A stretch of DNA of 64,000 nucleotides from an uncultured Acidobacteriota bacterium. Lineage in GTDB: Bacteria > Acidobacteriota > Polarisedimenticolia > J045. The stretch spans positions 1,821,800-1,885,799 of the forward strand of contig CAWDCL010000004.1 in NCBI GenBank assembly GCA_963800865.1, written 5' to 3'. The notes beneath the pieces were generated by a model. It searched no databases and was not told where the DNA came from. It saw only the letters and a list, made by a program, of their open reading frames with translations. Every line of letters starts with the position of its first letter. Position 1 is the stretch's first letter. Shown here one piece after another: positions 1 to 64,000 of the stretch. A program made the position numbers and the translations under genes.

Positions 1-309
1 CGCGATCAGCAGCGAGTAGACGCCCCAGGCCGCGATGAACAACCCCGCCACCACGGCCGCGGCCCGCTGCACGCCGGCCAGCGCGCCGCCGATCCCGTCG
101 ATCGCCGCGCCCAGCGTGCCCGCCAGCGCGCCGATCGCTGCGTAGACCAGGAGCCGGCCCAGCGAGTAGGCCGCGTGCGCGCCCCAGCTCGCGCGCCCCG
201 GCCCCGCCGTCCCGCCCGCGTAGAAGGCGACCAGTCCGCCGCACATCCCGGCGCAGTGCAGGCTGCCCAGCAGGCTGGCGACGAAGACCGTGGCGACGAG
301 GGCGCTCAC
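1..309 (-). CDS. Partial (3'-truncated by the window edge) membrane protein with an N-terminal HCxxMCGG motif. It lies downstream of fixH and is possibly a DsbD_2/TauE-like cbb3-associated membrane protein.
   Basis: My reverse-complement translation of 1..309 gives V/M-SALVATVFVASLLGSLHCAGMCGGLVAFYAGG..., which is hydrophobic and TM-like. Its GTG start overlaps the fixH stop (GTGA). The ORF runs off the window edge. Confidence 0.4.
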   Translation of the reverse strand, partial: MSALVATVFVASLLGSLHCAGMCGGLVAFYAGGTAGPGRASWGAHAAYSLGRLLVYAAIGALAGTLGAAIDGIGGALAGVQRAAAVVAGLFIAAWGVYSLLIA

Positions 310-797
310 GGCGTGATCCCGCAGACCTGGCGCAGCGTGTGGGTATAGGTCTCGGCGCCGCGCGTGATCGTGAAGCGCAGCTCCCACATCCCCGGCTCCA
401 GCCGGTCGAGCGTCCCCTCGTACCGGCGGTCGTCGCGCGCGGCGAGCGGGCCCGCCACGCGCCGGCCCGAGTTCGCTCCCTGGAACGCCTCGACCGCGAC
501 CGTCGCGCCCGGCAGCAGTTCCCCGTCCCGGCCGCGCAGCGCGGCCACGACCCAGGAGGCATTCGGCCCCGATCCGCAGCCCGCCTCGAGCCGCCAGCCC
601 AGCGCCTGGTTGGCGCTCTCCTGCGCCATCGTCCCGTCCCAGGCCAGCGCCTTCTGGTAGTAGTCCGGCTCGACCGCGAAGGTCGGGTCGCTGGTGGCCA
701 GCACGACCATCGCGACGTTGGCCCCGATCGCCAGCGCCAGCAGGCCGACGATCAGGAACGGCCAGAAGTGCCCCTTCCGCTTCCGTTCCTCAGTCAT
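306..797 (-). CDS. ccoH: FixH/CcoH, cbb3-type cytochrome oxidase assembly protein
   Basis: 163-aa ORF with an N-terminal TM helix (FWPFLIVGLLALAIGANVAMVVLA) and FixH-like periplasmic domain. It lies immediately downstream of ccoG and its start overlaps the ccoG stop. Confidence 0.7.
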   Translation of the reverse strand: MTEERKRKGHFWPFLIVGLLALAIGANVAMVVLATSDPTFAVEPDYYQKALAWDGTMAQESANQALGWRLEAGCGSGPNASWVVAALRGRDGELLPGATVAVEAFQGANSGRRVAGPLAARDDRRYEGTLDRLEPGMWELRFTITRGAETYTHTLRQVCGITP

Positions 798-2187
798 CAG
801 AGTCCTCCGGGCCGAGGAGCAGGTACTGCTCCTCCTCGACGAAGCCGGCGCCGTCGTCGACGCGGAACGTCACCGGCAGCTGCCCGTCGTCGAAGCGGCC
901 CTTCGACGCGCTGACGAAGATTGTCGTCGTCGCCGACCCGCCGTCGGCCACGGCGAGCGGGTTCTCCGGCGCGATGATCGCCAGCCCCGCCGGCGCGGCG
1001 ATCGACAGCGCGTACTTCCGGTCGGCGCCGCTGCGGTTGACGATCTTGATCCGGATCTGGTTCGCGATCTCCCCGGCCGGCGTCTCGACGAACGGTGCGC
1101 CGATCCCGCGCAGCACGGTCACGTCGGCCGCGCCGCGCCGGGCCAGCGCCACCCCCAGCGCGCCGAAGACCAGCACGAGCAGCACCGGGTAGATGATCAC
1201 GCGCGGCCGCAGGATCCGGCTGGGCTTCCGGTCGAAGCCGTCGACCGAGCCGTAGCGGATCAGTCCGCGCGGCCGCCCGATCCGATCCATGATCCCGTCG
1301 CAGGCGTCGATGCACTGGGTGCAGGCGACGCACTCCATCTGCAGCCCCTTCCGGATGTCGATCCCGGTCGGGCAGGTGATCACGCAGGCCTTGCAGTCGA
1401 TGCAGTCGCCGTAGCTCGCTCCCGGCGGGTCGGCCTTCCTCGGCCGGCCGCGCGGCTCGCCGCGGGCCGCGTCGTAACCGATGATCAGCGAGCGCCGGTC
1501 GAGCAGCACCGACTGGAACCGCCCGTAGGGGCAGGCGACGAGGCAGGTCTGCTCGCGGAACCAGGCGAAGTCCAGGAACATCGCGAGCGTCGTCCCGGCC
1601 ATCACCAGGAAGGCCGTCGGGTGCTCCACCGGCGACTGGCGGACCCAGCGCCAGAGCGCCTCCACGCCGACGAAGTAGGCCAGGAAGGTGTGGGCCAGGC
1701 CCATCGACAGCAGGAAGAAGACGAGCCACTTGGCGACGCGACGCAGGTTCGGGCCCTCACGGTCGAGCCGCATCTGCTTGCCGCGGTCGCCTTCGAACAG
1801 CCGCTCGATCGGCCGGTAGAGGTACTCCATGTAGACCGTCTGCGGGCAGCCCCAGCCGCACCAGACGCGTCCCAGGATCGCCGTCAGCAGGAAGATGGAG
1901 ATGAAGATGCCGACCAGCAGCAGCATCAGGAACATCGTGTCGGTCGGCAGGAAGGTCGTCCCGAACAGCGTGAACTGGCGCTTCGTGATGTCGAGCAGGA
2001 TCAGCGGCTTGCCGTTCATCCGGAGGTACGGGATCACCGTGAAGAGCGCGATCAGGGCCCAGGCCACGACGAAGCGCGCCTTCCAGAACCGGCCCTTCGC
2101 GGGCTTCGGCCGGATCCAGATCCGCTTCCCGTGCGCGTCGAGCGTCGAGAGGACCTGTTCGCCCGCGTCCGGGATCAGGGGGTTCAT
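790..2187 (-). CDS. ccoG: CcoG/FixG, cbb3 oxidase accessory 4Fe-4S ferredoxin-type membrane protein
   Basis: The real start is the internal ATG at 2187 (MNPLIPDAGEQ...). The N-terminal extension of the 669-aa track ORF is a GC artefact. Two ferredoxin Cys clusters (CPQTVYME, CIDCKACVITCP / CVACTQCIDAC) and TM helices are present. The start overlaps the ccoP stop (ATGA). Confidence 0.85.
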   Translation of the reverse strand: MNPLIPDAGEQVLSTLDAHGKRIWIRPKPAKGRFWKARFVVAWALIALFTVIPYLRMNGKPLILLDITKRQFTLFGTTFLPTDTMFLMLLLVGIFISIFLLTAILGRVWCGWGCPQTVYMEYLYRPIERLFEGDRGKQMRLDREGPNLRRVAKWLVFFLLSMGLAHTFLAYFVGVEALWRWVRQSPVEHPTAFLVMAGTTLAMFLDFAWFREQTCLVACPYGRFQSVLLDRRSLIIGYDAARGEPRGRPRKADPPGASYGDCIDCKACVITCPTGIDIRKGLQMECVACTQCIDACDGIMDRIGRPRGLIRYGSVDGFDRKPSRILRPRVIIYPVLLVLVFGALGVALARRGAADVTVLRGIGAPFVETPAGEIANQIRIKIVNRSGADRKYALSIAAPAGLAIIAPENPLAVADGGSATTTIFVSASKGRFDDGQLPVTFRVDDGAGFVEEEQYLLLGPEDSDD

Positions 2188-2885
2188 GGGGCCTTCGGCG
2201 CTCCGGCGGGCGCAGTCGCGGGCGGCCCGGCGCAGCCGATGGCGAAGCCGGGTCCTTCGGTGCGTTGGCGACGATCTCGGCGTCGGCCTTCGCTTCCAGC
2301 GTCTCGCGCTGCGAGGCGTCGAACCGGTCGCCCTGCGGGGCCTTGGGGTTGGGCGGGTTCGTTCCCTTGAGCGTGTCGACGTAGGCGGCGACGCGTGAGG
2401 ATCTGCGCGATCGGGAGCTGCGTCTTCCACGACAGCATCCCCTTGGCCGGGACCCCTTCCATCACCGTGGTGTAGATCTGCGTCGGCAGCGCGCCGTGCA
2501 GCCAGAAGTCGTCGGTCAGGTTGGGGCCGATGTTCCCCTCGCCCTGCATCCCGTGGCAGGGGGAGCACTTCGACTGGAACAGCGCCTGCGCCGCCAGCAT
2601 CTTGTTCTGGTCGCCCTTGAGGCCGTTGAGGGTCTGGTTGGTGATCGGCCCCAGCTTGAGGATCTCCTTCATCTGCATGTCGGAGACGACCAGCATGTTG
2701 CGGTTGTACTGCCCCTCGACCGACTCGCCGGCGCCGAGGTGGTAGTAGACCAGGTAGAACGCCGAGGAGGCGATCGTCAGCCAGAAGAGCACCAGCCACC
2801 AGGTCGGCAGCGGGTTGTCGTACTCCTGGATCCCGTCGAAGGCGTGGTGGCGGAGTTCGTCCTGGGTCGTCAGGTGCTCAGACAT
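2184..2885 (-). CDS. ccoP: CcoP, cbb3-type cytochrome c oxidase subunit III. It appears mono-haem (one CxxCH) and the C-terminal third has ambiguous reading-frame continuity.
   Basis: The real start is ATG at 2885 (MSEHLTTQDELRHHAFDGIQEYDNPLPTWW...), which carries the conserved CcoP N-terminal motif. There is a single CSPCH haem motif. Downstream of ...PIAQILT the annotated frame becomes Arg-rich junk, while the +1 frame encodes a canonical cytochrome c terminal helix (VAAYVDTLKG...). The annotated stop overlaps the ccoG ATG. Confidence 0.7.
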   Translation of the reverse strand: MSEHLTTQDELRHHAFDGIQEYDNPLPTWWLVLFWLTIASSAFYLVYYHLGAGESVEGQYNRNMLVVSDMQMKEILKLGPITNQTLNGLKGDQNKMLAAQALFQSKCSPCHGMQGEGNIGPNLTDDFWLHGALPTQIYTTVMEGVPAKGMLSWKTQLPIAQILTRRRLRRHAQGNEPAQPQGPAGRPVRRLAARDAGSEGRRRDRRQRTEGPGFAIGCAGPPATAPAGAPKAP

Positions 2886-3102
2886 GGCGGGGATCCTCGT
2901 GGCGCGCCGTGCGGCCGGGGAGGCGCCCGGCGGGCGTGCTGTCGTCATCGAGAGGGAGTTGGCGCATCTCTTCCTGGGCCGCCCGGTTCCGCCGGAGGAA
3001 GGTCCAGACGACGATCGCCAGGAAGGCCAGGATCGAGACGATCAGCCCCCACTCCGCGAAACCGGTGAAGCCGGAGCCGCTCATCAGGTCGGAGAGGCTC
3101 AT
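2878..3102 (-). CDS. ccoQ: CcoQ/FixQ, small cbb3 oxidase membrane subunit
   Basis: 74-aa ORF (MSLSDLMSGSGFTGFAEWGLIVSILAFLAIVVWTFLRRNR...) with a single TM helix. Its ATG overlaps the ccoNO stop (TGATG). It is not listed separately in the ORF track because it sits inside a spurious long ORF. Confidence 0.7.
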   Translation of the reverse strand: MSLSDLMSGSGFTGFAEWGLIVSILAFLAIVVWTFLRRNRAAQEEMRQLPLDDDSTPAGRLPGRTARHEDPRHV

Positions 3103-5414
3103 CAGTGCGTTCCCGCGGGGGCGGGTGCGGCGCCGGCGGCCGGGTCGACGGTGGGCGATCCGGGAGCGGCCTCGGCCTGGGCCGGCGCCGGCGGGGCGGC
3201 CGGGGGCTCGCCCGGCGGCGGCAGGTTCTTGATGTCGGTCCCCAGCCGCTGCATGTAGGCCACCAGCGCGATCACCTTCCGGTCCTCGAGCCCCTTCGGC
3301 CCGCCCTGCGCGACGATCGCCTCGGAGATCTTCGCCGCCTGGGCCCGCGCCGCGTCGATCCCGCCCGCGATGTCGGCCTCGCCGTAGGGGACCCCCAGCG
3401 TGCGCATCGCCTTCATGTGGGCCGGGATCGAGCCGAAGTCGAGCGGCGACGCCAGCAGCCACTGGTAGCGCGGCATGATCGACTGCGGCGTCGTGGAGCG
3501 CGGGTTCTCGAAGTGGCGGACGTGCCAGAGGTCGGGGTACTTGCCGCCCACCCGCTGCAGGTCCGGCCCGATCCGGCGCGAGCCCCACTGGAAGGGGTGG
3601 TCGTAGACCGACTCGCCCGGCTTGGCGTACTCGCCGTAGCGCAGCACCTCGGCGTAGATCGGCCGCACCTGCTGGGAGTGGCAGTTGTAGCACCCCTCCG
3701 CCAGGTAGATGTCGCGGCCCGCCAGCTCGAGCGGCGTGAACGGCTTGACCGAGGCGATCGTCGGGACGTTCGCCTTGATCGTGAAGAGCGGAACGATCTG
3801 GAACAGCGACGCGGTGATCACCGCGACCGCGACCCAGACCGTGAAGACCAGCGGCAGCCGCTCCCAGCGGCCGTGCCAGCCGGCGGAGGCGAAGCGCTCG
3901 AGCTTGTAGGCGAAGTTGGTGACGTGGGCCCCGGTCGAGCGCAGGTAGGACGGCCGCGGCGCCGGGTCGACGTAGTGCCTGGCGAGCGCCGGAGCCTCGT
4001 AGACCGGGACCTCGTAGCGTGCGGGGCGCCGGGTCCAGGTCATCACGCCGTTGACGACGCACATGATCGCGCCGACCAGGTAGAGCGTGCCGCCGACGAC
4101 GCGGACCCAGTACATCGGGATCAGCTTCATCGTGGTCTCGATGAAGTCGGGGTAGGCCAGCTGGCCGGTGTCGGTGAAGGCCCGCCACATCAGGCCCTGG
4201 GTCAGGCCGGCGGCGTAGATCGCCACGATGTAGAGCAGGATCCCGACGGTCGCGATCCAGAAGTGGACCTCGGCCCACTTGCGGCTCCACAGCTCGGTCT
4301 GGAACAGCCGCGGGAAGAGCCAGTAGAGCATCCCGAAGGCCATGAAGCCGACCCAGCCCAGCGCGCCGGCGTGGACGTGGGCGATCGTCCAGTCGGTGTA
4401 GTGCGAGAGCGCGTTGACGCTCTTGATCGAGAGCAGCGGCCCCTCGAAGGTCGACATCCCGTAGAAGGTGATCGCGACCACGAAGAACTTCAGGACCGGG
4501 TCCTCGGTGACCTTGTTCCAGGCGCCGCGCAGGGTCAGCAGGCCGTTGATCATCCCGCCCCAGGAGGGCATCCAGAGCATCACCGAGAAGAGCATCCCCA
4601 GCGTCGAGGCCCAGGCCGGCAGCGCGGTGTAGTGCAGGTGGTGCGGCCCGGCCCAGATATAGATGAAGACCAGCGACCAGAAGTGCAGGATCGACAGCTT
4701 GTAGGAGTAGACGGGGCGGTTCGCGGCCTTGGGCAGGAAGTAGTACATCATCCCGAGGATCGGCGTCGTCAGCAGGAAGCCGACCGCGTTGTGGCCGTAC
4801 CACCACTGCATGAAGGCGTCCTGCACGCCGGGGTAGATCGAGTAGCTCTTCAGCCAGCCGGCGGGGACCGCCAGGCTGTTGAAGATGTGCAGCAGCGCGA
4901 TCGTCACCACGGTCGCGATGTAGAACCAGATCGCGACGTAGAGGTGCCGCTCGCGGCGGACCGCGATCGTGCCGAAGAAGTTGACCGCGAAGATCACCCA
5001 GACCAGCGCGATCACGATGTCGATCGGCCACTCCAGCTCGGCGTACTCCTTCCCCGACGTGACGCCGGCCAGGAGCGTCACCGCGGCGGAGACGATGATC
5101 AGCTGCCAGCCCCAGAAGTGGAGCCGGCCGAGCGTGTCGTTCCACATCCGCGTCCTGAGCAGGCGCTGCATCGAGTAGTAGACGCCGGCAAAGATCGCGT
5201 TCGCGGTGAACGCGAAGATGACCGCGTTGGTGTGCAGCGGGCGCAGCCGGCCGAACGACAGCCACGAGGTGGCGAAGTTGAAGGCCGGGTTGGCCAGCTG
5301 CAGCGCGGCGATCACGCCGACCAGCATGCCGACGACGCCCCACAGCATCGTCGCCCAGACGAACATCCGGACGAGGCCGTCGTCGTAGGAAAAGCGTTCC
5401 AACCGTTCGCTCAT
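3102..5414 (-). CDS. ccoNO: Fused CcoN-CcoO (cbb3-type cytochrome c oxidase subunits I+II)
   Basis: 770 aa. The N-terminal ~480 aa is a haem-copper oxidase subunit I with 12 TM helices and conserved His ligands (HNAVGF, HHLHYTA, HVHAGALG). The C-terminal ~250 aa is a CcoO mono-haem domain with CYNCHS. Fused NO proteins are known in several phyla. Confidence 0.9.
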   Translation of the reverse strand: MSERLERFSYDDGLVRMFVWATMLWGVVGMLVGVIAALQLANPAFNFATSWLSFGRLRPLHTNAVIFAFTANAIFAGVYYSMQRLLRTRMWNDTLGRLHFWGWQLIIVSAAVTLLAGVTSGKEYAELEWPIDIVIALVWVIFAVNFFGTIAVRRERHLYVAIWFYIATVVTIALLHIFNSLAVPAGWLKSYSIYPGVQDAFMQWWYGHNAVGFLLTTPILGMMYYFLPKAANRPVYSYKLSILHFWSLVFIYIWAGPHHLHYTALPAWASTLGMLFSVMLWMPSWGGMINGLLTLRGAWNKVTEDPVLKFFVVAITFYGMSTFEGPLLSIKSVNALSHYTDWTIAHVHAGALGWVGFMAFGMLYWLFPRLFQTELWSRKWAEVHFWIATVGILLYIVAIYAAGLTQGLMWRAFTDTGQLAYPDFIETTMKLIPMYWVRVVGGTLYLVGAIMCVVNGVMTWTRRPARYEVPVYEAPALARHYVDPAPRPSYLRSTGAHVTNFAYKLERFASAGWHGRWERLPLVFTVWVAVAVITASLFQIVPLFTIKANVPTIASVKPFTPLELAGRDIYLAEGCYNCHSQQVRPIYAEVLRYGEYAKPGESVYDHPFQWGSRRIGPDLQRVGGKYPDLWHVRHFENPRSTTPQSIMPRYQWLLASPLDFGSIPAHMKAMRTLGVPYGEADIAGGIDAARAQAAKISEAIVAQGGPKGLEDRKVIALVAYMQRLGTDIKNLPPPGEPPAAPPAPAQAEAAPGSPTVDPAAGAAPAPAGTH

Positions 5415-5863
5415 GAGCTCTCCGTGGTCTTCGTTCCATTCTGCAGGGAAACGGGCCGCGCCCCGCTGCGCGCCAGCAGGCGCCGCACGGCGGGGCTGGC
5501 CAGGGCCAGGCTGCGCGGGACGGCGAGCAGGTCGCAGGCCGCGCTGACGACGACGTCCTTCGTCGAGGGGAGTTCCAGCTCCTCGAGCGGCGGCACGAGC
5601 GCGGGGAGGCCGCCGGACTCGACGCCGGGGGGGGCGGGGCCGCCGCGCGGGCGGGCGGCCGGGTCCTCGAGCCGCAGCGCGCCGCCGAGCAGGACGAACA
5701 GGCCGGGCGGGAAGTGGCCCGCGTAGAGCAGGACCTGGCCCGCCGTCCCGGAGACCCGGCTCACGTCGGGGAGGCGCGACAGCTCGTCCAGCGCCGTGCC
5801 GGCTTCGAGCCGGTCGGCACCCGGTGCGCTGCGCGCGCGCGGTCCCCGCGGGGCGGCTCTCAT
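5411..5863 (-). CDS. Small putative cyclic-nucleotide-binding-domain protein encoded immediately upstream of ccoNO with an ATGA overlap
   Basis: 150-aa ORF with a degenerate cNMP-binding signature (...GLFVLLGGALRLED...EELELPSTKDVVVSAACDLLAVPRSLAL...). Its stop overlaps the ccoNO ATG, which suggests translational coupling. The FNR box lies ~65 nt upstream of its ATG. Support is weak because the composition is typical of GC-rich sequence. Confidence 0.4.
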   Translation of the reverse strand: MRAAPRGPRARSAPGADRLEAGTALDELSRLPDVSRVSGTAGQVLLYAGHFPPGLFVLLGGALRLEDPAARPRGGPAPPGVESGGLPALVPPLEELELPSTKDVVVSAACDLLAVPRSLALASPAVRRLLARSGARPVSLQNGTKTTESS

Positions 5864-5923
5864 CGCGGGCGAAAGTCTACCGGGCGGCGGCGGAACGACT
5901 CTTGAGCCGCGTCAGGCGCCCGC

Positions 5924-5937
5924 TTGATGAAGATCAA
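5924..5937. promoter_or_regulatory. FNR/FixK box TTGATGAAGATCAA (perfect TTGAT-N4-ATCAA palindrome) in the divergent region between the cbb3 operon and the fnr-like gene
   Basis: Exact match to the anaerobox consensus. It is centred ~67 nt upstream of the 5863 ATG (minus strand) and ~100 nt upstream of the fnr ATG at 6030. Confidence 0.75.
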
Positions 5938-6029
5938 GTTCCGGCGGCATCATGGGCGCCTCCCGCCGCCCCTCGCCCCGACCTCCCGGGGGAGCGGATG
6001 CGCAAGCGGGACGGCGGCGCTCGGTCCGG

Positions 6030-6782
6030 ATGCCAAGGAAGCCCAAGGGGATGCGTGGCGGCACCCAGCCGCTGCGGCCGACCGCGTGCCTCGCCTGCGA
6101 AGCCCGCGGGACGACCGAGTGGTGCGGCCTGCCGGAGGATGACGTCCGGCTTCTCAGTCAGTCCAAGGTGAGCAACGTCTACCGGCCGGGGCAGGTCGTC
6201 TTCTACCAGGGGCAGCCGTGCCTCGGCCTGCACTGCATCGAGTCCGGGACGGTCGCGCTGCGCAAGACCGACGCGCGGGGCGACTCGGTCATCGCGCGGC
6301 TGTTCCACGGCGGCCAGACGCTGGGCTACCTGGCCTACTTCGCGCGGCGTCCCTACACCGGCACCGCCGAGGCGGTCACGGAGTGCCGGATCTGCTTCAT
6401 CGACAAGGCGGCGGTGCGGACGATCGTGTCGCGCAACCCGGGGGTCGCGCAGCGCTTCCTCGGCCGGATCGCCGACAACCTCTCCGAGGCCGAGGACGCG
6501 CGGCTTGCCGCCTCGACCCTCCCGCTGCGCTCGCGCCTGGCCGAGCTGCTGGTCGCGGTCCGCGACCGCTTCGGCGCGGCCGGAGAGGACGGGACGATCA
6601 CGCTGCGGCTGCCGCTCTCGCGCCAGGACATCGCGGCGATGCTCGGCGCGCGGCCGGAGAGCCTCTCGCGCGCGATCCGCGAGCTGTCCGACGCGGGGGT
6701 GGCGGTCTTCGACGGCCGCGACGTGACGATCCCCGACCTCGACGCGCTGATCGACGAAGCGGAGCAGGCGGGGGGCGCGTGA
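6030..6782 (+). CDS. fnr: Crp/Fnr-family transcriptional regulator, FNR-type with an N-terminal Cys cluster
   Basis: The likely start is ATG 6030 (MPRKPKGMRGG...). There is an N-terminal Cys cluster (CLACEARGTTEWC), a cNMP-binding domain, and a C-terminal HTH (RQDIAAMLGARPESLSRAIRELSDAG). It is divergent from the cbb3 operon and shares the FNR box with it. Confidence 0.8.
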   Translation: MPRKPKGMRGGTQPLRPTACLACEARGTTEWCGLPEDDVRLLSQSKVSNVYRPGQVVFYQGQPCLGLHCIESGTVALRKTDARGDSVIARLFHGGQTLGYLAYFARRPYTGTAEAVTECRICFIDKAAVRTIVSRNPGVAQRFLGRIADNLSEAEDARLAASTLPLRSRLAELLVAVRDRFGAAGEDGTITLRLPLSRQDIAAMLGARPESLSRAIRELSDAGVAVFDGRDVTIPDLDALIDEAEQAGGA

Positions 6783-8653
6783 CGGCGCCGCCGGGCGGGC
6801 GCGGCGCGGGCGCGCTGCTCGCGGTCGCGCTGCTCGTCGCGCTGCTGGCGGGGGTCGCGTACCGCGGCGCGCTCGGCGCCGGGTGGATCTGGGACGACCG
6901 GCTGGTCGTGACGCAGCAGCTGCCCCGGTTTCACGGTGTCCGCGATGCCTTCTTCCCGGCCGGCGACGTGCCGCGCCTCGTGCCCCAGTACTACCGGCCG
7001 GCGGTCATCCTCTCGTGGCTGGTCGATGACGCCCTGGCCCGCCGCGCCGTCGGCGCACCGGGCGATTCCGGCGCGGCGCTCGACGGGGCGTCCGAGCGGC
7101 CGGTCGACGAGGCGCTCGACGGCGCGCGGCAGCGTGCGTTCCACCGGACGAACCTGCTGCTGCATGCGTCGAACGCGGCGCTCGTGGCCCTGCTGGCCGC
7201 GGCGCTGGCGGGCCTGGCTCCCGCGCCGTCCGCCCGCCGGCTCGCGATCGCGGCGGGGGCCGGAGCGCTGTTCGCGATCCATCCGCTGGCGGCCGAGCCG
7301 GTGACCTGGGCCGCCGGACGCTCGGATCTCCTCATGGCGCTGTTCGTCCTCGGCGCGCTGCTCTGCTTCGTGCGCGGGATCGCGCGGGGCGATCGGCTGG
7401 CGCTGGTGGCCGCGGGGGTTCTCTACCTGCCGGGCCTGCTCTCGAAGGAGTCGGCGCTCGGCGCGCTGTCCGCGTTCGCGCTGCTGGCGCTGGCCCGGCG
7501 CGACCCGGCGTCCGGCCCGCCACCGGCGCCGCGGCCCCTCGCCGCGCTCCTCCCGCTGGGCGCTGCGGCCGCCGTCTACGCGATCCTGCGCGGCGCCGCG
7601 GCGGGAGCGTCCGCCGTACCCCCGGTCGCGCCGGCGGCGGGCCGCCTTGCCGACGCGCTCGCGGTGCTCGGCTGGAGCGTCGAACGCGTGCTCTGGCCGT
7701 TTCCGATGGAGGTCTTCGTCGTCGACGTCGACTCCATCCCCCGCGCCGCGCTCGGCGCGGCGCTCGTCGCGGCCTGCTCGGCTGCGGTCGTGATGTTCGT
7801 CCGGCGCGGCGGCGGCTGGACGGTGCCTGCCGTCGCAGCGTCGCTCTTCCTCGGGCCGCTGCTCCCGCCGCTCGCGACGCTGGCCGGGGAGCTTTCCCCG
7901 GTGATCGCGGCGGAGCGCTACCTCTACCTCCCGCTGGCGGGATTCGCGATCGGCGTGACGTTCCTGCTGGCGGAAATCGGTGCGCGTTATGTGCCGGCGC
8001 GCGCCGCGCCCTGGCTGCCGGCTGCCGCGCTCGCGTTCGTCCTCGTTCCGGCGTGGCGCGTGACGGAAGCGAGGGTCGCCATCTGGTCCAGCGAGGAGCG
8101 GCTCTGGACGCTGGCGGTCGAGCAGGCGCCCGGGAGCCTGTTGCCGCAGCTCAACCTCGGGCTCGCGTACGACCGGTCGGGACGCGCCGACGAGGCGATC
8201 GCCGCGTATCGCCGCGCGGTGGAAGGGAAGGGGACCGATCGCGGCCGGGCGCTCGCCTTCTCGCACCTCGGCGCCGCGCTGCTGGCGAAGGGCGACCTTC
8301 CGGGCGCTGTCGCGGCGCTGTCGCAATCGGTTGCGCTCGATCCGCGCGCGGCCCGCACCCAGTACAACCTCGCCCACGCCCTGGTCCGACAGTCGGACCG
8401 CGTCGCGGATCGGGCGGCGCGCGACAACCTGCTTCAGGCCGCGCTCCCGCACTTCGAGGCCGCGCTCGAGAGCGACTCCGGCTACGTCCTGGCGCGTTTC
8501 CACTACGGCGACGTGCTGGCGCGCCTGGGCCAGGTGGACGCCGGGATCGCCGCGCTGGAAGAGGGCCTGGCGCGCGCGCCGGATCACTCCCAGGCGGCGC
8601 AGGCGCGGCGCCTGCTCGAGCGGCTGCGACGGGGAAGCAACGTAAGTCGGTAA
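6779..8653 (+). CDS. Multi-pass membrane protein with a C-terminal TPR repeat domain (GT-C/PMT-like membrane domain plus TPR, TMTC-like)
   Basis: The probable GTG start at 6779 overlaps the fnr stop. The N-terminal ~420 aa has many TM helices and a WIWDD motif in the first loop. The C-terminal ~200 aa has TPR-like repeats (LGLAYDRSGRADEAIAAYRRAV..., YNLAHALVRQ...). The N-terminal 190 aa of the track ORF is an artefact. Confidence 0.65.
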   Translation: MTAPPGGRGAGALLAVALLVALLAGVAYRGALGAGWIWDDRLVVTQQLPRFHGVRDAFFPAGDVPRLVPQYYRPAVILSWLVDDALARRAVGAPGDSGAALDGASERPVDEALDGARQRAFHRTNLLLHASNAALVALLAAALAGLAPAPSARRLAIAAGAGALFAIHPLAAEPVTWAAGRSDLLMALFVLGALLCFVRGIARGDRLALVAAGVLYLPGLLSKESALGALSAFALLALARRDPASGPPPAPRPLAALLPLGAAAAVYAILRGAAAGASAVPPVAPAAGRLADALAVLGWSVERVLWPFPMEVFVVDVDSIPRAALGAALVAACSAAVVMFVRRGGGWTVPAVAASLFLGPLLPPLATLAGELSPVIAAERYLYLPLAGFAIGVTFLLAEIGARYVPARAAPWLPAAALAFVLVPAWRVTEARVAIWSSEERLWTLAVEQAPGSLLPQLNLGLAYDRSGRADEAIAAYRRAVEGKGTDRGRALAFSHLGAALLAKGDLPGAVAALSQSVALDPRAARTQYNLAHALVRQSDRVADRAARDNLLQAALPHFEAALESDSGYVLARFHYGDVLARLGQVDAGIAALEEGLARAPDHSQAAQARRLLERLRRGSNVSR

Positions 8654-8697
8654 GCCGGCCTGCAGGACGGCGAGGGGGGCGCTTCGGGCCGGCCCGA

Positions 8698-9718
8698 CTA
8701 GTGCTGCGCCGCCGCCCGCCGGAGCCGGTCGTTGATCGCGTGCCCGAGTCCTTCCTCGGAGGGGAAGGGCTCGGCGATGATCGCGTCGAGCCCGGCCTCG
8801 TCCAGCTCGCGCAGCGCGCCGAAAAGGTGCCGCGCCGCCTCGACCGGGTCGGTGCCGAGGACCTCGACCGCCGCCGCCCCGGCCGGAACCGCGCCGCCGA
8901 AGAGCAGCACGCCGAAACGGCCGTCGCGCGCCGCCATCCAGGGCCGCGGCTCGAGCAGGACGGGCGTCCGTGGCGCGTAGTGGCTCTCGAGCTGTCCCGG
9001 AGCCGTGACCGGTCCGACCGACCGGCGCTCGCCGAGAGGGCCGCCCAGCACCGCCTCGAGCTCTTCGCGCCCGAGCCCGCCGGGCCGCAGCACGGTTGCA
9101 TTTCCCGAAGGATCGATCGCCACGACCGTCGACTCGAGCCCGACCTCGCACGGCCCGCCGTCCAGCACGAGTCCGATCCGGTCGCCCAGCTCGGCGGCGA
9201 CGTCCTCGGCCCGGGTCGGACTGATCCGGCCGAAGCGGTTCGCGCTGGGCGCGGCCAGCGGGACGCCGACCGCGGCGATCAGCGCCTGCGCCACCGCGTG
9301 CCGCGGCGCGCGCACGGCGACCGTCATCAGGCCCGCGGTCACGATGTCCGGGACGCGCGGCGCCTTCGGCAGCACGACCGTCAGCGGCCCAGGCCAGAAG
9401 GCGGCGAAGAGCGCGTCCGCCGCGCGGCACGCGTCGTCGCCCAGGGCCGCCGCGTCGACCAGCCCGAGCGCCGCCAGCGCCTCGACGGAGCGCGCAGCGT
9501 CCAGTCACGTGCACGATCAGCGGGTCGAAGCGCGGCCGATCCTTGACCGCGAAGACCCGCGCCACCGCCCGCTCGTCGAAACAGCACGCGGCCAGCCCGT
9601 AGACCGTCTCGGTCGGCATCCCGACCGGCTCGCCGCGCCGCAACGCTTCGACCGCGAGGCGGATCGCCTCGGGGGTCGGCGCCAGGATCCGCGCGCGCGC
9701 GCCGGGCCCGCGGTCCAC
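8698..9718 (-). pseudogene. tsaC: L-threonylcarbamoyladenylate synthase (Sua5/TsaC/YrdC family) gene interrupted by a frameshift near 9505
   Basis: The N-terminal YrdC motif (MPTETVYGLAA...DRPRFDPLIVHV) is in one frame (9507..9718; possible GTG start at 9718, 14 nt after the aspA stop). The continuation (LDAARSVEALAALGLVD...AFWPGPLTVVLPKAPRVPDIVTAGL...SANRFGRISPT... plus the Sua5 C-domain) is in the frame shifted by +1, with an in-frame TGA at the junction (CACGTGACTGG). Confidence 0.8.
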
Positions 9719-9729
9719 GCTCGGGCCGC

Positions 9730-11607
9730 TCAGCGCGCGCCGTCGCGCGGCAGCATCGGCCGCGGGCGGGTCATCGCCTCGGGGCTGAGCAGCTCGTCCA
9801 GCTCCCGCTCCGCGATGTAGCCGCGCGCCAGCACCAGGTCGCGCACCGGCGTCCCGGTCAGCAGCGCGTCGCGCGCGATCTCGCTGGCCCGCTCGTAGCC
9901 GAGCGCCGGGACCAGCGCGGTCACGATCCCGATCGAGTGCTCGACCATCGCCCGGGTGCGCTCGGGGTGGGCCTTGATCCCGCGCAGGCACAGCCGCTCG
10001 AGGGTGTCGATGGCCGAGGTCAGCATCTCCATCGACTGCAGCAGGTTGTAGGCGATGATCGGCTCCATCACGTTGAGCTGGAGCTGCCCGGCCTCCGCTG
10101 CGAGCGTGATCGCGAGGTCGTTCCCGATCACCTGGAAGGCGACCTGGTTGACGACCTCCGGGATCACCGGGTTGACCTTCCCCGGCATGATCGACGAGCC
10201 GGGCTGGACCGCCGGCAGCTCGATCTCGGAGAGGCCGCAGCGCGGCCCGGACGAGAGCAGGCGCAGGTCGTTGCACATCTTGGAGAGCTTGACCGCGACC
10301 CGCTTGATCACCCCCGAGAAGAGCACGAAGGCCCCGGTGTCGGGGGTGGCCTCGACGAGGTTCTCGGCCCGCACCAGGTCGAGCCCGGAGATCTTCCGCA
10401 GCTCTTCGATCGCGAGCTGCGGGTAGCGCGGGTCGGCGTTGATCCCGGTCCCGATCGCGGTCCCGCCGAGGTTCAGCTCGAGGAACAGCCGGACCGCCTC
10501 GCGCAGCCGCGCGATGTCCTCGCCGGTCGTGACCGCGAAGGCCCGGAACTCCTGGCCGAGCGTCATCGGCACCGCGTCCTGGAGCTGGGTGCGGCCCATC
10601 TTCAGCACGGTCCCGAACTCGTCCGCCTTGGCGTCGAGCGTGTCCTTCAGCCGCTCCAGCGCGGCCACCAGCCCGCGCAGCGTGAACTGCGTGGCCAGCC
10701 GCAGCGCGGTCGGGTAGACGTCGTTGGTCGACTGCGAGAGGTTGACATGGTTGTTGGGGTGGCAGCCCGCGTACTCGCCGCGCGCCTGCCCGAGCAGCTC
10801 CAGCGCGCGGTTGGCGATCACTTCGTTGGCGTTCATGTTGGTCGAGGTCCCGGCCCCGCCCTGGACCATGTCGACGACGAAGTGGCCGTGGAAGTGGCCG
10901 TCGACGATCTCCTGGCTGGCGCGGTCGATCGCCGCCGCGACCTCGGGGGAGAGCAGGCCCAGCTTGCGGTTCGCCCGCGCGGCGGCCTGCTTGACCATGG
11001 CCATCGAGCGCACCAGCGCCGGGAAGTGCGACAGCCGGATCCCGGTGATCGGGAAGTTCTCGACCGCGCGCAGCGTCTGGATCCCGTAGAGCGCGTCCTG
11101 CGGGACGTCACGCTCGCCGAGCAGGTCGTGCTCGCGGCGCGTGCCGCCGGAGGCGTAGGCCTTGGCGAGCCCGACCTCGCGCGAGCTGGCGTAGGTCAGG
11201 CGGCGCGTCATCAGCCGGCCGATCCGCCCCAGGACCTCCCACGCCGCCGCGCCGTCCTCGGCCAGCGCGGTGCGCAGCGCCTCGCGCGTCAGCTCGACGA
11301 GCGCGACCCGGCCCAGCGCGCGGGCGGAGGCCGAGTGCGGCGCGTCCGAGAACATCGCCCCCTCGCCCAGCGCCTCCCCTTCGCCCATCACGATCAGCGG
11401 CTCGACGTTGCCGTGGTGCTCGCGGAAGACCTCGAGCTGGCCGTCGGCGATCAGGTAGAGCGCCTCGCGCGGCGTTCCCTGGTGGAAGAGGATCTCGCCC
11501 GGCACGAGCGCGCGGTGCCGGGCGGCCGGCGCGAGCCGGGCCAGGATCTCCTCGGGGAGGTCCTTGAATTGCGGGAACCCGCGCAGGCGGGAGAGGATGT
11601 CGTCCAT
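9730..11607 (-). CDS. aspA: Aspartate ammonia-lyase (aspartase/fumarase class II family) with an N-terminal ~150-aa cyclic-nucleotide-binding domain fusion
   Basis: The C-terminal ~470 aa has the GSSIMPGKVNP signature loop and HFVVDMVQGGAGTSTNMNANEVIANRALELLG, which is aspartase-like. The N-terminal domain (MDDILSRLRGFPQFKDLPEEIL...GEGEALGEGAMF...SASARALGRVALVELTREAL) matches the cNMP-binding fold. 625 aa, compared with ~470 for typical AspA. Confidence 0.8.
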   Translation of the reverse strand: MDDILSRLRGFPQFKDLPEEILARLAPAARHRALVPGEILFHQGTPREALYLIADGQLEVFREHHGNVEPLIVMGEGEALGEGAMFSDAPHSASARALGRVALVELTREALRTALAEDGAAAWEVLGRIGRLMTRRLTYASSREVGLAKAYASGGTRREHDLLGERDVPQDALYGIQTLRAVENFPITGIRLSHFPALVRSMAMVKQAAARANRKLGLLSPEVAAAIDRASQEIVDGHFHGHFVVDMVQGGAGTSTNMNANEVIANRALELLGQARGEYAGCHPNNHVNLSQSTNDVYPTALRLATQFTLRGLVAALERLKDTLDAKADEFGTVLKMGRTQLQDAVPMTLGQEFRAFAVTTGEDIARLREAVRLFLELNLGGTAIGTGINADPRYPQLAIEELRKISGLDLVRAENLVEATPDTGAFVLFSGVIKRVAVKLSKMCNDLRLLSSGPRCGLSEIELPAVQPGSSIMPGKVNPVIPEVVNQVAFQVIGNDLAITLAAEAGQLQLNVMEPIIAYNLLQSMEMLTSAIDTLERLCLRGIKAHPERTRAMVEHSIGIVTALVPALGYERASEIARDALLTGTPVRDLVLARGYIAERELDELLSPEAMTRPRPMLPRDGAR

Positions 11608-11676
11608 GAGGGCCTCGGGCCGGCGGGCTGTCGCCGGGCGGCGATTCTAGACTCGGGGACTGGAAAGGGGACACTC

Positions 11677-12882
11677 GTGCGGTTCCTTTACGAGCGCGAG
11701 CCGGCCCTGCGCGAGTGCGAGGCCGAGGTCGTCGAGACCGGTGAGACCGGGGGGCGCCCCTTCGCCGTGCTGTCGGACACGATCTTCTACCCCGAAGGGG
11801 GCGGGCAGCCGGCCGACCGCGGGACGCTGGCCGGGGTCCCGGTGCTCGACGTCCAGCGCGTCGGGGAGGCGATCCGTCACATGCTCGAGCGCCCGGTGGC
11901 TCCCGGCCCGGCGCGGCTGGTGCTCGACTGGGCCCGGCGCTTCGATCACATGCAGCAGCACACCGGGCAGCACCTCCTGAGCGCAATCGCCGAGGACCGC
12001 TTCGGCTGGCGCACGACGGCGTTCCACCTCGGGCCGGCCGTCTCCGATGTCGAGCTCGACGTCGCCGCGCTCGCAGCGGGCTCCCGGGAGGCGCTCGAGG
12101 AGGCGGTCGCGGCCGCGATCCGCGCGGCCCGGCCGGTCCGGGCGCTGCGTCTCTCCCGCGAGGACTTCGACAGGCTCCCCTCCGTGCGCACGCGCGGGCT
12201 GCCCGAGGGGCACGCCGGCGACGTGCGGCTGGTCGAGATCGAGGGGATCGACCTCAACACCTGCGGCGGGACGCACCTGGCGAGCACCGCCGAGATCGAG
12301 TCGCTGGCGCTTCTGGCGACCGAGCCGATGCGCGGCGGGACACGCGTCCATTTCGTCGCCGGGGGTCGGCTGCGCCGCCGGCTCGGGTCGCACGAGGAGC
12401 GCAATGCGCGGCTGCGGGGGCTGCTCGGTGCCCCGGAGGATGCGTTCGCGGCAACGCTCGAGGCGAAGCTCGAGCAACTGCACGGCGCCGAGCGGCGCGT
12501 GCGGCACCTCGAGCAGGAGCTGGCCGAGGCGGCGGCGACGGCGCTCGCGGCGGCGGCGGCGGTGGCCGGAGAGCGGGTGGCGGCGGCGCACTTCGGCGAG
12601 CGTGACGCGGCTTTTCTCGGCGCCGTCGCGCGCGCGCTGTCGCAGGCGCCCGGCGCGACGGTCGTGCTGCTCACCGCCGGCCCCGGGCCGACCGGCCCCT
12701 TCGTGCTCGCCGCCGGCGCCGATTTCGCGGGCGACCTTCCTGCCCTGGGCCGGCTCGTCGCGGAAGGGCTCGCCGGTCGCGGCGGCGGCAGCGGGCGGAT
12801 CTTCCAGGGGAAGGCGGAGCGGATCGACCGGCGCGATGCCGTGCGCGCGGCACTGCTCCGGGCGCCGGGTGGCGCGCCGTGA
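11677..12882 (+). CDS. alaX: Alanyl-tRNA editing protein AlaX-L-like (AlaRS second-additional/editing domain with HxxxH...CxxxH zinc motifs)
   Basis: The GTG start at 11677 is preceded by GGAAAGGGG. The HTGQHLLSA and CGGTHL motifs are characteristic of the AlaRS/ThrRS editing (SAD) domain. It is ~400 aa. The rest of the 981-aa track ORF is an artefact. Confidence 0.7.
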   Translation: MRFLYEREPALRECEAEVVETGETGGRPFAVLSDTIFYPEGGGQPADRGTLAGVPVLDVQRVGEAIRHMLERPVAPGPARLVLDWARRFDHMQQHTGQHLLSAIAEDRFGWRTTAFHLGPAVSDVELDVAALAAGSREALEEAVAAAIRAARPVRALRLSREDFDRLPSVRTRGLPEGHAGDVRLVEIEGIDLNTCGGTHLASTAEIESLALLATEPMRGGTRVHFVAGGRLRRRLGSHEERNARLRGLLGAPEDAFAATLEAKLEQLHGAERRVRHLEQELAEAAATALAAAAAVAGERVAAAHFGERDAAFLGAVARALSQAPGATVVLLTAGPGPTGPFVLAAGADFAGDLPALGRLVAEGLAGRGGGSGRIFQGKAERIDRRDAVRAALLRAPGGAP

Positions 12883-13583
12883 GCGCGCCGCACCTGCTGA
12901 TCGTCGATCCCGCGGTGGAGGAACCCGAAGTGCACGGCGAGCAGGAGGTCGGGCGCGGCTGGCCCGGGCCGGTCACGATCCTGCGGCCGGCGCTCGAGCC
13001 GGCGCGCGGTCCCGGGCCCGGCTCGGCCTGCGACGCCGATGCGGTGGTGATCATGGGTTCGGCGGCCTCGGTCCACGACGCGCCGGGCTCCCGGCCGTGG
13101 CTGGGGCCGCTCGCGGAGTGGCTCGACCGGTTGCTCGCTCCGGAGGGGCCGCGCCTGCCGCTGCTCGGGATCTGCTTCGGGCACCAGCTCATCGCCCACC
13201 GCGCGGGTGGCTCGATCGGGTTCCGGATCGACGCCGCGGCGCCGCCGCTGCGCGCGATCGTGCCGACGCAGCTCTCCGGCTGCCGTCTCCTGCCGGGCGA
13301 GCAGGCGCTGACGGTGGTCGCCAGTCACCGCGAGGTCGTGACCCGGCCGCCCCCGGGCTGGGAAGTGGTCGGGCGCCGGCCGGACGGGACGCTCGACGCG
13401 CTGCAGCACCCGCGGCTCCCGTTCTTCGCGGTGCAGTTCCATCCCGAGGCGGGTCCCGGCTTCCTCGCGCGCCGCGGGATCGTGCCGGGCGGTGAGGCCC
13501 CGGACGACGCGGCCGCCTTCGCCGACGGCGCCCGGCTGCTCGAGGCCTTCCGCCGTCACGCGCTGGCGGCGCGATATCCTTAG
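12879..13583 (+). CDS. Class I glutamine amidotransferase-like protein
   Basis: The GICFGHQ nucleophile-elbow motif and QFHPE are present. The GTG start overlaps the alaX stop (GTGA). Confidence 0.7.
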   Translation: MSAPHLLIVDPAVEEPEVHGEQEVGRGWPGPVTILRPALEPARGPGPGSACDADAVVIMGSAASVHDAPGSRPWLGPLAEWLDRLLAPEGPRLPLLGICFGHQLIAHRAGGSIGFRIDAAAPPLRAIVPTQLSGCRLLPGEQALTVVASHREVVTRPPPGWEVVGRRPDGTLDALQHPRLPFFAVQFHPEAGPGFLARRGIVPGGEAPDDAAAFADGARLLEAFRRHALAARYP

Positions 13584-13590
13584 CGACGCG

Positions 13591-14514
13591 ATGGAACGCG
13601 CCCGGAAGCTGAAGCTCGAGGATCGCGCCGCGGTGGCGGTCCTGCGCGCCGCGGGGGCGCTCCCCTTGCCGCTTGCCGGCCGGATCGGCGCCGCGGCGGG
13701 ACGCCTGCTCGCGCTGGCGCGGGGGAGCCGCCGTGTTCGCGTGGCGCAGCTCAACGTCGATCTCTGCTTTCCGGACCGCCCGGAGCAGTGGCGTCGCGAG
13801 ATCGTGACGAGGAGCCTCGTCCACGACGGCCGCGCGGCGATGGAGGCGGCGATCGCCTGGACCCGCGAGCCGGGCGCGCTGGCGCGCTACTTCCACCCCA
13901 CGACCGGGGAGGAGGTCTTCACCGGAACGCTCGCTTCCGGCCGCGGCGTGCTGTTGCTGGTGCCGCACATGGGCTCGTGGGAGGTCGTCAACCACTACGT
14001 GACCGCGCGCACGCCGATCACGATCATGTACCTCCCGAACGAGCGCCCCGGCCTCGACGCGCTGATCTACGGCGGCCGCAACCGGCTCGGGGCGACGATG
14101 GTCCCGGCCAACGAGCAGGGGGTCCGCGCCGTGCTCCGGACGCTGCGCGCGGGGGGCGTCTCGGCGATCCTCCCCGACCAGGTCCCGGACCCGTCGGGCG
14201 GTGTCTTCGCCCCCTTCTTCGGGCACACCACGCTGACGGCGACGCTGGCCTCGAAGCTGGTGCGGGTCTCGAAGGCGGCGGCGATGACCATCGTCTGCCT
14301 GCGCGACGAGAACCGCCCGGGGTTCCGGACCGTCTTCCAGTCCGCCGACTCCCTGGTCTACGACGACGACCTCGTCGCTTCGGTAACCGGGATCAACCGC
14401 ACGGTCGAGGCGGCGATCGCGCTCGCTCCGCAGCAGTACCACTGGGCCTATCGCCGATTCAAACGCCCGCCGCCGGGGGAGCGCGACCCCTACGACGGGA
14501 AGCTCGCGCGCTAA
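13591..14514 (+). CDS. Lysophospholipid/lipid A biosynthesis acyltransferase (LpxL/HtrB/MsbB family)
   Basis: ATG at 13591 (MERARKLKLEDRAAVAVLRAAG...). The HMGSWE (HX4E) acyltransferase motif and an overall LpxL-like architecture are present. Confidence 0.7.
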   Translation: MERARKLKLEDRAAVAVLRAAGALPLPLAGRIGAAAGRLLALARGSRRVRVAQLNVDLCFPDRPEQWRREIVTRSLVHDGRAAMEAAIAWTREPGALARYFHPTTGEEVFTGTLASGRGVLLLVPHMGSWEVVNHYVTARTPITIMYLPNERPGLDALIYGGRNRLGATMVPANEQGVRAVLRTLRAGGVSAILPDQVPDPSGGVFAPFFGHTTLTATLASKLVRVSKAAAMTIVCLRDENRPGFRTVFQSADSLVYDDDLVASVTGINRTVEAAIALAPQQYHWAYRRFKRPPPGERDPYDGKLAR

Positions 14515-15264
14515 CGCGAATGGCAGCAGCGCGACGATCCGCGCCGGCGCGCCGCTCCCGCCGCGGATCGGCAGCGGCAGCGCGACGACCAGGAAGCCCC
14601 GCGGCGGCAGCTCGTCGAGTCGCGCCAGGTTCTCGAGGACGACGACGCCCCGCGGCAGGAGCGCGCGGTGCGCCGCGAGGTCGGGCGAGTCGCCTGGGTC
14701 GATCCCCGCGGTGTCGATCCCGACCGCGGCGACGCCCCGCTCGACGGCGAGCCAGCGCGCCGCCTCGCGGTCGAGGCCCGGGAAGGCGAGCGCCGCGGCG
14801 CCGGTCTCCGTGCGATCGGCCGTTCCGAGGTAGCGCAGCGCGTCGGGCCAGCGCGACGACCAGCCGGTGGCGACCAGCACGATCGAGCCCGCTACCAGTG
14901 CGCCGTGCCGCGCCTCCCATTCCTCGAAGACGGCCCGCGTGACGCGGGCCAGCGGGTCGCCGCCGACCGCGCCGCGGGCGTCGACGCACGCCCCCTCGCC
15001 GACCAGCTGCTCGAGCGGCAGCGCCTCGACCGTCAGCCCCCCGGTGACGAAGTGCGCGGGCGCATCGATGTGCGTGCCGAAGTGCTCGGGAGAGGAGAAG
15101 CGGTGCGCGACGAGCCGCGTGCCATCGGTGAGGAACGCCTCCTCCGGCGCCTCGAGCCGGAACGGCGGCTCGCCGGGCCAGGCACAGCCCGCCCCGTCGA
15201 GCGGGTGCGTCAGGTCGATCGCACGGAAGCGGGGCAGGGGGGAGTCGGGCGGCTTCGCGATCAT
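14512..15264 (-). CDS. Cyclase-family protein (kynurenine formamidase/arylformamidase-like). The in-frame stop codon is missing and the 3' end is uncertain.
   Basis: HxGTHxDAPxH metal-binding motif (EHFGTHIDAPAHF). The likely start is ATG 15264 (MIAKPPDSPLPRFRAIDLTHPL). The coding frame runs on without a stop into the antisense of lpxL, while a TAG is available in the adjacent frame at 14511-14513. Confidence 0.55.
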
Positions 15265-15304
15265 CGCCTGCCATCGTAGCGCGGACGGCGTGCATAATGC
15301 GGGC

Positions 15305-16354
15305 ATGCCCACCTATCGCGTGATCGTCGAGTACGAAGGGACGCGCTATCGCGGCTGGCAGGAGCAGGAGAACGCCCGAACCGTCGGCGGCGAGCTGCGG
15401 CGCGCGCTCGCCCGGGCCGCGGGCCCGGTGCTCGACCTGGGCGCGTCGGGACGCACCGACGCCGGCGTGCACGCGCTGGCGCAGGTGGCCCACCTGCGGC
15501 TGGCGCGCTCGATCGACGTCGGCGAGGTGCGGCGCCAGGTGAACGAGCTACTGCCGACGGACATCGAGGTGCTGGCCCTCGAGCTCGCGCCGGAGCGGTT
15601 CCACGCGCGCCACGACGCGCTGCTGCGCAGTTACGTCTACCAGCTGTCGCGGCGCCGCACCGCCTTCGCCAAGCCGTTCGTCTGGTGGGTCAAGCGCCCG
15701 CTCGACACGGAACGCCTGCGGGAGGCCTGGTCGATGCTCGTCGGGCGCCACGACTTCGCCCGCTTCTGCGAGCAGCCGGCATCGCACCCGAGCACGGTCG
15801 TCGTCGTCGAGCGCGCCGAAGTCGCCGAGGACGGCGATCTCGTGCTGCTGCGCCTCGTGGCGTCGCACTTCCTGTGGAAGATGGTGCGGCGCCTGATCGG
15901 GACGGCGGTCGAGGTCGGCAGCGGCGACCTGCCGCCCGACCTGTTCGCGCACATGATCGCGGGCTACGAGTTGCCGGGGACCACGGGCGGGCCGGCGGCG
16001 TGGACGGCACCCCCCTCGGGGCTTTTCCTCGAGCGGGCGATCTACACCGGCGATCCGCCGCTGCCCGCGCTGGCCGCGATCACGCCGGTGACGACGGCGC
16101 CGGCCGGCGCGCCCGTCCTGGCGGTCAGGACAGCGAACCGAGCCGGCTCACGATCTGCTCCCGGAAGAGAGCGTCGCGACGATAGATCCCGTGGCAGCGC
16201 CGGCAGACCGGCTGGGGCTGGCCCCCGAGATGCGGCTGGAGCGTCGCGCGGGAGCGCGCGGCCGCGGGACGGTGCTCCCCGCAAAGGGGGCACAGGAAGG
16301 CCGGGACCGCCGCGGCGGCCTCCCGGCCGGCCTCCCGCGCGTCCGGTTCGTTGA
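15305..16354 (+). CDS. truA: tRNA pseudouridine(38-40) synthase TruA. The C-terminal ~80 aa of the ORF is probably not genuine.
   Basis: MPTYRVIVEYEGTRYRGWQEQ...GRTDAGVHALAQVAHL is the TruA catalytic motif (RTDAGVH). The ORF is 350 aa against ~260 for TruA. Its tail overlaps the 3' end of the convergent 16125..18446 gene by 230 nt. Confidence 0.75.
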   Translation: MPTYRVIVEYEGTRYRGWQEQENARTVGGELRRALARAAGPVLDLGASGRTDAGVHALAQVAHLRLARSIDVGEVRRQVNELLPTDIEVLALELAPERFHARHDALLRSYVYQLSRRRTAFAKPFVWWVKRPLDTERLREAWSMLVGRHDFARFCEQPASHPSTVVVVERAEVAEDGDLVLLRLVASHFLWKMVRRLIGTAVEVGSGDLPPDLFAHMIAGYELPGTTGGPAAWTAPPSGLFLERAIYTGDPPLPALAAITPVTTAPAGAPVLAVRTANRAGSRSAPGRERRDDRSRGSAGRPAGAGPRDAAGASRGSARPRDGAPRKGGTGRPGPPRRPPGRPPARPVR

Positions 16355-18446
16355 GCGGGGACCCCGCGTCACCGAGCACGGTCGCCAGGGCCGCGGCCTG
16401 GGCCGGCGACGGGTGCGCCGCGAACCGCCCCGGCCAACTCCGCACGAAGGCCTCGGCCTCGGGCCCGGCGGGGAAGAGCCCGCGATCGTTCTCCGGCGCG
16501 GCGAGGCGGCGCGGCTGCTCCGGGCAGCGCGCGTCGCAGCGCGCGAGGCAGACGTCGAACAGCAGCGACAGCGTGGCGCGGGTGAGGTCCTGGACCAGCC
16601 GCGCCAGGCCGGGGTCGTGCGTCGGGGGCGACCAGCCGAGATCGTGCAGCAGGGCCTCGTAGTCGTCCCGCAGCTCGGCCGCGAGCGCGTCGCGGTCGGC
16701 CGCGTCGGCAGTCCGGCCGGCGTCCCGTCCGGAGAACCGGCGCGTCGTCACCCGCGTTCCCACCTGCGCCAGCGCGAAGGCCGCGTCCTGCACGCGGTCG
16801 TCGTGCGGCCGCTCGCGCGGCGGCAGGCGCGAGGCCCAGACCTCGAAGGCGCGCATCAGGATCCAGGCCAGGTCGACGGCGAAGATCCGTGCCTTGGTCG
16901 GCCGGCGGCGGCCGAGCATCATCCCCATCACGGCGGTCCGTGAAGGGACCTCGGAGTGCGGGGCGAGGAAGTAGTGCCCCGGGTGGAGGCTCTCCCGGAC
17001 GAGCCGGCGCACGAGCGGGACCGCGGCGAACTGCCCCGTCGCGAGCGCACCCGTCACTGCGAGCGCCGTCGCCGCCTGCTCGCTCTCGCCGGCCGCGAGG
17101 TGGGCGACCGCGTTGTGAGCCAGCAGGCGCGTCAGGCGCCGCGCCTCGCCCGCCCGGCGGAGCGCCTCGGCGGCGCGGGTCACCGTCGCCTCGTCCGGCG
17201 GCGCGCCGGGCCGGGGCCGGGCCAGCAACGCCAGCCGGAACTCGTCGAGCGCGTGCTCCCCGGCGTCGTAGCACCAGTCGGCGTAGCCCGGTGCGTCGAG
17301 CAGCCGGTCCGAGCGCGCGAGCAGCGCCGCCGGCGGAGGTTCGGCCGCCGCGCGCGGCTCGGCCGAGCGCGGTGCCAGGTCGGCCAGCGGATCGAGCAGC
17401 CGGCGCGCCACGAGGTGATCGCGCGGCGCGATGCGGCCGTCGCGCAGGTCGGCGCGCTCGGCCTCGATCAGCATCGCCCACGCCGCGGGGACCGGGATCT
17501 CGAACAGCAGCGGGCCGTCCGCGGCCTCGTCGTCCACCGCGAGGCTGTCGTACCGCCCGACCTCGTGGCCCGCCAGCGCGAGCGCATCGCGTACGCCGGC
17601 ATCGAGGCTCAGGAGGAAGAGCGCCGAGCGGGGACGCAGCCCCGGCCGCCGGAAATCGAACCGCAGCGGAAAGACCCCGGTTCCGTCGCAGAAGCCGACC
17701 CGCGCGGACCAGCCGTCCGGCACGTGCAGCGGATCGGCCTCCGCGGCGAGCACGGCCAGCGCGCCGGTGATCAGGTCGCGCTCGTCGGACCCGCGCGGGG
17801 CCACGCGCCGCAGGCCGGCGCGCGCCGCCGCGTGCGCGGTGCGGGCCAGCGCCTCCAGCAGGAAGAGCCGCAGCGCCGGGTCGCGCTCGACCTCGAGCAG
17901 CATCTCGAACATCCCGGCACGCGCCTCGGGATCGTGCAGCTCGTCGTCCTGCAGCGCGATCCAGCCGGCGCGCTCGTCGCGCGGGGCGAGCTGGTAGAGC
18001 CGGGCGAGCGGATAGCGCAGGGCCGGCTCCTCGGCGACGAAGCGGGCCTGCCAGCGCAGGACCAGCGCGGTGACGTCGTCGGCGCTGAGCAGGTCGGGCT
18101 GATCGTGACCGAGCAGCACGAGCGCGCAGGCGACGCGCGCCGATTCCGGGGCGCCGGGGTCGTTGGCGACCGCGGCGAGCGCGGCGTCGTCCTCGGCCCG
18201 CGCGAGCCGCCCCAGCACCTCGAGCGCGGCGACCTCGTCCGCGACGCGCCCTTCGCGGTGCAGCAGGAGGATCTGGCGCACGGCGAGGCTGCGGCGTTTC
18301 GACAGTTCCGAGAGGGCCCGGTCGAACTGGGCGCCATTCCAGGCGGGGTGGCGCATGAGGTCACCGAGCAGATTGCGCACGGCTCTCCGCGCCGCGAAGG
18401 GAGACTGATCGAGCCTCCCCGCGTCCCCACCCCGGACCCGACCCAT
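16125..18446 (-). CDS. Large hypothetical protein (~773 aa) with a C-terminal CxxC...CxxC zinc-ribbon-like motif
   Basis: The real start is probably ATG 18446 (MGRVRGG...) or ATG 18356. The upstream 645 aa of the 1419-aa track ORF is antisense to the GWxTD gene. It is Ala/Leu/Arg-rich and helical, and ends ...CPLCGEH...CRRCHG. No family was recognised. Confidence 0.5.
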   Translation of the reverse strand: MGRVRGGDAGRLDQSPFAARRAVRNLLGDLMRHPAWNGAQFDRALSELSKRRSLAVRQILLLHREGRVADEVAALEVLGRLARAEDDAALAAVANDPGAPESARVACALVLLGHDQPDLLSADDVTALVLRWQARFVAEEPALRYPLARLYQLAPRDERAGWIALQDDELHDPEARAGMFEMLLEVERDPALRLFLLEALARTAHAAARAGLRRVAPRGSDERDLITGALAVLAAEADPLHVPDGWSARVGFCDGTGVFPLRFDFRRPGLRPRSALFLLSLDAGVRDALALAGHEVGRYDSLAVDDEAADGPLLFEIPVPAAWAMLIEAERADLRDGRIAPRDHLVARRLLDPLADLAPRSAEPRAAAEPPPAALLARSDRLLDAPGYADWCYDAGEHALDEFRLALLARPRPGAPPDEATVTRAAEALRRAGEARRLTRLLAHNAVAHLAAGESEQAATALAVTGALATGQFAAVPLVRRLVRESLHPGHYFLAPHSEVPSRTAVMGMMLGRRRPTKARIFAVDLAWILMRAFEVWASRLPPRERPHDDRVQDAAFALAQVGTRVTTRRFSGRDAGRTADAADRDALAAELRDDYEALLHDLGWSPPTHDPGLARLVQDLTRATLSLLFDVCLARCDARCPEQPRRLAAPENDRGLFPAGPEAEAFVRSWPGRFAAHPSPAQAAALATVLGDAGSPLNEPDAREAGREAAAAVPAFLCPLCGEHRPAAARSRATLQPHLGGQPQPVCRRCHGIYRRDALFREQIVSRLGSLS

Positions 18447-18569
18447 GCGGGCAGAATAGCCCGCCCCCGGCCGGCGCACCAACGCGCGCCGGCCCGCCGG
18501 GCAGGTGATAAAGTGGCCGACCCGCGCCGGCGCTTCCCCCGCTCGACCGGCGCCACGAGGTCGAACCCG

Positions 18570-20072
18570 ATGAGTACGCTCGCGAGGACCACCGGCGTGG
18601 TGGCGCTGGCCGCTGCGATTTCCGCCTCGGCGTGGGCCGCGGAAACCCCGCCCCCCGCCAAGCCCGCCGCCCCGTCGGCGCCCCGCGCCTCGCTGCGCGA
18701 CTCGCAGGACCGGCCGGTCCTGGCCTTTGCGCAGGGGCCGGCGTCGCTGCTCCTGACCCCCGAGGAGGTCCTCGCCTACACCAAGCTGGTCGACCTCGGG
18801 CAGCGGCGCGGCTTCATCGAGCGCTTCTGGGGCTCGATGGCGACCAACTGCATGCCGGGCACGAACCCGGTGCGCGACCTTTTCTGGCAGCGGGCCGGCG
18901 AGGCGCTGACGAAGTACGGCGACGAGGGGATGCCCGGCTGGGCGACCGACCGCGGGCGGATCTTCGTGCTCGCCGGGGCCCCGGCGAGCGAGGAGCTGTT
19001 CGACGCGAAGGCCCCCTGGGGCGATGCCAAGGGGATGGCCTGGTCCTACCCGGACCGGCCCGGGGTCCCCGCCGAGATCGACTTCGTCCTGCTGCGTGGA
19101 CGCTGGGTCTACGCCGGCTCCGCCGAGAAGGGGGGCGCCGCGCGCCCCGCTTCGCTCAGCCCGCAGCAGTGGGCGAGCACGGTGCAGGGGATCGCGGGGA
19201 CCTTCCGCCGGCAGGGCTGCGTGCTCACCCCCGAGCAGGCGGCCGAACGCGCCAAGGGTGCGTGGCGCGGAACGCTCTACGAGGAAGCGGGGAAGGTCCT
19301 GGCCGGCGAGAAGCCGGCCGTCGCGCAGCCGGCGGATCCCCAGGCCTACTTCTTCCCGGCCGAGGGGGATTCGACGCTGATCTGGCTCGCCGTTCCGCTC
19401 GACGGACCGCTTCCGGCCGGCTCCAAGCTGGTCGCGATGCTGCGCAACGACGCCGGCGACGACATCGCGTACGCGCTGGGAACGGACGACTTTCCGTTCG
19501 AGGTGCGGCCGTCCGGCGCGCGATACGTCGGACTCGCCGCCCGCCCGCTTCCTCCGGGGAAGTACGCGCTGGTGGTCGGCCGCACCGGCGCGGACGGATC
19601 GACGACGCTGCTCCACGCCGGGCAGCAGATGGTCGCGCGCCTGCCGCTCGACACGCTGCGGACCACCAGCGTCGTGCTGGCCCAGGAGGTCGGCGAGATC
19701 GCCGCCGGCGCGGCGAAGGACCCGTTCCAGATCGGGACGTGGAGCGTCCTCCCCCGCGCCGACCGCGCGATCAAGCGCGGCGACAAGTTCTGGCTCGTCT
19801 ACAAGGTGCTCGGGGCGGGGAAGAACGCCTCCGGGCAGAACCAGCTGCAGGTGACCTACCAGTTCCGCGGCCGGATGCAGCCGGCCGCCCAGTGGCAGCC
19901 GATCGGTCAGCCGATCGTCCGGGACCTGACCTCGGACACGACCGCGATCGAGTTCCCGACGAGCCCGCAGTGGCCGACGACCGCCGAGTACAAGGTCGAG
20001 ATCCAGGTCGCGGACAAGCTCGCGGGCGGGGCACCGTTCAAGATGGAGGTCCCGTTCACGGTCAAGCCGTGA
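18570..20072 (+). CDS. Secreted GWxTD-domain protein
   Basis: ATG 18570 with a signal peptide (MSTLARTTGVVALAAAISASAWAAE). The GWxTD signature MPGWATDRGRIFVLAG is present. It is divergent from the 16125..18446 gene. Confidence 0.75.
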   Translation: MSTLARTTGVVALAAAISASAWAAETPPPAKPAAPSAPRASLRDSQDRPVLAFAQGPASLLLTPEEVLAYTKLVDLGQRRGFIERFWGSMATNCMPGTNPVRDLFWQRAGEALTKYGDEGMPGWATDRGRIFVLAGAPASEELFDAKAPWGDAKGMAWSYPDRPGVPAEIDFVLLRGRWVYAGSAEKGGAARPASLSPQQWASTVQGIAGTFRRQGCVLTPEQAAERAKGAWRGTLYEEAGKVLAGEKPAVAQPADPQAYFFPAEGDSTLIWLAVPLDGPLPAGSKLVAMLRNDAGDDIAYALGTDDFPFEVRPSGARYVGLAARPLPPGKYALVVGRTGADGSTTLLHAGQQMVARLPLDTLRTTSVVLAQEVGEIAAGAAKDPFQIGTWSVLPRADRAIKRGDKFWLVYKVLGAGKNASGQNQLQVTYQFRGRMQPAAQWQPIGQPIVRDLTSDTTAIEFPTSPQWPTTAEYKVEIQVADKLAGGAPFKMEVPFTVKP

Positions 20073-20142
20073 GCCGGGGTGCCGGATCTCCGGCCCGGCC
20101 GGGTGATGGACGAAGAGCGGGACGCGAGGAGGAAGGGACGAG

Positions 20143-20409
20143 ATGAGCGACAACGCACCGGACACGTGGCACTGCAGCCGCTGCGGCAACGCAGGCGAGC
20201 GCCTTCCCCTGCAGCCGTGGCCGGGGACGCTCGGCCGCCGCGTGCTGGACACGATCTGCAAGGGCTGCTGGGACGAGTGGATGTCGGTGCAGACGAAGAT
20301 CATCAACGAGTACCGGCTCAACGTGCTGGACCCCGGCGCCTCGGCCTCGATCAAGGAGCAGATGCAGATCTTCCTCGGTTTCAAGGAGGCGACGCCGCGT
20401 GCGGAGTAG
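20143..20409 (+). CDS. yggX: Fe(2+)-trafficking/oxidative-damage protection protein YggX family
   Basis: 88 aa. CSRCG...LGRRVLDTICKGCWDEWMSVQTKIINEYRLN matches the YggX family pattern. A strong RBS (GGAGGAAGGG) precedes the ATG. Confidence 0.75.
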   Translation: MSDNAPDTWHCSRCGNAGERLPLQPWPGTLGRRVLDTICKGCWDEWMSVQTKIINEYRLNVLDPGASASIKEQMQIFLGFKEATPRAE

Positions 20410-20685
20410 CCCGACGATCCGGCGGGATGCGAGCAGCGAAATGCAAAATCGTGCGGTGAATATGCAGCACGAATTGCATGCCGCCGTGCCGAATGTCCGC
20501 GCGTTCCGGCTAGGCTGCGCGGCAGATCCTCCTAGTAAGGGAGCGCGCCACGCCCGGGTCCCCCTCCCCCTAACCCGGCCGGCGCCGCTTCCAAGACGTT
20601 CCGCGTCTCGGGCCCTCCGGTGTGCCTCTCCCCGAGGCGCCGCCGGAGGGCCGCTTCTTTTCCGCACCCGCCGGGCGAAGAACGC

Positions 20686-21903
20686 ATGAAAGGCGACCCG
20701 CAGATCGTGCGCAAGGGCTTCGGCCTGAAGCAGGAGATCGCCGGGCAGCTCTCGTCCGACTACGCCTCGGAACTGGTCGACCGCGCGCGTGCCGCCGACT
20801 ACCGGCTGGTCTGGCCGGGGCTGGCGGTGCGGATCGCCAAGGAGTTCGGCTTCTGCTACGGCGTCGAGCGGGCGATCGACTACGCCTACGAGACGCGCAA
20901 GAAGTTCCCCGACCGGCGGCTCTTCCTGACCGGCGAGATCATCCACAACCCGCGCGTCAACCTCCGCCTGCGCGAGATCGGCTACCAGTTTCTCGACGGA
21001 TCGTACGACTCCGTGCTGGGAAACCGCGACCTGACGCCGGACGACATCGTGCTGCTGCCCGCGTTCGGCGTGACGACGGGGATGCTCGAGGATCTGAAAG
21101 AGGTCGGTTGCCTCCTGGTCGACACCACCTGCGGCTCGGTCCTGAACGTCTGGCGCAACGTCGAGAAGTACGCGCGGGACGGCTTCACCTGCCTGATCCA
21201 CGGCAAGTGGAAGCACGAGGAGACTCGTGCCACCGCGAGCCGGGCCCTGATCTACCCCGCGGGCCGGTACCTCGTGCTGCTGGACATGCTCGAGACCGAC
21301 GAAGTCTGCCGGTACATCCGCGGCGAGGGGGATCGGGCGGGCTTCCTCGCACGGTTCGCCAACGCGATCTCGGCCGACTTCGATCCCGACCTCCACCTCG
21401 ACCGGATCGGGATGGCGAACCAGACGACGATGCTCTCGACCGAGTCGATGGCGATCGCGGCCCGCGTGCGCGACGCGATGCGTGCGCGCTACGGCGAGGC
21501 GGAGCTGGCGGCGCGCTTCCGGAGCTTCGACACGATCTGCTCCGCGACCCAGGACCGGCAGGACGCGGTCAAGGCGCTGCTCGCCGACCCGCCGCAGCTG
21601 ATGATCGTCATCGGGGGGTTCAACTCCTCGAATACCGGGCACCTGACGGAGATGTGCGCCGAACGGGTGCCGACCTTCCACATCGAGGACGCCGGTCACA
21701 TCGAGAGCGGCGAGCGGATCTTCCACCTTCCGGTCGCGGTCCGGACGCCGGTCCTCGACGAGGGGTGGTGGCCGGCCGGCGTGACCGAGATCGGGATCAC
21801 GGCCGGGGCCTCGACCCCGGACCGCGAGATCGGGCGGGTGATCGAGCGCCTGCTCCAGATCCGGGGGATCGAGGACGGCGTCCCGGGCCGAGCGAGGCTC
21901 TAG
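20686..21903 (+). CDS. ispH: 4-hydroxy-3-methylbut-2-enyl diphosphate reductase IspH/LytB, long (cyanobacterial/plant-type) form
   Basis: ATG 20686 (MKGDPQIVRKGFGLKQEI...). LytB motifs are present (GFCYGVERAI, conserved Cys, NSSNTGHL). 405 aa with an N-terminal extension relative to E. coli IspH. Confidence 0.85.
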   Translation: MKGDPQIVRKGFGLKQEIAGQLSSDYASELVDRARAADYRLVWPGLAVRIAKEFGFCYGVERAIDYAYETRKKFPDRRLFLTGEIIHNPRVNLRLREIGYQFLDGSYDSVLGNRDLTPDDIVLLPAFGVTTGMLEDLKEVGCLLVDTTCGSVLNVWRNVEKYARDGFTCLIHGKWKHEETRATASRALIYPAGRYLVLLDMLETDEVCRYIRGEGDRAGFLARFANAISADFDPDLHLDRIGMANQTTMLSTESMAIAARVRDAMRARYGEAELAARFRSFDTICSATQDRQDAVKALLADPPQLMIVIGGFNSSNTGHLTEMCAERVPTFHIEDAGHIESGERIFHLPVAVRTPVLDEGWWPAGVTEIGITAGASTPDREIGRVIERLLQIRGIEDGVPGRARL

Positions 21904-23571
21904 CCCAGCCCGCGTTCCACCTGCGCCAGCGCGGCGTCGCTGCGCGTCCGCGCCGCATCCAGTGCCGTGTCGAGCCGGGCGAGCCACGCGGCGCGTTCCG
22001 GCGCGTCGGGCAGTCCCGGCAGGTTGATCCGGACGTTGAGCGCGGCCCCCTCGGCCGCGGTGCGCGCGCACCAGGCGGCGACGCCGACGTCGGACATCGC
22101 GGCGGCCATCCCGATCGCGGCGGCCCGCTCCACGAGGCCGGCGAGCGCAGCCGCGGCCTCCACGACCGACAGCGGGACCTCGATCGCGCGCCGCGTCGCA
22201 GCGACGATCGCCGCCTCGCGCGCCGCCAGCTGCGCCGCGGTCGCCTTCGGCAGGCGGCGCGCGGCGACGATTCCATCGAACGCCGCGCTGTCGTCGTCGA
22301 TCGCGACCAGCAGCCGGTCCTTGAGCGACTGGGCCTCGCCCCCCAGCGATTCCAGTTCGGCGCGGCGCGAGGCATCGGCCCCGCCGTGGGTCAGCGCCGC
22401 GACCATCGCGGCCAGGCCCCCGGCCAGCGCTCCGGCCAGCGCGGAGACCGAGCCGCCGCCGGGCGCCGGGGTCGAGCGCGACAGCTCGTCGGCGAAGCCG
22501 ACCAGCGAGAGGCCGGAGAGGCCCCGCTCGCGCGGCGCCAGCCGGTACTCGATGACCGCGCTCGCCGGATCGAAGGGCTTGACGTCGTCGAGCCCGAGGC
22601 TGGTGCGTGCCGCGCGCACGAGGTCGGGCTCCGGCACGGCGGGGCTCTTTCCCTGGGCGGCGAGATAGTGCCGACCGGCCGCGAGCAGCGCGTCGAGCGG
22701 GATCAGCCCGACCAGCTCCGAGCCGGTGACGCGCAGGCCGCGGGACCGCGCCTCTTCGCGCACGACGTCGAAGGCGACGTGCGGCGGGGTGACGCGTGAA
22801 GTCGAGCAGGTTGATCGAAACCTGCGCCCGTCCGAACTCCGGGATGAACCAGCCGACCGCGCGGACCGCGGAGAGCCGCCCCGGCTTCATCACGTCGTTG
22901 CCGGCGGCGTCCTTCAGGAACTTCCCGTCCGGCCCGCGCGCCTTGCGCCCCTGCTCGCGGATCTCGAGCGCGATCTCGTGGGCCAGCTTCCGGTCGTCGG
23001 TGTTGAGGTCGACGTTGTAGGCGATCAGGAACGGCCGCGCGCCGACGACCGTCGCCCCGGACCGCGGGTTGAACTCGGCCCGGCCGAAGTCGGGCGCCCA
23101 CTCCGGGTCCGCCAGCCGGGCGGCCAGCCCCTCGTACTCGCCCTTGCGGATCTCGGCCAGCGACTGCCGCGCCGGGCGCGTCGCCGCGCGCTCGTAGAGG
23201 TAGACCGGGATCGAGAGCTCCTCGGCGATCCGCCGGCCGACCGTCCGCGCCAGCGCGACGCAGTCGTCCATCGTCGCCCCGCCTCCGACCGGCACGAAGG
23301 GGACGACGTCGACCGCGCCGATCCGCGAGTGGGCCCCGCGGTGGGCCCGCATGTCGATCAGCCGCGTGGCGGTCGCGGCCAGCCGGAAGGCAGCCTCACC
23401 GACCGCGTCGGGCGCGCCGACGAAGGTGAAGACCGTGCGGTTCGTCTCGGCCCCCGGATCGACGTCGAGCAGCTCGACCCCGGGCACCTCGCGGACAGCG
23501 GCCGCGACGGCGTCGAGCAGCGCGCGATCGCGCCCCTCGGAGATGTTCGGCACGCACTCGATGACCTTCAC
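21900..23571 (-). pseudogene. ftcD: Bifunctional glutamate formimidoyltransferase-cyclodeaminase (FtcD) gene with a frameshift near 22797
   Basis: The formiminotransferase domain starts at GTG 23571 (VKVIECVPNISEGRD...) and is in frame until ...NLLDFTRH. The cyclodeaminase domain (TPPHVAFDVVREEARSRGLRVTGSELVGLIP...STPAPGGGSVSALAGALAG) continues in the adjacent frame. The junction is within CGTCACCCCGCC. Confidence 0.8.
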
Positions 23572-24539
23572 GGGCGGGACTCCTCCGAGCGCGCGATGGC
23601 GTCGGCGATCAGCGCGCAGGATCGGACGGCGGCGACCCCTTCCTCGAGCGGGATCGGCGACGGCTGGCCGGCGGCGAGCGCGGCGACGAACGCGCGCAGT
23701 ACCTCGCGCACGGTCGGTACCGGCTCGGCGACCGGGAGCGGCCGGCGGGCGTGTCCTTCGAGCTCGAACAGGAAGCCGTGAACGAAGTCGCCGGCCAGCT
23801 GGCGCTCGCTTCCGGCGACCTCGATCCGGCCGCTGCGGCCGTGCCCGGCGCGGATGTTGTCGAGCGTGGCGATCACGTCCCCGGGCGTCAGCCGGAGCGT
23901 CGCCGCGAACAGGTCGTGGGTGACGCGGTGGTGCACGCGGCGGGCGAAGGCCTGCGCCGCGGCGACCTCGCAGCCGGTGAGAAAGCGCAGCAGGTCGATG
24001 CCGTGCACGCCGGTGTTGAGGACCGGGCCGCCTTCGGATGGCTCGTCGAGCCAGGCGCGGCCGGTACGCTCGAGGCGCTGGTTGATCGCCACGAGGTGGA
24101 GCTCGCCGGCCCGCGGCATCGCCGCCGCGAGCGCGCGGATCACGCTGTTGAAGCGCAGCGTGTTGGCGATCATCGCCGGCACCCCGGCCTGCCGGGCCAC
24201 CTCGACCGCGCGCCGTGCCCCGGCCTCGGTGGCGGCCAGTGGTTTCTCGACGAGCACCGCCTTGCGCGCCGCCGCCGCGGCCTCGACCGCCCCCGGATGA
24301 CGCGACGGCGGGAGCGCGGCCACCACCAGGTCGACGGCCGGGTCGCCGGCGAGCGCTTCGAGCGAGTCGTGATAGACGAGCCCGCGGACACCGGCCCACG
24401 CGCGTCCCTCGTCGTGCCGGCGCCGGTGGACGGCGACGAGCCGAGCCCCCGGCACGTCGCCGGCGAGCAGGTGCTGGGCGTAACGGATACCGTGGCGGCC
24501 GAGTCCGGCCAGCCCGATTCCGAGCGTCTCGTGCGGCAT
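23568..24539 (-). CDS. Gfo/Idh/MocA-family NAD(P)-dependent oxidoreductase
   Basis: N-terminal Rossmann motif (LGIGLAGLGRHG) and C-terminal GFO_IDH_MocA domain. Its stop overlaps the ftcD start. Confidence 0.75.
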   Translation of the reverse strand: MPHETLGIGLAGLGRHGIRYAQHLLAGDVPGARLVAVHRRRHDEGRAWAGVRGLVYHDSLEALAGDPAVDLVVAALPPSRHPGAVEAAAAARKAVLVEKPLAATEAGARRAVEVARQAGVPAMIANTLRFNSVIRALAAAMPRAGELHLVAINQRLERTGRAWLDEPSEGGPVLNTGVHGIDLLRFLTGCEVAAAQAFARRVHHRVTHDLFAATLRLTPGDVIATLDNIRAGHGRSGRIEVAGSERQLAGDFVHGFLFELEGHARRPLPVAEPVPTVREVLRAFVAALAAGQPSPIPLEEGVAAVRSCALIADAIARSEESRP

Positions 24540-24653
24540 GAGAGGTTCCCGGCGCGTGATCCCGAGGGGGGAGGCCGCGGCACTCTACCACGCGGTCTCG
24601 CCTCGATTCTTCCTGGGGGATCCGGTCCGCCCCGCCGGCACCGGGGTCCGGGA

Positions 24654-25859
24654 TCAGCGACCGAGCAACCCGATCAGCTTCGACGTGGCGCGGAAGAGCA
24701 GCCCCTGTCCATCCTTCGCCTCGCTCCCGGCACCCGCTGCATCCGCGGCGGGCTCCCCCGGGGTGCCGCTCGCGGCGGCCGGCGTCTTCGCGGGCGCCGG
24801 CGCGGGGGGCGCCGGCGGGTTGAGGCGCGCCTGCAGCCGGTCGGTCATCTCCGCCAGGTAGCGCCGCCAGGTGAGCAGGCGGCGGGCGGCCTCGCGGTCG
24901 GTTCCGCCCGAGTCGACCGCGCGCGTGAGGGCCTCCTCGGCCCGGGCTTCGACCAGCGCGAGGATCCGGCGATCGTGCTCGAGCGTCGCGCGGTCGCCCT
25001 GCGGCAGGTCGCGCCGCACCAGCGAACTGGCCGCCCAGATCTCGAGGTAGAGCGGGTCGCCGGGCCGGGCCTTGCCCTCGCGCGCCGCGCCGAGCAGCGA
25101 GACGGCGTCGTCGAGCGGCGGCGGCTCCTGGTGCGCGTTGCGCGCCGCGTCGCCGCGCGCGACCTCGACCAGCGCGGCAGCCGCGCGGGCCAGGTCGGCT
25201 TCGGCCGTCAACTCGAGCGGGTCGGGCAGCAGCGCGAGCCCGGCGGCGATCGCCTCCGCGCCGCGCGGGGTCGGGGCCGACTGCAGTACGAAGCGGATCT
25301 CGCCCGCGACCTCGGCCAGCCGCGACCACTCGTGCGCGCGAGTGGCCAGCGCCAGCGCGTCGAGCGGGGCGTCCGGTCCCAACCGCCGCAGGCGGCGCAT
25401 CCGCTGGCGCACGGCGACGGAACGCGTCAACGCGTCGCGCAGCCCGAGGTCGGGAACCTGGTTCCGCGAGCCGAGCAGCCGCGCGAGGTCGCGCACTTCC
25501 ATCGGAGCCGGATCGGGCCAGAGCCGCAGTCCGATCTGCTCGGTGAAGCTGATGCTCCCGACCGGCAGCGACCCCAGCACGAGATCGAGCGCCTCGAGCG
25601 CCGCGCTTTTGGCGCGTCCCTGGGGCGTCGGTATCTCCGCCGACTGCGAGCCGACGGCGATCGTCCCGCGCGGGACGGCGGCGCGGCGCGACGGCAGCGG
25701 GAGGGCGCCCGTGTCCTCAGCCGCGGGGGCGGGTGGAGCGGGCGAGGCGGGGAGGACGCCGGCCGGGCCGGGCGCTCCGGGGCGCAGGACGGGCCGGGCC
25801 GGCCGGGGCGTCACGCCGGCACCGATCGTCTCCCGCCAGTATTTCTTCGAGTCGGCCAT
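24654..25859 (-). CDS. Hypothetical protein (401 aa), Ala/Pro/Arg-rich, no recognised domain
   Basis: The ORF has an ATG (MADSKKYWRE...) and is divergent from the spmAB-like gene. Its reality is supported only by length and position. Confidence 0.4.
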   Translation of the reverse strand: MADSKKYWRETIGAGVTPRPARPVLRPGAPGPAGVLPASPAPPAPAAEDTGALPLPSRRAAVPRGTIAVGSQSAEIPTPQGRAKSAALEALDLVLGSLPVGSISFTEQIGLRLWPDPAPMEVRDLARLLGSRNQVPDLGLRDALTRSVAVRQRMRRLRRLGPDAPLDALALATRAHEWSRLAEVAGEIRFVLQSAPTPRGAEAIAAGLALLPDPLELTAEADLARAAAALVEVARGDAARNAHQEPPPLDDAVSLLGAAREGKARPGDPLYLEIWAASSLVRRDLPQGDRATLEHDRRILALVEARAEEALTRAVDSGGTDREAARRLLTWRRYLAEMTDRLQARLNPPAPPAPAPAKTPAAASGTPGEPAADAAGAGSEAKDGQGLLFRATSKLIGLLGR

Positions 25860-25930
25860 GCGCGCCCCGGTTCGAATGTCGTCGCTGGAGGGGGCCGGGG
25901 CAAGCCCGGCCGTTTGGTACCATCCGGCGG

Positions 25931-27244
25931 GTGGGGCCGGTCTTCCTGATCCTCGTCGTCGTTTCCGTCCTGGCCGGGGCCTGGACGGGCCGGATGCAGG
26001 AATTGACCGAGGCCTCGATCGCGGGCGCCGCGCAGGCGGTCGAGCTGGCGATCGGCCTGGTCGGGATGATGACCCTGTGGCTCGGCCTGACCGAGGCCCT
26101 GCGCCGGGCCGGGCTGGTCGAGGCCCTGGCCCGCGGGCTCCGCCCGGTCTTCCGGCGGCTCTTTCCAGCGGTCCCGGACGGCCACCCGGCGCTCGGCGCG
26201 ATGACCCTCAACATGGGGGCGAACCTGCTCGGGCTCTCGAACGCCGCGACCCCCTTCGGGATCGAGGCGATGCGGCAGCTCGACCGGCTCAACGGCCGCC
26301 CGGGGACGATCACCGACGCGCAGGCGCTGTTCCTGGCGATCAACACGGCCGGGGTTTCGTTGCTCCCGCTCGGGGCCATGGCGGTGCGGGCCCAGCTGGG
26401 GTCGCAGGATCCCGCGGGGATCCTCGGGACCACGCTGATCGCGACCGTGCTGTCGACGCTGGTCGCGGTCGCGACGGCGCTGGCGCTGGCCCGGCTGCCG
26501 CTGTTCCGGAAGAGCGCGCCACCGGCAGCTTCGGGCGCGGGTGGGGAGGGGAGCGCCGGCGCCTCCGGTGCGGGCGGCGCCGAGAGCACGGCCGCTGCGC
26601 CGCGGCCTCGGGCCGCGGGCTGGCGCGGGCCGGCCGCGTGGACGGCGATGGCTGCTGCCGTCGTCGGCGCGGCGCTGGCGCTGGGGCGCCTCGCTTCCTC
26701 CGACGGCGCCTCCGCCGCGTGGCGCTACGGCGTATCGTGGCTCCCGTTGCCGCTGTTGATCCTGGCAGCGGTGCTCTACGCCTGGGCCCGCGGCGTGCCG
26801 GTCTACGCGGCGGTCGTCGACGGGGGACGGGAGGGGTTCCAGGTCGCGGTGAGGATCATCCCGTTCATGGTCGCGATCCTGACCGTGGCGGCGATGTTCC
26901 GCGCTTCCGGCGCGCTCTCCGCGCTGGAGTGGCTGCTGGCTCCTCTCACCGGGCCGCTGGGCTTCCCCGCGGCCGCGATCCCGATGGCGCTGATGCGGCC
27001 GCTCTCGGGCTCCGGCGCGCTCGCGATCATGAGCGACACGATGAAGGCGCACGGGCCCGACAGCTTCGTCGGCTACCTCGTCTCAACGATCCAGGGCTCG
27101 AGCGAGACGACCTTCTACGTGCTCGCGGTCTACGGCGGGGCGGTGGGACTGGCCCGCACGCGCCACGCGATCCCGGCCTGCCTGGCGGGCGACCTCGCAG
27201 GGACGCTGGGGGCGCTGCTCGCCGTGCGACTGCTGCTCGGCTGA
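25931..27244 (+). CDS. Fused SpmA/SpmB-like nucleoside-recognition (Gate) domain membrane protein
   Basis: Two Gate/nucleoside-transporter-like domains (…GLVGMMTLWLGLTEA…, …MSDTMKAHGPDSFVGYLVSTIQGSSETTFYVLAVYGG…). The start is uncertain: GTG 25931 (including a TM segment) or ATG 25994. Confidence 0.7.
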   Translation: MGPVFLILVVVSVLAGAWTGRMQELTEASIAGAAQAVELAIGLVGMMTLWLGLTEALRRAGLVEALARGLRPVFRRLFPAVPDGHPALGAMTLNMGANLLGLSNAATPFGIEAMRQLDRLNGRPGTITDAQALFLAINTAGVSLLPLGAMAVRAQLGSQDPAGILGTTLIATVLSTLVAVATALALARLPLFRKSAPPAASGAGGEGSAGASGAGGAESTAAAPRPRAAGWRGPAAWTAMAAAVVGAALALGRLASSDGASAAWRYGVSWLPLPLLILAAVLYAWARGVPVYAAVVDGGREGFQVAVRIIPFMVAILTVAAMFRASGALSALEWLLAPLTGPLGFPAAAIPMALMRPLSGSGALAIMSDTMKAHGPDSFVGYLVSTIQGSSETTFYVLAVYGGAVGLARTRHAIPACLAGDLAGTLGALLAVRLLLG

Positions 27245-27322
27245 GCGGCCCGCATTCCGCGGGCCGGCGGGCGGCGCCGCACGGCTTCTCCGTCGCCCAA
27301 AACCTATATTGCCGGGCGGAAG

Positions 27323-28892
27323 GTGAGAAGGATGGAAGCCGTTCGCCACCGTTCGCGAGCCGCCGCGCTCGCCCTTTGCCTCGTTGCTCGCCGCCTCGGC
27401 CGCCGCGCGTGCGGCGGAGTCCCCGCCGCTCAGCGCCCTCGCCGAGCGGGCGCGCGGTTCCGTCGTGGAGATCCTCGGCGCAATCGAGGGGAGCGACGAG
27501 ACCTCGTATGGAACGGGCTTCGTGGTGCGCGACAAGAGCCTCGTCCTGACCAACGCCCACGTCGTGCGCGGCGTCAAGAAGCCGCTGGTCCGGACGAAGG
27601 ACGGCGCGACGTACGCCTCGGTGCGCGTGATCGACAGCGACGACGCGCTCGACCTGGCGCTGCTGCGCGTGGTCGGCCTCGGGCTCGAGCCGCTGCCGAT
27701 CTCGCCGGTGCCGCTGGCGCCGGTCGGGACCGAGGTGGTCGCGGTCGGACACCCGCGCGGCTACGAGTTCACCGTCTCGGCGGGCATCGTCTCCGCGACG
27801 CGGACGCTGAAGGAGCACGGGATCGAGATGCTCCAGACCACCGCGCCGATCAGCCCCGGCAGTTCCGGCGGCCCGCTGCTGGACCGCGAGGGGAAGGTGG
27901 TCGGCGTCTGCTCGCTGACGCTGGCGGAGGGGCAGAACATCAACTTCGCGGTGCCGGCGCGGGAAGTCGGGCCGTTCATGGAACGCAGCCTGGCGATCGA
28001 GCGGGCGCTGACCGCCGGCACCGCCGGCGACACGAGCGCGCTGCCGCCCGAGGGGCTGGCGCGGCTGGTCCGCAAGCACCGCGACGAGGGGGACCTGGTG
28101 CGCGCGGCCGACCTGGCCCGCACCTCGCTGGCCCGTCACCCGCAGAGCCTCGCCCTGCTCGTCGAGGCGGCCGAGGTGGCCTGGTCGCAGGGGCGATTCC
28201 CGGAGGTCAAGGCGCTGCTCGCGCAGATCGACGGCGTGAAGCCCGGGTACGCCGCGGCGCGCCAGATCGGCGCCGCGCTGGCGGCGCAGGACGGCGACTG
28301 CGAGCGAGCAGTGCGCGAGTCCGACGCGGCGCTGGCCGCGGGGCTGGACGTCGAGCGCGCGGGCGAGGCGCACGCGGTGCTGGCCGAATGCCTGGGCCGG
28401 CTCGGGCGGACCGGCGACGCGCTGGCCCACGTCGACCAGGCGCTCGCCGTCGGGACGATCGCCGATCTCCCCGACTACCACGCGCTGCGGGCCTTCCTGC
28501 TGCAGGCGCTCGGGAAGGCCGACGAGGCCGACCGGGCGGCCATCGACGCGCTGGTCGCCGCGAACTGGGACCCGCTCGTCGTGGCGGCGCTGCGCGAACG
28601 CGGGCTGCCGCGGCTGGTCGAGGTCGTGTCGCAGCGCACGGTCAACGCGAACGGCGTACTGGCGGTCGAGGGGGTCGTCCGGAATCGCGGGCCGGTCACG
28701 CTGCGCGAGGTCGAGCTGACCGCCGAGGGGACCGACGCGGCCGGGACGATCGTGGCCTCGGGGTCCGCGAAAGCAGCCCCGGGACGGCTGGTGCCCGGGC
28801 AGACCGGGTCGTTCCGGATCGCGCTCGGCGGCGCACCGGATGCCGTGAAGGACGTCGTCGTGCGCGTCGTCGACTTCCAAGGCCAGCCGTAG
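27323..28892 (+). CDS. Trypsin-like serine protease (S1C/HtrA-like catalytic domain) with a C-terminal TPR-like helical domain. A probable frameshift inside the signal peptide is recorded under findings.
   Basis: Catalytic triad context (TNAHVV, D, GSSGGPLL). ATG 27323 encodes MEAVRHRSRAAALALCLVA, a signal-peptide n- and h-region. The protease frame only begins at 27384 (…AASAAARAAESPP…), so the track ORF 27384.. has a TTG start with no signal peptide. Confidence 0.7.
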
Positions 28893-29029
28893 GCGAGCCG
28901 GCCTCAGTACCGGCCCGCCGGCCATCGCGGATCGTCCCGCAACCCGCCCGTCTCCCGTTCACCGGTGTACCCTGTCGGCGCGCCTTCAGGCGACCGCGGG
29001 CGCCGACCGCCCCGGTGGGGACGGCATCC

Positions 29030-29413
29030 ATGAGATGGCTCGGACGGTATGCGGACCACGCCTACGCGCTGCTCCGCATCGTGGCGGGTTTCATGTTCAC
29101 GTTCCACGGGGCACAGAAGGTCCTGGGGCTGTTCACCGAGCAGCAGCCGCCGGTGGGATCGCAGATCTGGATCGGCGGGTTGATCGAGCTGCTCGGAGGG
29201 CTGGCCATCATGCTGGGCTTCCAGACGCGCCTCGCGGCCTTCCTCTGCAGCGGCACGATGGCCGTGGCCTACTTCCAGTTCCACTGGAAGCTGCAGGGGG
29301 GGGCGGAGTTCTTTCCGACGGTGAACAAGGGTGAGCTGGCGGTCCTCTACTGCTTCGTCTTCCTCTTCATCGCCTGTCGAGGCGGCGTGAAGTGGTGCGC
29401 AGACAAGAGGTAG
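29030..29413 (+). CDS. DoxX-family membrane protein
   Basis: ATG 29030 (MRWLGRYADHAYALLRIVAGFMFTFHGAQKVLGLF…). This is the typical DoxX pattern with 4 TM helices. Confidence 0.75.
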   Translation: MRWLGRYADHAYALLRIVAGFMFTFHGAQKVLGLFTEQQPPVGSQIWIGGLIELLGGLAIMLGFQTRLAAFLCSGTMAVAYFQFHWKLQGGAEFFPTVNKGELAVLYCFVFLFIACRGGVKWCADKR

Positions 29414-29453
29414 GGGCCGGCCTCCGTGCCGGCCCGCACCCGGGAGCGGAACG

Positions 29454-30200
29454 ATGACGATCCTGCTCCTGTTGCTCGGCTACGCCATCCTGCTCTCGGT
29501 TGCGCTGGCGTGGGCCGGGCACCGCGCGCAGCCGGCGTCCGCGAGCCGTGAGACGCGCCGGCCTCCCGCGCGGATCCTGGTCGTCGGCGCGACGGGCGGC
29601 ACCGGCCGCCGGCTCGTCGCCCAGGCGCTCGAGCGCGGCTACGTCGTGACGGCCCTCGTCCGGGATCCGTCGCGGCTCGAGGTCGACCACCCGCAGCTGA
29701 CCGTGATGCGGGGCGACGTCCTCGACGAGGGGTCCGTCGACGCGGCGGTGCGCGGCCAGGACGCGGTCCTCTCCGCGCTCGGCCACAAGCGGTACTTCGG
29801 TCCGACCCGGATCCTCTCGGACGGGACGCGGAACATCGTGCGCGCGATGGAGAAGCACGGCGTCGCGCGCCTGGTCTGTGAGACCTCGCTCGGGATCGGC
29901 GACAGCGCCGGGCGCATGGGGCTCTCCTACACCTTCTTCATCATCCCGGTGATCCTGCCGTTCTACTTCTGGGACAAGACCCGGCAGGAGCGCGTCGTCG
30001 CGGGGAGCGGCGTGGAATGGGTGATCGTGCGGCCGGGGGCCCTGACCGACGGCGAGCGGCGTGGCCGCTGTCGCCACGGCCTCGGGATCGGGAGCCTGCT
30101 CCGGACGGTGCGCATCGCTCGCGCCGATGTGGCCGATTTCATGCTGGACCAGCTGGAGTCCGACACCTACCTGGGAACGGCCCCGGGGGTGTGCTGGTAG
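29454..30200 (+). CDS. NAD(P)H-binding oxidoreductase (atypical SDR/NmrA-like) with an N-terminal TM anchor
   Basis: GATGGTGRRLV Rossmann motif preceded by the hydrophobic MTILLLLLGYAILLSVALAWA. Confidence 0.7.
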   Translation: MTILLLLLGYAILLSVALAWAGHRAQPASASRETRRPPARILVVGATGGTGRRLVAQALERGYVVTALVRDPSRLEVDHPQLTVMRGDVLDEGSVDAAVRGQDAVLSALGHKRYFGPTRILSDGTRNIVRAMEKHGVARLVCETSLGIGDSAGRMGLSYTFFIIPVILPFYFWDKTRQERVVAGSGVEWVIVRPGALTDGERRGRCRHGLGIGSLLRTVRIARADVADFMLDQLESDTYLGTAPGVCW

Positions 30201-30208
30201 ATCCCGTG

Positions 30209-31564
30209 CTACCGGGCGCGCCGGGCCTTCTCGACCGCTTCGCGCCAGCGGGCCAGCCGCTCGGCGATCGCGCGCTCGTCGCCCTCGCCGGACGGCTCGT
30301 AGAAGCGGCTGCCGGCGAGATCGGTCGGGAGGTAGTCGACCGGCGCGTGGTGGCCGGGCTCGTCGTGCGGGTAGCGGTAGCCGGCCCCCGCGCCGAGCTG
30401 CTGCGAGAGCGGGGCCGAGGCGTCGCGCAGCGCCGCCGGGATCGGCAGGTTGCCGCGCTCGCGGGCGGCGTCGGCCGCGGCATCGCGCGCGCCGATCACG
30501 CTGTTCGACTTCGGCGCCGTGGCCAGGTAGAGCGCGGCCTCGGCCAGCGGCAGCGTCCCCTCCGGCAGGCCGAGCCGCTCGAACGCCTGCGCGGCCGCGA
30601 GCGCGACCGACAGCGCCCGCGGGTCCGCCAGCCCGATGTCCTCCGCGGCGAAGATCAGCATCCGTCGCGCCGGGAAGAGCGGGTCCTCGCCCGACTCGAT
30701 CATTCTCATCAGGTAATAGACCGCGGCGTCGGGGTCGGAGCCGCGCAGCGACTTGATGAAGGCCGAGGCCAGGTCGTAGTGCTGGTCCCCCTGGCGGTCG
30801 GCGCGCAGCAGGCGCTGCTGCGCGGCGAGCCGGATGTCGTCCAGCGTCAACTCGACCGGCTCGCTCCCGGCGGCCCGCGCCGCCGCCAGCGCGGCGGCGA
30901 TCTCGAGCGTCGTCAGCGCGCGCCGCGCGTCGCCGTCGGCCTCGGCCGCGATCGCGTGCCGCACCGCCTCGCCGGCGCTCACCGTCCCGCCCAGGCCCCG
31001 CACCGAGTCGTCGAGCGCACGGGTGACGATGGCCGCGAGCGCCGCGTCGTCGAGCGGCCGCAGCACCAGCACGCGACAGCGCGAGACGAGCGGCGCGACG
31101 ACCGTGTGTGCCGGGTTCTCGGTCGTGGCGCCGATCAGCGTGATCGTCCCGTCCTCGACGTGCGGCAGGAGCGCGTCCTGCTGTCCCTTGTGGAAGCGGT
31201 GGATCTCGTCGAGGAACAGCAGCGCGCGGCGGCGCGCGCGGCGCAGCTTGCGGGCCCCCTCGACCACCTGGCGCACGTCGGCAACGCCGGAGCTGACCGC
31301 CGAGAGCGCGAAGAACTCGTACCCTGCCGCCGCCGCGAGCAACCGCGCCAGCGTCGTCTTGCCCGAGCCGGGCGGCCCCCAGAGGATCAGCGAGGGCAGG
31401 CGGTGCGCGGCGATCGAGCGGCGGAGGAACCCCTCGGGTCCCGTCAGGTGCGGCTGGCCCGCGACCTCGTCCAGCACGCGCGGGCGCATCCGCTCCGCCA
31501 GCGGGGCGTCGTCGCCCGGCGGCGGGAGTGACGCGCCGTCGCCCGGGAAGAGCGAGCCGCTCAC
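30209..31564 (-). CDS. rarA: Replication-associated recombination protein A (RarA/MgsA AAA+ ATPase)
   Basis: Walker A (LILWGPPGSGKTTLA), the PLAERMRP N-terminal motif and the MgsA C-terminal domain. The likely GTG start at 31564 overlaps the thrC stop (GTGA). The 834-aa track ORF wrongly fuses it to thrC. Confidence 0.85.
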   Translation of the reverse strand: MSGSLFPGDGASLPPPGDDAPLAERMRPRVLDEVAGQPHLTGPEGFLRRSIAAHRLPSLILWGPPGSGKTTLARLLAAAAGYEFFALSAVSSGVADVRQVVEGARKLRRARRRALLFLDEIHRFHKGQQDALLPHVEDGTITLIGATTENPAHTVVAPLVSRCRVLVLRPLDDAALAAIVTRALDDSVRGLGGTVSAGEAVRHAIAAEADGDARRALTTLEIAAALAAARAAGSEPVELTLDDIRLAAQQRLLRADRQGDQHYDLASAFIKSLRGSDPDAAVYYLMRMIESGEDPLFPARRMLIFAAEDIGLADPRALSVALAAAQAFERLGLPEGTLPLAEAALYLATAPKSNSVIGARDAAADAARERGNLPIPAALRDASAPLSQQLGAGAGYRYPHDEPGHHAPVDYLPTDLAGSRFYEPSGEGDERAIAERLARWREAVEKARRAR

Positions 31565-32713
31565 CGGGCCCCGGCCTCGAGCGCGCCGACCAGCGCCCGC
31601 CCCTGCCGCACGCCGGCGCCGGAGAGCAGCACCACGACGCGCCGCGCGCCGGCCAGCAGCCGCGGTGCGCTGCGGCCGAGCAGGAAAGCCACCGGGAGCG
31701 CGGCGGTCGGCTCGACCCGGAACCCCTCGCGCCACAGCAGGCGCAGCGCGCGATCGATCGCGACCTCTCCGGCGGTGACGACCAGGCCGTCCGTCTGCCG
31801 CACGGCTTCGAGCAGTTCGACGGCGCGCACGGGGCGCGGCACGACGGCCCCTTCGGCCAGGCTCGGGCGCGGCTGCTCCCAGGGCGCCGCGTCGCCGGCC
31901 TGCTCGCGATAGGCGCGCGCGAGGGGCGCGCACCCCTCGGGCTGGACCGCGACGATCCGCGGAAGGGCCCCGCGGCCCGCCGCGGCGAGTGCGCGGAATC
32001 CGGCGTGCAGGCCCGCGAGGTAGCCGCCCTGTCCGGCGGCTGCGACGACCGCGTCGGGCAGCCCGCCCAGCGCGGACGCGATGTCGAACGCCGCCGTCGC
32101 GGCGCCGGCGGTGAAGAGCGGCTGCGCGGCGTGCGAGGCATAGGTCACTCCCGGCCGCGCGCGCGGAGAGCGCCGCGTCGGTGGCCCGGTCGCGCGTCCC
32201 CTCGACCTCGATCAGCTCGGCGCCGGCAGCGCGGATCAGCTCCTTCTTCAGCGGCGTCGTCGCGGCCGGGACGAAGACCCGCAGCGCGAGCCCGCCCGCC
32301 CGGGCGTACGCGGCGAGCGACAGTCCCGCGTTCCCCGACGAGTCCTCGATCAGCCCGCGCTTCCCCGCCGCCGCGAGCGCCCCCACCAGCAGCGCCGAGC
32401 CGCGGTCCTTCCACGACCCGGTGGGAAGCAGGTCGTCGCGCAGCGCCAGGAGCCCCTCCGGCAGCCCCGGCAGCGCGAGCGGCTCGAGCGGGACGATCCG
32501 CTCGCCGAGCGTCAGCGCCGGCACGCCGTCGAGGAACGGGAAGGCGGCGCGCCAGCGCCATGGCGAACCGGGGCTCTCGAGGGTCGCCACGGGATCGCCC
32601 GGCGCGGCCAGCTCCGGCGTCCGTGCGACGCCGCCGCAGGGGCAGAGCGGATCGTCCGGGAGCAGCGGCCGCGCCCGCCCGCAGCGGGTGCAGGCCGGGG
32701 AGGGGAGCGTCAT
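31561..32713 (-). pseudogene. thrC: Threonine synthase (PLP-dependent) gene with a frameshift near 32150
   Basis: The N-terminal zinc ribbon (CTRCG…CPCGG) and PLP lysine motif (TGSWKDRG) are in the frame starting ATG 32713. The C-terminal half (…YASHAAQPLFTAGAATAAFDIASALGG…) is in the 31561..32148 frame. The junction is around CCGGGAGTGACC (32147-32160). Confidence 0.75.
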
Positions 32714-33441
32714 GCGCCGCCGGAACCGGGGGCCGTCGCGGCGGCGAGGTCCGCGACCACGCGCTCCGCGGCCGCGCGCGGGTCGTCGGCCTTGACGATC
32801 GGCCGCCCGACCACGATGTGGCTCGCGCCGCCGCGCACCGCCTCGGCCGGCGTCGCGACGCGGGCCTGGTCGCCGTGCGCCTCGCCCGGCAGCCGGATCC
32901 CCGGCGTCACCAGCCAGAAGCCGCCGCCCAGCTCGCGCCGCAGCCGCGGCGCCTCGAGCGCGCTGGCCACCAGGCCGTCGGCCCCGGCTTCCAACGCCAG
33001 CCGCGCCAGCCGCAGCGCGTTGGTCTCCGGGTCGTCGGAGGCCAGCCCCAGCGAGGCCAGGCTCCGCGCGTCGTGCGAGGTCAGCACCGTCACCGCCAGC
33101 AGCTGCGGCCGGGCCGCGCCACAGGCCTCCGCCGCCTCGCGCGCGGCCGCGATCATCTCGCCCCCGCCGAGCGCGTGCAGCGTCGTGAAGCGCACGCCCA
33201 GCGTTCCGGCCGAGCGCACCGCCGCGGCGGCGGTGCGCGGGATGTCGTGGATCTTGAGGTCGAGGAAGATCGACGCGCCGCCGGCGCGCGCGGCCTCGAC
33301 CGCGGCCGGGCCGTGCGCGACGAACTGCTCCAGCCCCACCTTGAAGACGCCGACCTTGCCGGACAGCGCCGTTGCCAGCGCGCGGGCGCCGGCGAGGTCC
33401 GGCACGTCGAGTGCCACGACCAGTCGATCGACCGGGTTCAT
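32710..33441 (-). CDS. pyrF: Orotidine 5'-phosphate decarboxylase
   Basis: ATG 33441 (MNPVDRLVVALDVPDL…FLDLKIHDIP…). The start overlaps the pyrD stop. Confidence 0.85.
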   Translation of the reverse strand: MNPVDRLVVALDVPDLAGARALATALSGKVGVFKVGLEQFVAHGPAAVEAARAGGASIFLDLKIHDIPRTAAAAVRSAGTLGVRFTTLHALGGGEMIAAAREAAEACGAARPQLLAVTVLTSHDARSLASLGLASDDPETNALRLARLALEAGADGLVASALEAPRLRRELGGGFWLVTPGIRLPGEAHGDQARVATPAEAVRGGASHIVVGRPIVKADDPRAAAERVVADLAAATAPGSGGA

Positions 33442-34352
33442 GCCTGGTTCCCCTTGACCGCTCCGACGAGCGCGTTGACGTCCTCGACGCCGTGCGCGGC
33501 GCACCAGGCCGCGAGGTCGTCGACGATCCGCATCGCCACGCCGGGGTCGTTGAAGTTGGCGGTGCCCACCTGCACCGCCCGCGCGCCGGCGAGCAGGAAC
33601 TCGACCACGTCGCGGGCGTTGACGATCCCGCCCATCCCGACGATCGGGATCTTCACCGCCTTGAACACCTGGTGGACCATCGCGATCGCCACCGGCCGGA
33701 TCGCCGGGCCCGAGAGTCCTCCGGTCCCGCGGTGCAGCACCGGCCGCCGGCGCTCGACGTCGATCACCATCCCGACCAGCGTGTTGATCAGCGAGACCGC
33801 GTCGGCCCCGCCCGCCTCGGCGGCCAGCGCGGTCTCGGCGATGCTGCTGACGTTCGGCGTCAGCTTGACCCACAGCGGCTGGCGCGTGATCGCGCGCGCG
33901 TCCCTGGTGATCGCCTCGATCGCCGTCGGCGAGCGTCCGAGCTCGAGCCCCCCCTCCTTCACGTTGGGGCAGGAGAGGTTCAGCTCGACCGCCGCGATCC
34001 CGCTCTCCTTCGCCAGCCGCTCGACGACGTGGAGCAGGTCCTCCTCGCACTGGCCGTAGACGTTGACCACGGTGGCTACGCCGCGCTCGCGCAGGGCGGG
34101 GAGTTTCTCCTCGAGGAAGCGGTCGATCCCGACGTTCTGCAGCCCGATCGCGTTGAGCATCCCGGACGGCGTCTCGACCAGCCGCGGCGGCGGGTTGCCG
34201 GCGCGCGGCTTCGGTGAGATCCCCTTGACGACCACGCCGCCGAGCCGGTTGAGGTCGAGGTACGGCTCGAATTCCAGCCCATACCCGAAGGTGCCGCTCG
34301 CGGTCAGGACCGGGTTTCGAAGCACGAGGCCGCCGCCGACGGCGACCTCCAT
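33438..34352 (-). CDS. pyrD: Dihydroorotate dehydrogenase catalytic subunit (class 1B)
   Basis: ATG 34352 (MEVAVGGGLVLRNPVLTASGTFGYG…NLSCPN…). The upstream 63 aa of the track ORF is an artefact. Confidence 0.85.
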   Translation of the reverse strand: MEVAVGGGLVLRNPVLTASGTFGYGLEFEPYLDLNRLGGVVVKGISPKPRAGNPPPRLVETPSGMLNAIGLQNVGIDRFLEEKLPALRERGVATVVNVYGQCEEDLLHVVERLAKESGIAAVELNLSCPNVKEGGLELGRSPTAIEAITRDARAITRQPLWVKLTPNVSSIAETALAAEAGGADAVSLINTLVGMVIDVERRRPVLHRGTGGLSGPAIRPVAIAMVHQVFKAVKIPIVGMGGIVNARDVVEFLLAGARAVQVGTANFNDPGVAMRIVDDLAAWCAAHGVEDVNALVGAVKGNQA

Positions 34353-34366
34353 CCGAACCGCCGCGC

Positions 34367-35221
34367 TCACAGCACGATCTCCCGCGCGTCGAAGACCGGC
34401 CCTTCGGTGCAGACCCGCACGAAGCGGTCGAAGTCGCTCTCCGGCTGGCGCTTCTCGACGACGCAGCCGAGGCAGACGCCGAAGCCGCAGGCCATCGTCT
34501 CCTCCATCGCCACCTGGCAGGGGACGGCGCGCGCCAGGCACAGCTCGGCCACCGCGCGCAGCATCGGGTGGGGCCCGCAGGCCATGACCAACCGGCGCCG
34601 GCCGGGGTCGGCGTCGAGGTGCGCGGCGAGCGGCACCGTGACGAAGCCGTGGTGCCCGTGCGAGCCGTCCTCGGTCGCGGTCACGACGCGGCCGGTCCTG
34701 CGCTCGAACCAGTCGAGCAGCGTCAGGTCGTGCCGGGTGCGGCCGCCGAAGAAGAGCGTCGTCCGCGCGGCACGCGGGCCCAGCTCCTGGAGCAGGAGCG
34801 GGAAGATCGCGTTTCCGATCCCGCCCGCGACCAGCAACAGCTCGGTTTCTTCGCCGCCACCGCCGTCCCCTGCAACCGGGTCCGGGATCCAGAAGCCGCG
34901 CCCGAGCGGTCCCAGGAGCGCGAGTTCGTCTCCCGGCTGGAGCCGGCTGAAGAGCGTGGTACCTCGCCCGACGACCTTGTAAAGCAGGCCGATCGAAACG
35001 GGATCGCCCCGGCCCGGCTCGCCGCCGTGCGGCTCGGGTGACACGAGCGCGACGGAGAAGGGTCGGCGGATCAGCATCTGGTCGATGTCGGTCAAGCCGA
35101 TCATCACGAACTGCCCGGCACGGATCTCGCGCGCGATTTCCGGCGCGCTGAGCGTGAGGAGGTGGTAGCCGGCGCCGAGATCGTCCTGGCGCTCGACGGC
35201 AGCGGTCAGGTTGTAGGGCAT
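34367..35221 (-). CDS. pyrK: Dihydroorotate dehydrogenase electron-transfer subunit (FAD/NAD-binding, 2Fe-2S)
   Basis: Ferredoxin-reductase-like fold with a C-terminal Cys cluster (CGFGVCLGC…C). Confidence 0.8.
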   Translation of the reverse strand: MPYNLTAAVERQDDLGAGYHLLTLSAPEIAREIRAGQFVMIGLTDIDQMLIRRPFSVALVSPEPHGGEPGRGDPVSIGLLYKVVGRGTTLFSRLQPGDELALLGPLGRGFWIPDPVAGDGGGGEETELLLVAGGIGNAIFPLLLQELGPRAARTTLFFGGRTRHDLTLLDWFERRTGRVVTATEDGSHGHHGFVTVPLAAHLDADPGRRRLVMACGPHPMLRAVAELCLARAVPCQVAMEETMACGFGVCLGCVVEKRQPESDFDRFVRVCTEGPVFDAREIVL

Positions 35222-35260
35222 GCCGGGATATTACCAGTTATCCTCCCCCTGACACCGCCG

Positions 35261-37018
35261 ATGAAGCTCAAGCGCCGCATTGCCGAGGGGTTCCGGCCCT
35301 TTCTCTGGCTGCTCGCCGACGCGGCCGTGGTGGCGGCGATCGCCTGGCCCGCCGCCGCGCTGCTGCTCTTTCTCGTCAACCCGGAGCTGCCATTCACGCC
35401 GGGCGGCTTCTTCGCGACGATGGGCGCCATCCTCCCGCAGGCGCTGCTGGTCTTCGTGCTGGCCGGCCCGCTGCTCGTCCTGCTCGGCAACGCCTTTGCC
35501 GTCGGACGGTCCTCGACCCGCGGCTTCCGGGTCCGGCACATCGTGCGCTTCGCCGTCCTGGACGCATTCCTGCTCTGGCTTGCCGCCTTCGACCAGTGGC
35601 GCGTGACGGGGCCGCTGCTCCCCGACGCGACACGGGCGGCACTGGCGATCACGGTCAGCGCGCTGGGCGCGGCCACGGTCGTGGCGCTCGGCTTCGTCGT
35701 GATGGACGCGCGCCGGCCCGGCTCGGTCCGGTCACCGTGGATCGTCGCGCTGGCGGTGGCGGTGCTCGTCGCGCTGGCGGGCGCGGGGGACATGCGGCGG
35801 GTGCGCTTTCCGGACCCGGCCCCGATCGACATCCGCGGGTTCGCGGCGGAGCGGCCGCTGATCCTGTTCGAGGTCCCCGGGCTGTCGCTGGAGGCGCTCG
35901 AGGGGTACGCCGAGCGCGGGACCGCGCCCGCGCTGGAGTCGCTGCTCACGAGCGGCAGCGTCATGACGGTCTCCGGCGGGATCGTCGAGGAGCCGCTCGC
36001 GCTGCACGCCACGCTCATCACCGGACGCGGCCCGGAGCAGCACCGCGTGCTCGGGCCGCTGCGTTATCGGCCGCGCGGGGGAGGCGGCGGCGTCTCGTTC
36101 GGCATCCTGCCCCGGGGCCTGCTGTTCTGGCCGTCCCTGAAGCTCGGGCTCTGGGACGCGGTGCCGGTCTCGGCCCCGGCTCTGCGCGCCGTCTCGGTGG
36201 CCGGGATCGCGCGCGCGCTGGGCCTGCCGGTGGCAATCGTCGGCGACCCGCTCGCCGGCCGGCCGCCCAACCCGGAGTCGGTCATCGTGCCGACGGACGC
36301 GCTGGGTGCGGGACAGACGGTTGCGCTCGGAGCCGCCGGCAGCGTGACCTGCGTCGACGCCGGGCCGATCGGCGACCGGTTCTTCGATCCTCCGGCGGGC
36401 GAGCTGCCGGGGACGCGCCGGCTCGAGGCGCTCGTCCGGGCGGCGCTGGATGCCGACCTCTGCGCCCTGGCGGTCGGCAAGCAGCTGGCCGCGACGGGCC
36501 GCTTTGCGCTGGTCCACGTGCGGCTCGGGGGGCTCGAGCGGATCACGCGCCAGTTCGCGGGCTGGCAACCCGGGAGCACGGCGCGCGGCGCTTCGGACCG
36601 GGAGATCGAGGCCTACGGCCGGGTGCTCGCGCGCTACGTGCGCCAACTCGACCCGGCGGGCGGTGAACTGGTCTCGGCCGGGCCGCCCGGGGCGCTCGTG
36701 GCCCTGGTTTCGCCCTGCGGCGTCGTGCCGCGCAACGACCTGGGCCGGTTGGCGGAGGCGCTGGCCGGAATCTCGGGACCGACCGCGAGCACCGACGGGC
36801 CGCCGCCGGGTTCGCTGATCCTCGCCGGCGCCGGGGTCGTTCCGGGGGGGCACCGCGCGGGTGAGATCGCGCTGGAGTCGGTGCTGCCGACGCTGCTCTG
36901 GGGTGCCGGGCTGCCCGCCGCCGCCGACATGGGGCCGATCGCGACCCAGGCCTTCGAGCCCGAGTACGTCGCCGCGCACCCGGTGATCGGCGTGCCCAGC
37001 TACGGGAAGCGGCGCTAG
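35261..37018 (+). CDS. Hypothetical integral membrane protein (N-terminal ~5 TM helices plus a large extracytoplasmic domain)
   Basis: ATG 35261 (MKLKRRIAEGFRPFLWLLADAAVVAAIAW…). No confident family assignment. It is divergent from pyrK with a 39-nt AT-rich spacer. Confidence 0.5.
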   Translation: MKLKRRIAEGFRPFLWLLADAAVVAAIAWPAAALLLFLVNPELPFTPGGFFATMGAILPQALLVFVLAGPLLVLLGNAFAVGRSSTRGFRVRHIVRFAVLDAFLLWLAAFDQWRVTGPLLPDATRAALAITVSALGAATVVALGFVVMDARRPGSVRSPWIVALAVAVLVALAGAGDMRRVRFPDPAPIDIRGFAAERPLILFEVPGLSLEALEGYAERGTAPALESLLTSGSVMTVSGGIVEEPLALHATLITGRGPEQHRVLGPLRYRPRGGGGGVSFGILPRGLLFWPSLKLGLWDAVPVSAPALRAVSVAGIARALGLPVAIVGDPLAGRPPNPESVIVPTDALGAGQTVALGAAGSVTCVDAGPIGDRFFDPPAGELPGTRRLEALVRAALDADLCALAVGKQLAATGRFALVHVRLGGLERITRQFAGWQPGSTARGASDREIEAYGRVLARYVRQLDPAGGELVSAGPPGALVALVSPCGVVPRNDLGRLAEALAGISGPTASTDGPPPGSLILAGAGVVPGGHRAGEIALESVLPTLLWGAGLPAAADMGPIATQAFEPEYVAAHPVIGVPSYGKRR

Positions 37019-37112
37019 CCACACCCCCCTTTGGACAGCGCGCGGGGGAGACGATAGTCTCGCCCGACTTCGCGCCCGGAACGGTCCGCCCGGGACGCGC
37101 GGCGGAGGCCGG

Positions 37113-37841
37113 ATGAGCGTCGGCACCGTTCTGATGAACGCCGAGGAGATCGACCGCGCGCTGGCGCGGCTCGCGCACCAGATCATGGAGGTCGCGGGTG
37201 AGTCGGCCGGCACCCTCCTGGTCGGCATCCACACCCGCGGGGTCCCGCTCGCGCGCCGCCTGGCGCGGAAGATCGCGGCGTCGGGGCGGGAGGAGCCCCC
37301 GGTCGGGATCCTCGACATCAATCTCTACCGCGACGACCTGTCGCAGACCTTCGACCACCCGATCGTCCGCCGCACCGAGGTCCCTTTGCCGCTCAGCGGG
37401 AAGCGGATCGTGCTGGTCGACGACGTGCTCTATACCGGCCGCACGATCCGCGCCGCGATGGATGCGCTGACCGACCTCGGCCGTCCGCGTTCCGTGAAGC
37501 TGGCGGTCCTGATCGACCGCGGCGGGCGGGAACTGCCGATCCACGCCGATTTCGTCGGGCGGACCTTCATGGTCGGCCCCGACCAGCTGGTCGACGTGCA
37601 GCTCGACGAGACCGACGGGACCCAGGATCGCGTCGTGCTCCGCACGCACGAACCGAAGCCCGCGCGGAAACAGGAGCCCACGGCGAAGGCCCGGCGCGCG
37701 CCGCACCCGAAGACCGCCGCGCGGGGCAAGCTCACGCCGAGTCCGAAGGCCAGGCCCGCGCCCAAGGCCAAGGTGGCCGCGCGGGGCAAGCTCCCGCCCG
37801 GTCCGAAGAGGAAGCCCGCGCGCAAGGGGGCCGGACGATGA
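37113..37841 (+). CDS. pyrR: PyrR (pyr mRNA-binding attenuation regulator/uracil phosphoribosyltransferase) with a ~60-aa Lys/Pro/Ala-rich C-terminal tail
   Basis: The PRTase core ([16 protein letters not shown]) is present. The tail [42 protein letters not shown] is encoded by an imperfect direct DNA repeat (GCCGCGCGGGGCAAGCTC ×2). Confidence 0.85.
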
Positions 37842-38794
37842 AACTGCGCAGCCGTCACCTGCTGGGGATCGCCGAGCTGGATCCGGACGAGATCGTCGCC
37901 ATCCTCGACACCGCCGAGAGCTTCGCCGAGGTCTCGGGGCGCGAGATCAAGAAGGTCCCGGCACTCCGCGGACGGACCGTGATCAACTTCTTCGTCGAGC
38001 CCTCGACCCGGACCCGGACCTCGTTCGAGGTCGCCGAGAAGCGCCTCTCTGCCGACACGCTGGGCATCACCGCCGCGGCCAGCTCGCTGGTCAAGGGCGA
38101 AACGCTGCTCGACACGGTCCGCAACCTCGAGGCGATGAACCCCGACTTCATCGTGATGCGCCACCCGGAGCCGGGAGCGCACGAGCTCCTGACGCGGGTC
38201 TGCAGGTCCTCGGTGATCAACGCCGGGGACGGCGGGCACGAGCACCCGACGCAGGCGCTGCTCGACGCGATGACCATGCGCCAGCGCTTCGGGCGCCTGT
38301 CGGGGCTCAAGGTCGTGATCCTCGGCGACATCAAGCACAGCCGGGTCGCGCGCTCCAACATCAACCTCCTGACGAAGATGGGCTCGACGGTCGTCGCCTG
38401 CGGACCGCCGACCCTGATCCCGGTCGGGGTCGAGGAAATGGGCGCCGAGGTGAGCTACCACCCCGACGTGGCGATCGAGGGGGCCGACGTGGTGATGGTG
38501 CTCCGGATGCAGCTGGAGCGGATGAAGACCGGCTACGTGCCCAGCCTCAGGGAGTACGCGCGGCTGTACGCGCTGACCCCCGAGCGGCTCGAGCGGGCGC
38601 GGCCGGAGGCGATCGTGATGCACCCCGGACCGATGAACCGGGGGGTCGAGATCGACGGCGGCCTGGCCGACGGGCCGCGCTCGGTGATCCTCGACCAGGT
38701 GTCGAACGGCGTCGCGGTGAGGATGGCGGTCCTGTATCTCCTGGCAGGAGGCGAGCGTGAAGACGCTGCTGTTGCGACGGGCGCGGGTCGTTGA
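37838..38794 (+). CDS. pyrB: Aspartate carbamoyltransferase catalytic subunit
   Basis: STRTR carbamoyl-phosphate motif and HPTQALLD. The ATG overlaps the pyrR stop. Confidence 0.9.
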
Positions 38795-40037
38795 CCCGGC
38801 AGGTGGGGTCGACGGGGTCCGCGACGTCCTGATCGAGGGCGGCCGGATCCTCAAGGTCGCGCAGCGGATCCAGCGGCGCGACGGCCAGGCGATCGACCTC
38901 GACGGGCTCGTGCTCTGTCCCGGGTTCATCGACATGCACGTCCACCTGCGCGAGCCGGGCCAGGAGTGGAAGGAGACGATCGCCAGCGGCACCGCCGCGG
39001 CCGCGGCGGGCGGTTTCACGGCCGTCGCGGCGATGGCGAACACCGATCCGGTCAACGACTCGCGGGCGGTGACGGAGATGATCGTCGCCGAGGCGAAGCG
39101 GCACGGTTCGGTCCGCGTCTACCCGGTCGGCGCGATCAGCAAGAAGCTGGAAGGGAAGGAACTCGCCGACGTCGGCGAGATGGTCGAGACCGGCGCGGTC
39201 GCGATCTCCGACGACGGCCGGCCGGTGATGGACCCGTCCCTGATGCGGCGGGCCCTCGAGTACGCCAAGGCGTTCGGGATCCCGGTGCTGGCCCACGAGA
39301 TGGACGACGCGCTCTGCGCCGGCGGCGTGATGCACGAAGGGGCGGTCTCGACGCGCCTCGGGCTTCCCGGGATGCCTCCGGCGGCCGAGGAGGCGATGAT
39401 CGCGCGCGACCTCCTGCTGGCCGAGGACACCGGCGGGCGCCTGCACATCCAGCACCTGACGACCGGCCGCGGGCTGGCGCTGATCCGGCTCGGCCGGCGG
39501 CGCGGGATCCACGTCACCTGCGAGGTGACGCCGCACCACCTGACGCTGACCGACGAAGCGCTCGTGCGCTACGACACGAACCTCAAGATGAACCCGCCGC
39601 TGCGGCCGGAGGGCGACCGTGCCGCGCTGGTCCGGGGCCTCAAGGATGGCGTCGTCGACGCGATCGGGACCGACCACGCGCCGCACCACCACGACGAGAA
39701 GTGGGTGGAGTTCGCGCGCGCCCCGTTCGGGATCATCGGGCTCGAGACGGCGGTGCCGGTGCTGCTGACGAAGCTGGTCCACGAGGGAGGGCTGCCGCTC
39801 TCGCGCTTCGTCGAGCTGCTGACGGCGGGGCCGGCCGCCGCGCTGGGGGTTGCCGGCGGCAGCCTGGCGCAGGGCGAGGTCGCCGACATCACCGTGCTCG
39901 ACCTCGGCCGCGAGGGTGCGATCGACCCCGCCGGCTTCCGGAGCCGGTCGCGCAACACGCCCTACGAGGGCTTCCCCTTCAAGGGCCAGGCGGTGATGAC
40001 GATCGTCGGCGGCCGCATCGTTCACGACGCCCGCTGA
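38757..40037 (+). CDS. pyrC: Dihydroorotase (multifunctional-complex type)
   Basis: GTG 38757 ([17 protein letters not shown]…). [12 protein letters not shown] metal-binding motif. It overlaps the pyrB 3' end by 38 nt. Confidence 0.85.
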
Positions 40038-40087
40038 CCGCACGGGCGGGCCGCCACGGCGGCCGGCCCGCACCAGGAGACCGTTCG

Positions 40088-40975
40088 ATGTCGGCGATCA
40101 CGGAAACCCACCTCCCCGGCCAGAAGCTCCTCTCGCGCGGCAAGGTGCGCGACATCTACGACCTCGGCGACCGGCTGCTGCTGGTCGCCACGGACCGGAT
40201 CTCGGCCTTCGACGTCGTGCTGCCGCAGCCGATCCCCGACAAGGGGAAGGTGCTGAACCAGCTCAGCGCGTTCTGGTTCGACTGGTCGGCGCCGATCGTG
40301 GGCAACCACCTCGTCAGCGCCGACGCCGGCAGCTTTCCCGCCGCGCTGCAGCCGTTCCGGGAGGTGCTGGCCGGCCGGTCCTCGCTGGTCCGGAAGGCGG
40401 CGATGTTCCCGGTCGAGTGCGTCGCCCGCGGGTACCTCTCCGGCTCGGGCTGGAAGGAGTACCGGGAGAGCGGGACGGTCTGCGGGATCCGCCTGCCGGC
40501 CGGCCTGCGGGAGTCGGACCGGCTCCCCGAGCCGATCTTCACCCCGGCGACCAAGGAAGAGACGGGGCACGACATCAACATCCCGTTCGAAACGGCCTGC
40601 GAGCTCGTGGGGACCGGGCCCGCCAGCGAGCTGAGACGGCTGACGCTCGCGCTCTACGGGCGGGCCGCCGCCTACGCCGCCGAGCGCGGGATCATCATCG
40701 CCGACACGAAATTCGAGTTCGGCGTGATCGACGGGGCGATCGCGATCTGCGACGAGATGCTCACCCCCGATTCCTCGCGCTTCTGGCCCGCCGACCAGTA
40801 CGCGCCGGGGGGCCCGCAGCCCTCGTTCGACAAGCAGTTCGTGCGCGATTTCCTGGAGTCGATCCGCTGGGACAAGAGCCCGCCGGCGCCGGACCTGCCG
40901 GCCGACGTGATCGCCGGGACGCGGGCGCGCTACGTCGAGGCGCTGACGATCCTTTCCGGGCACGGACTCGCCTAG
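40088..40975 (+). CDS. purC: Phosphoribosylaminoimidazole-succinocarboxamide (SAICAR) synthase
   Basis: ATG 40088 (MSAITETHLPGQKLLSRGKVRDIYDLGDRLLLVATDRISAFD…), which is the PurC signature. Confidence 0.85.
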   Translation: MSAITETHLPGQKLLSRGKVRDIYDLGDRLLLVATDRISAFDVVLPQPIPDKGKVLNQLSAFWFDWSAPIVGNHLVSADAGSFPAALQPFREVLAGRSSLVRKAAMFPVECVARGYLSGSGWKEYRESGTVCGIRLPAGLRESDRLPEPIFTPATKEETGHDINIPFETACELVGTGPASELRRLTLALYGRAAAYAAERGIIIADTKFEFGVIDGAIAICDEMLTPDSSRFWPADQYAPGGPQPSFDKQFVRDFLESIRWDKSPPAPDLPADVIAGTRARYVEALTILSGHGLA

Positions 40976-40996
40976 CCCGCCCCGGGGGCACCCGGA

Positions 40997-43469
40997 CTAG
41001 GGACAGGCCGGGTTCGGTCGCTTCACCCCGTTCGACGCGGCTCCCAGCTCCCCCGGGCCGCAGGCCGAGCGCGCCCGGCTGAGGTAGTAGAGCCCGGAAC
41101 CCGCCCCGGGTTTTGCCGTATCGGTCGCCGACGGCGCCGGGAGGCCGGCGGCGAAGCAGCCGTGCGTGTAGCCGAACGGCGCGGCCAGCGTCCCGCGCGC
41201 CAGCTCGTAGCTGCTCGCGCCCGCCACCGCCGACCACTGGATCGTGGTGCGGTTCGGCCGCACGACGAGCGCGGTCGTGAGCCCGGGGGGCGCGATCCCC
41301 GAGTTGGCCGGCGCGCAGTCGGAGCAGGCCGGGAACCCGTCGCCGTCGGCATCGGTCAGATCGGGCACGGTGACGATCACCTCGTCGGCGGACGACTCGT
41401 GCCCGTCGCTCGCGGTCAGCGTGAAGACCAGCGCGCCGCCTCCCGGCGCAGCCGGCGGTGCGAAGGTCGGGCGTGGCGACGACGGATCGTCCAGCGCCGC
41501 CGGGGGCCCGGAGGTCTGGCTCCAGGCGAAGGCGAGCCGCTGCCCGTCGGGGTCGGAGCTGGCGCTGCCGTCGAGCGCGACGCGAGGGCCCCCGCGGACG
41601 CAGGTCGTAGACTGGTCGGGCCCGGCGACCGCGACCGGCGGCTTGTTCGGGTAGAGCGAACAGCCGGGCGATGGACGACAGGCCCGAGGCGTCGGTCGCC
41701 GTGAGCACCAGCTCGTAATAGAAGGGCTCCCCGGCGCCTCCGTGTTCCTCGGCGACGAACGAGCCGTTCGAGCCGACGCTGTCCTGGTACGGGTGCTCGT
41801 GCGCGTTGTGGTGCTGGATGATGGTCCACCGCAGCGAGTCACCCGGCAGCGTTGCCTGGTCGGGATCGGTGGCCATGCCGGAGAAGGGGATCACCTCCCC
41901 GTCGACGAATGTCGCGGGCGGCAGGGGCGAGAGAATCGTCGCCACCGGCGGGAGCGAGCCGACGGTCACGGTCACCTTGGCCGACGTCGTCACCTGGCCG
42001 TCGCTGACTTCGAGCGTCGCGATGAAGGAACCGTTCGCGGTGTAGGTGTGGACGACCGACTCGCCCTCCCCGGTCGTGCCGTCACCGAAACTCCAGTGGT
42101 AGGTGAGCGGGTCGCCGTCGGCGTCGGTCGTGCCGGCCGCGCTCAGCGTGACGACGAGCGGGGCGTAGCCCCAGGGGGGCGTGGCCGTGGCCTTCGGTCG
42201 GGGCGCATGGTTGCCCGCGCCCACCCAGAGGATCCGGTTCACGCTCCCGGAGGGGTACGAGAAGCTGGTCGCGATGTTGAGGTAGTACATGTTGCCGTCG
42301 GGGCCCAGCTGCAGGTCGACCGGACGGAAGTAGACGTCCCCCTGGGCGAAGTTCGAGATCGAGACCAGCTCGTCCTGTTCGTTGACGGTCAGGTACTTGA
42401 TCCAGTGCAGCGCATAGTCGGTGAAGAAGTAGCGGTCGACGTACTGCGAGGGATAGTTGCTGCCGACGTAGAAGACTGCCCCGGTCGCCGCGCCGCCGTC
42501 GATCGTGTGGAGATAGGAGTGGATCGGGTTGGTCTGCGGCGGTTGCGCCGCGCATTCCGGCCCGAAGTACTGCCGGTAGGAAGGTTGCGGATCGTTGCCC
42601 TCCCAGCAGGGCCAGCCGAAGCTCGCCCCCGGCGCGCCGCGATTCACCTCCTCCCAGGTGCTCCAGCCGACGTCGTTGACGTAGAGGCGCCCGGTGGCCG
42701 GTCGGAACGCGGCCTTGAAGGGATTGCGCAGGCCGAGCTGGTAGACCTTGGAGCGGTTCGCGCCCGGCGTCGTGTAGAACGGGTTATCGACCGGTGCAGT
42801 GCCGTCGGGATTCAGGCGGAGGACCTTGCCGACCAGCTCGTTCGGGTCGAGCGCGCGCAGCGCGAGCGAAGCGGGGAAGTCGTACGGCGCGCCGTCTCCG
42901 ACCGTGGCGTACAGCTTGCCGTCCGGACCGAAGCGAAGCGCTCCGCCGGCGTGCGAGTCGACGTCGGACGGGATGCCGTCCACCAGGATGACCTCGCTGC
43001 CGGGGACCGCGACGTCGCCGTTGGCGGTCCAGCGCGTGATCCGGTGGATCCGCGAGGCGCTGTTCTTCGGGCTCGGCGGGACGATATCGGTCGTGTAGGC
43101 GAGGTAGACGTAACGGTTGGTCGCGAAGTCGGGGTCGATCGTCAGCCCGACCAGCCCCCGGTCGGTCTGGGTGTTGACGTCGACGGTCACGAACGGCGCG
43201 GTCAGGAGGCGCCCGTCGGCGGTCACCACCCGGACCCGGCCCTCCTTCTCGGCGACGAAGATCCGCCCGTCCGGCGCGAAGGCGAAGGCGGTCGGCCGGT
43301 CGAGCCCCTCGACCAGCAGCTCGTCGTCGAAGCCGGCGGGCCAGTTGACCCCCGAGTCGACGGGGAAGACGGATGCGGCGCACGCGAGGATCGCCGCGAA
43401 CAAGCACGAAATGCACCGATTGCCTCGCACGCCCAACCTCCGCGCCGGGAGGTCCCGGCCGCCGTTCAT
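40997..43469 (-). pseudogene. Secreted PQQ-dependent sugar (glucose/sorbosone) dehydrogenase-like beta-propeller protein with C-terminal PKD/FN3-like domains, with a frameshift near 41655
   Basis: Signal peptide at ATG 43469. The SGDH-like propeller (…RGLVGLTIDPDF…RNPFKAAF…) and first PKD domain are in one frame up to …TATDASGLSSIARLF. The continuation (SLYPNKPPVAVAGPDQ…LDGSASSDPDG…TTIQWSAVAGASSYEL…) is in the 40997..41842 frame. Confidence 0.7.
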
Positions 43470-43568
43470 CCTTTACGGCGGAACCGGCCATCCGGCAAAG
43501 CCTCCGGCCGCAGCGGGTGCCGGGACGGGGCCCGGCCGGGTGGCGTAGCCTCCCCCCTGCCGCGCCGC

Positions 43569-43596
43569 GCAACCTCCCTCCGGCGCCCTCCGTATC
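43569..43596 (+). promoter_or_regulatory. Candidate ECF-sigma-type promoter (GCAACC-N17-CGTATC) upstream of the ECF sigma gene
   Basis: An AAC-containing -35-like element and a CGTA -10-like element with a 17-nt spacer, ~15 nt upstream of ATG 43610. This pattern is typical of autoregulated ECF promoters. Confidence 0.3.
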
Positions 43597-43609
43597 ACCG
43601 GGTGAGCCG

Positions 43610-44182
43610 ATGTCCCCACCAAGCCCGCTGCCGCCTGACGAAGCGCTGGTCGAGCGGAGCCTCGCGGGGGACGAGGACTCGTTCGGAGCGCTCGTGAGCC
43701 GCTACCAGGGGTACGTCGCCGCCGTCGCCGGTCGTGCCGGGGTCCCCCCGGCCGACCTGGCCGACGCCGTCAGCGGCGTCTTCCTCAAGGTCTGGCGGCA
43801 CCTGCACCAGTTCCGGCCGGGAACCCCGTTCGCCACCTGGCTCTACCGGATCACCGTCAACCACGCCTTCGACGAGTACCGCCGGACGCGCCGCGAGCGG
43901 GCGCATGCCGAGCTGCGCGACGAGGTCGCCGACCCCCGCCCGGCCGGTTCGGAGCGGCTCCTGAGCGACGAGCGGGCGGAACTCGTGCGGGCCGCGCTGG
44001 CCGAGCTCGAGCCGCACTACCGCGAGTCGCTCTACGCGGTCTACGTCGAGGGGCAGACGATCGCGGAGACCGCGGCCGCGCTCGGCGTTCCCGAGGGGAC
44101 CGTCAAGGCGCGGCTCCACCGGGGACGGCACCTGCTGGCGGCGATCCTGCGCCGCCGCCATCCCGGGCACTTCGGAGCCTGA
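43610..44182 (+). CDS. ECF-subfamily RNA polymerase sigma-70 factor
   Basis: Sigma70 region 2 (FGALVSRYQGYV…VWRHLHQFRPGTPFATWLYRITVNHAFD) and region 4 (SLYAVYVEGQTIAETAAALGVPEGTVKARLHRGR). Confidence 0.85.
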   Translation: MSPPSPLPPDEALVERSLAGDEDSFGALVSRYQGYVAAVAGRAGVPPADLADAVSGVFLKVWRHLHQFRPGTPFATWLYRITVNHAFDEYRRTRRERAHAELRDEVADPRPAGSERLLSDERAELVRAALAELEPHYRESLYAVYVEGQTIAETAAALGVPEGTVKARLHRGRHLLAAILRRRHPGHFGA

Positions 44183-44184
44183 CG

Positions 44185-44826
44185 ATGCGCTGCGCGACCA
44201 CGCGACGGGTGATCACGGAGCGGCGGGGCCGCCCCGGGAACCGGCTCTCCCCGAGCCTCGAGGCCGAGCTTGCGCGGCACCTCGACGGCTGCCCGGCCTG
44301 CGCCGCGGATGCGGCGCTGGAGTCGCTCCTGGCTCAGCAGCTTGCCCGCGGCGGGGCCGGCGCCGCGGTCCGGCCCGTGGACGTGCGGGCCCGCGTGCTG
44401 ATCGCCCTCGTGAGCGAGCCTCCCGTCGATCGGCGGGCCGTGAGCCCGCGACAGCTCATCGCTGGAGCGGTCGCCGGCGGCGCGCTGGTGGCCGCGGCGG
44501 TGCTCGTCGCGGCCTGGGTGGGGCCGGTCGTCGCCGACCGGGTCGCCGGCGCCGGCGTCTGGCCGGTCCTCGGGGGATGGATCGAGCAGGGCCTGCGCAC
44601 GGTGCGCGCGCTCGGCCTCGCCGCGGTCGAGAGCCTGCGCGCCGCCCTGGTCACCCTGGTCGAGCTGGTGACGGCGATCCCGGCGGTTCGACGCGCCTGG
44701 TCGTTCGCCTTCGCCGCACTCGGCCATCTCGCCCTGGCTTCGATGCTCGTCCTGTCCGCCTGGTGGATCGGGCGCGACGTCCTGCGGCCGGCCCGACGGT
44801 CGGCCCGCGAGGAGACCTTCCGATGA
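44185..44826 (+). CDS. Anti-sigma factor (zf-HC2, single-pass membrane)
   Basis: HLDGCPAC zinc-finger motif, a central TM helix, and position immediately after the ECF sigma gene. Confidence 0.75.
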   Translation: MRCATTRRVITERRGRPGNRLSPSLEAELARHLDGCPACAADAALESLLAQQLARGGAGAAVRPVDVRARVLIALVSEPPVDRRAVSPRQLIAGAVAGGALVAAAVLVAAWVGPVVADRVAGAGVWPVLGGWIEQGLRTVRALGLAAVESLRAALVTLVELVTAIPAVRRAWSFAFAALGHLALASMLVLSAWWIGRDVLRPARRSAREETFR

Positions 44827-46082
44827 CACGCACCGCGCCCGTCCTGCTGCTCGTGCTTGCGTTCCTGCCGGTTTTCGCCGAGGAGCCGGCGCCGGCGCCG
44901 GTCACCGAGCCGGATGCGACGGCCGCCGTGACGGAGGAACCTGCGCCGCCCGCGACGAGAGCCGTCCGCGAGCGCGTCGGGGTGCTCACCGCGATCGAGG
45001 TCGCGGCGGACGAGGTGGTCGAGGGCGACGTCGTCTGCATCGGCGGCACCGCCAGCGTGGCCGGACGGGTCACGGGCGACGTCGTCGTCGTGGGGGGGAC
45101 GCTCGACCTGGCGGGCGCGGTCGAGGGGGAACTCGTCGCCGTGGGGTCTTCCGTCTCGTTCGGACCGGACGCGTCGGTGCGCGAGGACGTCGTGACCGTC
45201 GGAAGCCGCGTGGACGACGCCGGACTCGAGTACGGCGGCCAGCGGGTGAACGTGGTCCCGATTTTCGGCATCCCGACCGCGCGCGGGTCGTTCGGCGTCT
45301 TCACGTCGATCCTGGGCTGGATGGCGCTGCTGCGCGTCTTCCTGGTCTTCATCGTGATCCTGGCCTGCCTCGCGCTCGCGCCGCGCCAGGTCCAGGAGCT
45401 GAGCGAGCGGATCGGCCTGGGCTACGTGCGCGCGCTGTTCATCGGCCTGGTCGCGCACGCGGCGCTCTTCGCGATCGGACTGTTGCTGGCGATCACGGTG
45501 ATCGGGCTGCCTGTCCTGCTGGCGCTGCTGGCGGCCTTCTGGCTGCTGCGGATCCTCGGTCGCGCGGGGCTGTTCCACGCCGTCGGTCTGGGGCTCGGCC
45601 GCGGGTTGTCGCGCGAGATGTCGCTCGTCGGCGCGACGCTGCTCGGATTCGTGCCGTGGGCCCTGCTCGTCGTGCTGCCCTACTTCTTCGGCTTCGCCGG
45701 GCTGATCGTGGCGATCGCGGTGCGGATCGTGCTCTGGCTGCTGGTCGACTTCCCGGCGATCGGGGTCGTGCTGGAGTGGCTCTACGAGCAGCGCCGGGTG
45801 CGACCGTCGGCCGCGATCCCGCCGACCCCGCCCGCACCGCCCGTCGTGCCGGTCTCGGTCGTAGCGCCGGCCGGCCGTCAGATCAGCGCGGCCAGCGACT
45901 CGCACGCGCCCGCGAAGGGCCGCGGCCCCGTCGGACGGTCGCGCCCGCCCGGGAACCGTGCCAGGAGCGCGTCGAGCCGCCGCGCGCTGGCGGTCACCCG
46001 GTCCGGCGGCAGGTCCCCCTGCGCGATCCGGCGCGCGAGTTCGTCGCGCGCGCGGCGCGGTGCGTCGAGGCCGTGGCAGTAG
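44823..46082 (+). CDS. Secreted/membrane protein with beta-helix-like VxGxV repeats (putative adhesin/DUF4097-like) and a C-terminal multi-TM domain, in the ECF cassette
   Basis: ATG 44823 overlaps the anti-sigma stop. Signal peptide MTRTAPVLLLVLAFLPVFA. Repeats (GDVVCIGGTASVAGRVTGDVVVVGGTLDLAGAVEGELVAVGSSVSF) and TM helices follow. The last ~70 aa overlap the convergent nagZ gene and may not be real. Confidence 0.6.
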   Translation: MTRTAPVLLLVLAFLPVFAEEPAPAPVTEPDATAAVTEEPAPPATRAVRERVGVLTAIEVAADEVVEGDVVCIGGTASVAGRVTGDVVVVGGTLDLAGAVEGELVAVGSSVSFGPDASVREDVVTVGSRVDDAGLEYGGQRVNVVPIFGIPTARGSFGVFTSILGWMALLRVFLVFIVILACLALAPRQVQELSERIGLGYVRALFIGLVAHAALFAIGLLLAITVIGLPVLLALLAAFWLLRILGRAGLFHAVGLGLGRGLSREMSLVGATLLGFVPWALLVVLPYFFGFAGLIVAIAVRIVLWLLVDFPAIGVVLEWLYEQRRVRPSAAIPPTPPAPPVVPVSVVAPAGRQISAASDSHAPAKGRGPVGRSRPPGNRARSASSRRALAVTRSGGRSPCAIRRASSSRARRGASRPWQ

Positions 46083-46957
46083 AGCGCCAGGTCGCAGCCC
46101 GCGTCGAGTGCTCGCCATGCGCGCTCGCCCGGTCCCGCACCGGTCGCGACCGCCCCCATCTCGAGATCGTCGCTGATCACGAGTCCGTCGTAGGCGATCC
46201 GCCCCCGGAGCCAGTCGCCGATCAGCGTCCGGCTGAAGGTCGCCGGTCGCGGCGCGTCGCCGTCGAGCGCGGGGTAGTGCGCGTGCGCCGTCATCACCAG
46301 CGGCGAGCGCGCGGCGAGCGCGCGGTACGGGAGGAGGTGCTCGTCCCACAGCGCGTCCGTCGACAGGGGCGAGGTGGCGAGCGCGAGGTGCGTGTCGAGG
46401 TCGGTCCCGCCGAGCCCGGGAAAGTGCTTCAGGCAGCCGGCGATCCCCGCCGCTTCCAGCCCGTCGAGTACCGCTTCGGCCACCGCCGTGACTCGTTCCG
46501 GCGCCGTTCCAAAGGAGCGATCGCCGATCGCGTTGATCCCCGGGCCGTCGTCGAGATCGACGATCGGGTGGAAGTCGACGTCGAACCCGAGCGCGGCGAG
46601 CGCGCGCCCGACCGCGGCCCAGACCGCCTGCACACGCCCCGCGCCCCAGTCGGCCTGGACCCGGCCCGGCGGCAGGCGGTGGAACAGCGGTTCGATCTCG
46701 CGCAGCCGGTTGACCCGCCCCCCCTCCTGGTCCACCGCCACGAACAGGGGCACCCCCCCGGCTTCCCGCAGGCCGACGATCAGGTCCGCCGTCTGGCCCG
46801 GCGAACGCAGGTTGCGGGCGAAGAGGATGACGCCGGCAGGACGCAGTTCCTCCAGCGCTCGCGCCTCTTCCGCCGGAAGTTCCGGCCCCGAGAGGGCGGC
46901 GACGACGAGTCGCCCGGCGGCCTGGTCGACGAAGACGGGGTCGGGATCGCGCATCAC
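45878..46957 (-). CDS. nagZ: Beta-N-acetylhexosaminidase (GH3, NagZ-like)
   Basis: GH3 motifs (KHFPGLGGTDLDTHL, VISDDLEMGA). 359 aa. Confidence 0.8.
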   Translation of the reverse strand: MMRDPDPVFVDQAAGRLVVAALSGPELPAEEARALEELRPAGVILFARNLRSPGQTADLIVGLREAGGVPLFVAVDQEGGRVNRLREIEPLFHRLPPGRVQADWGAGRVQAVWAAVGRALAALGFDVDFHPIVDLDDGPGINAIGDRSFGTAPERVTAVAEAVLDGLEAAGIAGCLKHFPGLGGTDLDTHLALATSPLSTDALWDEHLLPYRALAARSPLVMTAHAHYPALDGDAPRPATFSRTLIGDWLRGRIAYDGLVISDDLEMGAVATGAGPGERAWRALDAGCDLALYCHGLDAPRRARDELARRIAQGDLPPDRVTASARRLDALLARFPGGRDRPTGPRPFAGACESLAALI

Positions 46958-47163
46958 GCGATTGTCCGGAGCCGCGGCGGGCGCGTCAACGCGCCGCGGA
47001 CGGGCAGGGAGGATCCGGGACCGCGAACGATAATGCCCCTTGGGATAATCTCTGTTAGTCGGTGCTTCGCGACGCTATCCGTCTTTTGTTCAGCAACTTA
47101 GCAGCAGCCTCGAATGTCCTGCAGCGACCGGGCGGAAAATCGGGGGCTTGCCGGGGGAGGGTC

Positions 47164-47191
47164 CCGAGGTTATCTTTCGCCTCGGCTTTTT
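47164..47191 (+). terminator. Intrinsic-terminator-like hairpin (CCGAGG…CCTCGG followed by CTTTTT) in the leader of the M23 peptidase gene
   Basis: A 6-7 bp GC stem, 7-nt loop and T5 tract on the plus strand, 40 nt upstream of GTG 47231. It is preceded ~120 nt upstream by an extended -10-like TGGGATAAT (47041-47049). Confidence 0.4.
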
Positions 47192-47230
47192 GCCTACCTG
47201 ACCAGTAAATAGACGACGAGGGCCCCCCGA

Positions 47231-48130
47231 GTGCTCTTCCGCCGCCAGTTCACGATCATGATCCTGCCGGACGCCCACCTGCGGCTGCGCCGGCTTCACC
47301 TTCGGGGAGCCCACTTCGTCTGGGCCCTCGCCGTGCTCGGCGTCGTCGGCGGCCTGGCCGCCAGCGCGCCGCTGCTCGGCCTCTGGGCCGGCCAGCTCTC
47401 CGGGCAACTGGCCGAAGTGAGAGAGGAGCGCGACCGGCTCGCCGAGCGCTCCCAGGAAGTCGAAGCGACGCTCTCCGACCTGCGCCGCAAGATCGACCAG
47501 TTCGAGCGCCGTACCGAGAAGATGGCCTCGCTGGCGGGACTCGACATGCAGAGCCTTTCGCGCAGCGGCCTGGGCCAGCCCAATGGCATCGCCAACATGG
47601 CTCCGGCGCTCCGTGCCGACGTGCTCAAGAGCGAGGCCGAGGATCTCAGCGACCGCAGCGCGGTGCTCGAACGCCGGCTCGAGAGGGTCGAGAACGAACT
47701 CTCCGAGCGGTCCGAGCGGCTCGCCCGCATGCCGTCGTTGCTCCCCGTTCCGGGCCTGATCGGCGGGGGTTTCGGTTGGCGCCGCGATCCCTTCACCGGC
47801 GCCCGCCAGTTCCACCGCGGCGTCGATCTCTCCGCCCCGGTCGGGACGCCGGTCCTCGCACCGGCCGACGGGATCGTGCTCGCCGCGGAGCGCGAGAGCG
47901 GCTACGGGAACGTCCTGACGGTGAGCCACGGCGACGGGATGGTGACGCGCTACGGCCACCTCGCCGGCTTCAAGGTCAAGCCCGGCCACGAGATCCGGCG
48001 CGGCGAGACGATTGCGGTCGTCGGCAGCACCGGCCGTTCGACGGGCCCGCACCTGCACTACGAGGTGCTGCTCGAAGGGCGCCAGGTCGATCCGATGGCC
48101 TACATCCTCGACGAGGGCACCGGCTTCTGA
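47231..48130 (+). CDS. M23-family metallopeptidase (LytM domain) with an N-terminal TM and coiled-coil
   Basis: HxxxD…HLHYEV LytM motifs (FHRGVDLSAPVGTPV…GPHLHYEV). The start is GTG 47231 or ATG 47258. Confidence 0.8.
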   Translation: MLFRRQFTIMILPDAHLRLRRLHLRGAHFVWALAVLGVVGGLAASAPLLGLWAGQLSGQLAEVREERDRLAERSQEVEATLSDLRRKIDQFERRTEKMASLAGLDMQSLSRSGLGQPNGIANMAPALRADVLKSEAEDLSDRSAVLERRLERVENELSERSERLARMPSLLPVPGLIGGGFGWRRDPFTGARQFHRGVDLSAPVGTPVLAPADGIVLAAERESGYGNVLTVSHGDGMVTRYGHLAGFKVKPGHEIRRGETIAVVGSTGRSTGPHLHYEVLLEGRQVDPMAYILDEGTGF

Positions 48131-48264
48131 ACCCGGGCCCCGCCCGCGCCACATCGCCGCCCCGATCCGCCGCCGGCCGTCCCAAGGGGCGGCCGGTCCT
48201 GCGTGCGGCTTCCGGTCATCCGGGCTAGGATCCCCGCGTTTTCCTCATCCTCCGGAAGGTCAAG

Positions 48265-50991
<2,727 letters not shown>

Positions 50992-50994
50992 TCC

Positions 50995-51169
50995 GGCTTC
51001 GCCTGCGGCTACGCCGGGCAAGCCCCCGTTCCGGCGCGGCTTCCGCCTCCGCTGCCTCCGATTCGCCTCCATGCGCCGCCCCGGATTTGACCGGGGCTTG
51101 CCCGGGCACCAAGTTCGTCCCGTGCCTCGCCCCTGGCCGGGCCTGCCCGGCGTAGCCGAAGGCGAAGCC
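50995..51169 (+). repeat. Long imperfect inverted repeat (31-nt arms with 2 mismatches, ~113-nt C/T-rich spacer, plus an internal 12-nt copy) occupying the secA-SPFH intergenic region
   Basis: Left arm 50995-51025 is GGCTTCGCCTGCGGCTACGCCGGGCAAGCCC. Right arm 51139-51169 is GGGCCTGCCCGGCGTAGCCGAAGGCGAAGCC, its reverse complement apart from 2 mismatches. The middle 51094-51105 (GGGCTTGCCCGG) also complements the left arm. The right arm ends 1 nt before the GGGAG RBS of the downstream gene. Confidence 0.6.
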
Positions 51170-51179
51170 GGGAGACCGC

Positions 51180-52142
51180 ATGCCCCTCACCCTCGAAGTC
51201 ATCGAGTGGCGCCAGGACGACGGAACCGAGATCGTGCACCGGGTCGAACCGGGCGGCGAGATCAAGCTGGGCGCCCAGCTCACGGTCACCGAGAGCCAGT
51301 GGGCGGTCTTCTTCAAGGACGGACGGGCCTACGACGTCTTCGAGGCCGGCCGGCACCTGCTCGACACGAAGAACATCCCGCTGCTGGTCGAGGTGCTGAA
51401 GCTCCCCTACGGCGGCCGCTCGCCGTTCCGCGCCGACGTCTACTTCGTCGCACGCAAGCTGTTCGCGGACCAGAAGTGGGGGACGCGCGAGCCGGTCGTC
51501 TTCCGCGACCCGCAGTTCGGCATGCTGCGGCTGCGGGCCCACGGCCGCTACGCGATCCACGTCGCCGAGCCGCGGAAGTTCGTGAATGTCCTGGTCGGCA
51601 CGCTCGGCCGCTACACCACGGCCCAGCTCGAGGACTACCTGCGCGAGGTGATCGTCGCCCGGCTGAACGACGCGCTGGGCGAGCTGGCGATCCCGCTGCT
51701 CGATCTTCCGCGCCAGTACGACGAGATCGCCGAGGAGCTGAAACGCCGGATCGCGCCGGACGTCGCGCGGCTCGGCCTCTCGCTCCCGGCGTTCTACATC
51801 GGCGCGATCGTCCCGCCCGAGGAGGTGGCCCGGGTGATCGACGAGCGCTCGTCGATGGCGGCGGTCGGCCTCGAGGGCGACTACCTGCGCTTCAAGGCCG
51901 CGCGGGCGCTGGGGGACGCCGCCGCCGGGAGCGGCGGCGCGGCGGGCGAGGCCGCGGCCGGAGGGGCGGCCGCGGGGATGGGGCTCGGGGTCGGCGCGGG
52001 ACTCGGGATGGCGCTGCCGGGGATGCTGCGCGAGCTTGCGGTGCGGGGGCCGGCGGCGAGCGCCGGCTGCGCGCGCTGCCAGGCCGCGCTGCCGCACGGC
52101 GCTCGCTTCTGCCCGCAGTGCGGCGCGCCGCAGGGCGGCTGA
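51180..52142 (+). CDS. SPFH/band-7-domain protein with Gly/Ala-rich linker and C-terminal CxxC…CxxC zinc ribbon
   Basis: The N-terminal ~230 aa matches the bacterial SPFH-like family ([48 protein letters not shown]…). It ends …[21 protein letters not shown]. Confidence 0.65.
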
Positions 52143-52189
52143 TCGCCGCTCGGCACCGCGGGTGGACGGGGGCGAGCCCCGCCGCATAG

Positions 52190-53689
<1,500 letters not shown>

Positions 53690-53822
53690 GGGCCTCCCTG
53701 GGGGGACTGCCCGGACCGGCCGCGGGCGGACCCGCCGGCTCCGGTGCCCCCGGCGCCGCTCGCTGACTCGCGGTTCCGCGCCGGGAGGGTAGAATCTCCC
53801 GGTTTGGGCGGGGCCACGCGAG

Positions 53823-55220
53823 ATGATCGAACGGCGACAGGTGATCGTGCTCGAGTCGGTGCGGCGCTTTCTGCGCCGTTCCGCCCACACGCACCTCGTC
53901 AACCTGCTCGCCAAGGTCCGCCCGCCCGATTTCGGGCCGATCTACGAGAAGCTCTCCGAGCGCGAGCGGGTCGCCCTCTTCCGGCTGCTGGCGACGCGCG
54001 ACCCCGAGCTGGGGGCGGGTTTCCTGGTCGAGCTGCCTCACGAGACCGGGCCCGACCTGCTGCGGCTGCTCGGCCCCGAGGCTGCGGCGCGCCTGCTCGA
54101 GAAGTGCGCCGAGGACGACGCCGCGGACCTCCTGGCGCGCCTCGACGACGAGGAGAGCCGCCAGGTCCTCGACGGGATGCGTCCGGAGGACAAGGCCGGC
54201 GTCGAGAAGCTGCTGATCTACGCCGACGAGACCGCCGGGCGGATCATGACCCCCGACGTCTTCAGCCTCCACGAGGAGACGACGGTCGAGAAGGCGACCG
54301 CCGCGCTGCGCTCGCGCGAGAGCATCGAGATCGCCTTCTACCTCTACGTCGTCGACGACCGCAAGCACCTGGTCGGCGTGGTCTCGCTGCGCGAGCTGCT
54401 GCTCAATCCCGCCGACGCGAAGCTGAAGGACATGATGAACGCCGACCTGATCACGGTTCGCACCGACGCGGACCAGGAAGAGGTCGCGCGGATCGCCTCC
54501 AAGTACGACCTGCTCGCGATCCCGGTCGTGGACGAGCAGGGGCGGCTGGCGGGCGCGGTGTCGATCGACGACGTGATCGACGTCCTGCGCGAGGAGGCGA
54601 CGGAGGACATCCTCCGGATGGCCGGCACCTCGGAGGAGGAGCGGATCCAGCCGTCGATCGGCAAGTCGGTCCGGACCCGCGCCCCGTGGCTGGCGGCGAC
54701 CTTCGTCGGCGGGCTCGCGGCGGCGGTGATCATCTACCGGCTGTCAGGAATCCTCGCCGGCTTCGTCGGGCTCGCCGCCTTCTTCCCGATCATCCTCGGG
54801 ACCTCCGGCTCGGCCGGGAACCAGTCGGCGACGGTGATCATGCGCGGCCTGGCCACCGGCCGGATCCGCGAGGGGATGTACCTCTCGACGCTGGCCCGCG
54901 AGGCCGGCGTCGGCGGGCTGCTCGGGCTCGCCTACGGGCTGCTGCTGGTGCTCGGCTCCTCGCTGATCGTCGGGAGCGCGGGGATCTCGGCGCAGGGCGT
55001 CGGCGGCGTCGTCCGCGTCGCGATCGTGATCGGCCTGTCGCTCGCGCTCTCGATCGTCACCGCGACGGTCCTCGGGTCGGTCGTCCCGCTCGTGCTGCAG
55101 CGCCTCAAGCTCGACCCGGCGACCTCGACCAGCCCGCTGGTCACCTCGACCGTCGACGTCATGGCCTCGCTGATCTTCCTCGGCCTCGCGAGCCTCGCGC
55201 TCGCCGCGTACGCCCCGTGA
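53823..55220 (+). CDS. mgtE: Magnesium transporter MgtE
   Basis: N-domain, tandem CBS domains and a 5-TM C-terminal domain (…GNQSATVIMRGLATG…), as in the MgtE family. Confidence 0.9.
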   Translation: MIERRQVIVLESVRRFLRRSAHTHLVNLLAKVRPPDFGPIYEKLSERERVALFRLLATRDPELGAGFLVELPHETGPDLLRLLGPEAAARLLEKCAEDDAADLLARLDDEESRQVLDGMRPEDKAGVEKLLIYADETAGRIMTPDVFSLHEETTVEKATAALRSRESIEIAFYLYVVDDRKHLVGVVSLRELLLNPADAKLKDMMNADLITVRTDADQEEVARIASKYDLLAIPVVDEQGRLAGAVSIDDVIDVLREEATEDILRMAGTSEEERIQPSIGKSVRTRAPWLAATFVGGLAAAVIIYRLSGILAGFVGLAAFFPIILGTSGSAGNQSATVIMRGLATGRIREGMYLSTLAREAGVGGLLGLAYGLLLVLGSSLIVGSAGISAQGVGGVVRVAIVIGLSLALSIVTATVLGSVVPLVLQRLKLDPATSTSPLVTSTVDVMASLIFLGLASLALAAYAP

Positions 55221-56011
55221 GCCGGCACGCCGAGTCGGAAGCGATCGTGCTCGACGCGCGGCTCGCCGGGGAGGCGGACCGGCGCGTGCTGCTGCTCTGC
55301 GCCTCGGGGGAGCTGGTGCGCGGCGTGGCCCACTCGGCCGCGCGCTCGCGCAAGCGCTTCGGCGGCGCGCTGCAGCCCGGGGCGCGGGTGCAGGCGCGCT
55401 GGTCGGTGCGGCGCGAGGGGGCCGAAGCGGTCCTGGAGGAGGCGCACCTCGTCGCCTCGCCGCCGCCGGGCGACCCGCTCGAACGGCTCTATGTCGCGGC
55501 GCACCTGCTGGAACTGGCCGGTGCTTTCGCGCGCGAAGGGGCCGAGGACCCGCGCCTGTACCGCCTGCTCTCGGCCTGCCTCGACGCGCTCGGCGGCGGG
55601 GCGCCGCCCGACCCGCTGGCGCGCTACGCCGAGGCCTGGACGCTGCGTCTCGCCGGGCTGCTCGGCGACCTCGCGGCCTGCGACGAGTGCGGCGCCCCGC
55701 TCGCCGGCCGGCGCGCGCAGCTGGCCCCCGAGAGCGGGGCCTTCTGCGCCGCGCACGGCGTACCGGGGGCCCGCACGCTGGGGCCGGGCGCGACCGGCTG
55801 GCTGGCTGCGACCGTGCGCGTCGGCCCGTCCGCGCTGCCGGACCTCCCGGCGCCGGTCGGGCGCGAGCTGGCGGGCGCACTGCCCGCGCTCGTCGTCGCC
55901 TTCACCGGCCGGCCGCTCGTCGCCTGGCCGGCCCTCACCACGCTCCGCGCGGAGCGGCCGCGCGCGGCCCGGCGGATCCCCGCCGCGCCCGCCGGGAAGG
56001 ACAGCGCGTGA
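55217..56011 (+). CDS. recO: DNA repair protein RecO
   Basis: The GTG 55217 start overlaps the mgtE stop. RecO N-terminal OB-fold and zinc-finger region (CDECG…C…H). 264 aa. Confidence 0.8.
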   Translation: MSRHAESEAIVLDARLAGEADRRVLLLCASGELVRGVAHSAARSRKRFGGALQPGARVQARWSVRREGAEAVLEEAHLVASPPPGDPLERLYVAAHLLELAGAFAREGAEDPRLYRLLSACLDALGGGAPPDPLARYAEAWTLRLAGLLGDLAACDECGAPLAGRRAQLAPESGAFCAAHGVPGARTLGPGATGWLAATVRVGPSALPDLPAPVGRELAGALPALVVAFTGRPLVAWPALTTLRAERPRAARRIPAAPAGKDSA

Positions 56012-56931
56012 ACGACACCTTCAAGATGACGCTCCAGGAGATGTTCCTGGCGCTCTCCCGCTTCTGGGCCGACCGCGGCTGCATCGTGCACCAGCCCTTC
56101 GACAAGGAAGTCGGCGCCGGGACGATGCACATCGAGACCTTCTTCCGCAGCCTCGGACCCGCGCCGTGGCGGGTGGCGTACTGCCAGCCGTCGCGCCGGC
56201 CGGCCGACGGGCGCTACGCGCTGAACCCGATGCGCGTCTACGAGCACTTCCAGTACCAGGTGATCCTCAAGCCCTCGCCACCCGACGTCCAGGACCTCTA
56301 CCTCGACTCGCTCAGGGCGCTGGGGGTCGATCCTGAAGTCCACGACGTCCGCTTCGAGGAGGACAACTGGGAGTCGCCGACGCTCGGCGCGGCGGGGGTC
56401 GGCTGGCAGGTCACGATGGACGGGATGGAGATCTCGCAGTTCACCTACTTCCAGGTGATGGGGGGAGCGGAACTCGCGCCGGTGCCGGTCGAGCTGACCT
56501 ACGGGCTCGAGCGGATCTGCATGTTCGTCAACGACATCCGCGACATCTTCGACATCCCGTGGGCGCGCGCGCCGTGGGCCCCGGAGGGGGTCGTCCGCTA
56601 CCGCGCGCTGCGCGAGCGGGCCGAGCGCGAGCTGTCGGCCTACTCCTTCGAGGAAGCCGACGTGGAGGGGCACCGGCAGGCGTTCGACGTCGCCGAGCGC
56701 GAGGCCCAGCGCCTGCTGGCGCGGACGAAGCCCGGCCCGGACGGGGACGCGGTGCCGGCCGCGCTGCTCGTTCCGGCCTACGAGCGGGTGCTGGAGGCTT
56801 CGCACCTGTTCAACGTGCTCGGCGCGCGGGGCGCGCTGTCGGTCACCGAGCGGCAGGCGATGATCCAGCGCATCCGGCGCCTCGCGGTGCTGTGCGCGAA
56901 GACCTGGCTCGGCGCGGGGGAGGCCGCCTGA
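56008..56931 (+). CDS. glyQ: Glycine--tRNA ligase alpha subunit
   Basis: Highly conserved GlyQ sequence (…FWADRGCIVHQPFDKEVGAGTMH…YCQPSRRPADGRY…). GTG 56008 overlaps the recO stop. Confidence 0.9.
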   Translation: MNDTFKMTLQEMFLALSRFWADRGCIVHQPFDKEVGAGTMHIETFFRSLGPAPWRVAYCQPSRRPADGRYALNPMRVYEHFQYQVILKPSPPDVQDLYLDSLRALGVDPEVHDVRFEEDNWESPTLGAAGVGWQVTMDGMEISQFTYFQVMGGAELAPVPVELTYGLERICMFVNDIRDIFDIPWARAPWAPEGVVRYRALRERAERELSAYSFEEADVEGHRQAFDVAEREAQRLLARTKPGPDGDAVPAALLVPAYERVLEASHLFNVLGARGALSVTERQAMIQRIRRLAVLCAKTWLGAGEAA

Positions 56932-59060
56932 TGCAGACCGCCGACCTGCTGATCGAGCTGGGCACGGAGGAGATCCCGGCCCGGATGCTGCCCGCGGCGG
57001 CGGCCGACCTCGAGGCGCTCACGCTCGAGCTGCTCGACCGCGCCGGCCTGCCGCACGGCGCCGCCCGCCGCTACTGGACCCCGCGGCGCCTCGCGGTGCG
57101 GGTCGCGGACGTTGCCGGAGCGACCCCGGCGCGGGAGGAGCTGCTGCTCGGGCCGCCGGCGGCCGCGGCCTGGGACGCGGCGGGCCGGCCGACGAAGGCG
57201 CTCGAAGGGTTCGCGCGCAAGACCGGTCGCGACGCGGCGGGGTTCGCGCGGGTCGAGACGCCGAAAGGGATCTACGCCGGGGCGACGGTGACCGCGGGGG
57301 GCGACTCGCTGGCCGCGGTGCTGGCCGCCGGCTTCGCGCCCGCGGTGGCGCGGATGACCTTCGCCAAGATGATGCGCTGGGGCGACGGCTCGGCGCGATT
57401 CGTCCGCCCCGTGCACTGGATCCTCGCGCTGTTCGGTGGCGAGGTCGTGCCGCTCGAGCTGTTCGGGATCCGGTCGGGGCGCACGTCGCGCGGGCACCGC
57501 GTGCTGGGGCCGGGGCCGTTCGAGATTCCCGACGCCGCGGCCTGGGAGGCGACGCTCGAGCGTCACGGCGTCGTGGCCGACCCCGTCGCCCGCCGCGCGC
57601 GCCTCGAGCAGCAGCTCCACGCGCTGGCCGGCGCGCAGGGGGGCGCGCTGGCCGAGGACGGCGGCCTGCTCGACGAGTCGGCCGATATCGTCGAGTACCC
57701 GGGCGCGCAGCTCGGTCGCTTCGAGCCGCACTTCGTGCGCGACCTGCCGGCCGAGGTGCTCGGATCGTGCCTCAAGACGCACCAGAAGGGGTTCTGCGTC
57801 CGCGGGACGGACGGCCTGCTGCCGCTGTTCGCGGTCGCGGTCAACCGCCCCGACGATCCCGAGGGGCACGTCCGGCGCGGCCACGAGTGGGTCGTGTCGG
57901 GGCGGCTCGAGGACGCGCTCTTCTTCTGGAACGAGGACCGGCGCCAGCCGCTCGCAGCGCGGGCCGCCAAGCTGGAAGGGATCGTCTTCCAGCGCGAGCT
58001 GGGCACCTACGCGGCCAAGACGCGGCGCGTGGCGCAGCTGGTCCGCGGCCTCGCGGGGCCGGCCGGGCTCGACGCCGCGGGCAGCGCGGCCGCCGGGCGC
58101 GCCGCCGAGCTTTCGCGCTGCGACCTCCCGACCGGGCTGGTCGGGGAGTTCCCGGAGCTGCAGGGGATCTGCGGTGGCCTGCTCGCGCGCGCCGACGGCG
58201 AGCCGGAAGCGGTCGCCCGCGCGATCTACGACCTCTACCTTCCGGCGGCGCCCGACGACCCGCTGCCGCTGACCGCCGAGGGCCGGATGCTCGGCCTGGC
58301 CGACCGCCTCGACACGCTGGCCGGCGGCTTCGCCGCGGGCCTGGTGCCGAGCGGCAGCTCGGACCCGTTCGCGCTCCGCCGCGCCGGGATGGGCGCGATC
58401 CGCCTGGCGCTCGCCGAGCCGGCAATCGACCTCTCGGACGCGGTGCGCGGGGCGGTGCTCGGTTACCGCGGCGGCGAGACCGGTCCCGACATGACGGCCC
58501 GCGCGGACCAGACCGTCGCGACGCTCGTCGCGTTCCTGCTCGAGCGCTTCGGCGTGCTGGCCGAGCGCGACGGGGCCCGCTACGACGAGATCGCGGCGAC
58601 GACGGCGCGGGTCGGCGCGACTCCCGGCAGCCCGTTCCGTCCGGCCGACCTGTGGCGGCGCCTCGCCGCGCTGCGCGCCTTCCGCGAGAGCGAGGACTTC
58701 CTCGCCCTCGCCGCCGCCGCCAAGCGGGTGCGCAACATCCTCGCCCAGGCCGACGAGCGCGGCGACGGTTACGCGGCCGGGGACGGTGAAGCGGCGCTCC
58801 GCGAGCCGGAAGAAGTGCGCCTCGCGGGGTCGATCGGCACCGCCGAGCGCGAGCTCGCGGCGGCTGCGGCCGCCGGGGACTACGAACGGGCGCTGGCGCA
58901 CGTTGCGCGGCTGCGGCCCGACGTCGACCTGTTCTTCGACAGGATCCTGGTGATGGACAAGGACCCCGTCCTGCGTCGCGCGCGGCTCTCGCTGCTGGAC
59001 CGCGTGGCGCGTGCGACGCACGGGGTGGTGGACATGGCGGAGCTGGTGGTCGCGGGCTGA
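56931..59060 (+). CDS. glyS: Glycine--tRNA ligase beta subunit
   Basis: 709 aa (MQTADLLIELGTEEIPARMLP…). The ATG overlaps the glyQ stop (TGATG). The frame is intact. Confidence 0.9.
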   Translation: MQTADLLIELGTEEIPARMLPAAAADLEALTLELLDRAGLPHGAARRYWTPRRLAVRVADVAGATPAREELLLGPPAAAAWDAAGRPTKALEGFARKTGRDAAGFARVETPKGIYAGATVTAGGDSLAAVLAAGFAPAVARMTFAKMMRWGDGSARFVRPVHWILALFGGEVVPLELFGIRSGRTSRGHRVLGPGPFEIPDAAAWEATLERHGVVADPVARRARLEQQLHALAGAQGGALAEDGGLLDESADIVEYPGAQLGRFEPHFVRDLPAEVLGSCLKTHQKGFCVRGTDGLLPLFAVAVNRPDDPEGHVRRGHEWVVSGRLEDALFFWNEDRRQPLAARAAKLEGIVFQRELGTYAAKTRRVAQLVRGLAGPAGLDAAGSAAAGRAAELSRCDLPTGLVGEFPELQGICGGLLARADGEPEAVARAIYDLYLPAAPDDPLPLTAEGRMLGLADRLDTLAGGFAAGLVPSGSSDPFALRRAGMGAIRLALAEPAIDLSDAVRGAVLGYRGGETGPDMTARADQTVATLVAFLLERFGVLAERDGARYDEIAATTARVGATPGSPFRPADLWRRLAALRAFRESEDFLALAAAAKRVRNILAQADERGDGYAAGDGEAALREPEEVRLAGSIGTAERELAAAAAAGDYERALAHVARLRPDVDLFFDRILVMDKDPVLRRARLSLLDRVARATHGVVDMAELVVAG

Positions 59061-59126
59061 GCCTGCGCGGCCCGGCTTCGCCGCAGACGACGGACGACGA
59101 CGCACGACGACATTGAAGGAGACGGC

Positions 59127-61866
<2,740 letters not shown>

Positions 61867-61885
61867 CGAAGAGACGAACTCCCCG

Positions 61886-63205
61886 ATGAAGAAGACCTTC
61901 GTACTCGACACGAACGTCCTGCTCCACGACCCGAACAGCCCGTTCTCCTTCGCGGACAACGACGTCGTGATCCCGATCGCCGTGATCGAGGAGATCGACC
62001 GCTTCAAGAAGGAGATGACCGAGGTCGGTCGGAACGCGCGCGCGGTCAGCCGGACCCTCGACCGGCTGCGCGAGCAGGGGCACCTGACGGACGGGGTGCC
62101 GACGCCGGGCGGAGGGACGCTGCGGATCCACCTCGGCGTCCCGATCCCGCGCGACTTCCCGTTCATGGACGGCCGCGACGCGGCCGACATGCGGATCCTC
62201 GCGCTGGCCTGGGAGCTGTCGCGCAGCCACCCCCCGGTCCAGTTCATCACGAAGGACACCAATCTCCGGCTCAAGGCCGACGCCGTCGGGGTGTACGCCG
62301 AAGACTACGTCGAGCGCAGCATCGTGCCCGACACCGAGTGGCACGGCTGGCGCGAGGTGGCGGTCCCCCGCGAGGTGCTCGACCGGCTGTTCGCCGAGAA
62401 GGCCCTGCCGGCGAGCGACCTCGGGATCGAGGACCCCGGGCCCAACGTCGGGCTCCTGCTGCGCGACCTCGGCGATCCGCAGCACACCGCGCTGGCGCGG
62501 CGCCGGCCACGCCAGCCGGTCGTGACGCCGATCGTCCTTCCGAAGTCGGTCTCGGGGATCAAGCCGCGCAACGTCGAGCAGAAGTTCGCGCTCGACCTGC
62601 TGCTCGACAAGGAGGTCCCGCTGGTCACGCTGGTCGGCAAGGCCGGGACCGGCAAGACGCTGCTGGCCCTCGCGGCCGGCCTGATGCAGACCGTCGAGAA
62701 GCCGATCTACCGCCGGCTGGTCGTCGCGCGCCCGATCTTCCCGATGGGCCGCGACCTCGGCTACCTGCCGGGCGACCTGGACGAGAAGCTCCGCCCGTGG
62801 ATGCAGCCGATCTGGGACAACCTCGAGTTCCTGCTCGGCGAGTTCGACGCGTCGACCGGGCCGGACGGCCACCCGATCGAGCAGTTGATCGACCGCGGGA
62901 CGCTCGAGATCGAGGCCCTGACCTACATCCGCGGCCGCTCCCTGCCGCGCCAGTTGATGATCGTCGACGAGGCCCAGAACCTGACCCCGCACGAGGTCAA
63001 GACCGTGATCACGCGGGTCGGGGAGGATGCCAAGATCGTGCTCACGGGCGACCCCGCCCAGATCGACAACCCCTACGTGGACGCCTCGAGCAACGGGCTG
63101 TCCTACGCCTCGCAGCGGCTGCGGGGCGAGCCGCTGGCGGGGACGGTCGTGCTGACGCGTGGCGAGCGATCGACGCTGGCCGAGATGGCGGCAGACCGGC
63201 TCTGA
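61886..63205 (+). CDS. phoH: PhoH2-type protein (N-terminal PIN domain fused to PhoH-like ATPase)
   Basis: PIN domain (FVLDTNVLLHDP…) followed by the PhoH Walker A (LVGKAGTGKTLLALA) and DEAQN box (IVDEAQNLT). Confidence 0.85.
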   Translation: MKKTFVLDTNVLLHDPNSPFSFADNDVVIPIAVIEEIDRFKKEMTEVGRNARAVSRTLDRLREQGHLTDGVPTPGGGTLRIHLGVPIPRDFPFMDGRDAADMRILALAWELSRSHPPVQFITKDTNLRLKADAVGVYAEDYVERSIVPDTEWHGWREVAVPREVLDRLFAEKALPASDLGIEDPGPNVGLLLRDLGDPQHTALARRRPRQPVVTPIVLPKSVSGIKPRNVEQKFALDLLLDKEVPLVTLVGKAGTGKTLLALAAGLMQTVEKPIYRRLVVARPIFPMGRDLGYLPGDLDEKLRPWMQPIWDNLEFLLGEFDASTGPDGHPIEQLIDRGTLEIEALTYIRGRSLPRQLMIVDEAQNLTPHEVKTVITRVGEDAKIVLTGDPAQIDNPYVDASSNGLSYASQRLRGEPLAGTVVLTRGERSTLAEMAADRL

Positions 63206-63314
63206 GCCGGAGGCTTACCCGGAGTTGACGCACCCGGGGGGCGCTGTTACCTTACCGAGCCTTTTTCCGGCCACGACCCGCTGCGCGCGGCGGGCCTCGG
63301 GTTGGGGGAGACGA

Positions 63315-63710
63315 ATGAGGAAGCGCGAGCGCGACAAGTTCCTGAAGCTGCTCGAGACGCGTCGGCAGACCCTCCTTGCCCGTTCGGCCCGCACCGCCGA
63401 GGAAGGCCGCGAAGTCGTGCCCGAGGGGGGCGAGGACTACGTCGACGACGCCGTGACCCACTACACGCGGGAGTTCCTGCTCTCGCTCTCCGACCTCGAG
63501 CGGCGCCAGGTGCTGCAGGTCGAAGAGGCGATCGTCCGGGTCCGGGAAGGGACCTTCGGCGAGTGCATGTCGTGCGGGGACGAGATCGAGCCCAAGCGGC
63601 TCGAGGCGGTCCCCTGGGCCCGCTACTGCGTCTCGTGCCAGGAGATCGCCGAGAAGGAAGAGCTGGCCGAGCGCTACCACGTGCGGGACATCTCCGAGGA
63701 AGAAGAGTAG
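63315..63710 (+). CDS. DksA/TraR-family C4-type zinc-finger protein
   Basis: ATG 63315 preceded by GGGGGAG. CMSCGDEI…CVSCQ zinc finger and coiled-coil N-terminus. The 52-aa N-terminal extension of the track ORF is spurious. Confidence 0.75.
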   Translation: MRKRERDKFLKLLETRRQTLLARSARTAEEGREVVPEGGEDYVDDAVTHYTREFLLSLSDLERRQVLQVEEAIVRVREGTFGECMSCGDEIEPKRLEAVPWARYCVSCQEIAEKEELAERYHVRDISEEEE

Positions 63711-63718
63711 GCGCGGTC

Positions 63719-64000
63719 ATGTCCGGCCCCGGCACGGCGGTGGTCAGCGGCCGGGGCGCGCGCCGGGCCCGTCGCGGCCACCCCTGGATCCATCGCGAGG
63801 ACCTTCGAGCCGCCGAGGCGGATCCCGGCGAGATCGTGCGCGTGCTCGACGCCTCCGGCGCGCCGTGCGGCTGGGCCGCGTACTCTCCCGCTTCGCGGAT
63901 CGTGCTCCGGATCGTGCGCCGCGGCGGCGCAGCCGGTGATGCGCCCCCCGCCGAGGCCTTCTGGTCGGCCCGGCTCGAGCGGGCGCTCTCCGCGCGCGGC
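63719..64000 (+). CDS. Class I SAM-dependent rRNA methyltransferase (RlmI/RlmK-like, PUA-like N-terminal domain), 5' part only
   Basis: MSGPGTAVVSGRGARRARRGHPWIHREDL…IVRVLDASGAPCGWAAYSPASRIVLRIV matches the RlmI N-terminal PUA/EEHEE region. It runs off the window. Confidence 0.6.
   Translation, partial: MSGPGTAVVSGRGARRARRGHPWIHREDLRAAEADPGEIVRVLDASGAPCGWAAYSPASRIVLRIVRRGGAAGDAPPAEAFWSARLERALSARG

Follow-up and report, generated by a model that had tools for sequence, protein, structure and literature searches.

Frame-disrupting insertions in conserved genes of an uncultured Acidobacteriota bacterium are very likely consensus errors of a long-read metagenome assembly

A stretch of 64,000 nucleotides from an uncultured Acidobacteriota bacterium, referred to below as the window, carries many conserved genes whose reading frames are interrupted, which raises the question of whether the organism has lost these genes or whether its assembled sequence is at fault. 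A previous sequence-only reading had proposed an excess of such lesions throughout the window, with either an error-prone assembly or gene decay as the cause.

The window has a GC content of about 73%, and long spurious ORFs are consequently found in every frame; indeed, an ORF scan returned ORFs of more than 100 aa in all six. Coding frames were mapped via codon usage before each claim was tested, domains split between frames were identified by a Pfam profile search of the window, and the lesions were placed by base-level alignment to a collinear contig with 90–95% nucleotide identity to the window (CAVPCQ010000009.1, MFD00032.bin.3.232; hereafter the relative), which belongs to a Nanopore-only MAG of Microflora Danica (MFD). 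A tblastn census of 51 genes was used to count the broken genes in the window and in the relative. For further comparison, we used the MAGs L010 (bin.3.166), which comes from the same sample as the relative, and L009, which comes from a different project. Four independent Logan contigs of run ERR10755939 (L006, L007, L019 and L020), covering 12.8 kb, served as a read-based proxy; the strain they represent differs from the window by approximately 0.1–0.3%, so that they are not reads of the window itself.

Given the abundance of ORFs in such GC-rich DNA, one could argue that spurious ORFs were misread and that there are no lesions, and one of the proposed lesions, in the tail of truA (16127..16354, plus strand), does dissolve upon comparison. 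The ORF recurs in the relative, where it ends with the same stop and has a tail of similar sequence, and the two sequences differ by one +1/−1 pair 3 nt apart, without any net change of frame. For nine genes, however, Pfam splits, base-level alignments and the tblastn census revealed frame changes, which bears out the proposed excess and refutes the no-lesion reading for everything except truA.

Outside ppdK, we observed nine frameshifting events in eight genes over about 61 kb (ccoP, affected twice, sua5/tsaC, the cyclase gene, ftcD, the protease gene, thrC, the PQQ/GSDH dehydrogenase gene and a 346-aa gene; Table 1). This corresponds to approximately one event per 6.8 kb, in agreement with the one per 6–7 kb estimated from the sequence, and far exceeds the level of an intact free-living genome. 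The lesions suspected in sua5/tsaC, ftcD, thrC and the PQQ dehydrogenase gene (at about 9505, 22797, 32150 and 41655, respectively) all turned out to be +1 insertions close to these positions. In sua5/tsaC, positions 1–50 of the Sua5_yciO_yrdC profile were found in one frame and positions 61–178 in another, and the protein residues 1–73 and 75–336, encoded in two frames, fall into a single frame once the gene is repaired. Likewise, Pfam assigned profile positions 1–66 and 63–145 of the FTCD domain, as well as 6–123 and 125–295 of the PALP domain of thrC, to two frames each. FtcD is intact in the Logan contig L006 (556 aa), as it is in the relative, and ThrC is intact in L009 and L010. The repaired dehydrogenase ORF of the window comprises 810 aa, the length of the relative's intact product. 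The insertion in thrC also creates an 834-aa ORF, which had been put forward as a thrC–rarA fusion that automated annotation would produce; this ORF exists, but the fusion is not on record among the public proteins of the source contig.

For the protease gene, where a damaged signal peptide had been suspected at about 27385, the insertion displaces this peptide, that is the first 17 residues, into another frame, and the repaired gene encodes a 519-aa protein starting with 'MEAVRHRSRAAALALCLVVAASAA...' that is 96.5% identical to that of the relative. The two compensating shifts considered possible in ccoP near 2250 and 2405 could both be sited. The upstream one cuts the Cytochrome_CBB3 domain at profile position 57 of 68 (Pfam), and the shifted frame encodes 'AAYVDTLKGTNPPNPKAPQGDRF', a conserved stretch also present in P0344, P0345 and P0056. 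The second shift returns the frame, with the stop then overlapping the start of ccoG (ATGA); the simplest explanation is either the loss of 1 nt from a C run or a 2-nt insertion, and the shift can only be placed to an interval because the tail is of low complexity. In the cyclase gene, a lesion is indeed present near 14515, but it is a frameshift and not, as had been thought, a lost stop codon. Alignment with the relative's gene showed a net change of −2 nt at 14521/2, and dropping any single base of the affected interval results in a 250-aa product with the same TAG stop; the event could be either the loss of 2 nt or a real 3-nt deletion accompanied by a 1-nt insertion. The lesion at 45859 had escaped the earlier list, and the gene concerned encodes 346 aa in the Logan contig L019.

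Table 1. Frame-disrupting lesions in the window, length of the intact product in the relative, and the corresponding public protein calls.
Gene	Position	Strand	Event	Basis	Product in relative (aa)	Public call
ccoP/fixP	2392	−	1-nt insertion; frame shifts after '...LPIAQILT'	relative's FixP intact	235	233-aa CcoP with garbled stretch
ccoP, second, compensating shift	2205..2228	−	see text	three-frame translation; repaired tail matches homologues P0345, P0344		
sua5/tsaC	9503	−	1-nt insertion within Sua5_yciO_yrdC	Pfam split and alignment	342	
cyclase (PF04199)	14513..14524	−	frameshift about 10 nt upstream of stop; ORF continues to 13189	alignment to relative	251	
ftcD	22794..22795	−	1-nt insertion in formiminotransferase domain	Pfam, relative, L006	556	
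trypsin-like protease	27387	+	1-nt insertion at codon 19	alignment to relative	519	502-aa protease, TTG start, without signal peptide (P0068)
thrC	32157	−	1-nt insertion in PALP domain	Pfam split, relative, L020	383	195-aa ThrC fragment
GSDH/PQQ-type dehydrogenase with PKD domains	41657	−	1-nt insertion between GSDH/PKD part and C-terminal PKD-like domain		810	123-aa C-terminal GSDH fragment (P0061)
hypothetical 346-aa gene	45859	+	1-nt insertion 4 nt upstream of stop; ORF continues to 46082			
ppdK	59477..61683	+	20 single-nt insertions and one 2-nt insertion	alignment to relative's intact gene	904	176-aa and 140-aa PpdK pieces

The lesions are far denser in ppdK, with approximately one per 100 bp over 2.2 kb compared with about one per 7 kb elsewhere, and the PPDK_N and PEP-utilizers_C domains are spread over at least six frame pieces (Pfam). 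Alignment to the relative showed no deletions in this gene and one in-frame 3-nt difference. Removal of 22 bases yields a 905-aa ORF that is 91.5% identical to that of the relative, with a dN/dS of 0.24, and the repaired PpdK has seven lineage-unique residues versus ten in the relative's protein. All 13 non-homopolymer insertions adjoin a third codon position, for which (2/3)^13 gives about 0.005 as a post hoc statistic. We also searched independent data for a close PpdK and found none. The cluster may reflect a strain-mixed or low-depth segment; that ppdK is really full of +1 insertions, owing to some insertion-biased process in a gene that no independent reads cover, is very improbable.

The tblastn census counted 9 broken genes among the 51 of the window (about 18%) and 4 among the 51 of the relative, with no gene on both lists, and no nonsense codons were found among the broken window genes. 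The spectrum of the lesions comprises 27 single-base insertions, one 2-nt insertion and at most one or two deletions. A coincidence of the frameshift sites with homopolymers, raised as a possible check, was not observed: the inserted base stands in a run of one in 20 cases and in a run of two in the other seven, whereas none of the 27 lies in a run of three or more, and 20 of the 27 differ from both neighbours. The errors are thus not of the homopolymer-length kind that is classic for Nanopore data, with the second ccoP shift being the only possible contraction of a C run. When the insertion sites were examined for a shared short motif, as expected of systematic errors linked to methylation motifs, the best-scoring 5-mer was GACGC (at five sites; p = 0.002 before correction for 87 k-mers), which is not significant once corrected.

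The comparison with orthologues, also suggested at the outset, showed that no lesion is common to the window and the relative, which instead carries private lesions of its own, namely a pyrR–pyrB fusion and broken anti-sigma-like, GH3 and M23 genes. In L009, none of the genes checked has a lesion: ThrC, FtcD and the protease, as well as GSDH as far as it is covered, are each encoded in a single frame. L010 has a frameshift in ftcD at a site different from that of the window. The Logan contigs are 99.7–99.9% identical to the window across the 12.8 kb and differ from it by three gaps, each corresponding to a gene-breaking insertion in the window: the inserted base in ftcD is the sole gap between L006 and window positions 21525–27132 (99.93% identity), that in thrC the sole gap between L020 and 31697–33588 (99.74%), and that at 45859 the sole gap between L019 and 43828–46246 (99.92%), while L007 shows no gap. 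All three covered lesions (3/3) are thus absent from the Logan contigs, whose coverage reaches 3 of the approximately 30 events, the other 27 or so lying outside the covered stretches. Logan contigs stop some 250 bp short of the lesions at 27387 and 59477, an observation in favour of strain mixing (see below). The 13 substitutions between the Logan contigs and the window are nine synonymous ones (at third codon positions), three non-synonymous ones and one in an intergenic position, a pattern of real strain differences. Once repaired, thrC (383 aa), ftcD (556 aa), the GSDH gene (810 aa), ppdK (905 aa), the protease gene (519 aa) and sua5 are of full length and, with dN/dS values of 0.13–0.25, under purifying selection.

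These data bear directly on the idea of genuine gene decay, according to which ppdK, thrC, ftcD, sua5 and others would be disappearing from the lineage by real frameshift mutation. Many conserved genes are affected within 64 kb and ppdK is shattered like an old pseudogene, and multiple frameshifts in conserved housekeeping genes are indeed reminiscent of decaying genomes rich in pseudogenes, such as those of Mycobacterium leprae and recent symbionts; moreover, since the strain behind the Logan contigs differs slightly from the window, strain-specific lesions are formally possible. However, a 99.7–99.9% identical population lacks all three lesions for which a check was possible, and none of the lesions is common to the relative, L009 or L010. 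Bacterial pseudogenes show a deletion bias, whereas insertions outnumber deletions in the window by about 27 to 1–2, no nonsense codons are present, and the repaired genes show purifying rather than relaxed selection, with PpdK lacking an excess of unique changes. In addition, window and Logan contigs are separated by mostly synonymous substitutions, while all of the gaps shift the frame, a combination that is incoherent under selection. Of the two causes initially offered, assembly error is thereby supported, while gene decay is rejected as very improbable in view of the relative, the Logan contigs and the signs of selection.

Some of the lesions could also be real frameshift alleles of low or medium frequency in a mixed population that were caught by the consensus. 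Strain variation does exist (13 SNPs in 12.8 kb), and Logan contigs break near two of the lesions, but about 30 independent alleles would be needed, 21 of them in one gene and all of them insertions, and they would have to hit thrC and sua5/tsaC, whose functions are usually important; we regard this scenario as very unlikely. Programmed recoding, by which ribosomal frameshifting or transcriptional slippage would restore the frames, is known from prfB and dnaX, and the window genes resemble these in consisting of two conserved frames joined by a single shift, with the frames well conserved on both sides. Unlike in those genes, no slippery run was found at any site, the inserted base standing in a run of one or two, and orthologues do not share the shifts; with 21 shifts in a single gene being implausible as well, the probability of recoding is negligible.

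Since the lesions occur in a single assembly and are absent from near-identical Logan contigs wherever these cover them, and since the repaired ORFs are under purifying selection, the lesions are very likely consensus errors in the deposited long-read metagenome assembly, and the organism's real genes, including ccoP, tsaC, ftcD, thrC and ppdK, are very probably intact. The source would be a Nanopore-only assembly like that of the relative, made with metaFlye and one round of Medaka and without short-read polishing; the MFD MAG pipeline is Nanopore-only and consists of metaFlye and one Medaka round (PMC12313526). Nanopore R10.4 consensus sequences reach near-finished quality at about 40-fold coverage, and indel errors in Nanopore-only metagenomes are usually detected as truncated proteins by the IDEEL test (PMC9262707). 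Modest depth or mixed strains may have led the consensus step to retain an extra base, and the ppdK cluster would most likely represent two strains piled up or a very low depth. Consistent with errors of Nanopore-only assemblies, the window has single-base indels that split conserved genes, are private to one assembly and are absent from read-based contigs, while sibling MAGs from the same pipeline are hit elsewhere. In contrast to such errors, the window lesions are non-homopolymer, almost exclusively insertions and include 21 in one 2.2-kb gene.

A long-read assembly that merges two haplotypes or strains is prone to consensus artefacts at variable sites. If strains were mixed in the source, both alleles might have been written one after the other wherever the strains differ. 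In line with such artefacts, the extra base is unlike those next to it, the insertions in ppdK adjoin third codon positions, and in ftcD and ccoP adjacent bases equal the two alleles of close relatives: at the ftcD site, the window reads AC[G][C], the Logan contig ACC and the relative ACG, and at the ccoP site the window reads [C][G]TC where close homologues have Leu or Val. That the extra bases, rather than being random noise, mark sites at which two coexisting strains differ, with both alleles in tandem, and that the ppdK cluster is a locally divergent (e.g., recombined) segregating allele, is less likely than not. We put allele doubling forward as a hypothesis only, because the codon-position bias vanishes outside ppdK and a doubling of alleles at third positions cannot account for the insertions in thrC and at 45859, which do not fit collapsed-strain artefacts. 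Were strain mixing nonetheless to hold, the frameshift 'lesions' of long-read MAGs could be used to chart strain variation that is otherwise hidden.

We are thus almost certainly dealing with a data-quality problem and not with biology. The broken products are found as exact entries on a 3,269,294-bp NCBI/ENA contig that also carries the window's intact proteins, which means that the errors were deposited. The expectation that automated gene calls would be wrong in this region proved correct, with fragments, a garbled CcoP and a protease lacking its signal peptide in the public record (Table 1); about 18% of the window genes are publicly mis-called in this manner. Whatever is built from such MAGs, be it a pathway reconstruction, a pseudogene count or a protein database, carries over false gene losses and junk protein clusters. 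For assemblies of this type, an insertion-only signature outside homopolymers and a local cluster with 1% error, as seen here, are useful diagnostics. Several of the broken products already serve as cluster representatives in a protein collection.

At ~73% GC, the 64-kb window contains ORFs of >100 aa in all six frames, so that ORF lists alone are misleading. Coding frames were mapped with a codon-usage score trained on the longest ORFs of high GC3. Most same-strand frame changes proved to be ordinary gene junctions, for example ccoG/ccoH; several were intragenic. Between 59.1 and 61.9 kb the coding frame switched approximately every 100 bp. The frame switches at recO/glyQ/glyS and pyrF/pyrD/pyrK were considered as lesions and rejected as ordinary gene overlaps. 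No tRNA genes were found in the 64-kb window. In several window genes, Pfam placed a single domain in two same-strand frames.

The protein clusters that hold products of the window also led to a relative, a 79,942-bp contig collinear with the whole window at 90–95% nucleotide identity (loci L001-L005). A genome scan gave its name as CAVPCQ010000009.1, uncultured Acidobacteriota bacterium isolate MFD00032.bin.3.232. In this long-read MAG of the Microflora Danica set, all the affected genes were intact. Base-level alignment to this relative located the individual events (see table), including one in a 346-aa gene that was absent from the list of the sequence-only reading. That reading had described a window-wide excess of lesions in conserved genes, to be judged against orthologues. 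In a tblastn census of 51 genes, 9 were broken in the window and 4 in the relative, with none in common and without a single nonsense codon. For the second ccoP shift, the simplest explanation is a C lost from a C run. The cyclase lesion could be either a 2-nt deletion or a real 3-nt deletion combined with a 1-nt insertion; the cyclase found among the read-based Logan contigs comes from a strain like the relative rather than from the window's strain and thus does not choose between these two readings. At 25924 the window truly differs from the relative by an indel, since the Logan contig L006 has the same state as the window.

Frame-disrupting events and other features of the window, with exact public products from one 3,269,294-bp contig
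Feature	Position (strand)	Observation against relative	Length in relative (aa)	Pfam	Exact public product
ccoP (FixP)	2392	single extra base	235	cytochrome c domain ends at profile position 57 of 68	233 aa, with garbled stretch
ccoP, second shift	~2205-2228	puts frame back; stop then overlaps ccoG start
CcoN-CcoO fusion, 770 aa	3105-5414 (-)		768	COX1 + FixO
Segment between CRP-like regulator and sua5	6783-8710	1.9 kb; ~74 bp in relative
625-aa protein, C-terminal TPR repeats	6776-8650 (+)	in segment absent from relative
sua5	9503	single extra base	342	Sua5_yciO_yrdC, profile 1-50 and 61-178 in separate frames
625-aa lyase	9733-11607 (-)			cNMP_binding + Lyase_1 + FumaraseC_C
cyclase	14521/2	net -2, ten bases before stop	251	unbroken
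truA tail (predicted from sequence)	16127-16354 (+)	conserved
773-aa protein	16128-18446 (-)			no match
ftcD	22794/5	single extra base	556	FTCD, profile 1-66 and 63-145 in separate frames
401-aa protein	24657-25859 (-)			no match
protease	27387	single extra base	519		502 aa, TTG start
thrC	32157	single extra base	383	PALP, profile 6-123 and 125-295 in separate frames	195-aa fragment
585-aa protein	35261-37015 (+)			no match
GSDH-type dehydrogenase	41657	single extra base	810	unbroken	123-aa fragment
346-aa protein	44823-45858 (+)	extra base at 45859, four bases before stop		no match
ppdK		single extra bases at 20 sites, one 2-nt insertion	904	PPDK_N and PEP-utilizers_C dispersed over many pieces	176-aa and 140-aa pieces

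Both intact and broken products of the window have exact members in public collections, assigned to an NCBI/ENA contig of 3,269,294 bp, and the lesions were therefore deposited with the sequence and not introduced later. The prediction that automated gene calls would be wrong was borne out: fragments and garbled products do stand in the public record, but the predicted 834-aa thrC-rarA fusion was not found as a recorded gene product, and neither were the long cyclase ORF and a 349-aa TruA.

Two causes had been proposed for the lesions, error-prone assembly and gene decay, and the evidence makes it very probable that they are artefacts. Four independent Logan contigs from run ERR10755939 (L006, L007, L019 and L020), used as a proxy for reads, matched the window with 99.7–99.9% identity over 12.8 kb. 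Of their 13 substitutions relative to the window, 9 were synonymous third-position changes, 3 were non-synonymous and 1 was intergenic, as is typical of real differences between strains. Exactly three gaps separated them from the window, all of them gene-breaking window insertions (in ftcD, thrC and the 346-aa gene); every lesion that these contigs covered was thus missing from them, which speaks against decay. Substitutions under selection alongside indels that are all frameshifts do not make coherent biology. Moreover, the repaired ORFs, obtained by deleting the extra bases, equalled those of the relative in length and showed purifying dN/dS values of 0.13–0.25. Repaired PpdK carried 7 lineage-unique residues versus 10 in the relative, which rules out a phase of relaxed constraint during which 21 frameshifts might have built up. 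Bacterial pseudogenes are deletion-biased and carry a mixed lesion spectrum, whereas the window shows the opposite, with ~27 single-base insertions against at most 1–2 deletions and no nonsense codon. Sibling assemblies also carry like damage at other sites: the relative has private lesions, namely a pyrR-pyrB fusion and broken anti-sigma-like, GH3 and M23 genes, and MFD00032.bin.3.166, a second MAG from the same sample, has an ftcD frameshift around residue 464 (L010:18006-19669), a site unlike that of the window. L009 (Prado002), a MAG of another project, was intact in the genes checked.

The lesions are accordingly not genuine gene decay, and they are neither programmed frameshifting nor, except at truA, a misreading of GC-rich ORFs. 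The truA tail had been counted as a lesion but is none: the relative has the same tail, and the gene's one +1/-1 pair, spaced by 3 nt, cancels out and leaves the net frame as it was. Microflora Danica MAGs are Nanopore assemblies made with metaFlye and polished by a single Medaka round, without short reads (PMC12313526). The genome of the window was presumably assembled likewise. Nanopore R10.4 consensus is described as near-finished at ~40-fold coverage in a study that used the IDEEL test, which scores protein truncation, as its read-out (PMC9262707). The case is one of the known residual-indel problem of long-read-only MAGs, with an unusual signature. The main limits on the artefact verdict are that the Logan proxy covers 3 of ~30 events, none of them in ppdK, and that the platform is one we infer. 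For ppdK, the full-length repaired query found no independent copy nearer than 91%, and a 241-aa fragment query returned only similar-length fragments at ≤84%. A PurC look-up gave no match. Apart from a warning for annotation and protein databases, the lesions are of low interest.

The sequence-only reading had suggested looking for homopolymer contexts at the frameshift sites. Among 27 inserted bases, 20 were unlike both neighbours, 7 formed a run of two and none lay in a run of ≥3, so the errors are not of the classic homopolymer type. Insertions were very unevenly spread, with ~1 per 100 bp in ppdK and ~1 per 7 kb in the rest of the window. Of the ppdK insertions, the 13 whose placement is unambiguous all adjoin a third codon position (~0.005 by chance, post hoc), a bias not seen outside this gene. 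A k-mer search at the insertion sites yielded no motif that was significant after multiple-testing correction. The 5-mer GACGC (or GCGTC) is created at five sites (2392, 22794, 59477, 59714 and one other), with an uncorrected p of 0.002 that is not significant once corrected; two sites create ACGCGT and two create GACGCTCG.

At the ftcD site, AC[G][C] in the window corresponds to ACC in the Logan contig and to ACG in the relative; at the ccoP site, [C][G]TC in the window stands opposite Leu or Val in close homologues. Both sites hint that the two alleles of a variable position may have been written into the consensus. Mixed strains could in this way have produced the ppdK cluster, which we hold only as a hypothesis because allele doubling fails to explain the insertions in thrC and at 45859; a low-depth segment is the alternative. 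L006 ends at 27132 and L007 at 59228, each ~250 bp before an insertion (27387 and 59477, the latter being the first in ppdK), and Logan also lacks an exact copy of the PhoH-like protein encoded downstream of ppdK. De Bruijn contigs would end in this manner at strain branches, and branching between strains in the read graph may lie behind these observations.

In the relative, the pyrR-pyrB fusion is 560 aa long and the GH3 and M23 peptidase genes are truncated; its private frameshifts lie at L003:10001-11683 and at window-equivalent positions 37773, 44182-44652, 46641 and 47690. Its anti-sigma-like gene has four extra-base events, and L019 supports the intact version of the window. The 773-, 585-, 401- and 346-aa proteins are conserved in the relative and intact save for the insertion in the last. 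The truA tail is Arg/Pro/Gly-rich, ~75–100 aa long, and overlaps the convergent 773-aa gene by ~230 nt. The full ccoNO-Q-P-G-H gene set follows the CcoN-CcoO fusion. Finally, the 625-aa lyase, an aspartate ammonia-lyase/fumarase-type enzyme, carries its cyclic-nucleotide-binding domain at the N-terminus, an unusual domain fusion, conserved across a cluster of 17 Acidobacteriota sequences.

Follow-up and report, generated by a model that had tools for sequence, protein, structure and literature searches.

A CNB-fold sensor domain fused to an AspA-type aspartase in an Acidobacteriota bacterium and its relatives, with a putatively re-wired binding pocket

The window, a stretch of 64,000 nucleotides from an uncultured Acidobacteriota bacterium, encodes a 625-aa protein at 9730..11607 on the minus strand. 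The ORF list returns exactly the coordinates at which the earlier note had placed a single open reading frame, with an ATG start, the stop codon included, and three Pfam domains in-frame. The ATG (11605..11607) is preceded at a distance of 5 nt by a putative Shine-Dalgarno-like GAGG (11613..11616, (-)). A promoter search over 9300..12000 found no sigma-70-like site. The locus is one gene for one polypeptide, which consists of a cyclic-nucleotide-binding (CNB)-fold domain (residues 1-137, 11197..11607), a connector (residues 138-155, 11143..11196), and a complete AspA-type lyase (residues 156-616, 9760..11142), all on the minus strand. The sequence strings quoted earlier for the two enzymatic motifs and for the sensor, the latter being GEGEALGEGAMF...SASARALGRVALVEL at residues 75-106, were all located in the translation.

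The lyase core was delimited with NCBIfam, PDB sequence comparison, and Foldseek. In Pfam, both Lyase_1 (residues 164-495, 322.3 bits against a cutoff of 27) and FumaraseC_C (residues 561-614, 73.5 bits against 32.5) score above gathering, which places the protein in the aspartase/fumarase superfamily. The catalytic serine loop of this superfamily (SS loop, GSSxMPxKxN) is present as GSSIMPGKVN at residues 470-479, within GSSIMPGKVNP at residues 470-480 (10168..10200, (-)). It is invariant in 32/32 aligned fusions and nearly so in 74/74, where V478 is "nearly invariant". The catalytic role of the SS loop is established for AspB and FumC. The aspartase-type signature QGGAGTS (residues 249-255, 10843..10863, (-)), which belongs to conserved region 1, is invariant in both fusion alignments and identical in the Brucella aspartase-like protein 3oce. 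QGGAGTS, KMGRTQLQDAVPMTLGQEF, and GSSIMPGKVNPVIPEVVNQ are motifs which we take to be of the aspartase type.

The NCBIfam aspartate ammonia-lyase model NF008909 (PRK12273) covers residues 156-616 with 724.8 bits against a cutoff of 510, while the fumC models reach 420-480 bits against cutoffs of 665-840 (best 479.7 against 664.75). The score for the aspA equivalog TIGR00839 is 666.7 against 681.2, 14.5 bits short, and the AspA membership therefore rests on the PRK12273 subfamily model and the PDB comparison. In the latter, the aspartases 3oce, 6wng, 1j3u, and 1jsw score 513-577 bits and fumarase C at most 392. Aspartases also occupy ranks 1-19 in Foldseek (TM 0.93, 51-61% identity). By these profile and structure comparisons, the core is an AspA-type aspartase, and the complete aspartase/fumarase-II core described in the earlier note is supported by Lyase_1, FumaraseC_C, and PRK12273 alike.

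The N-terminal domain was characterized with Pfam, PDB sequence matches, AF2 secondary structure, dN/dS, and GC3. The Crp-like cNMP-binding domain that had been proposed ahead of the lyase was found as a match to cNMP_binding (PF00027) at residues 33-117 (11257..11511, (-); profile positions 3-88 of 89), with 66.2 bits against a cutoff of 27.5 and an E-value of 2.6e-18; all three Pfam matches in the protein are far beyond chance. PDB sequence matches of the sensor are CNB domains of PKG, PKA-R, CRP, and Bd1971. The AF2 model predicts the canonical topology, with an N-helix, an 8-stranded beta-roll, a PBC helix, and B and C helices, at pLDDT 76-95. The predicted elements are H19-28, E29-34, E39-41, E49-55, E58-64, E67-74, H82-85, E94-97, E101-107, H108-115, and H119-137. 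As is characteristic of the CNB fold, a short PBC helix is predicted between beta6 and beta7, followed by the B/C helices. No match to HTH_Crp_2 or another Crp DNA-binding domain was found by Pfam in the 625-aa protein, which is thus not a Crp/FNR transcription factor. Fe-S (FNR-like) sensing was considered and rejected; Cys is absent from the N-terminal domain of the window protein and from that of 93/190 family members.

Residues 1-137 share the reading frame of the core and have a GC3 of 0.98, and dN/dS of this domain is 0.22. The 625-aa protein is colinear with a 93%-identical homolog (P0001/L001) and with about 200 further fusion proteins. Judged from these values, the N-terminal part is translated and under purifying selection. 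It diverges faster than the core, with a median identity of 38% against 75%.

The fusion is widespread. The same architecture was found in 119/120 and 120/120 homolog clusters of two homolog sets. In related taxa, where the earlier note had suggested looking for it, the fusion is a single continuous HSP and an uninterrupted ORF in 80/80 species-level loci listed, from at least 6 phyla. A total of 339 genomes were matched, a number that may include unfused aspartases because the last ~20 residues of the query belong to the aspartase core; the fusion was verified in the 80 loci listed. Carriers include Acidobacteriota, Bacteroidota, Ignavibacteriota, Gemmatimonadota, and Zixibacteria, many of them being Bacteroidales or Ignavibacteria MAGs, and one carrier is the cultured Ignavibacterium album JCM 16511 (UniProt I0AMZ2). 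In databases, the fusions are named plainly "aspartate ammonia-lyase", or "Fumarate hydratase class II" in one case (P0316). Literature searches for a CNB-aspartase fusion returned no paper.

The connector leads from the C-helix to the aspartase core and contains two conserved residues, Y151 (94%) and G154 (92%). T156 is also conserved, as are R135 and R136 at the end of the C-helix. The spacing from R136 to R157 is exactly 21 residues in 186/190 sequences. The fixed length and the conserved flanking residues are as expected for a mechanically coupled link. In both AF2 monomer models the connector has pLDDT <50, with pTM 0.69-0.70, and thus no docked interface between sensor and core is predicted in the monomers. 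The second of these models, built on a deeper MSA of 74 sequences, gave the same picture (connector pLDDT still <50, pTM 0.70).

The best-conserved segment of the sensor is the PBC-like segment at residues 74-98 (MGEGEALGEGAMFSDAPHSASARAL, 11314..11388, (-)). Its family consensus is F-L-G-E-G-[AS]-L-M-D-D-[SY]-P-H-S-T-S-A-R-A, and its entropy is 1.55 bits against 2.2-2.6 elsewhere in the sensor. The Gly-Glu pair for the ribose 2'-OH contact is kept, with G81 in 99/120 and 75/80 sequences and E82 in 115/120 and 76/80. The Ser/Thr-Ala of the cassette is retained in the fusion family, and A84 remains Ala or Ser (120 + 80 sequences). G56, E82, and H91 are conserved at 96-100%.

The canonical PBC arginine is absent. 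The equivalent position of CRP R82 and PKA RIalpha R209 is occupied by His91 (codon CAC, 11335..11337, (-)), which a HMMER alignment to PKG I CNB-A/B places onto the Arg that clamps the cyclic phosphate. This residue is His in 120/120 close homologs and in 80/80 distant ones. When the N-terminal domain was searched against representatives clustered at 50% identity, 428 other CNB domains were obtained as background, and in these the position is Arg in 72%, Tyr in 11%, and His in 5%. Because such representatives collapse the family to few entries, this search is of no use for family size. A second family-specific residue is Arg47 (codon CGC, 11467..11469, (-)), placed by AF2 secondary structure in the beta2-beta3 loop. 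It is Arg in 185/190 family members and in 97% of the non-redundant set, while the same column in the 428 background domains is mostly Gly and never Arg (0/428). The background therefore holds no case of co-variation of R47 with H91.

The conservation of the PBC above the rest of the sensor, with G56, E82, and H91 fixed, points to a pocket in use rather than a decayed domain. The pocket of the fusion family is most likely functional but re-wired, with H91 in place of the Arg and R47 in an adjacent loop. Lacking the PBC Arg, the sensor is classified here as a CNB-fold or CNB-like domain and not as a proven cNMP receptor. In published studies, domains that have lost this Arg are taken to be unresponsive to cAMP or to have switched their ligand (PMC11550324, PMC10959531, PMC12422582). 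CBD-like domains without it are not cAMP responsive (PMC11550324, PMC12422582), and a CBD family with an Arg-to-Trp replacement was found experimentally not to bind cAMP (PMC11550324). Precedents for CNB homology domains without a ligand, or with an "intrinsic ligand", are also cited (PMC11550324). In trypanosomatid PKA, an Ala-to-Glu change clashes with the phosphate and excludes it (PMC10959531).

The genome context was analyzed in the window and in relatives. All-against-all ORF clustering of 81 loci revealed no conserved operon partner that would point to a pathway or ligand. The neighbors belong to generic families whose distance from the gene varies (histidine kinases/response regulators in 25 loci, ABC ATPases in 20, LeuRS in 8), which gives no operon signal. 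No nucleotide cyclase was found within +-10 kb of the gene in the closest, syntenic relative, or among 20 further window genes scanned, a sample that says nothing of the whole genome. A PF04199 "Cyclase" match in the syntenic relative was set aside, as this is a kynurenine-formamidase-type family and not a nucleotidyl cyclase. A second cNMP-domain ORF had been reported at 5411..5863, but it has no Pfam match at E<=0.01; its cNMP_binding score is below the threshold (E=0.27, 11.6 bits against 27.5), and the hhalign probability against a CNB profile is 2.9%.

Ligand-gated allosteric control of the aspartase through the re-wired CNB pocket is rather probable. A small molecule would enter the beta-roll pocket of the sensor, and its binding would shift the PBC and the B/C helices. 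Through the connector, this movement would reach the N-terminal domain of the lyase tetramer and switch the aspartase activity, probably by relief of autoinhibition. The reaction under control would be L-aspartate <-> fumarate + NH4+. The scheme is modelled on other CNB-enzyme fusions, and within it we infer ligand binding, allosteric coupling, the direction of regulation, and the identity of the ligand. The retained Gly-Glu and Ser/Thr-Ala, the replacement of Arg by H91, and the new R47 suggest that the effector may be either a non-canonically held cyclic nucleotide, for which R47 and H91 would stand in for the lost Arg, or another anionic metabolite or nucleoside.

Several observations bear on gating from both directions. 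Enzyme-CNB precedents are found among the matches, namely the Pat model NF058543 and the Bd1971 structures 6hq3-6hq7, and A84 is Ala or Ser rather than the phosphate-excluding Glu of trypanosomatid PKA (PMC10959531). On the other side are the absence of a predicted interface, the faster divergence of the sensor (38% against 75%), the absence of a conserved neighbor and of a cyclase nearby, and the link drawn in other CNB-like domains between a missing PBC Arg and a failure to bind cAMP (PMC11550324).

A more specific version, in which the pocket "swapped" to H91/R47 represents a new CNB-fold ligand class and a non-cyclic-nucleotide effector directly gates aspartate deamination, is a tentative possibility. 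Candidate effectors would be a dicarboxylate that signals carbon/nitrogen status (2-oxoglutarate, fumarate, malate, or aspartate), or a nucleoside or nucleotide. If this version is true, post-translational metabolite control would take the place of the transcriptional control by CRP/FNR in E. coli, and the gating would span mostly anaerobic, amino-acid-fermenting bacteria of Acidobacteriota, Bacteroidota, Ignavibacteriota, Gemmatimonadota, and Zixibacteria.

The earlier note had proposed that the enzyme is under direct control by cAMP or cGMP. The first half of this proposal holds up, as a translated N-terminus in a recurrent architecture is naturally read as direct allosteric control of an enzyme of amino-acid catabolism. 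The second half, a canonical receptor that would put the enzyme under 3',5'-cyclic-nucleotide second-messenger control, is unlikely, since His stands in place of the phosphate-clamping Arg in 200/200 members and Arg-less CBD-like domains are not cAMP responsive (PMC11550324, PMC12422582). It would agree with the significant PF00027 match, with the top PDB sequence matches being bona fide cGMP/cAMP domains (PKG, PKA-R, CRP-family), and with the Gly-Glu-x-Ala and Ser/Thr-Ala that the PBC retains, A84 not being Glu as in kinetoplastid PKA. A His aided by R47 could in principle hydrogen-bond the phosphate. Physiological precedent exists in E. coli, where transcription of aspA is CRP-cAMP and FNR dependent. 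However, the window genes scanned and the +-10 kb in the relative showed no cyclase, and many carriers are MAGs of Bacteroidales or Ignavibacteria, groups in which cAMP signalling is poorly documented.

It is less likely still that the sensor is a ligand-free CNB-like domain with a structural role, in which it would support extra oligomerisation, localise the enzyme, or modulate the tetramer constitutively, in the manner of the cyclic-nucleotide-binding homology domains of KCNH channels. The lost Arg, the low conservation of the sensor relative to the core, the lack of a confident AF2 interface, and the ligand-free or "intrinsic ligand" precedents (PMC11550324) would all fit such a role. However, no part of the sensor is better conserved than the PBC, E82 and H91 are polar residues conserved at 96-100%, R47 is family-specific, and the connector has a fixed length. 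For a domain with a structural role alone, pocket residues that stay unchanged through at least 6 phyla are not expected.

It is very unlikely that the core acts in vivo as another superfamily member, either a class II fumarase or a related amino/dicarboxylic acid lyase. The shortfall against the trusted TIGR00839 cutoff, the label of P0316, and the deposition of the top PDB match 3oce merely as "fumarate lyase:delta crystallin" would allow this, but the PRK12273 score against those of the fumC models, the margin of solved aspartases over fumarases, and the aspartase-type motifs argue against it.

The weakest alternative, a gene-call artefact in which translation starts internally at M133 or M202 and the upstream part either is left untranslated as a leader or belongs to a small gene of its own, is so improbable that it can be ruled out: the 493-aa database homolog P0026 that begins at the M133 equivalent is most likely truncated, lying on a 1.8-kb contig, and the frame breaks in the downstream Sua5 gene, which indicate that the assembly may contain indels, are outweighed by the in-frame GC3 and dN/dS values, the continuous ORF of the 80/80 listed loci, which at 51-93% identity runs through the junction free of stops and frameshifts, the lack of an in-frame ATG/GTG/TTG from M133 to the first core residue, and the lack of an internal promoter-like site in the scanned 9300..12000. 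The internal Met named in the earlier note (~MAMVKQ, residue ~202) lies within Lyase_1 and thus cannot be a natural aspartase start, and the fusion survives the scenario that the note had set against it.

The CNB domain is a classic allosteric module, and few bacterial enzymes are known under its direct control. Aspartase ties the breakdown of amino acids to the release of ammonium and to the supply of fumarate for anaerobic respiration, and a built-in sensor would mean post-translational switching of this link in several phyla that are abundant in the environment and little studied. The family-wide replacement of Arg by His, with a newly fixed Arg in the neighboring loop, offers a concrete candidate case of CNB pocket re-tuning and cautions against homology-based annotation of such domains as cAMP/cGMP receptors. 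Because I. album JCM 16511 (I0AMZ2) is cultured, biochemistry is directly feasible.

Among known systems, the stand-alone aspartases (E. coli AspA 1JSW, Bacillus sp. YM55-1 AspB 1J3U/3R6V, Elizabethkingia 6WNG, and Brucella 3OCE) match residues 156-616 end to end and share the SS loop and the signature motifs at 51-61% identity and TM 0.93. The homotetrameric lyase chemistry is presumably common to the fusion. The solved aspartases have no N-terminal extension, and at most ~466 of the 625 fusion residues align. AspA is known to be regulated transcriptionally and by substrate and Mg2+, which act at a site inside the lyase itself; a fused sensor is not part of this known regulation.

Two bacterial enzymes likewise carry an N-terminal CNB sensor. 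In Pat, a cAMP-regulated protein lysine acetyltransferase (Mycobacterium Rv0998 / MSMEG_5458), the CNB allosterically regulates the fused enzyme. Pat binds cAMP, and its PBC carries the canonical Arg. The Pat model NF058543 matches the fusion at residues 14-102, in the CNB part only (E=2.7e-06, 26.4 bits against a cutoff of 460). The output of Pat is a GNAT acetyltransferase whereas that of the fusion is a lyase, and the fusion is an analogue of Pat in logic and not a member of its family. Bdellovibrio Bd1971 (PDB 6HQ2-6HQ7), with a sequence match of E ~7e-08, has an EAL phosphodiesterase output for c-di-GMP hydrolysis instead of an aspartase. It is reported to bind cAMP and has a canonical cassette.

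Two other systems resemble the fusion in the loss of the PBC Arg. The CBD insertion of Family 2B encapsulins (Streptomyces griseus EshA/Sg Enc) is a CNB fold on a protein that is not a transcription factor, with the Arg replaced family-wide, and the NCBIfam encap_f2b model matches the fusion at residues 7-118 (E=1.5e-09). In the encapsulins the replacement is Trp, the pocket is poorly conserved, and cAMP binding was experimentally excluded (PMC11550324), whereas the fusion has His at this position and conserves its cassette better than the rest of the domain. Regulatory subunits of trypanosomatid PKA (6FLO, 6HYI), which are among the PDB matches of the fusion (6flo, 6h4g, 6ftf), have nucleoside-binding CNB domains in which the Gly-Glu ribose contacts are kept without the PBC Arg and the ligand is non-cyclic. 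Their switch needs the Ala-to-Glu change (PMC10959531), whereas the fusion keeps Ala/Ser at A84 and adds R47, which would make the pocket more, not less, suited to an anion.

The FNR-type regulator that the earlier note had recognized in the window was identified at 5952..6782 (+), with cNMP_binding and HTH_Crp_2 in Pfam. Crp/FNR factors, including this one, share the CNB-fold effector domain and the long C-helix with the fusion, and FNR-type members often carry His where CRP has R82. The fusion differs from them in having neither HTH_Crp_2 nor a Cys cluster conserved across its family, and its output is an enzyme.

The fusion of a cyclic-nucleotide-binding (CNB) fold domain with an AspA-type lyase is real, translated, selectively maintained, and phylogenetically broad. 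The open reading frame at 9730..11607 on the minus strand begins with ATG and encodes 625 aa, exactly as the earlier note had stated, and all of the motifs quoted there were found in the protein. Domain search with Pfam placed cNMP_binding (residues 33-117, 66.2 bits, E = 2.6e-18), Lyase_1 (residues 164-495, 322 bits), and FumaraseC_C (residues 561-614) in one frame. The G+C content of the window is ~75%, and GC3 in this frame is 0.98 for residues 1-137 and 0.99 for the core. Comparison with the 93%-identical homolog from locus L001 gave dN/dS values of 0.22 (sensor), 0.11 (connector), and 0.12 (core). GAGG is located 5 nt upstream of the ATG. Downstream of the ATG, the only start codon in frame before the aspartase begins is M133, and the Met in MAMVKQ (residue ~202), suggested earlier as an internal start, falls within Lyase_1. 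No promoter-like site was found within the fusion gene. An internal start with an untranslated upstream part fails every one of these tests (GC3, dN/dS, GAGG, start codons, and promoter search). A gene-call artefact is practically negligible given the GC3 of residues 1-137 in the frame of the core and the dN/dS of the sensor. The only shorter homolog (P0026, 493 aa on a 1.8-kb contig) is most likely truncated.

A search for the same fusion in related taxa, as the earlier note had suggested, showed that it recurs in 119 of the 120 best homolog clusters, which share the three Pfam domains and a length of ~620-625 aa, and in 80 verified loci. With an Ignavibacterium-type member as the query of a second search, the fusion was present in 120 of 120. 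The 80 loci came from a species-level scan with a profile of residues 1-175 and one genome per species. In all of them, one continuous tblastn HSP covers the sensor and the junction, and it also covers the whole core except at contig ends or where the HSP is cut short. Their MAG labels are Acidobacteriota (23), Bacteroidota (24), Ignavibacteriota/Kapabacteria (17), Gemmatimonadota (4), Zixibacteria/GN15 (4), Rhodothermaceae (1), and four proteobacterial or desulfobacterial bins and three others, for which mis-binning is possible. Only these verified loci were relied upon, since the last ~20 residues of the query belong to the aspartase core and the count of 339 relatives may include unfused aspartases. 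The nearest relative, an uncultured Acidobacteriota MAG, shares its local gene order with the window, which makes an acidobacterial origin of the window most likely. The family is also present in culture: the type strain Ignavibacterium album JCM 16511 encodes a 622-aa protein (AFH50349.1/WP_014561490.1/I0AMZ2), 55% identical to the window protein over residues 14-616. Nearly all members are named aspartate ammonia-lyase in databases, and one is named fumarate hydratase class II. Full-text literature searches found no paper describing a CNB-aspartase fusion.

By sequence, the core belongs to the aspartases, with the caveat that the TIGR00839 aspA equivalog cutoff is missed by 14.5 bits. Residues 156-616 belong to the aspartate ammonia-lyase subfamily PRK12273 (724.8 bits, cutoff 510), and the scores of the NCBIfam fumarase models are far under their cutoffs. 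Family members show little or no variation in the SS loop GSSIMPGKVN and the other signature blocks. A catalytic specificity other than aspartase is very improbable, as the same residues score 513-577 bits against the solved aspartases 3oce, 6wng, 1j3u, and 1jsw, whereas class II fumarases reach at most 392 bits. The AF2 model superposes on these aspartases with TM 0.93 at 51-61% identity. The longest PDB chain coverage is ~466 of the 625 residues; therefore, the fusion has no solved structure.

Both sequence and topology place the N-terminal domain in the CNB-fold family. Both AF2 models confidently show the canonical arrangement of an N-helix, an eight-stranded roll, the phosphate-binding cassette (PBC) helix at 82-85, and B/C helices to residue 137. 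The closest PDB sequences are true cNMP-binding domains of PKG, PKA-R, CRP-family regulators, and Bd1971. The family has no conserved Cys, which excludes Fe-S sensing of the FNR type. HMMER pairs GEGAMFSDAPHSASA of the window protein with GELAILYNCTRTATV and GEKALQGEDVRTANV of PKG, and His91 therefore takes the place of the Arg by which the cyclic phosphate is clamped. All 120 close homologs and all 80 species-level loci, whatever their phylum, have His here; in 428 other CNB domains taken from an exhaustive search of representatives, the residue is mostly Arg (72%), with Tyr in 11% and His in 5%. The defining PBC Arg is thus absent, for which reason annotation as a cNMP receptor is not advised. 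The PBC is the best-conserved stretch of the sensor (mean entropy 1.55 bits vs. 2.2-2.6 elsewhere), and E82, G56, and H91 are conserved at 96%, 100%, and 100% in a 95-sequence non-redundant set. The beta2-beta3 loop contains Arg47, conserved at 97% (185/190), while the same column contains no Arg and predominantly Gly in the 428 background domains. H91 and R47 constitute a family-specific pocket signature. The R47 side chain could plausibly reach the phosphate site as a relocated arginine, because the adjoining loop position, E48, is equivalent to D170 of PKA RIalpha, which contacts the PBC Arg.

The His-type background domains (23/428, e.g., PHSTSAVA and PHSTTARA) are all within large multi-CNB proteins (P0131..P0234), and the R47 column lacks Arg in every one of them. 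There may be a broader His-type CNB subclass, so far uncharacterised.

The connector, residues 137-154, has pLDDT <50 in AF2 models of pTM 0.69-0.70, even with a deeper alignment, and the monomer models therefore do not show sensor docking. Exactly 21 residues lead from R136 at the C-helix end to R157, the first core residue, in 186 of 190 sequences, and R135, R136, Y151, G154, and T156 are 87-96% conserved. Such spacing and conservation are the pattern expected of a mechanically coupled link and a single fusion origin, not of a floppy tether.

Mycobacterial Pat and Bd1971 are CNB-regulated enzymes, and both are among the database matches of the sensor (NCBIfam and PDB sequence search). By analogy with them, the sensor would bind a small molecule and, once bound, would allosterically gate the lyase. 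This ligand-gated aspartase with a re-wired pocket is the rather probable reading; a genuinely new effector class within it is suggested tentatively. A ligand-free, structural role of the CNB-like domain is improbable. The earlier note had proposed cAMP/cGMP control, a special case overlapping the ligand-gated reading. The sensor-aspartase fusion and the CNB-like domain on which it was built stand, but the PBC Arg is replaced by His family-wide. The His and the new nearby Arg, with Gly-Glu and Ser/Thr-Ala kept, could still hold a phosphate; however, CNB-like domains without the PBC Arg, such as those of family 2B encapsulin and trypanosomatid PKA and Plasmodium CBP-O CNB2 (PMC12422582), are reported not to be cAMP responsive and often have other ligands, and cAMP/cGMP control is doubtful. 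No nucleotide cyclase or phosphodiesterase was found within ±10 kb in the syntenic relative or among 20 further window genes, to which the search was confined.

Fusions of CNB sensors to enzymes are already known as a kind; what seems not to have been described is the aspartase as output domain, the invariant His/Arg47 signature, and so wide a distribution. The fusion protein has no HTH and is not a Crp/FNR regulator, nor is it a homolog of Pat. Trypanosomatid PKA, which binds nucleosides (PMC10959531), has a phosphate-excluding Glu at the position of A84, whereas Ala or Ser is kept in the fusion family. In family 2B encapsulin, the Arg is replaced by Trp instead of His, and experiment showed no cAMP binding (PMC11550324). 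Any domain database will show the fusion architecture, and with a cultured host it is a clean, testable case.

The neighbours of the fusion gene are a divergent AlaX-like gene for tRNA editing and a co-directional Sua5/TsaC gene, past which lie a Crp/FNR regulator and the ccoNOQP-ccoGH cluster. No neighbour is conserved across 81 loci beyond lineage-level synteny; therefore, the fusion gene behaves as a stand-alone unit. In eight Bacteroidales loci (L022, L025, L027, L032, L039, L066, L076, and L079), one or two convergent large genes of the sensor histidine-kinase/response-regulator type (~650-990 aa) are located ~200-270 bp downstream; this synteny is Bacteroidales-specific and absent in Acidobacteriota. 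The Sua5/TsaC gene (t6A synthesis; 8698..~9640, minus strand), directly downstream of the fusion gene, is broken across two frames, with ~70 N-terminal aa (ILAPTPEAIRLAVEALRRGEPVGMPTETVYGL...IVHV) in one and the rest (ORF 8698..9375) in another. It is also split in L081, the locus of the syntenic relative, ~25 codons further on. Breaks at independent points suggest that the assembly has indel errors in G+C-rich runs, not that the two loci share a pseudogene.

Elsewhere in the window, the ORFs at 24654..25859 (minus strand, 401 aa) and 35162..37018 (plus strand, 618 aa) show coding-like GC3 and match no Pfam family at E ≤ 0.001. A pyrimidine-biosynthesis cluster at 33438..40037, another aspartate-consuming pathway that is not evidently linked to the fusion gene, includes a pyrD-like DHO dehydrogenase (33438..34541, minus strand) and a PyrR-like phosphoribosyltransferase, aspartate carbamoyltransferase, and dihydroorotase (37113..40037, plus strand).

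The FNR-type regulator of the earlier note was confirmed with Pfam at 5952..6782 (plus strand, 276 aa). It overlaps, in another frame, an 811-aa TPR/membrane-protein ORF (6218..8653, plus strand); L081 has a single 905-aa product at 12908..15625 with cNMP_binding, HTH_Crp_2, and TPR repeats. Either a regulator-TPR fusion is broken by an indel in the window, or L081 is mis-called. The second cNMP-domain ORF proposed at 5411..5863 (minus strand) did not hold up: its only Pfam match is cNMP_binding at E = 0.27 (11.6 bits), and hhalign gave 2.9% probability. This 150-aa ORF has coding-like GC3 (0.93), and its stop codon overlaps with the start of ccoNO; in the syntenic relative, the corresponding place upstream of ccoNO has a called ORF of 151 aa. 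The ORF may encode an accessory protein of the cbb3 oxidase cluster that is CNB-like but highly diverged. In the adjacent 770-aa protein (3102..5414, minus strand), CcoN and CcoO of the cbb3-type oxidase seem to be naturally fused; the orthologue of this protein in L081 contains both PF00115 COX1 and PF02433 FixO, and FixQ, FixP, FixG, and FixH come after it.

Follow-up and report, generated by a model that had tools for sequence, protein, structure and literature searches.

The window analyzed here is a 64-kb stretch of DNA in which secA (48265–50991, + strand, from the ORF list), encoding a protein of 908 aa with the Pfam domains SecA_DEAD, P-loop_SecA, SecA_SW, SecA_PP_bind and SEC-C, is followed on the same strand by a gene for an SPFH protein with a zinc ribbon (51180–52142; Pfam Band_7_1, E = 5e-63) and, downstream of that, by an IMPDH gene. 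The TGA stop codon of secA occupies 50989–50991, the SPFH gene begins with an ATG at 51180, and its Shine-Dalgarno sequence, GGGAG, was read from the sequence at 51170–51174 (+ strand). Between the two genes lies a spacer of 188 nt (50992–51179), which a first-pass annotation had described as C/T-rich with three GCCTCC motifs; the + strand skews (GC skew −0.20 and AT skew −0.44 over 51000–51150) and the motifs themselves confirmed this description.

The same annotation had reported an imperfect inverted repeat with 31-nt arms across this spacer. The repeat is present and is slightly longer than described, as arms of 33 nt each (50993–51025 and 51139–51171) enclose the 31-nt arms; they are complementary at 31/33 positions (94%) and stand 113 nt apart, giving a terminal-inverted-repeat-like structure of 179 nt in all. 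The left arm begins one base beyond the secA stop codon. The right arm had been placed one base before the GGGAG; it does adjoin the Shine-Dalgarno sequence, but at its full length it ends at 51171 and shares two bases with it. No other inverted repeat of high identity in the window is as long, the rest having an identity of at most 87%; the two arm matches appeared in no shuffle of the window, and the RNA fold has a z-score of −5.4. All three results agree with the earlier judgement that such a stem is unlikely to be chance.

A 12-nt segment in the middle of the spacer, GGGCTTGCCCGG (51094–51105, + strand), had been called an internal third copy that repeats the start of the right arm and can pair with the left arm, and as sequence this is correct. 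It is a 92% direct repeat of 51139–51150, and when taken as 16 nt (51090–51105) it is 94% complementary to 51014–51029, the inner end of the left arm. RNA folding with alternative stems, the check that had been proposed, was carried out, and the minimum-free-energy fold of the window RNA contains both alternative pairings. The arm:arm duplex was calculated at −71 kcal/mol and the left:middle pairing at about −31 kcal/mol. With both arms in one RNA the fold reached −116 kcal/mol, versus −88 kcal/mol when pairs were limited to a 60-nt span, and the long duplex is strongly favoured in such an RNA. Together with the z-score and the 2–3 nt of Shine-Dalgarno sequence covered by the right arm or its hairpin, these values speak for a gene-specific riboregulator, in which the long stem and the left:middle pairing would compete and switch access to the Shine-Dalgarno sequence, and hence translation of the SPFH gene. 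Against it stand the nature of the arms and their distribution among relatives, which are considered below.

Each arm also folds on its own. The left copy (50985–51029, − strand, inverted; arm 50993–51025) forms CCGGCUUCGCC-UGC-GGCUACGCCGG with a local fold of −18.2 kcal/mol. The right copy (51135–51179, + strand, sense; arm 51139–51171) forms the hairpin CCCGGC-GUA-GCC-GAA-GGC-GAA-GCCGGG at 51146–51172 with a local fold of −20.8 kcal/mol, and the 3' strand of this hairpin overlaps the first three Shine-Dalgarno bases. We built a covariance model, R1, from the repeat unit and searched the window with filters off. The left copy scored 58.4 bits (E = 2e-11), the right copy 54.7 bits, and a third, diverged copy 40.0 bits (E = 4e-7) at 2215–2259 on the + strand. 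The core of the latter (2227–2251, CCGGCGCAGCCGATGGCGAAGCCGG) has two mismatches, where no such core is expected by chance, and lies at the junction of ccoP (FixP) and ccoG (FixG), antisense to both genes; its ortholog, with the perfect consensus, is at position 4750 of L181, the orthologous contig of a sister genome. The 64-kb window contains exactly these three R1 members, at two loci, the next best match scoring less than 20 bits. On these sequence comparisons, both arms are ordinary members of a dispersed hairpin family.

The consensus of the repeat unit, drawn from the flanks of true family members, is GGCTTGTC-CCGGCGTAGCC-GAA-GGCGAAGCCGG-A. The unit is about 33 nt long and consists of a 5' flank, GGCYTGYC, and a 25-nt hairpin with an outer stem of 5 bp (CCGGC/GCCGG), a 3×3 internal loop (GUA/GAA), an inner stem of 3 bp (GCC/GGC) and a GNA triloop; a d(GCGAAGC)-type mini-hairpin is contained within it. 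Most members have CTTGTC, or CGTC variants, directly before the stem, and the window copies read CTTGC and CCTGC there. Because the flank consensus GGCTTGTC...A covers the whole arm, each 33-nt arm in the window, its GGGCTTGCCC part included, is one family unit. Compensatory stem changes were seen in two non-canonical copies (CCTGC/GCAGG in L148 and ACC/GGT in L129), three further stem changes in diverged copies are G-T wobbles with all three G-U on the same strand, and in L191, which carries a tight inverted pair of this repeat type, the inner stem of the partner copy covaries. No such hairpin appeared in a control of five shuffles. The local hairpin is, on this comparative evidence, under constraint, its stems being kept through compensatory or wobble changes in diverged copies.

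The long stem behaves differently. When the four genomes with both arms were analyzed with RNAalifold, 0/62 predicted pairs showed a compensatory change. Both arms vary at just one shared position, the centre of the local triloop, which reads G.A in the window, G-C in L001, U-A in L010 and C.A in L177; an apparent compensatory change in L001 and L010 relative to the window was rejected, as it falls at this unconstrained centre. Such variation, read from four sequences, fits an unconstrained loop base and not a constrained stem pair. The complementarity of 31/33 arises because both arms stay near the family consensus, and nothing in the genomes compared shows selection for the long stem.

The extent of the family was assessed by scanning 185,579 GTDB species genomes for the exact pattern CCGGCGNNGCCGNAGGCGAAGCCGG, with exact stem matches required. 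This returned 96 stretches from many phyla. The two free positions (NN) were TA in 44/100 matches, against an expectation of 1/16, and for the GTAG form we estimate less than one chance match, even at 70% GC in every genome. Matches with other dinucleotides were found mostly within long ORFs of Actinomycetes, and we take them to be unrelated coding sequence. Family members occur in Acidobacteriota (Sulfomarinibacteraceae, Thermoanaerobaculia, Holophagae and Paludibaculum), Planctomycetota, Verrucomicrobiota, Alphaproteobacteria (Bradyrhizobium and others), Bdellovibrionota and others. Since isolate genomes such as that of Bradyrhizobium sp. BRP22 carry the repeat, an assembly or contamination artefact is an unlikely source of the cross-phylum matches. 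The first-pass annotation had named copies elsewhere as evidence against a gene-specific regulator, and copies were found at 2227–2251, in L181 and in the 96 GTDB stretches; they support the REP-like option, one of its three readings, over a gene-specific switch.

The number of copies per genome is small. The GTDB genomes carry 1–7 exact cores each: the nearest, that of the uncultured Acidobacteriota bacterium MFD00032.bin.3.232, has three genome-wide (two in L177 and one in L181), and each of two sister genomes has a single one. These counts suggest a low copy number in this lineage. As the scan demanded exact stems, family size and stem variation are underestimated, and covariation can be read solely from secondarily found copies. 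A search with R1 over 663 kb of retrieved loci yielded seven more diverged copies, about one per 95 kb.

By a crude heuristic gene call, 59/73 repeat-like matches (those with A as the second variable base; about 80%) are intergenic. Relative to the orientation of the motif, the flanking genes were −/− in 13 cases and +/+ in 9 (22 unidirectional), convergent in 9 and divergent in 4, and the repeat occurs in either orientation with respect to its neighbors. Sites include positions after stop codons, 5' leaders, positions beside tRNA genes and one rRNA spacer. Those copies that adjoin tRNA genes lie on the strand of the tRNA in 14/14 cases (six independent sites), and in five independent loci the hairpin stands 25–95 nt downstream of the tRNA gene on that strand.

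At the gathering threshold the window has no match in Rfam 15, and a permissive scan of 50900–51300 gave chance-level matches alone up to E = 10. At 15 other hairpin-bearing loci Rfam recognised only tRNAs and the unrelated Acido-Lenti-1 motif, and placed the hairpin in no family. The repeat unit was absent from the plasmids of PLSDB and matched only three viral contigs of IMG/VR. The core sequence strings were found neither in the literature text searched nor in the supplements of PMC3733652, and nothing similar to the consensus appears in the RepRanger survey (PMC12306157). The hairpin family seems to be undescribed, and its degree of conservation across phyla is unusual in a repeat of such low copy number.

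We next compared the orthologous spacers of related genomes. The relatives of the SPFH protein are proteins from Acidobacteriota MAGs, and the loci retrieved through them share the gene order secA-SPFH-IMPDH-mgtE-recO-glyQ-glyS, with an efflux operon inserted between secA and the SPFH gene in L002, L009 and L089. Both arms are present in L001, L010 and L177 (SPFH identity 100%, 97% and 93%, respectively). The right arm is present and the left arm absent in L117, L009, L089, L002 and L085 (87–91%); L003 (80%) also lacks the left arm and has a right arm with a 12-nt internal deletion (CCCGGC-GAA-GCCGGG). Neither arm is found in L006 (88%) or L088 (81%). The left copy is thus restricted to the window, L001, L010 and L177, and is missing from every relative below about 93% SPFH identity. 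Searches with blastn divided the spacer in the same way: 51073–51138 is homologous in all relatives, and the C/T-rich part with the three GCCTCC motifs (51026–51072, 47 nt, + strand) matched only L001, L177 and L010, neither the more distant relatives nor the other retrieved loci having a homolog. As this part exists only where the left arm does, about 80 nt, the left arm with its C/T-rich tail, were added in a recent sub-lineage. The right copy is, by this distribution, the older of the two, inherited with the SPFH 5' leader and abutting the Shine-Dalgarno sequence. Among the four genomes with both arms, about 5/66 arm positions vary versus about 19/113 spacer positions, and some selection on the arms themselves is possible given this difference.

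The middle segment has a history of its own. It contains TTGCCC, which in relatives stands as a −35-like hexamer, and in sequence it is similar to the repeat unit's 5' flank. TTGCC(C) is also present in relatives without any arm and therefore predates the arms. The segment is not conserved in the sister genomes, with two substitutions in L010 and L177 (GGGCCTGCTCGG). Around it lies a putative promoter block (51087–51115, + strand) composed of a −35-like TTGACC (51087–51092), a 17-nt spacer and a −10-like CAAGTT (51110–51115). The pattern TTGNNN-N17-NANNTT occurs at a fixed place in 11/12 orthologous spacers, with a chance of at most 0.5% per spacer; examples are TTGCCC...CAAGTT, TTGCTC...CAACTT and TTGCCA...GAGTTT, with 17-nt spacers that vary in sequence. 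In the lineage of the window the old TTGCCC is now 6 nt from CAAGTT, and a new TTGACC (51087) stands at exactly 17 nt. A sigma-70 consensus scan found no promoter here, and the −10-like hexamer, matching TATAAT at 2/6 positions, is weak by E. coli standards. From its placement in the orthologs, we infer that the block between the arms drives the SPFH gene. A sigma-54 promoter, an ECF promoter and a GGCAC/GUGCC hairpin were each considered for the conserved GGCACCAAGTTCG block and rejected, as by eye fewer orthologs fit them than fit the −35/N17/−10 arrangement.

For the riboregulator these comparisons are unfavourable. The left arm is absent at or below 91% SPFH identity in loci of identical synteny, the middle copy is mutated in L010 and L177, no predicted pair of the long stem is compensated, each arm is a generic copy from a dispersed family, no Rfam family matches, and the left arm would be missing from the main SPFH transcript, given the conserved promoter-like block that separates the arms. 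We consider a dedicated switch of SPFH translation very unlikely, and the RNA switch put forward in the first-pass annotation is not upheld.

The position of the same block, flanked by the two arms, together with the better conservation of arms than of spacer, could be read at the level of DNA, as two inverted protein-binding sites around the SPFH promoter (an operator pair or a looping arrangement) or as a cruciform. That reading is difficult to reconcile with the occurrence of the same sequence as single copies, in every sort of intergenic setting and across many phyla, with the absence of one arm in relatives, or with stem covariation, which indicates a folded single strand rather than duplex recognition. 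We give it hardly any weight.

Hairpins of this kind have close parallels among the REPs. These are palindromes of 20–40 bp, often with bipartite stems, that lie between unidirectional or convergent ORFs near upstream 3' ends, and their dimers are inverted copies 20–100 bp apart that may fold each on its own or jointly into a single large stem-loop (Di Nocera et al., 2013; PMC3733652). In kind, the arrangement in the window appears ordinary, its closest known counterpart being a REP dimer or BIME. The unit is likewise a 20–40 bp imperfect palindrome forming a GC-rich stem-loop; its bipartite stem, non-complementary trinucleotides and GCC/GGC inner stem are as in GTAG-3 or E. coli-type REPs; and it is dispersed, mainly intergenic and often near the 3' end of an upstream ORF, the left copy being 1 nt past the secA stop. 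The G-T wobbles and compensatory stem changes, and the extension of some copies into ORF ends, are shared with REPs too, and the pair in the window is inverted and folds either separately or as one large stem-loop, as REP dimers do.

The differences are of detail and of number. Unlike GTAG REPs, the repeat has no unpaired terminal GTAG, its GTA lying within the internal loop. The TGTC/CGTC 5' flank of most members resembles the tag of CGTC REPs, where the window copies have TTGC or CTGC instead; as far as the textual description of CGTC-1 to CGTC-4 goes, those differ from our repeat, which has no A-T first pairs, no 4–5-nt loop and no CCA tail. The 113-nt spacer in the window is just above the usual 20–100. 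Classical REPs usually number more than 100 copies per genome, according to Nunvar et al. (2010; PMC2817692), against an apparently low 1–7 exact cores here. No RAYT-like ORF was found in six-frame translations of the window and the other retrieved DNA (about 1.2 Mb) with a regular expression, a weak test.

The terminal-inverted-repeat-like architecture of 179 nt, and the existence of tightly spaced inverted pairs of this repeat type at other loci such as L191, might suggest that a single mobile unit was inserted between secA and the SPFH gene, either as a MITE with 33-nt terminal inverted repeats or as a REPIN doublet. REPINs were reportedly described by Bertels and Rainey in 2011 as REP doublets that form hairpins and constitute a replicative unit mobilised by RAYTs. 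The window has two inverted REP-like copies able to form one long hairpin, as a REPIN would, but the doublet is not a unit: its arms differ in age, and its spacer is unique and holds native promoter-like sequence. It resembles a MITE in being short, non-coding and bounded by terminal inverted repeats; its interior, however, is native intergenic DNA, there are no further whole-element copies, the spacer recurring neither in the window nor in about 1.2 Mb of other retrieved DNA, and no target-site duplication is evident. The interior from 51073 onwards, together with the right arm, is homologous to relatives that lack the left arm, which argues against whole-unit insertion. Both the MITE and the REPIN readings were rejected, as relatives of the C/T-rich spacer part are confined to the closest genomes, and insertion of a single unit is in our view highly improbable.

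The left hairpin begins immediately after the secA stop codon, and the first-pass annotation had suggested a secA terminator. A GC-rich hairpin right after a stop codon is indeed what an intrinsic terminator offers, but the scan of 50500–51700 for intrinsic terminators gave no + strand site, and the left hairpin is followed by GCAAGCCCCCGUUCC, with no U-tract. A canonical terminator is therefore not supported. A broader form of the idea is that the left hairpin, or the whole stem, ends or stabilises secA mRNA as a terminator without a U-tract or as a block to 3' exonucleases, and has been retained for that. REPs typically lie no more than 20 bp from the 3' end of the upstream ORF, and a role as RNA elements has been proposed for them (PMC3733652); the hairpins downstream of tRNA genes are placed similarly. 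Relatives nevertheless do without the left copy, no terminator-like site was detected on the + strand, and in secA RNA this copy is antisense to the family; the other strand is the one favoured by the G-U wobbles and by the copies linked to tRNA genes. Retention for a secA 3'-end role is improbable on this balance, if less so than the translational switch.

The explanation that we favour, and consider probable, is that the inverted repeat consists of two copies of the dispersed hairpin in opposite orientations and is not a dedicated regulator; in any particular physiological effect of the pair we have far less confidence. The REP-like element thus stands of the three readings in the first-pass annotation, and the canonical secA terminator and the gene-specific RNA switch do not. 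The arrangement would behave like a REP dimer, with each copy folding locally during transcription. The left hairpin would lie at the secA 3' end, where hairpins of REP type protect or terminate upstream mRNA; such a role for it is possible, and if it has any it would be protection or pausing that is independent of a U-tract. The SPFH gene would be transcribed mainly from the promoter-like block, with a start near 51122, giving an mRNA with only the right hairpin beside the Shine-Dalgarno sequence, and the right copy may then be a tolerated or domesticated leader hairpin. Both arms would be found together only in RNA reading through from secA. There the duplex of about −71 kcal/mol could form and cover two or three Shine-Dalgarno bases, and it could serve as a substrate of the RNase III type, as a side effect and not as a designed switch. 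The 33-bp stem beside the Shine-Dalgarno sequence should accordingly not be annotated as a riboswitch or dedicated attenuator, being probably a by-product of two repeat copies.

A more ambitious reading of the family is that the hairpin is an undescribed structured element, conserved in many phyla, that acts as a single strand, whether of RNA or of ssDNA, with one orientation, and that a widely conserved factor recognises. It would be characterised by the outer stem, the G(U/N)A/GAA internal loop, the inner stem, the GNA triloop and the TGTC-like 5' flank. Near-identity across Acidobacteriota, Planctomycetota, Verrucomicrobiota, Alphaproteobacteria and Bdellovibrionota despite low copy number hints at function, as do the compensatory stem changes, the wobbles confined to one strand and the tRNA-strand placement of all 14 copies. 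We regard this reading as doubtful. Were it true, the SPFH leader would hold a functional member, the right copy, and the left copy would be an inverted insertion of recent date.

The repeat family is new to Rfam and to the literature text searched, yet near-identical across distant phyla. Should its members share a function, such as 3'-end protection, processing, or service as a transposase or nuclease target, the hairpin would be of use in annotating GC-rich environmental genomes, and would also account for many spurious "hypothetical protein" ORFs that read through the repeat. Acido-Lenti-1 (RF01687) is comparable in being a short hairpin motif repeated in Acidobacteriota genomes; its sequence is unrelated to the window repeat, and in L115 it too occurs as an inverted pair.

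The core of the hairpin repeat, GGCGAAGCC, includes the heptamer GCGAAGC, which lies at window positions 51161-51167 in the right copy and 51008-51002 in the left copy. Hirao and colleagues reportedly described a DNA mini-hairpin of this sequence, looped by GAA, as exceptionally stable. The strand complementary to the GCGAAGC core has UUC loops.

The hairpin also occurs beside tRNA genes in loci fetched from other genomes (L-numbers). Nine alphaproteobacterial genomes share a single orthologous site at which the hairpin precedes tRNA-Phe(GAA) by approximately 65 nt (L098, L103, L110, L113, L114, L127, L131, L140, and L165). Five unrelated loci (L097, L107, L152, L167, and L182) carry it 25-95 nt 3′ of tRNA genes. 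One of these, L182 from a Phycisphaerae MAG, has a hairpin between tRNA-Ile and tRNA-Ala, the pair typical of the rRNA operon spacer, and a second one after tRNA-Ala. The hairpin was on the tRNA strand in all 14 of the 14 tRNA-adjacent cases (the nine upstream of tRNA-Phe and the five downstream loci).

The hairpin family also forms part of larger composite repeats, whose make-up differs by lineage. Direct repeats CACCTCCGCCGCACGCG flank the hairpin in Sulfomarinibacteraceae (L121, L126, L129, L136, L168, L170, and L174), whilst in Planctomycetota (L095, L106, L119, L146, and L169) it has CCTCTCCCC...GGGAGAGG on one side and GTGAGGGGG on the other. In Alphaproteobacteria (L143 and L160) it sits between CCTCCCCC...GGGGAGG and GCGGGTGGGGGG. 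Locus L115, from a Sulfomarinibacteraceae MAG, holds two tandem family copies (1564 and 1683) within a 119-nt tandem repeat, as well as the Rfam motif Acido-Lenti-1 (RF01687) as an inverted pair 126 nt apart (4235-4280, minus strand, and 4407-4452, plus strand).

Within the window, the third copy of the repeat (2227-2251) is sited where ccoP(FixP) meets ccoG(FixG) in a cbb3 oxidase cluster; both genes are on the minus strand (2184-2948 and 790-2187, respectively). In the corresponding region of L181, a locus from the closest GTDB genome (4727-4900), the ccoP frame continues across the hairpin repeat (...DPASPSATPGKAPQAP, then stop), ending at an ATGA stop/start overlap with ccoG. The C-terminal frame of the window ccoP departs from that of L181 upstream of approximately 2348, a difference that points to a frameshift or a misassembly.

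Upstream of the SPFH gene, a promoter-like TTGNNN-N17-NANNTT block (window 51087-51115) was conserved in 11 of 12 relatives, in orthologous spacers including those of L002, L003, L006, L085, L088, L089, and L090. The window lineage carries a replacement for the -35-like hexamer: a new TTGACC, 11 nt 5′ of the former TTGCCC, which restores the 17-nt spacing.

In several relatives, an efflux operon (MacB/FtsX, ABC ATPase, and periplasmic adaptor) lies directly 5′ of SPFH on the opposite strand (L002:267-5495; also L009, L089, and L090), and in L002 it separates secA from SPFH. L002, L009, and L089 retain the SPFH leader together with the right repeat copy. Towards the 3′ end of the SPFH gene (window 51900-52140), GC content reaches 82-91%, and this region varies in length among relatives (proteins of 307-385 aa, with one or two zinc-ribbon matches).
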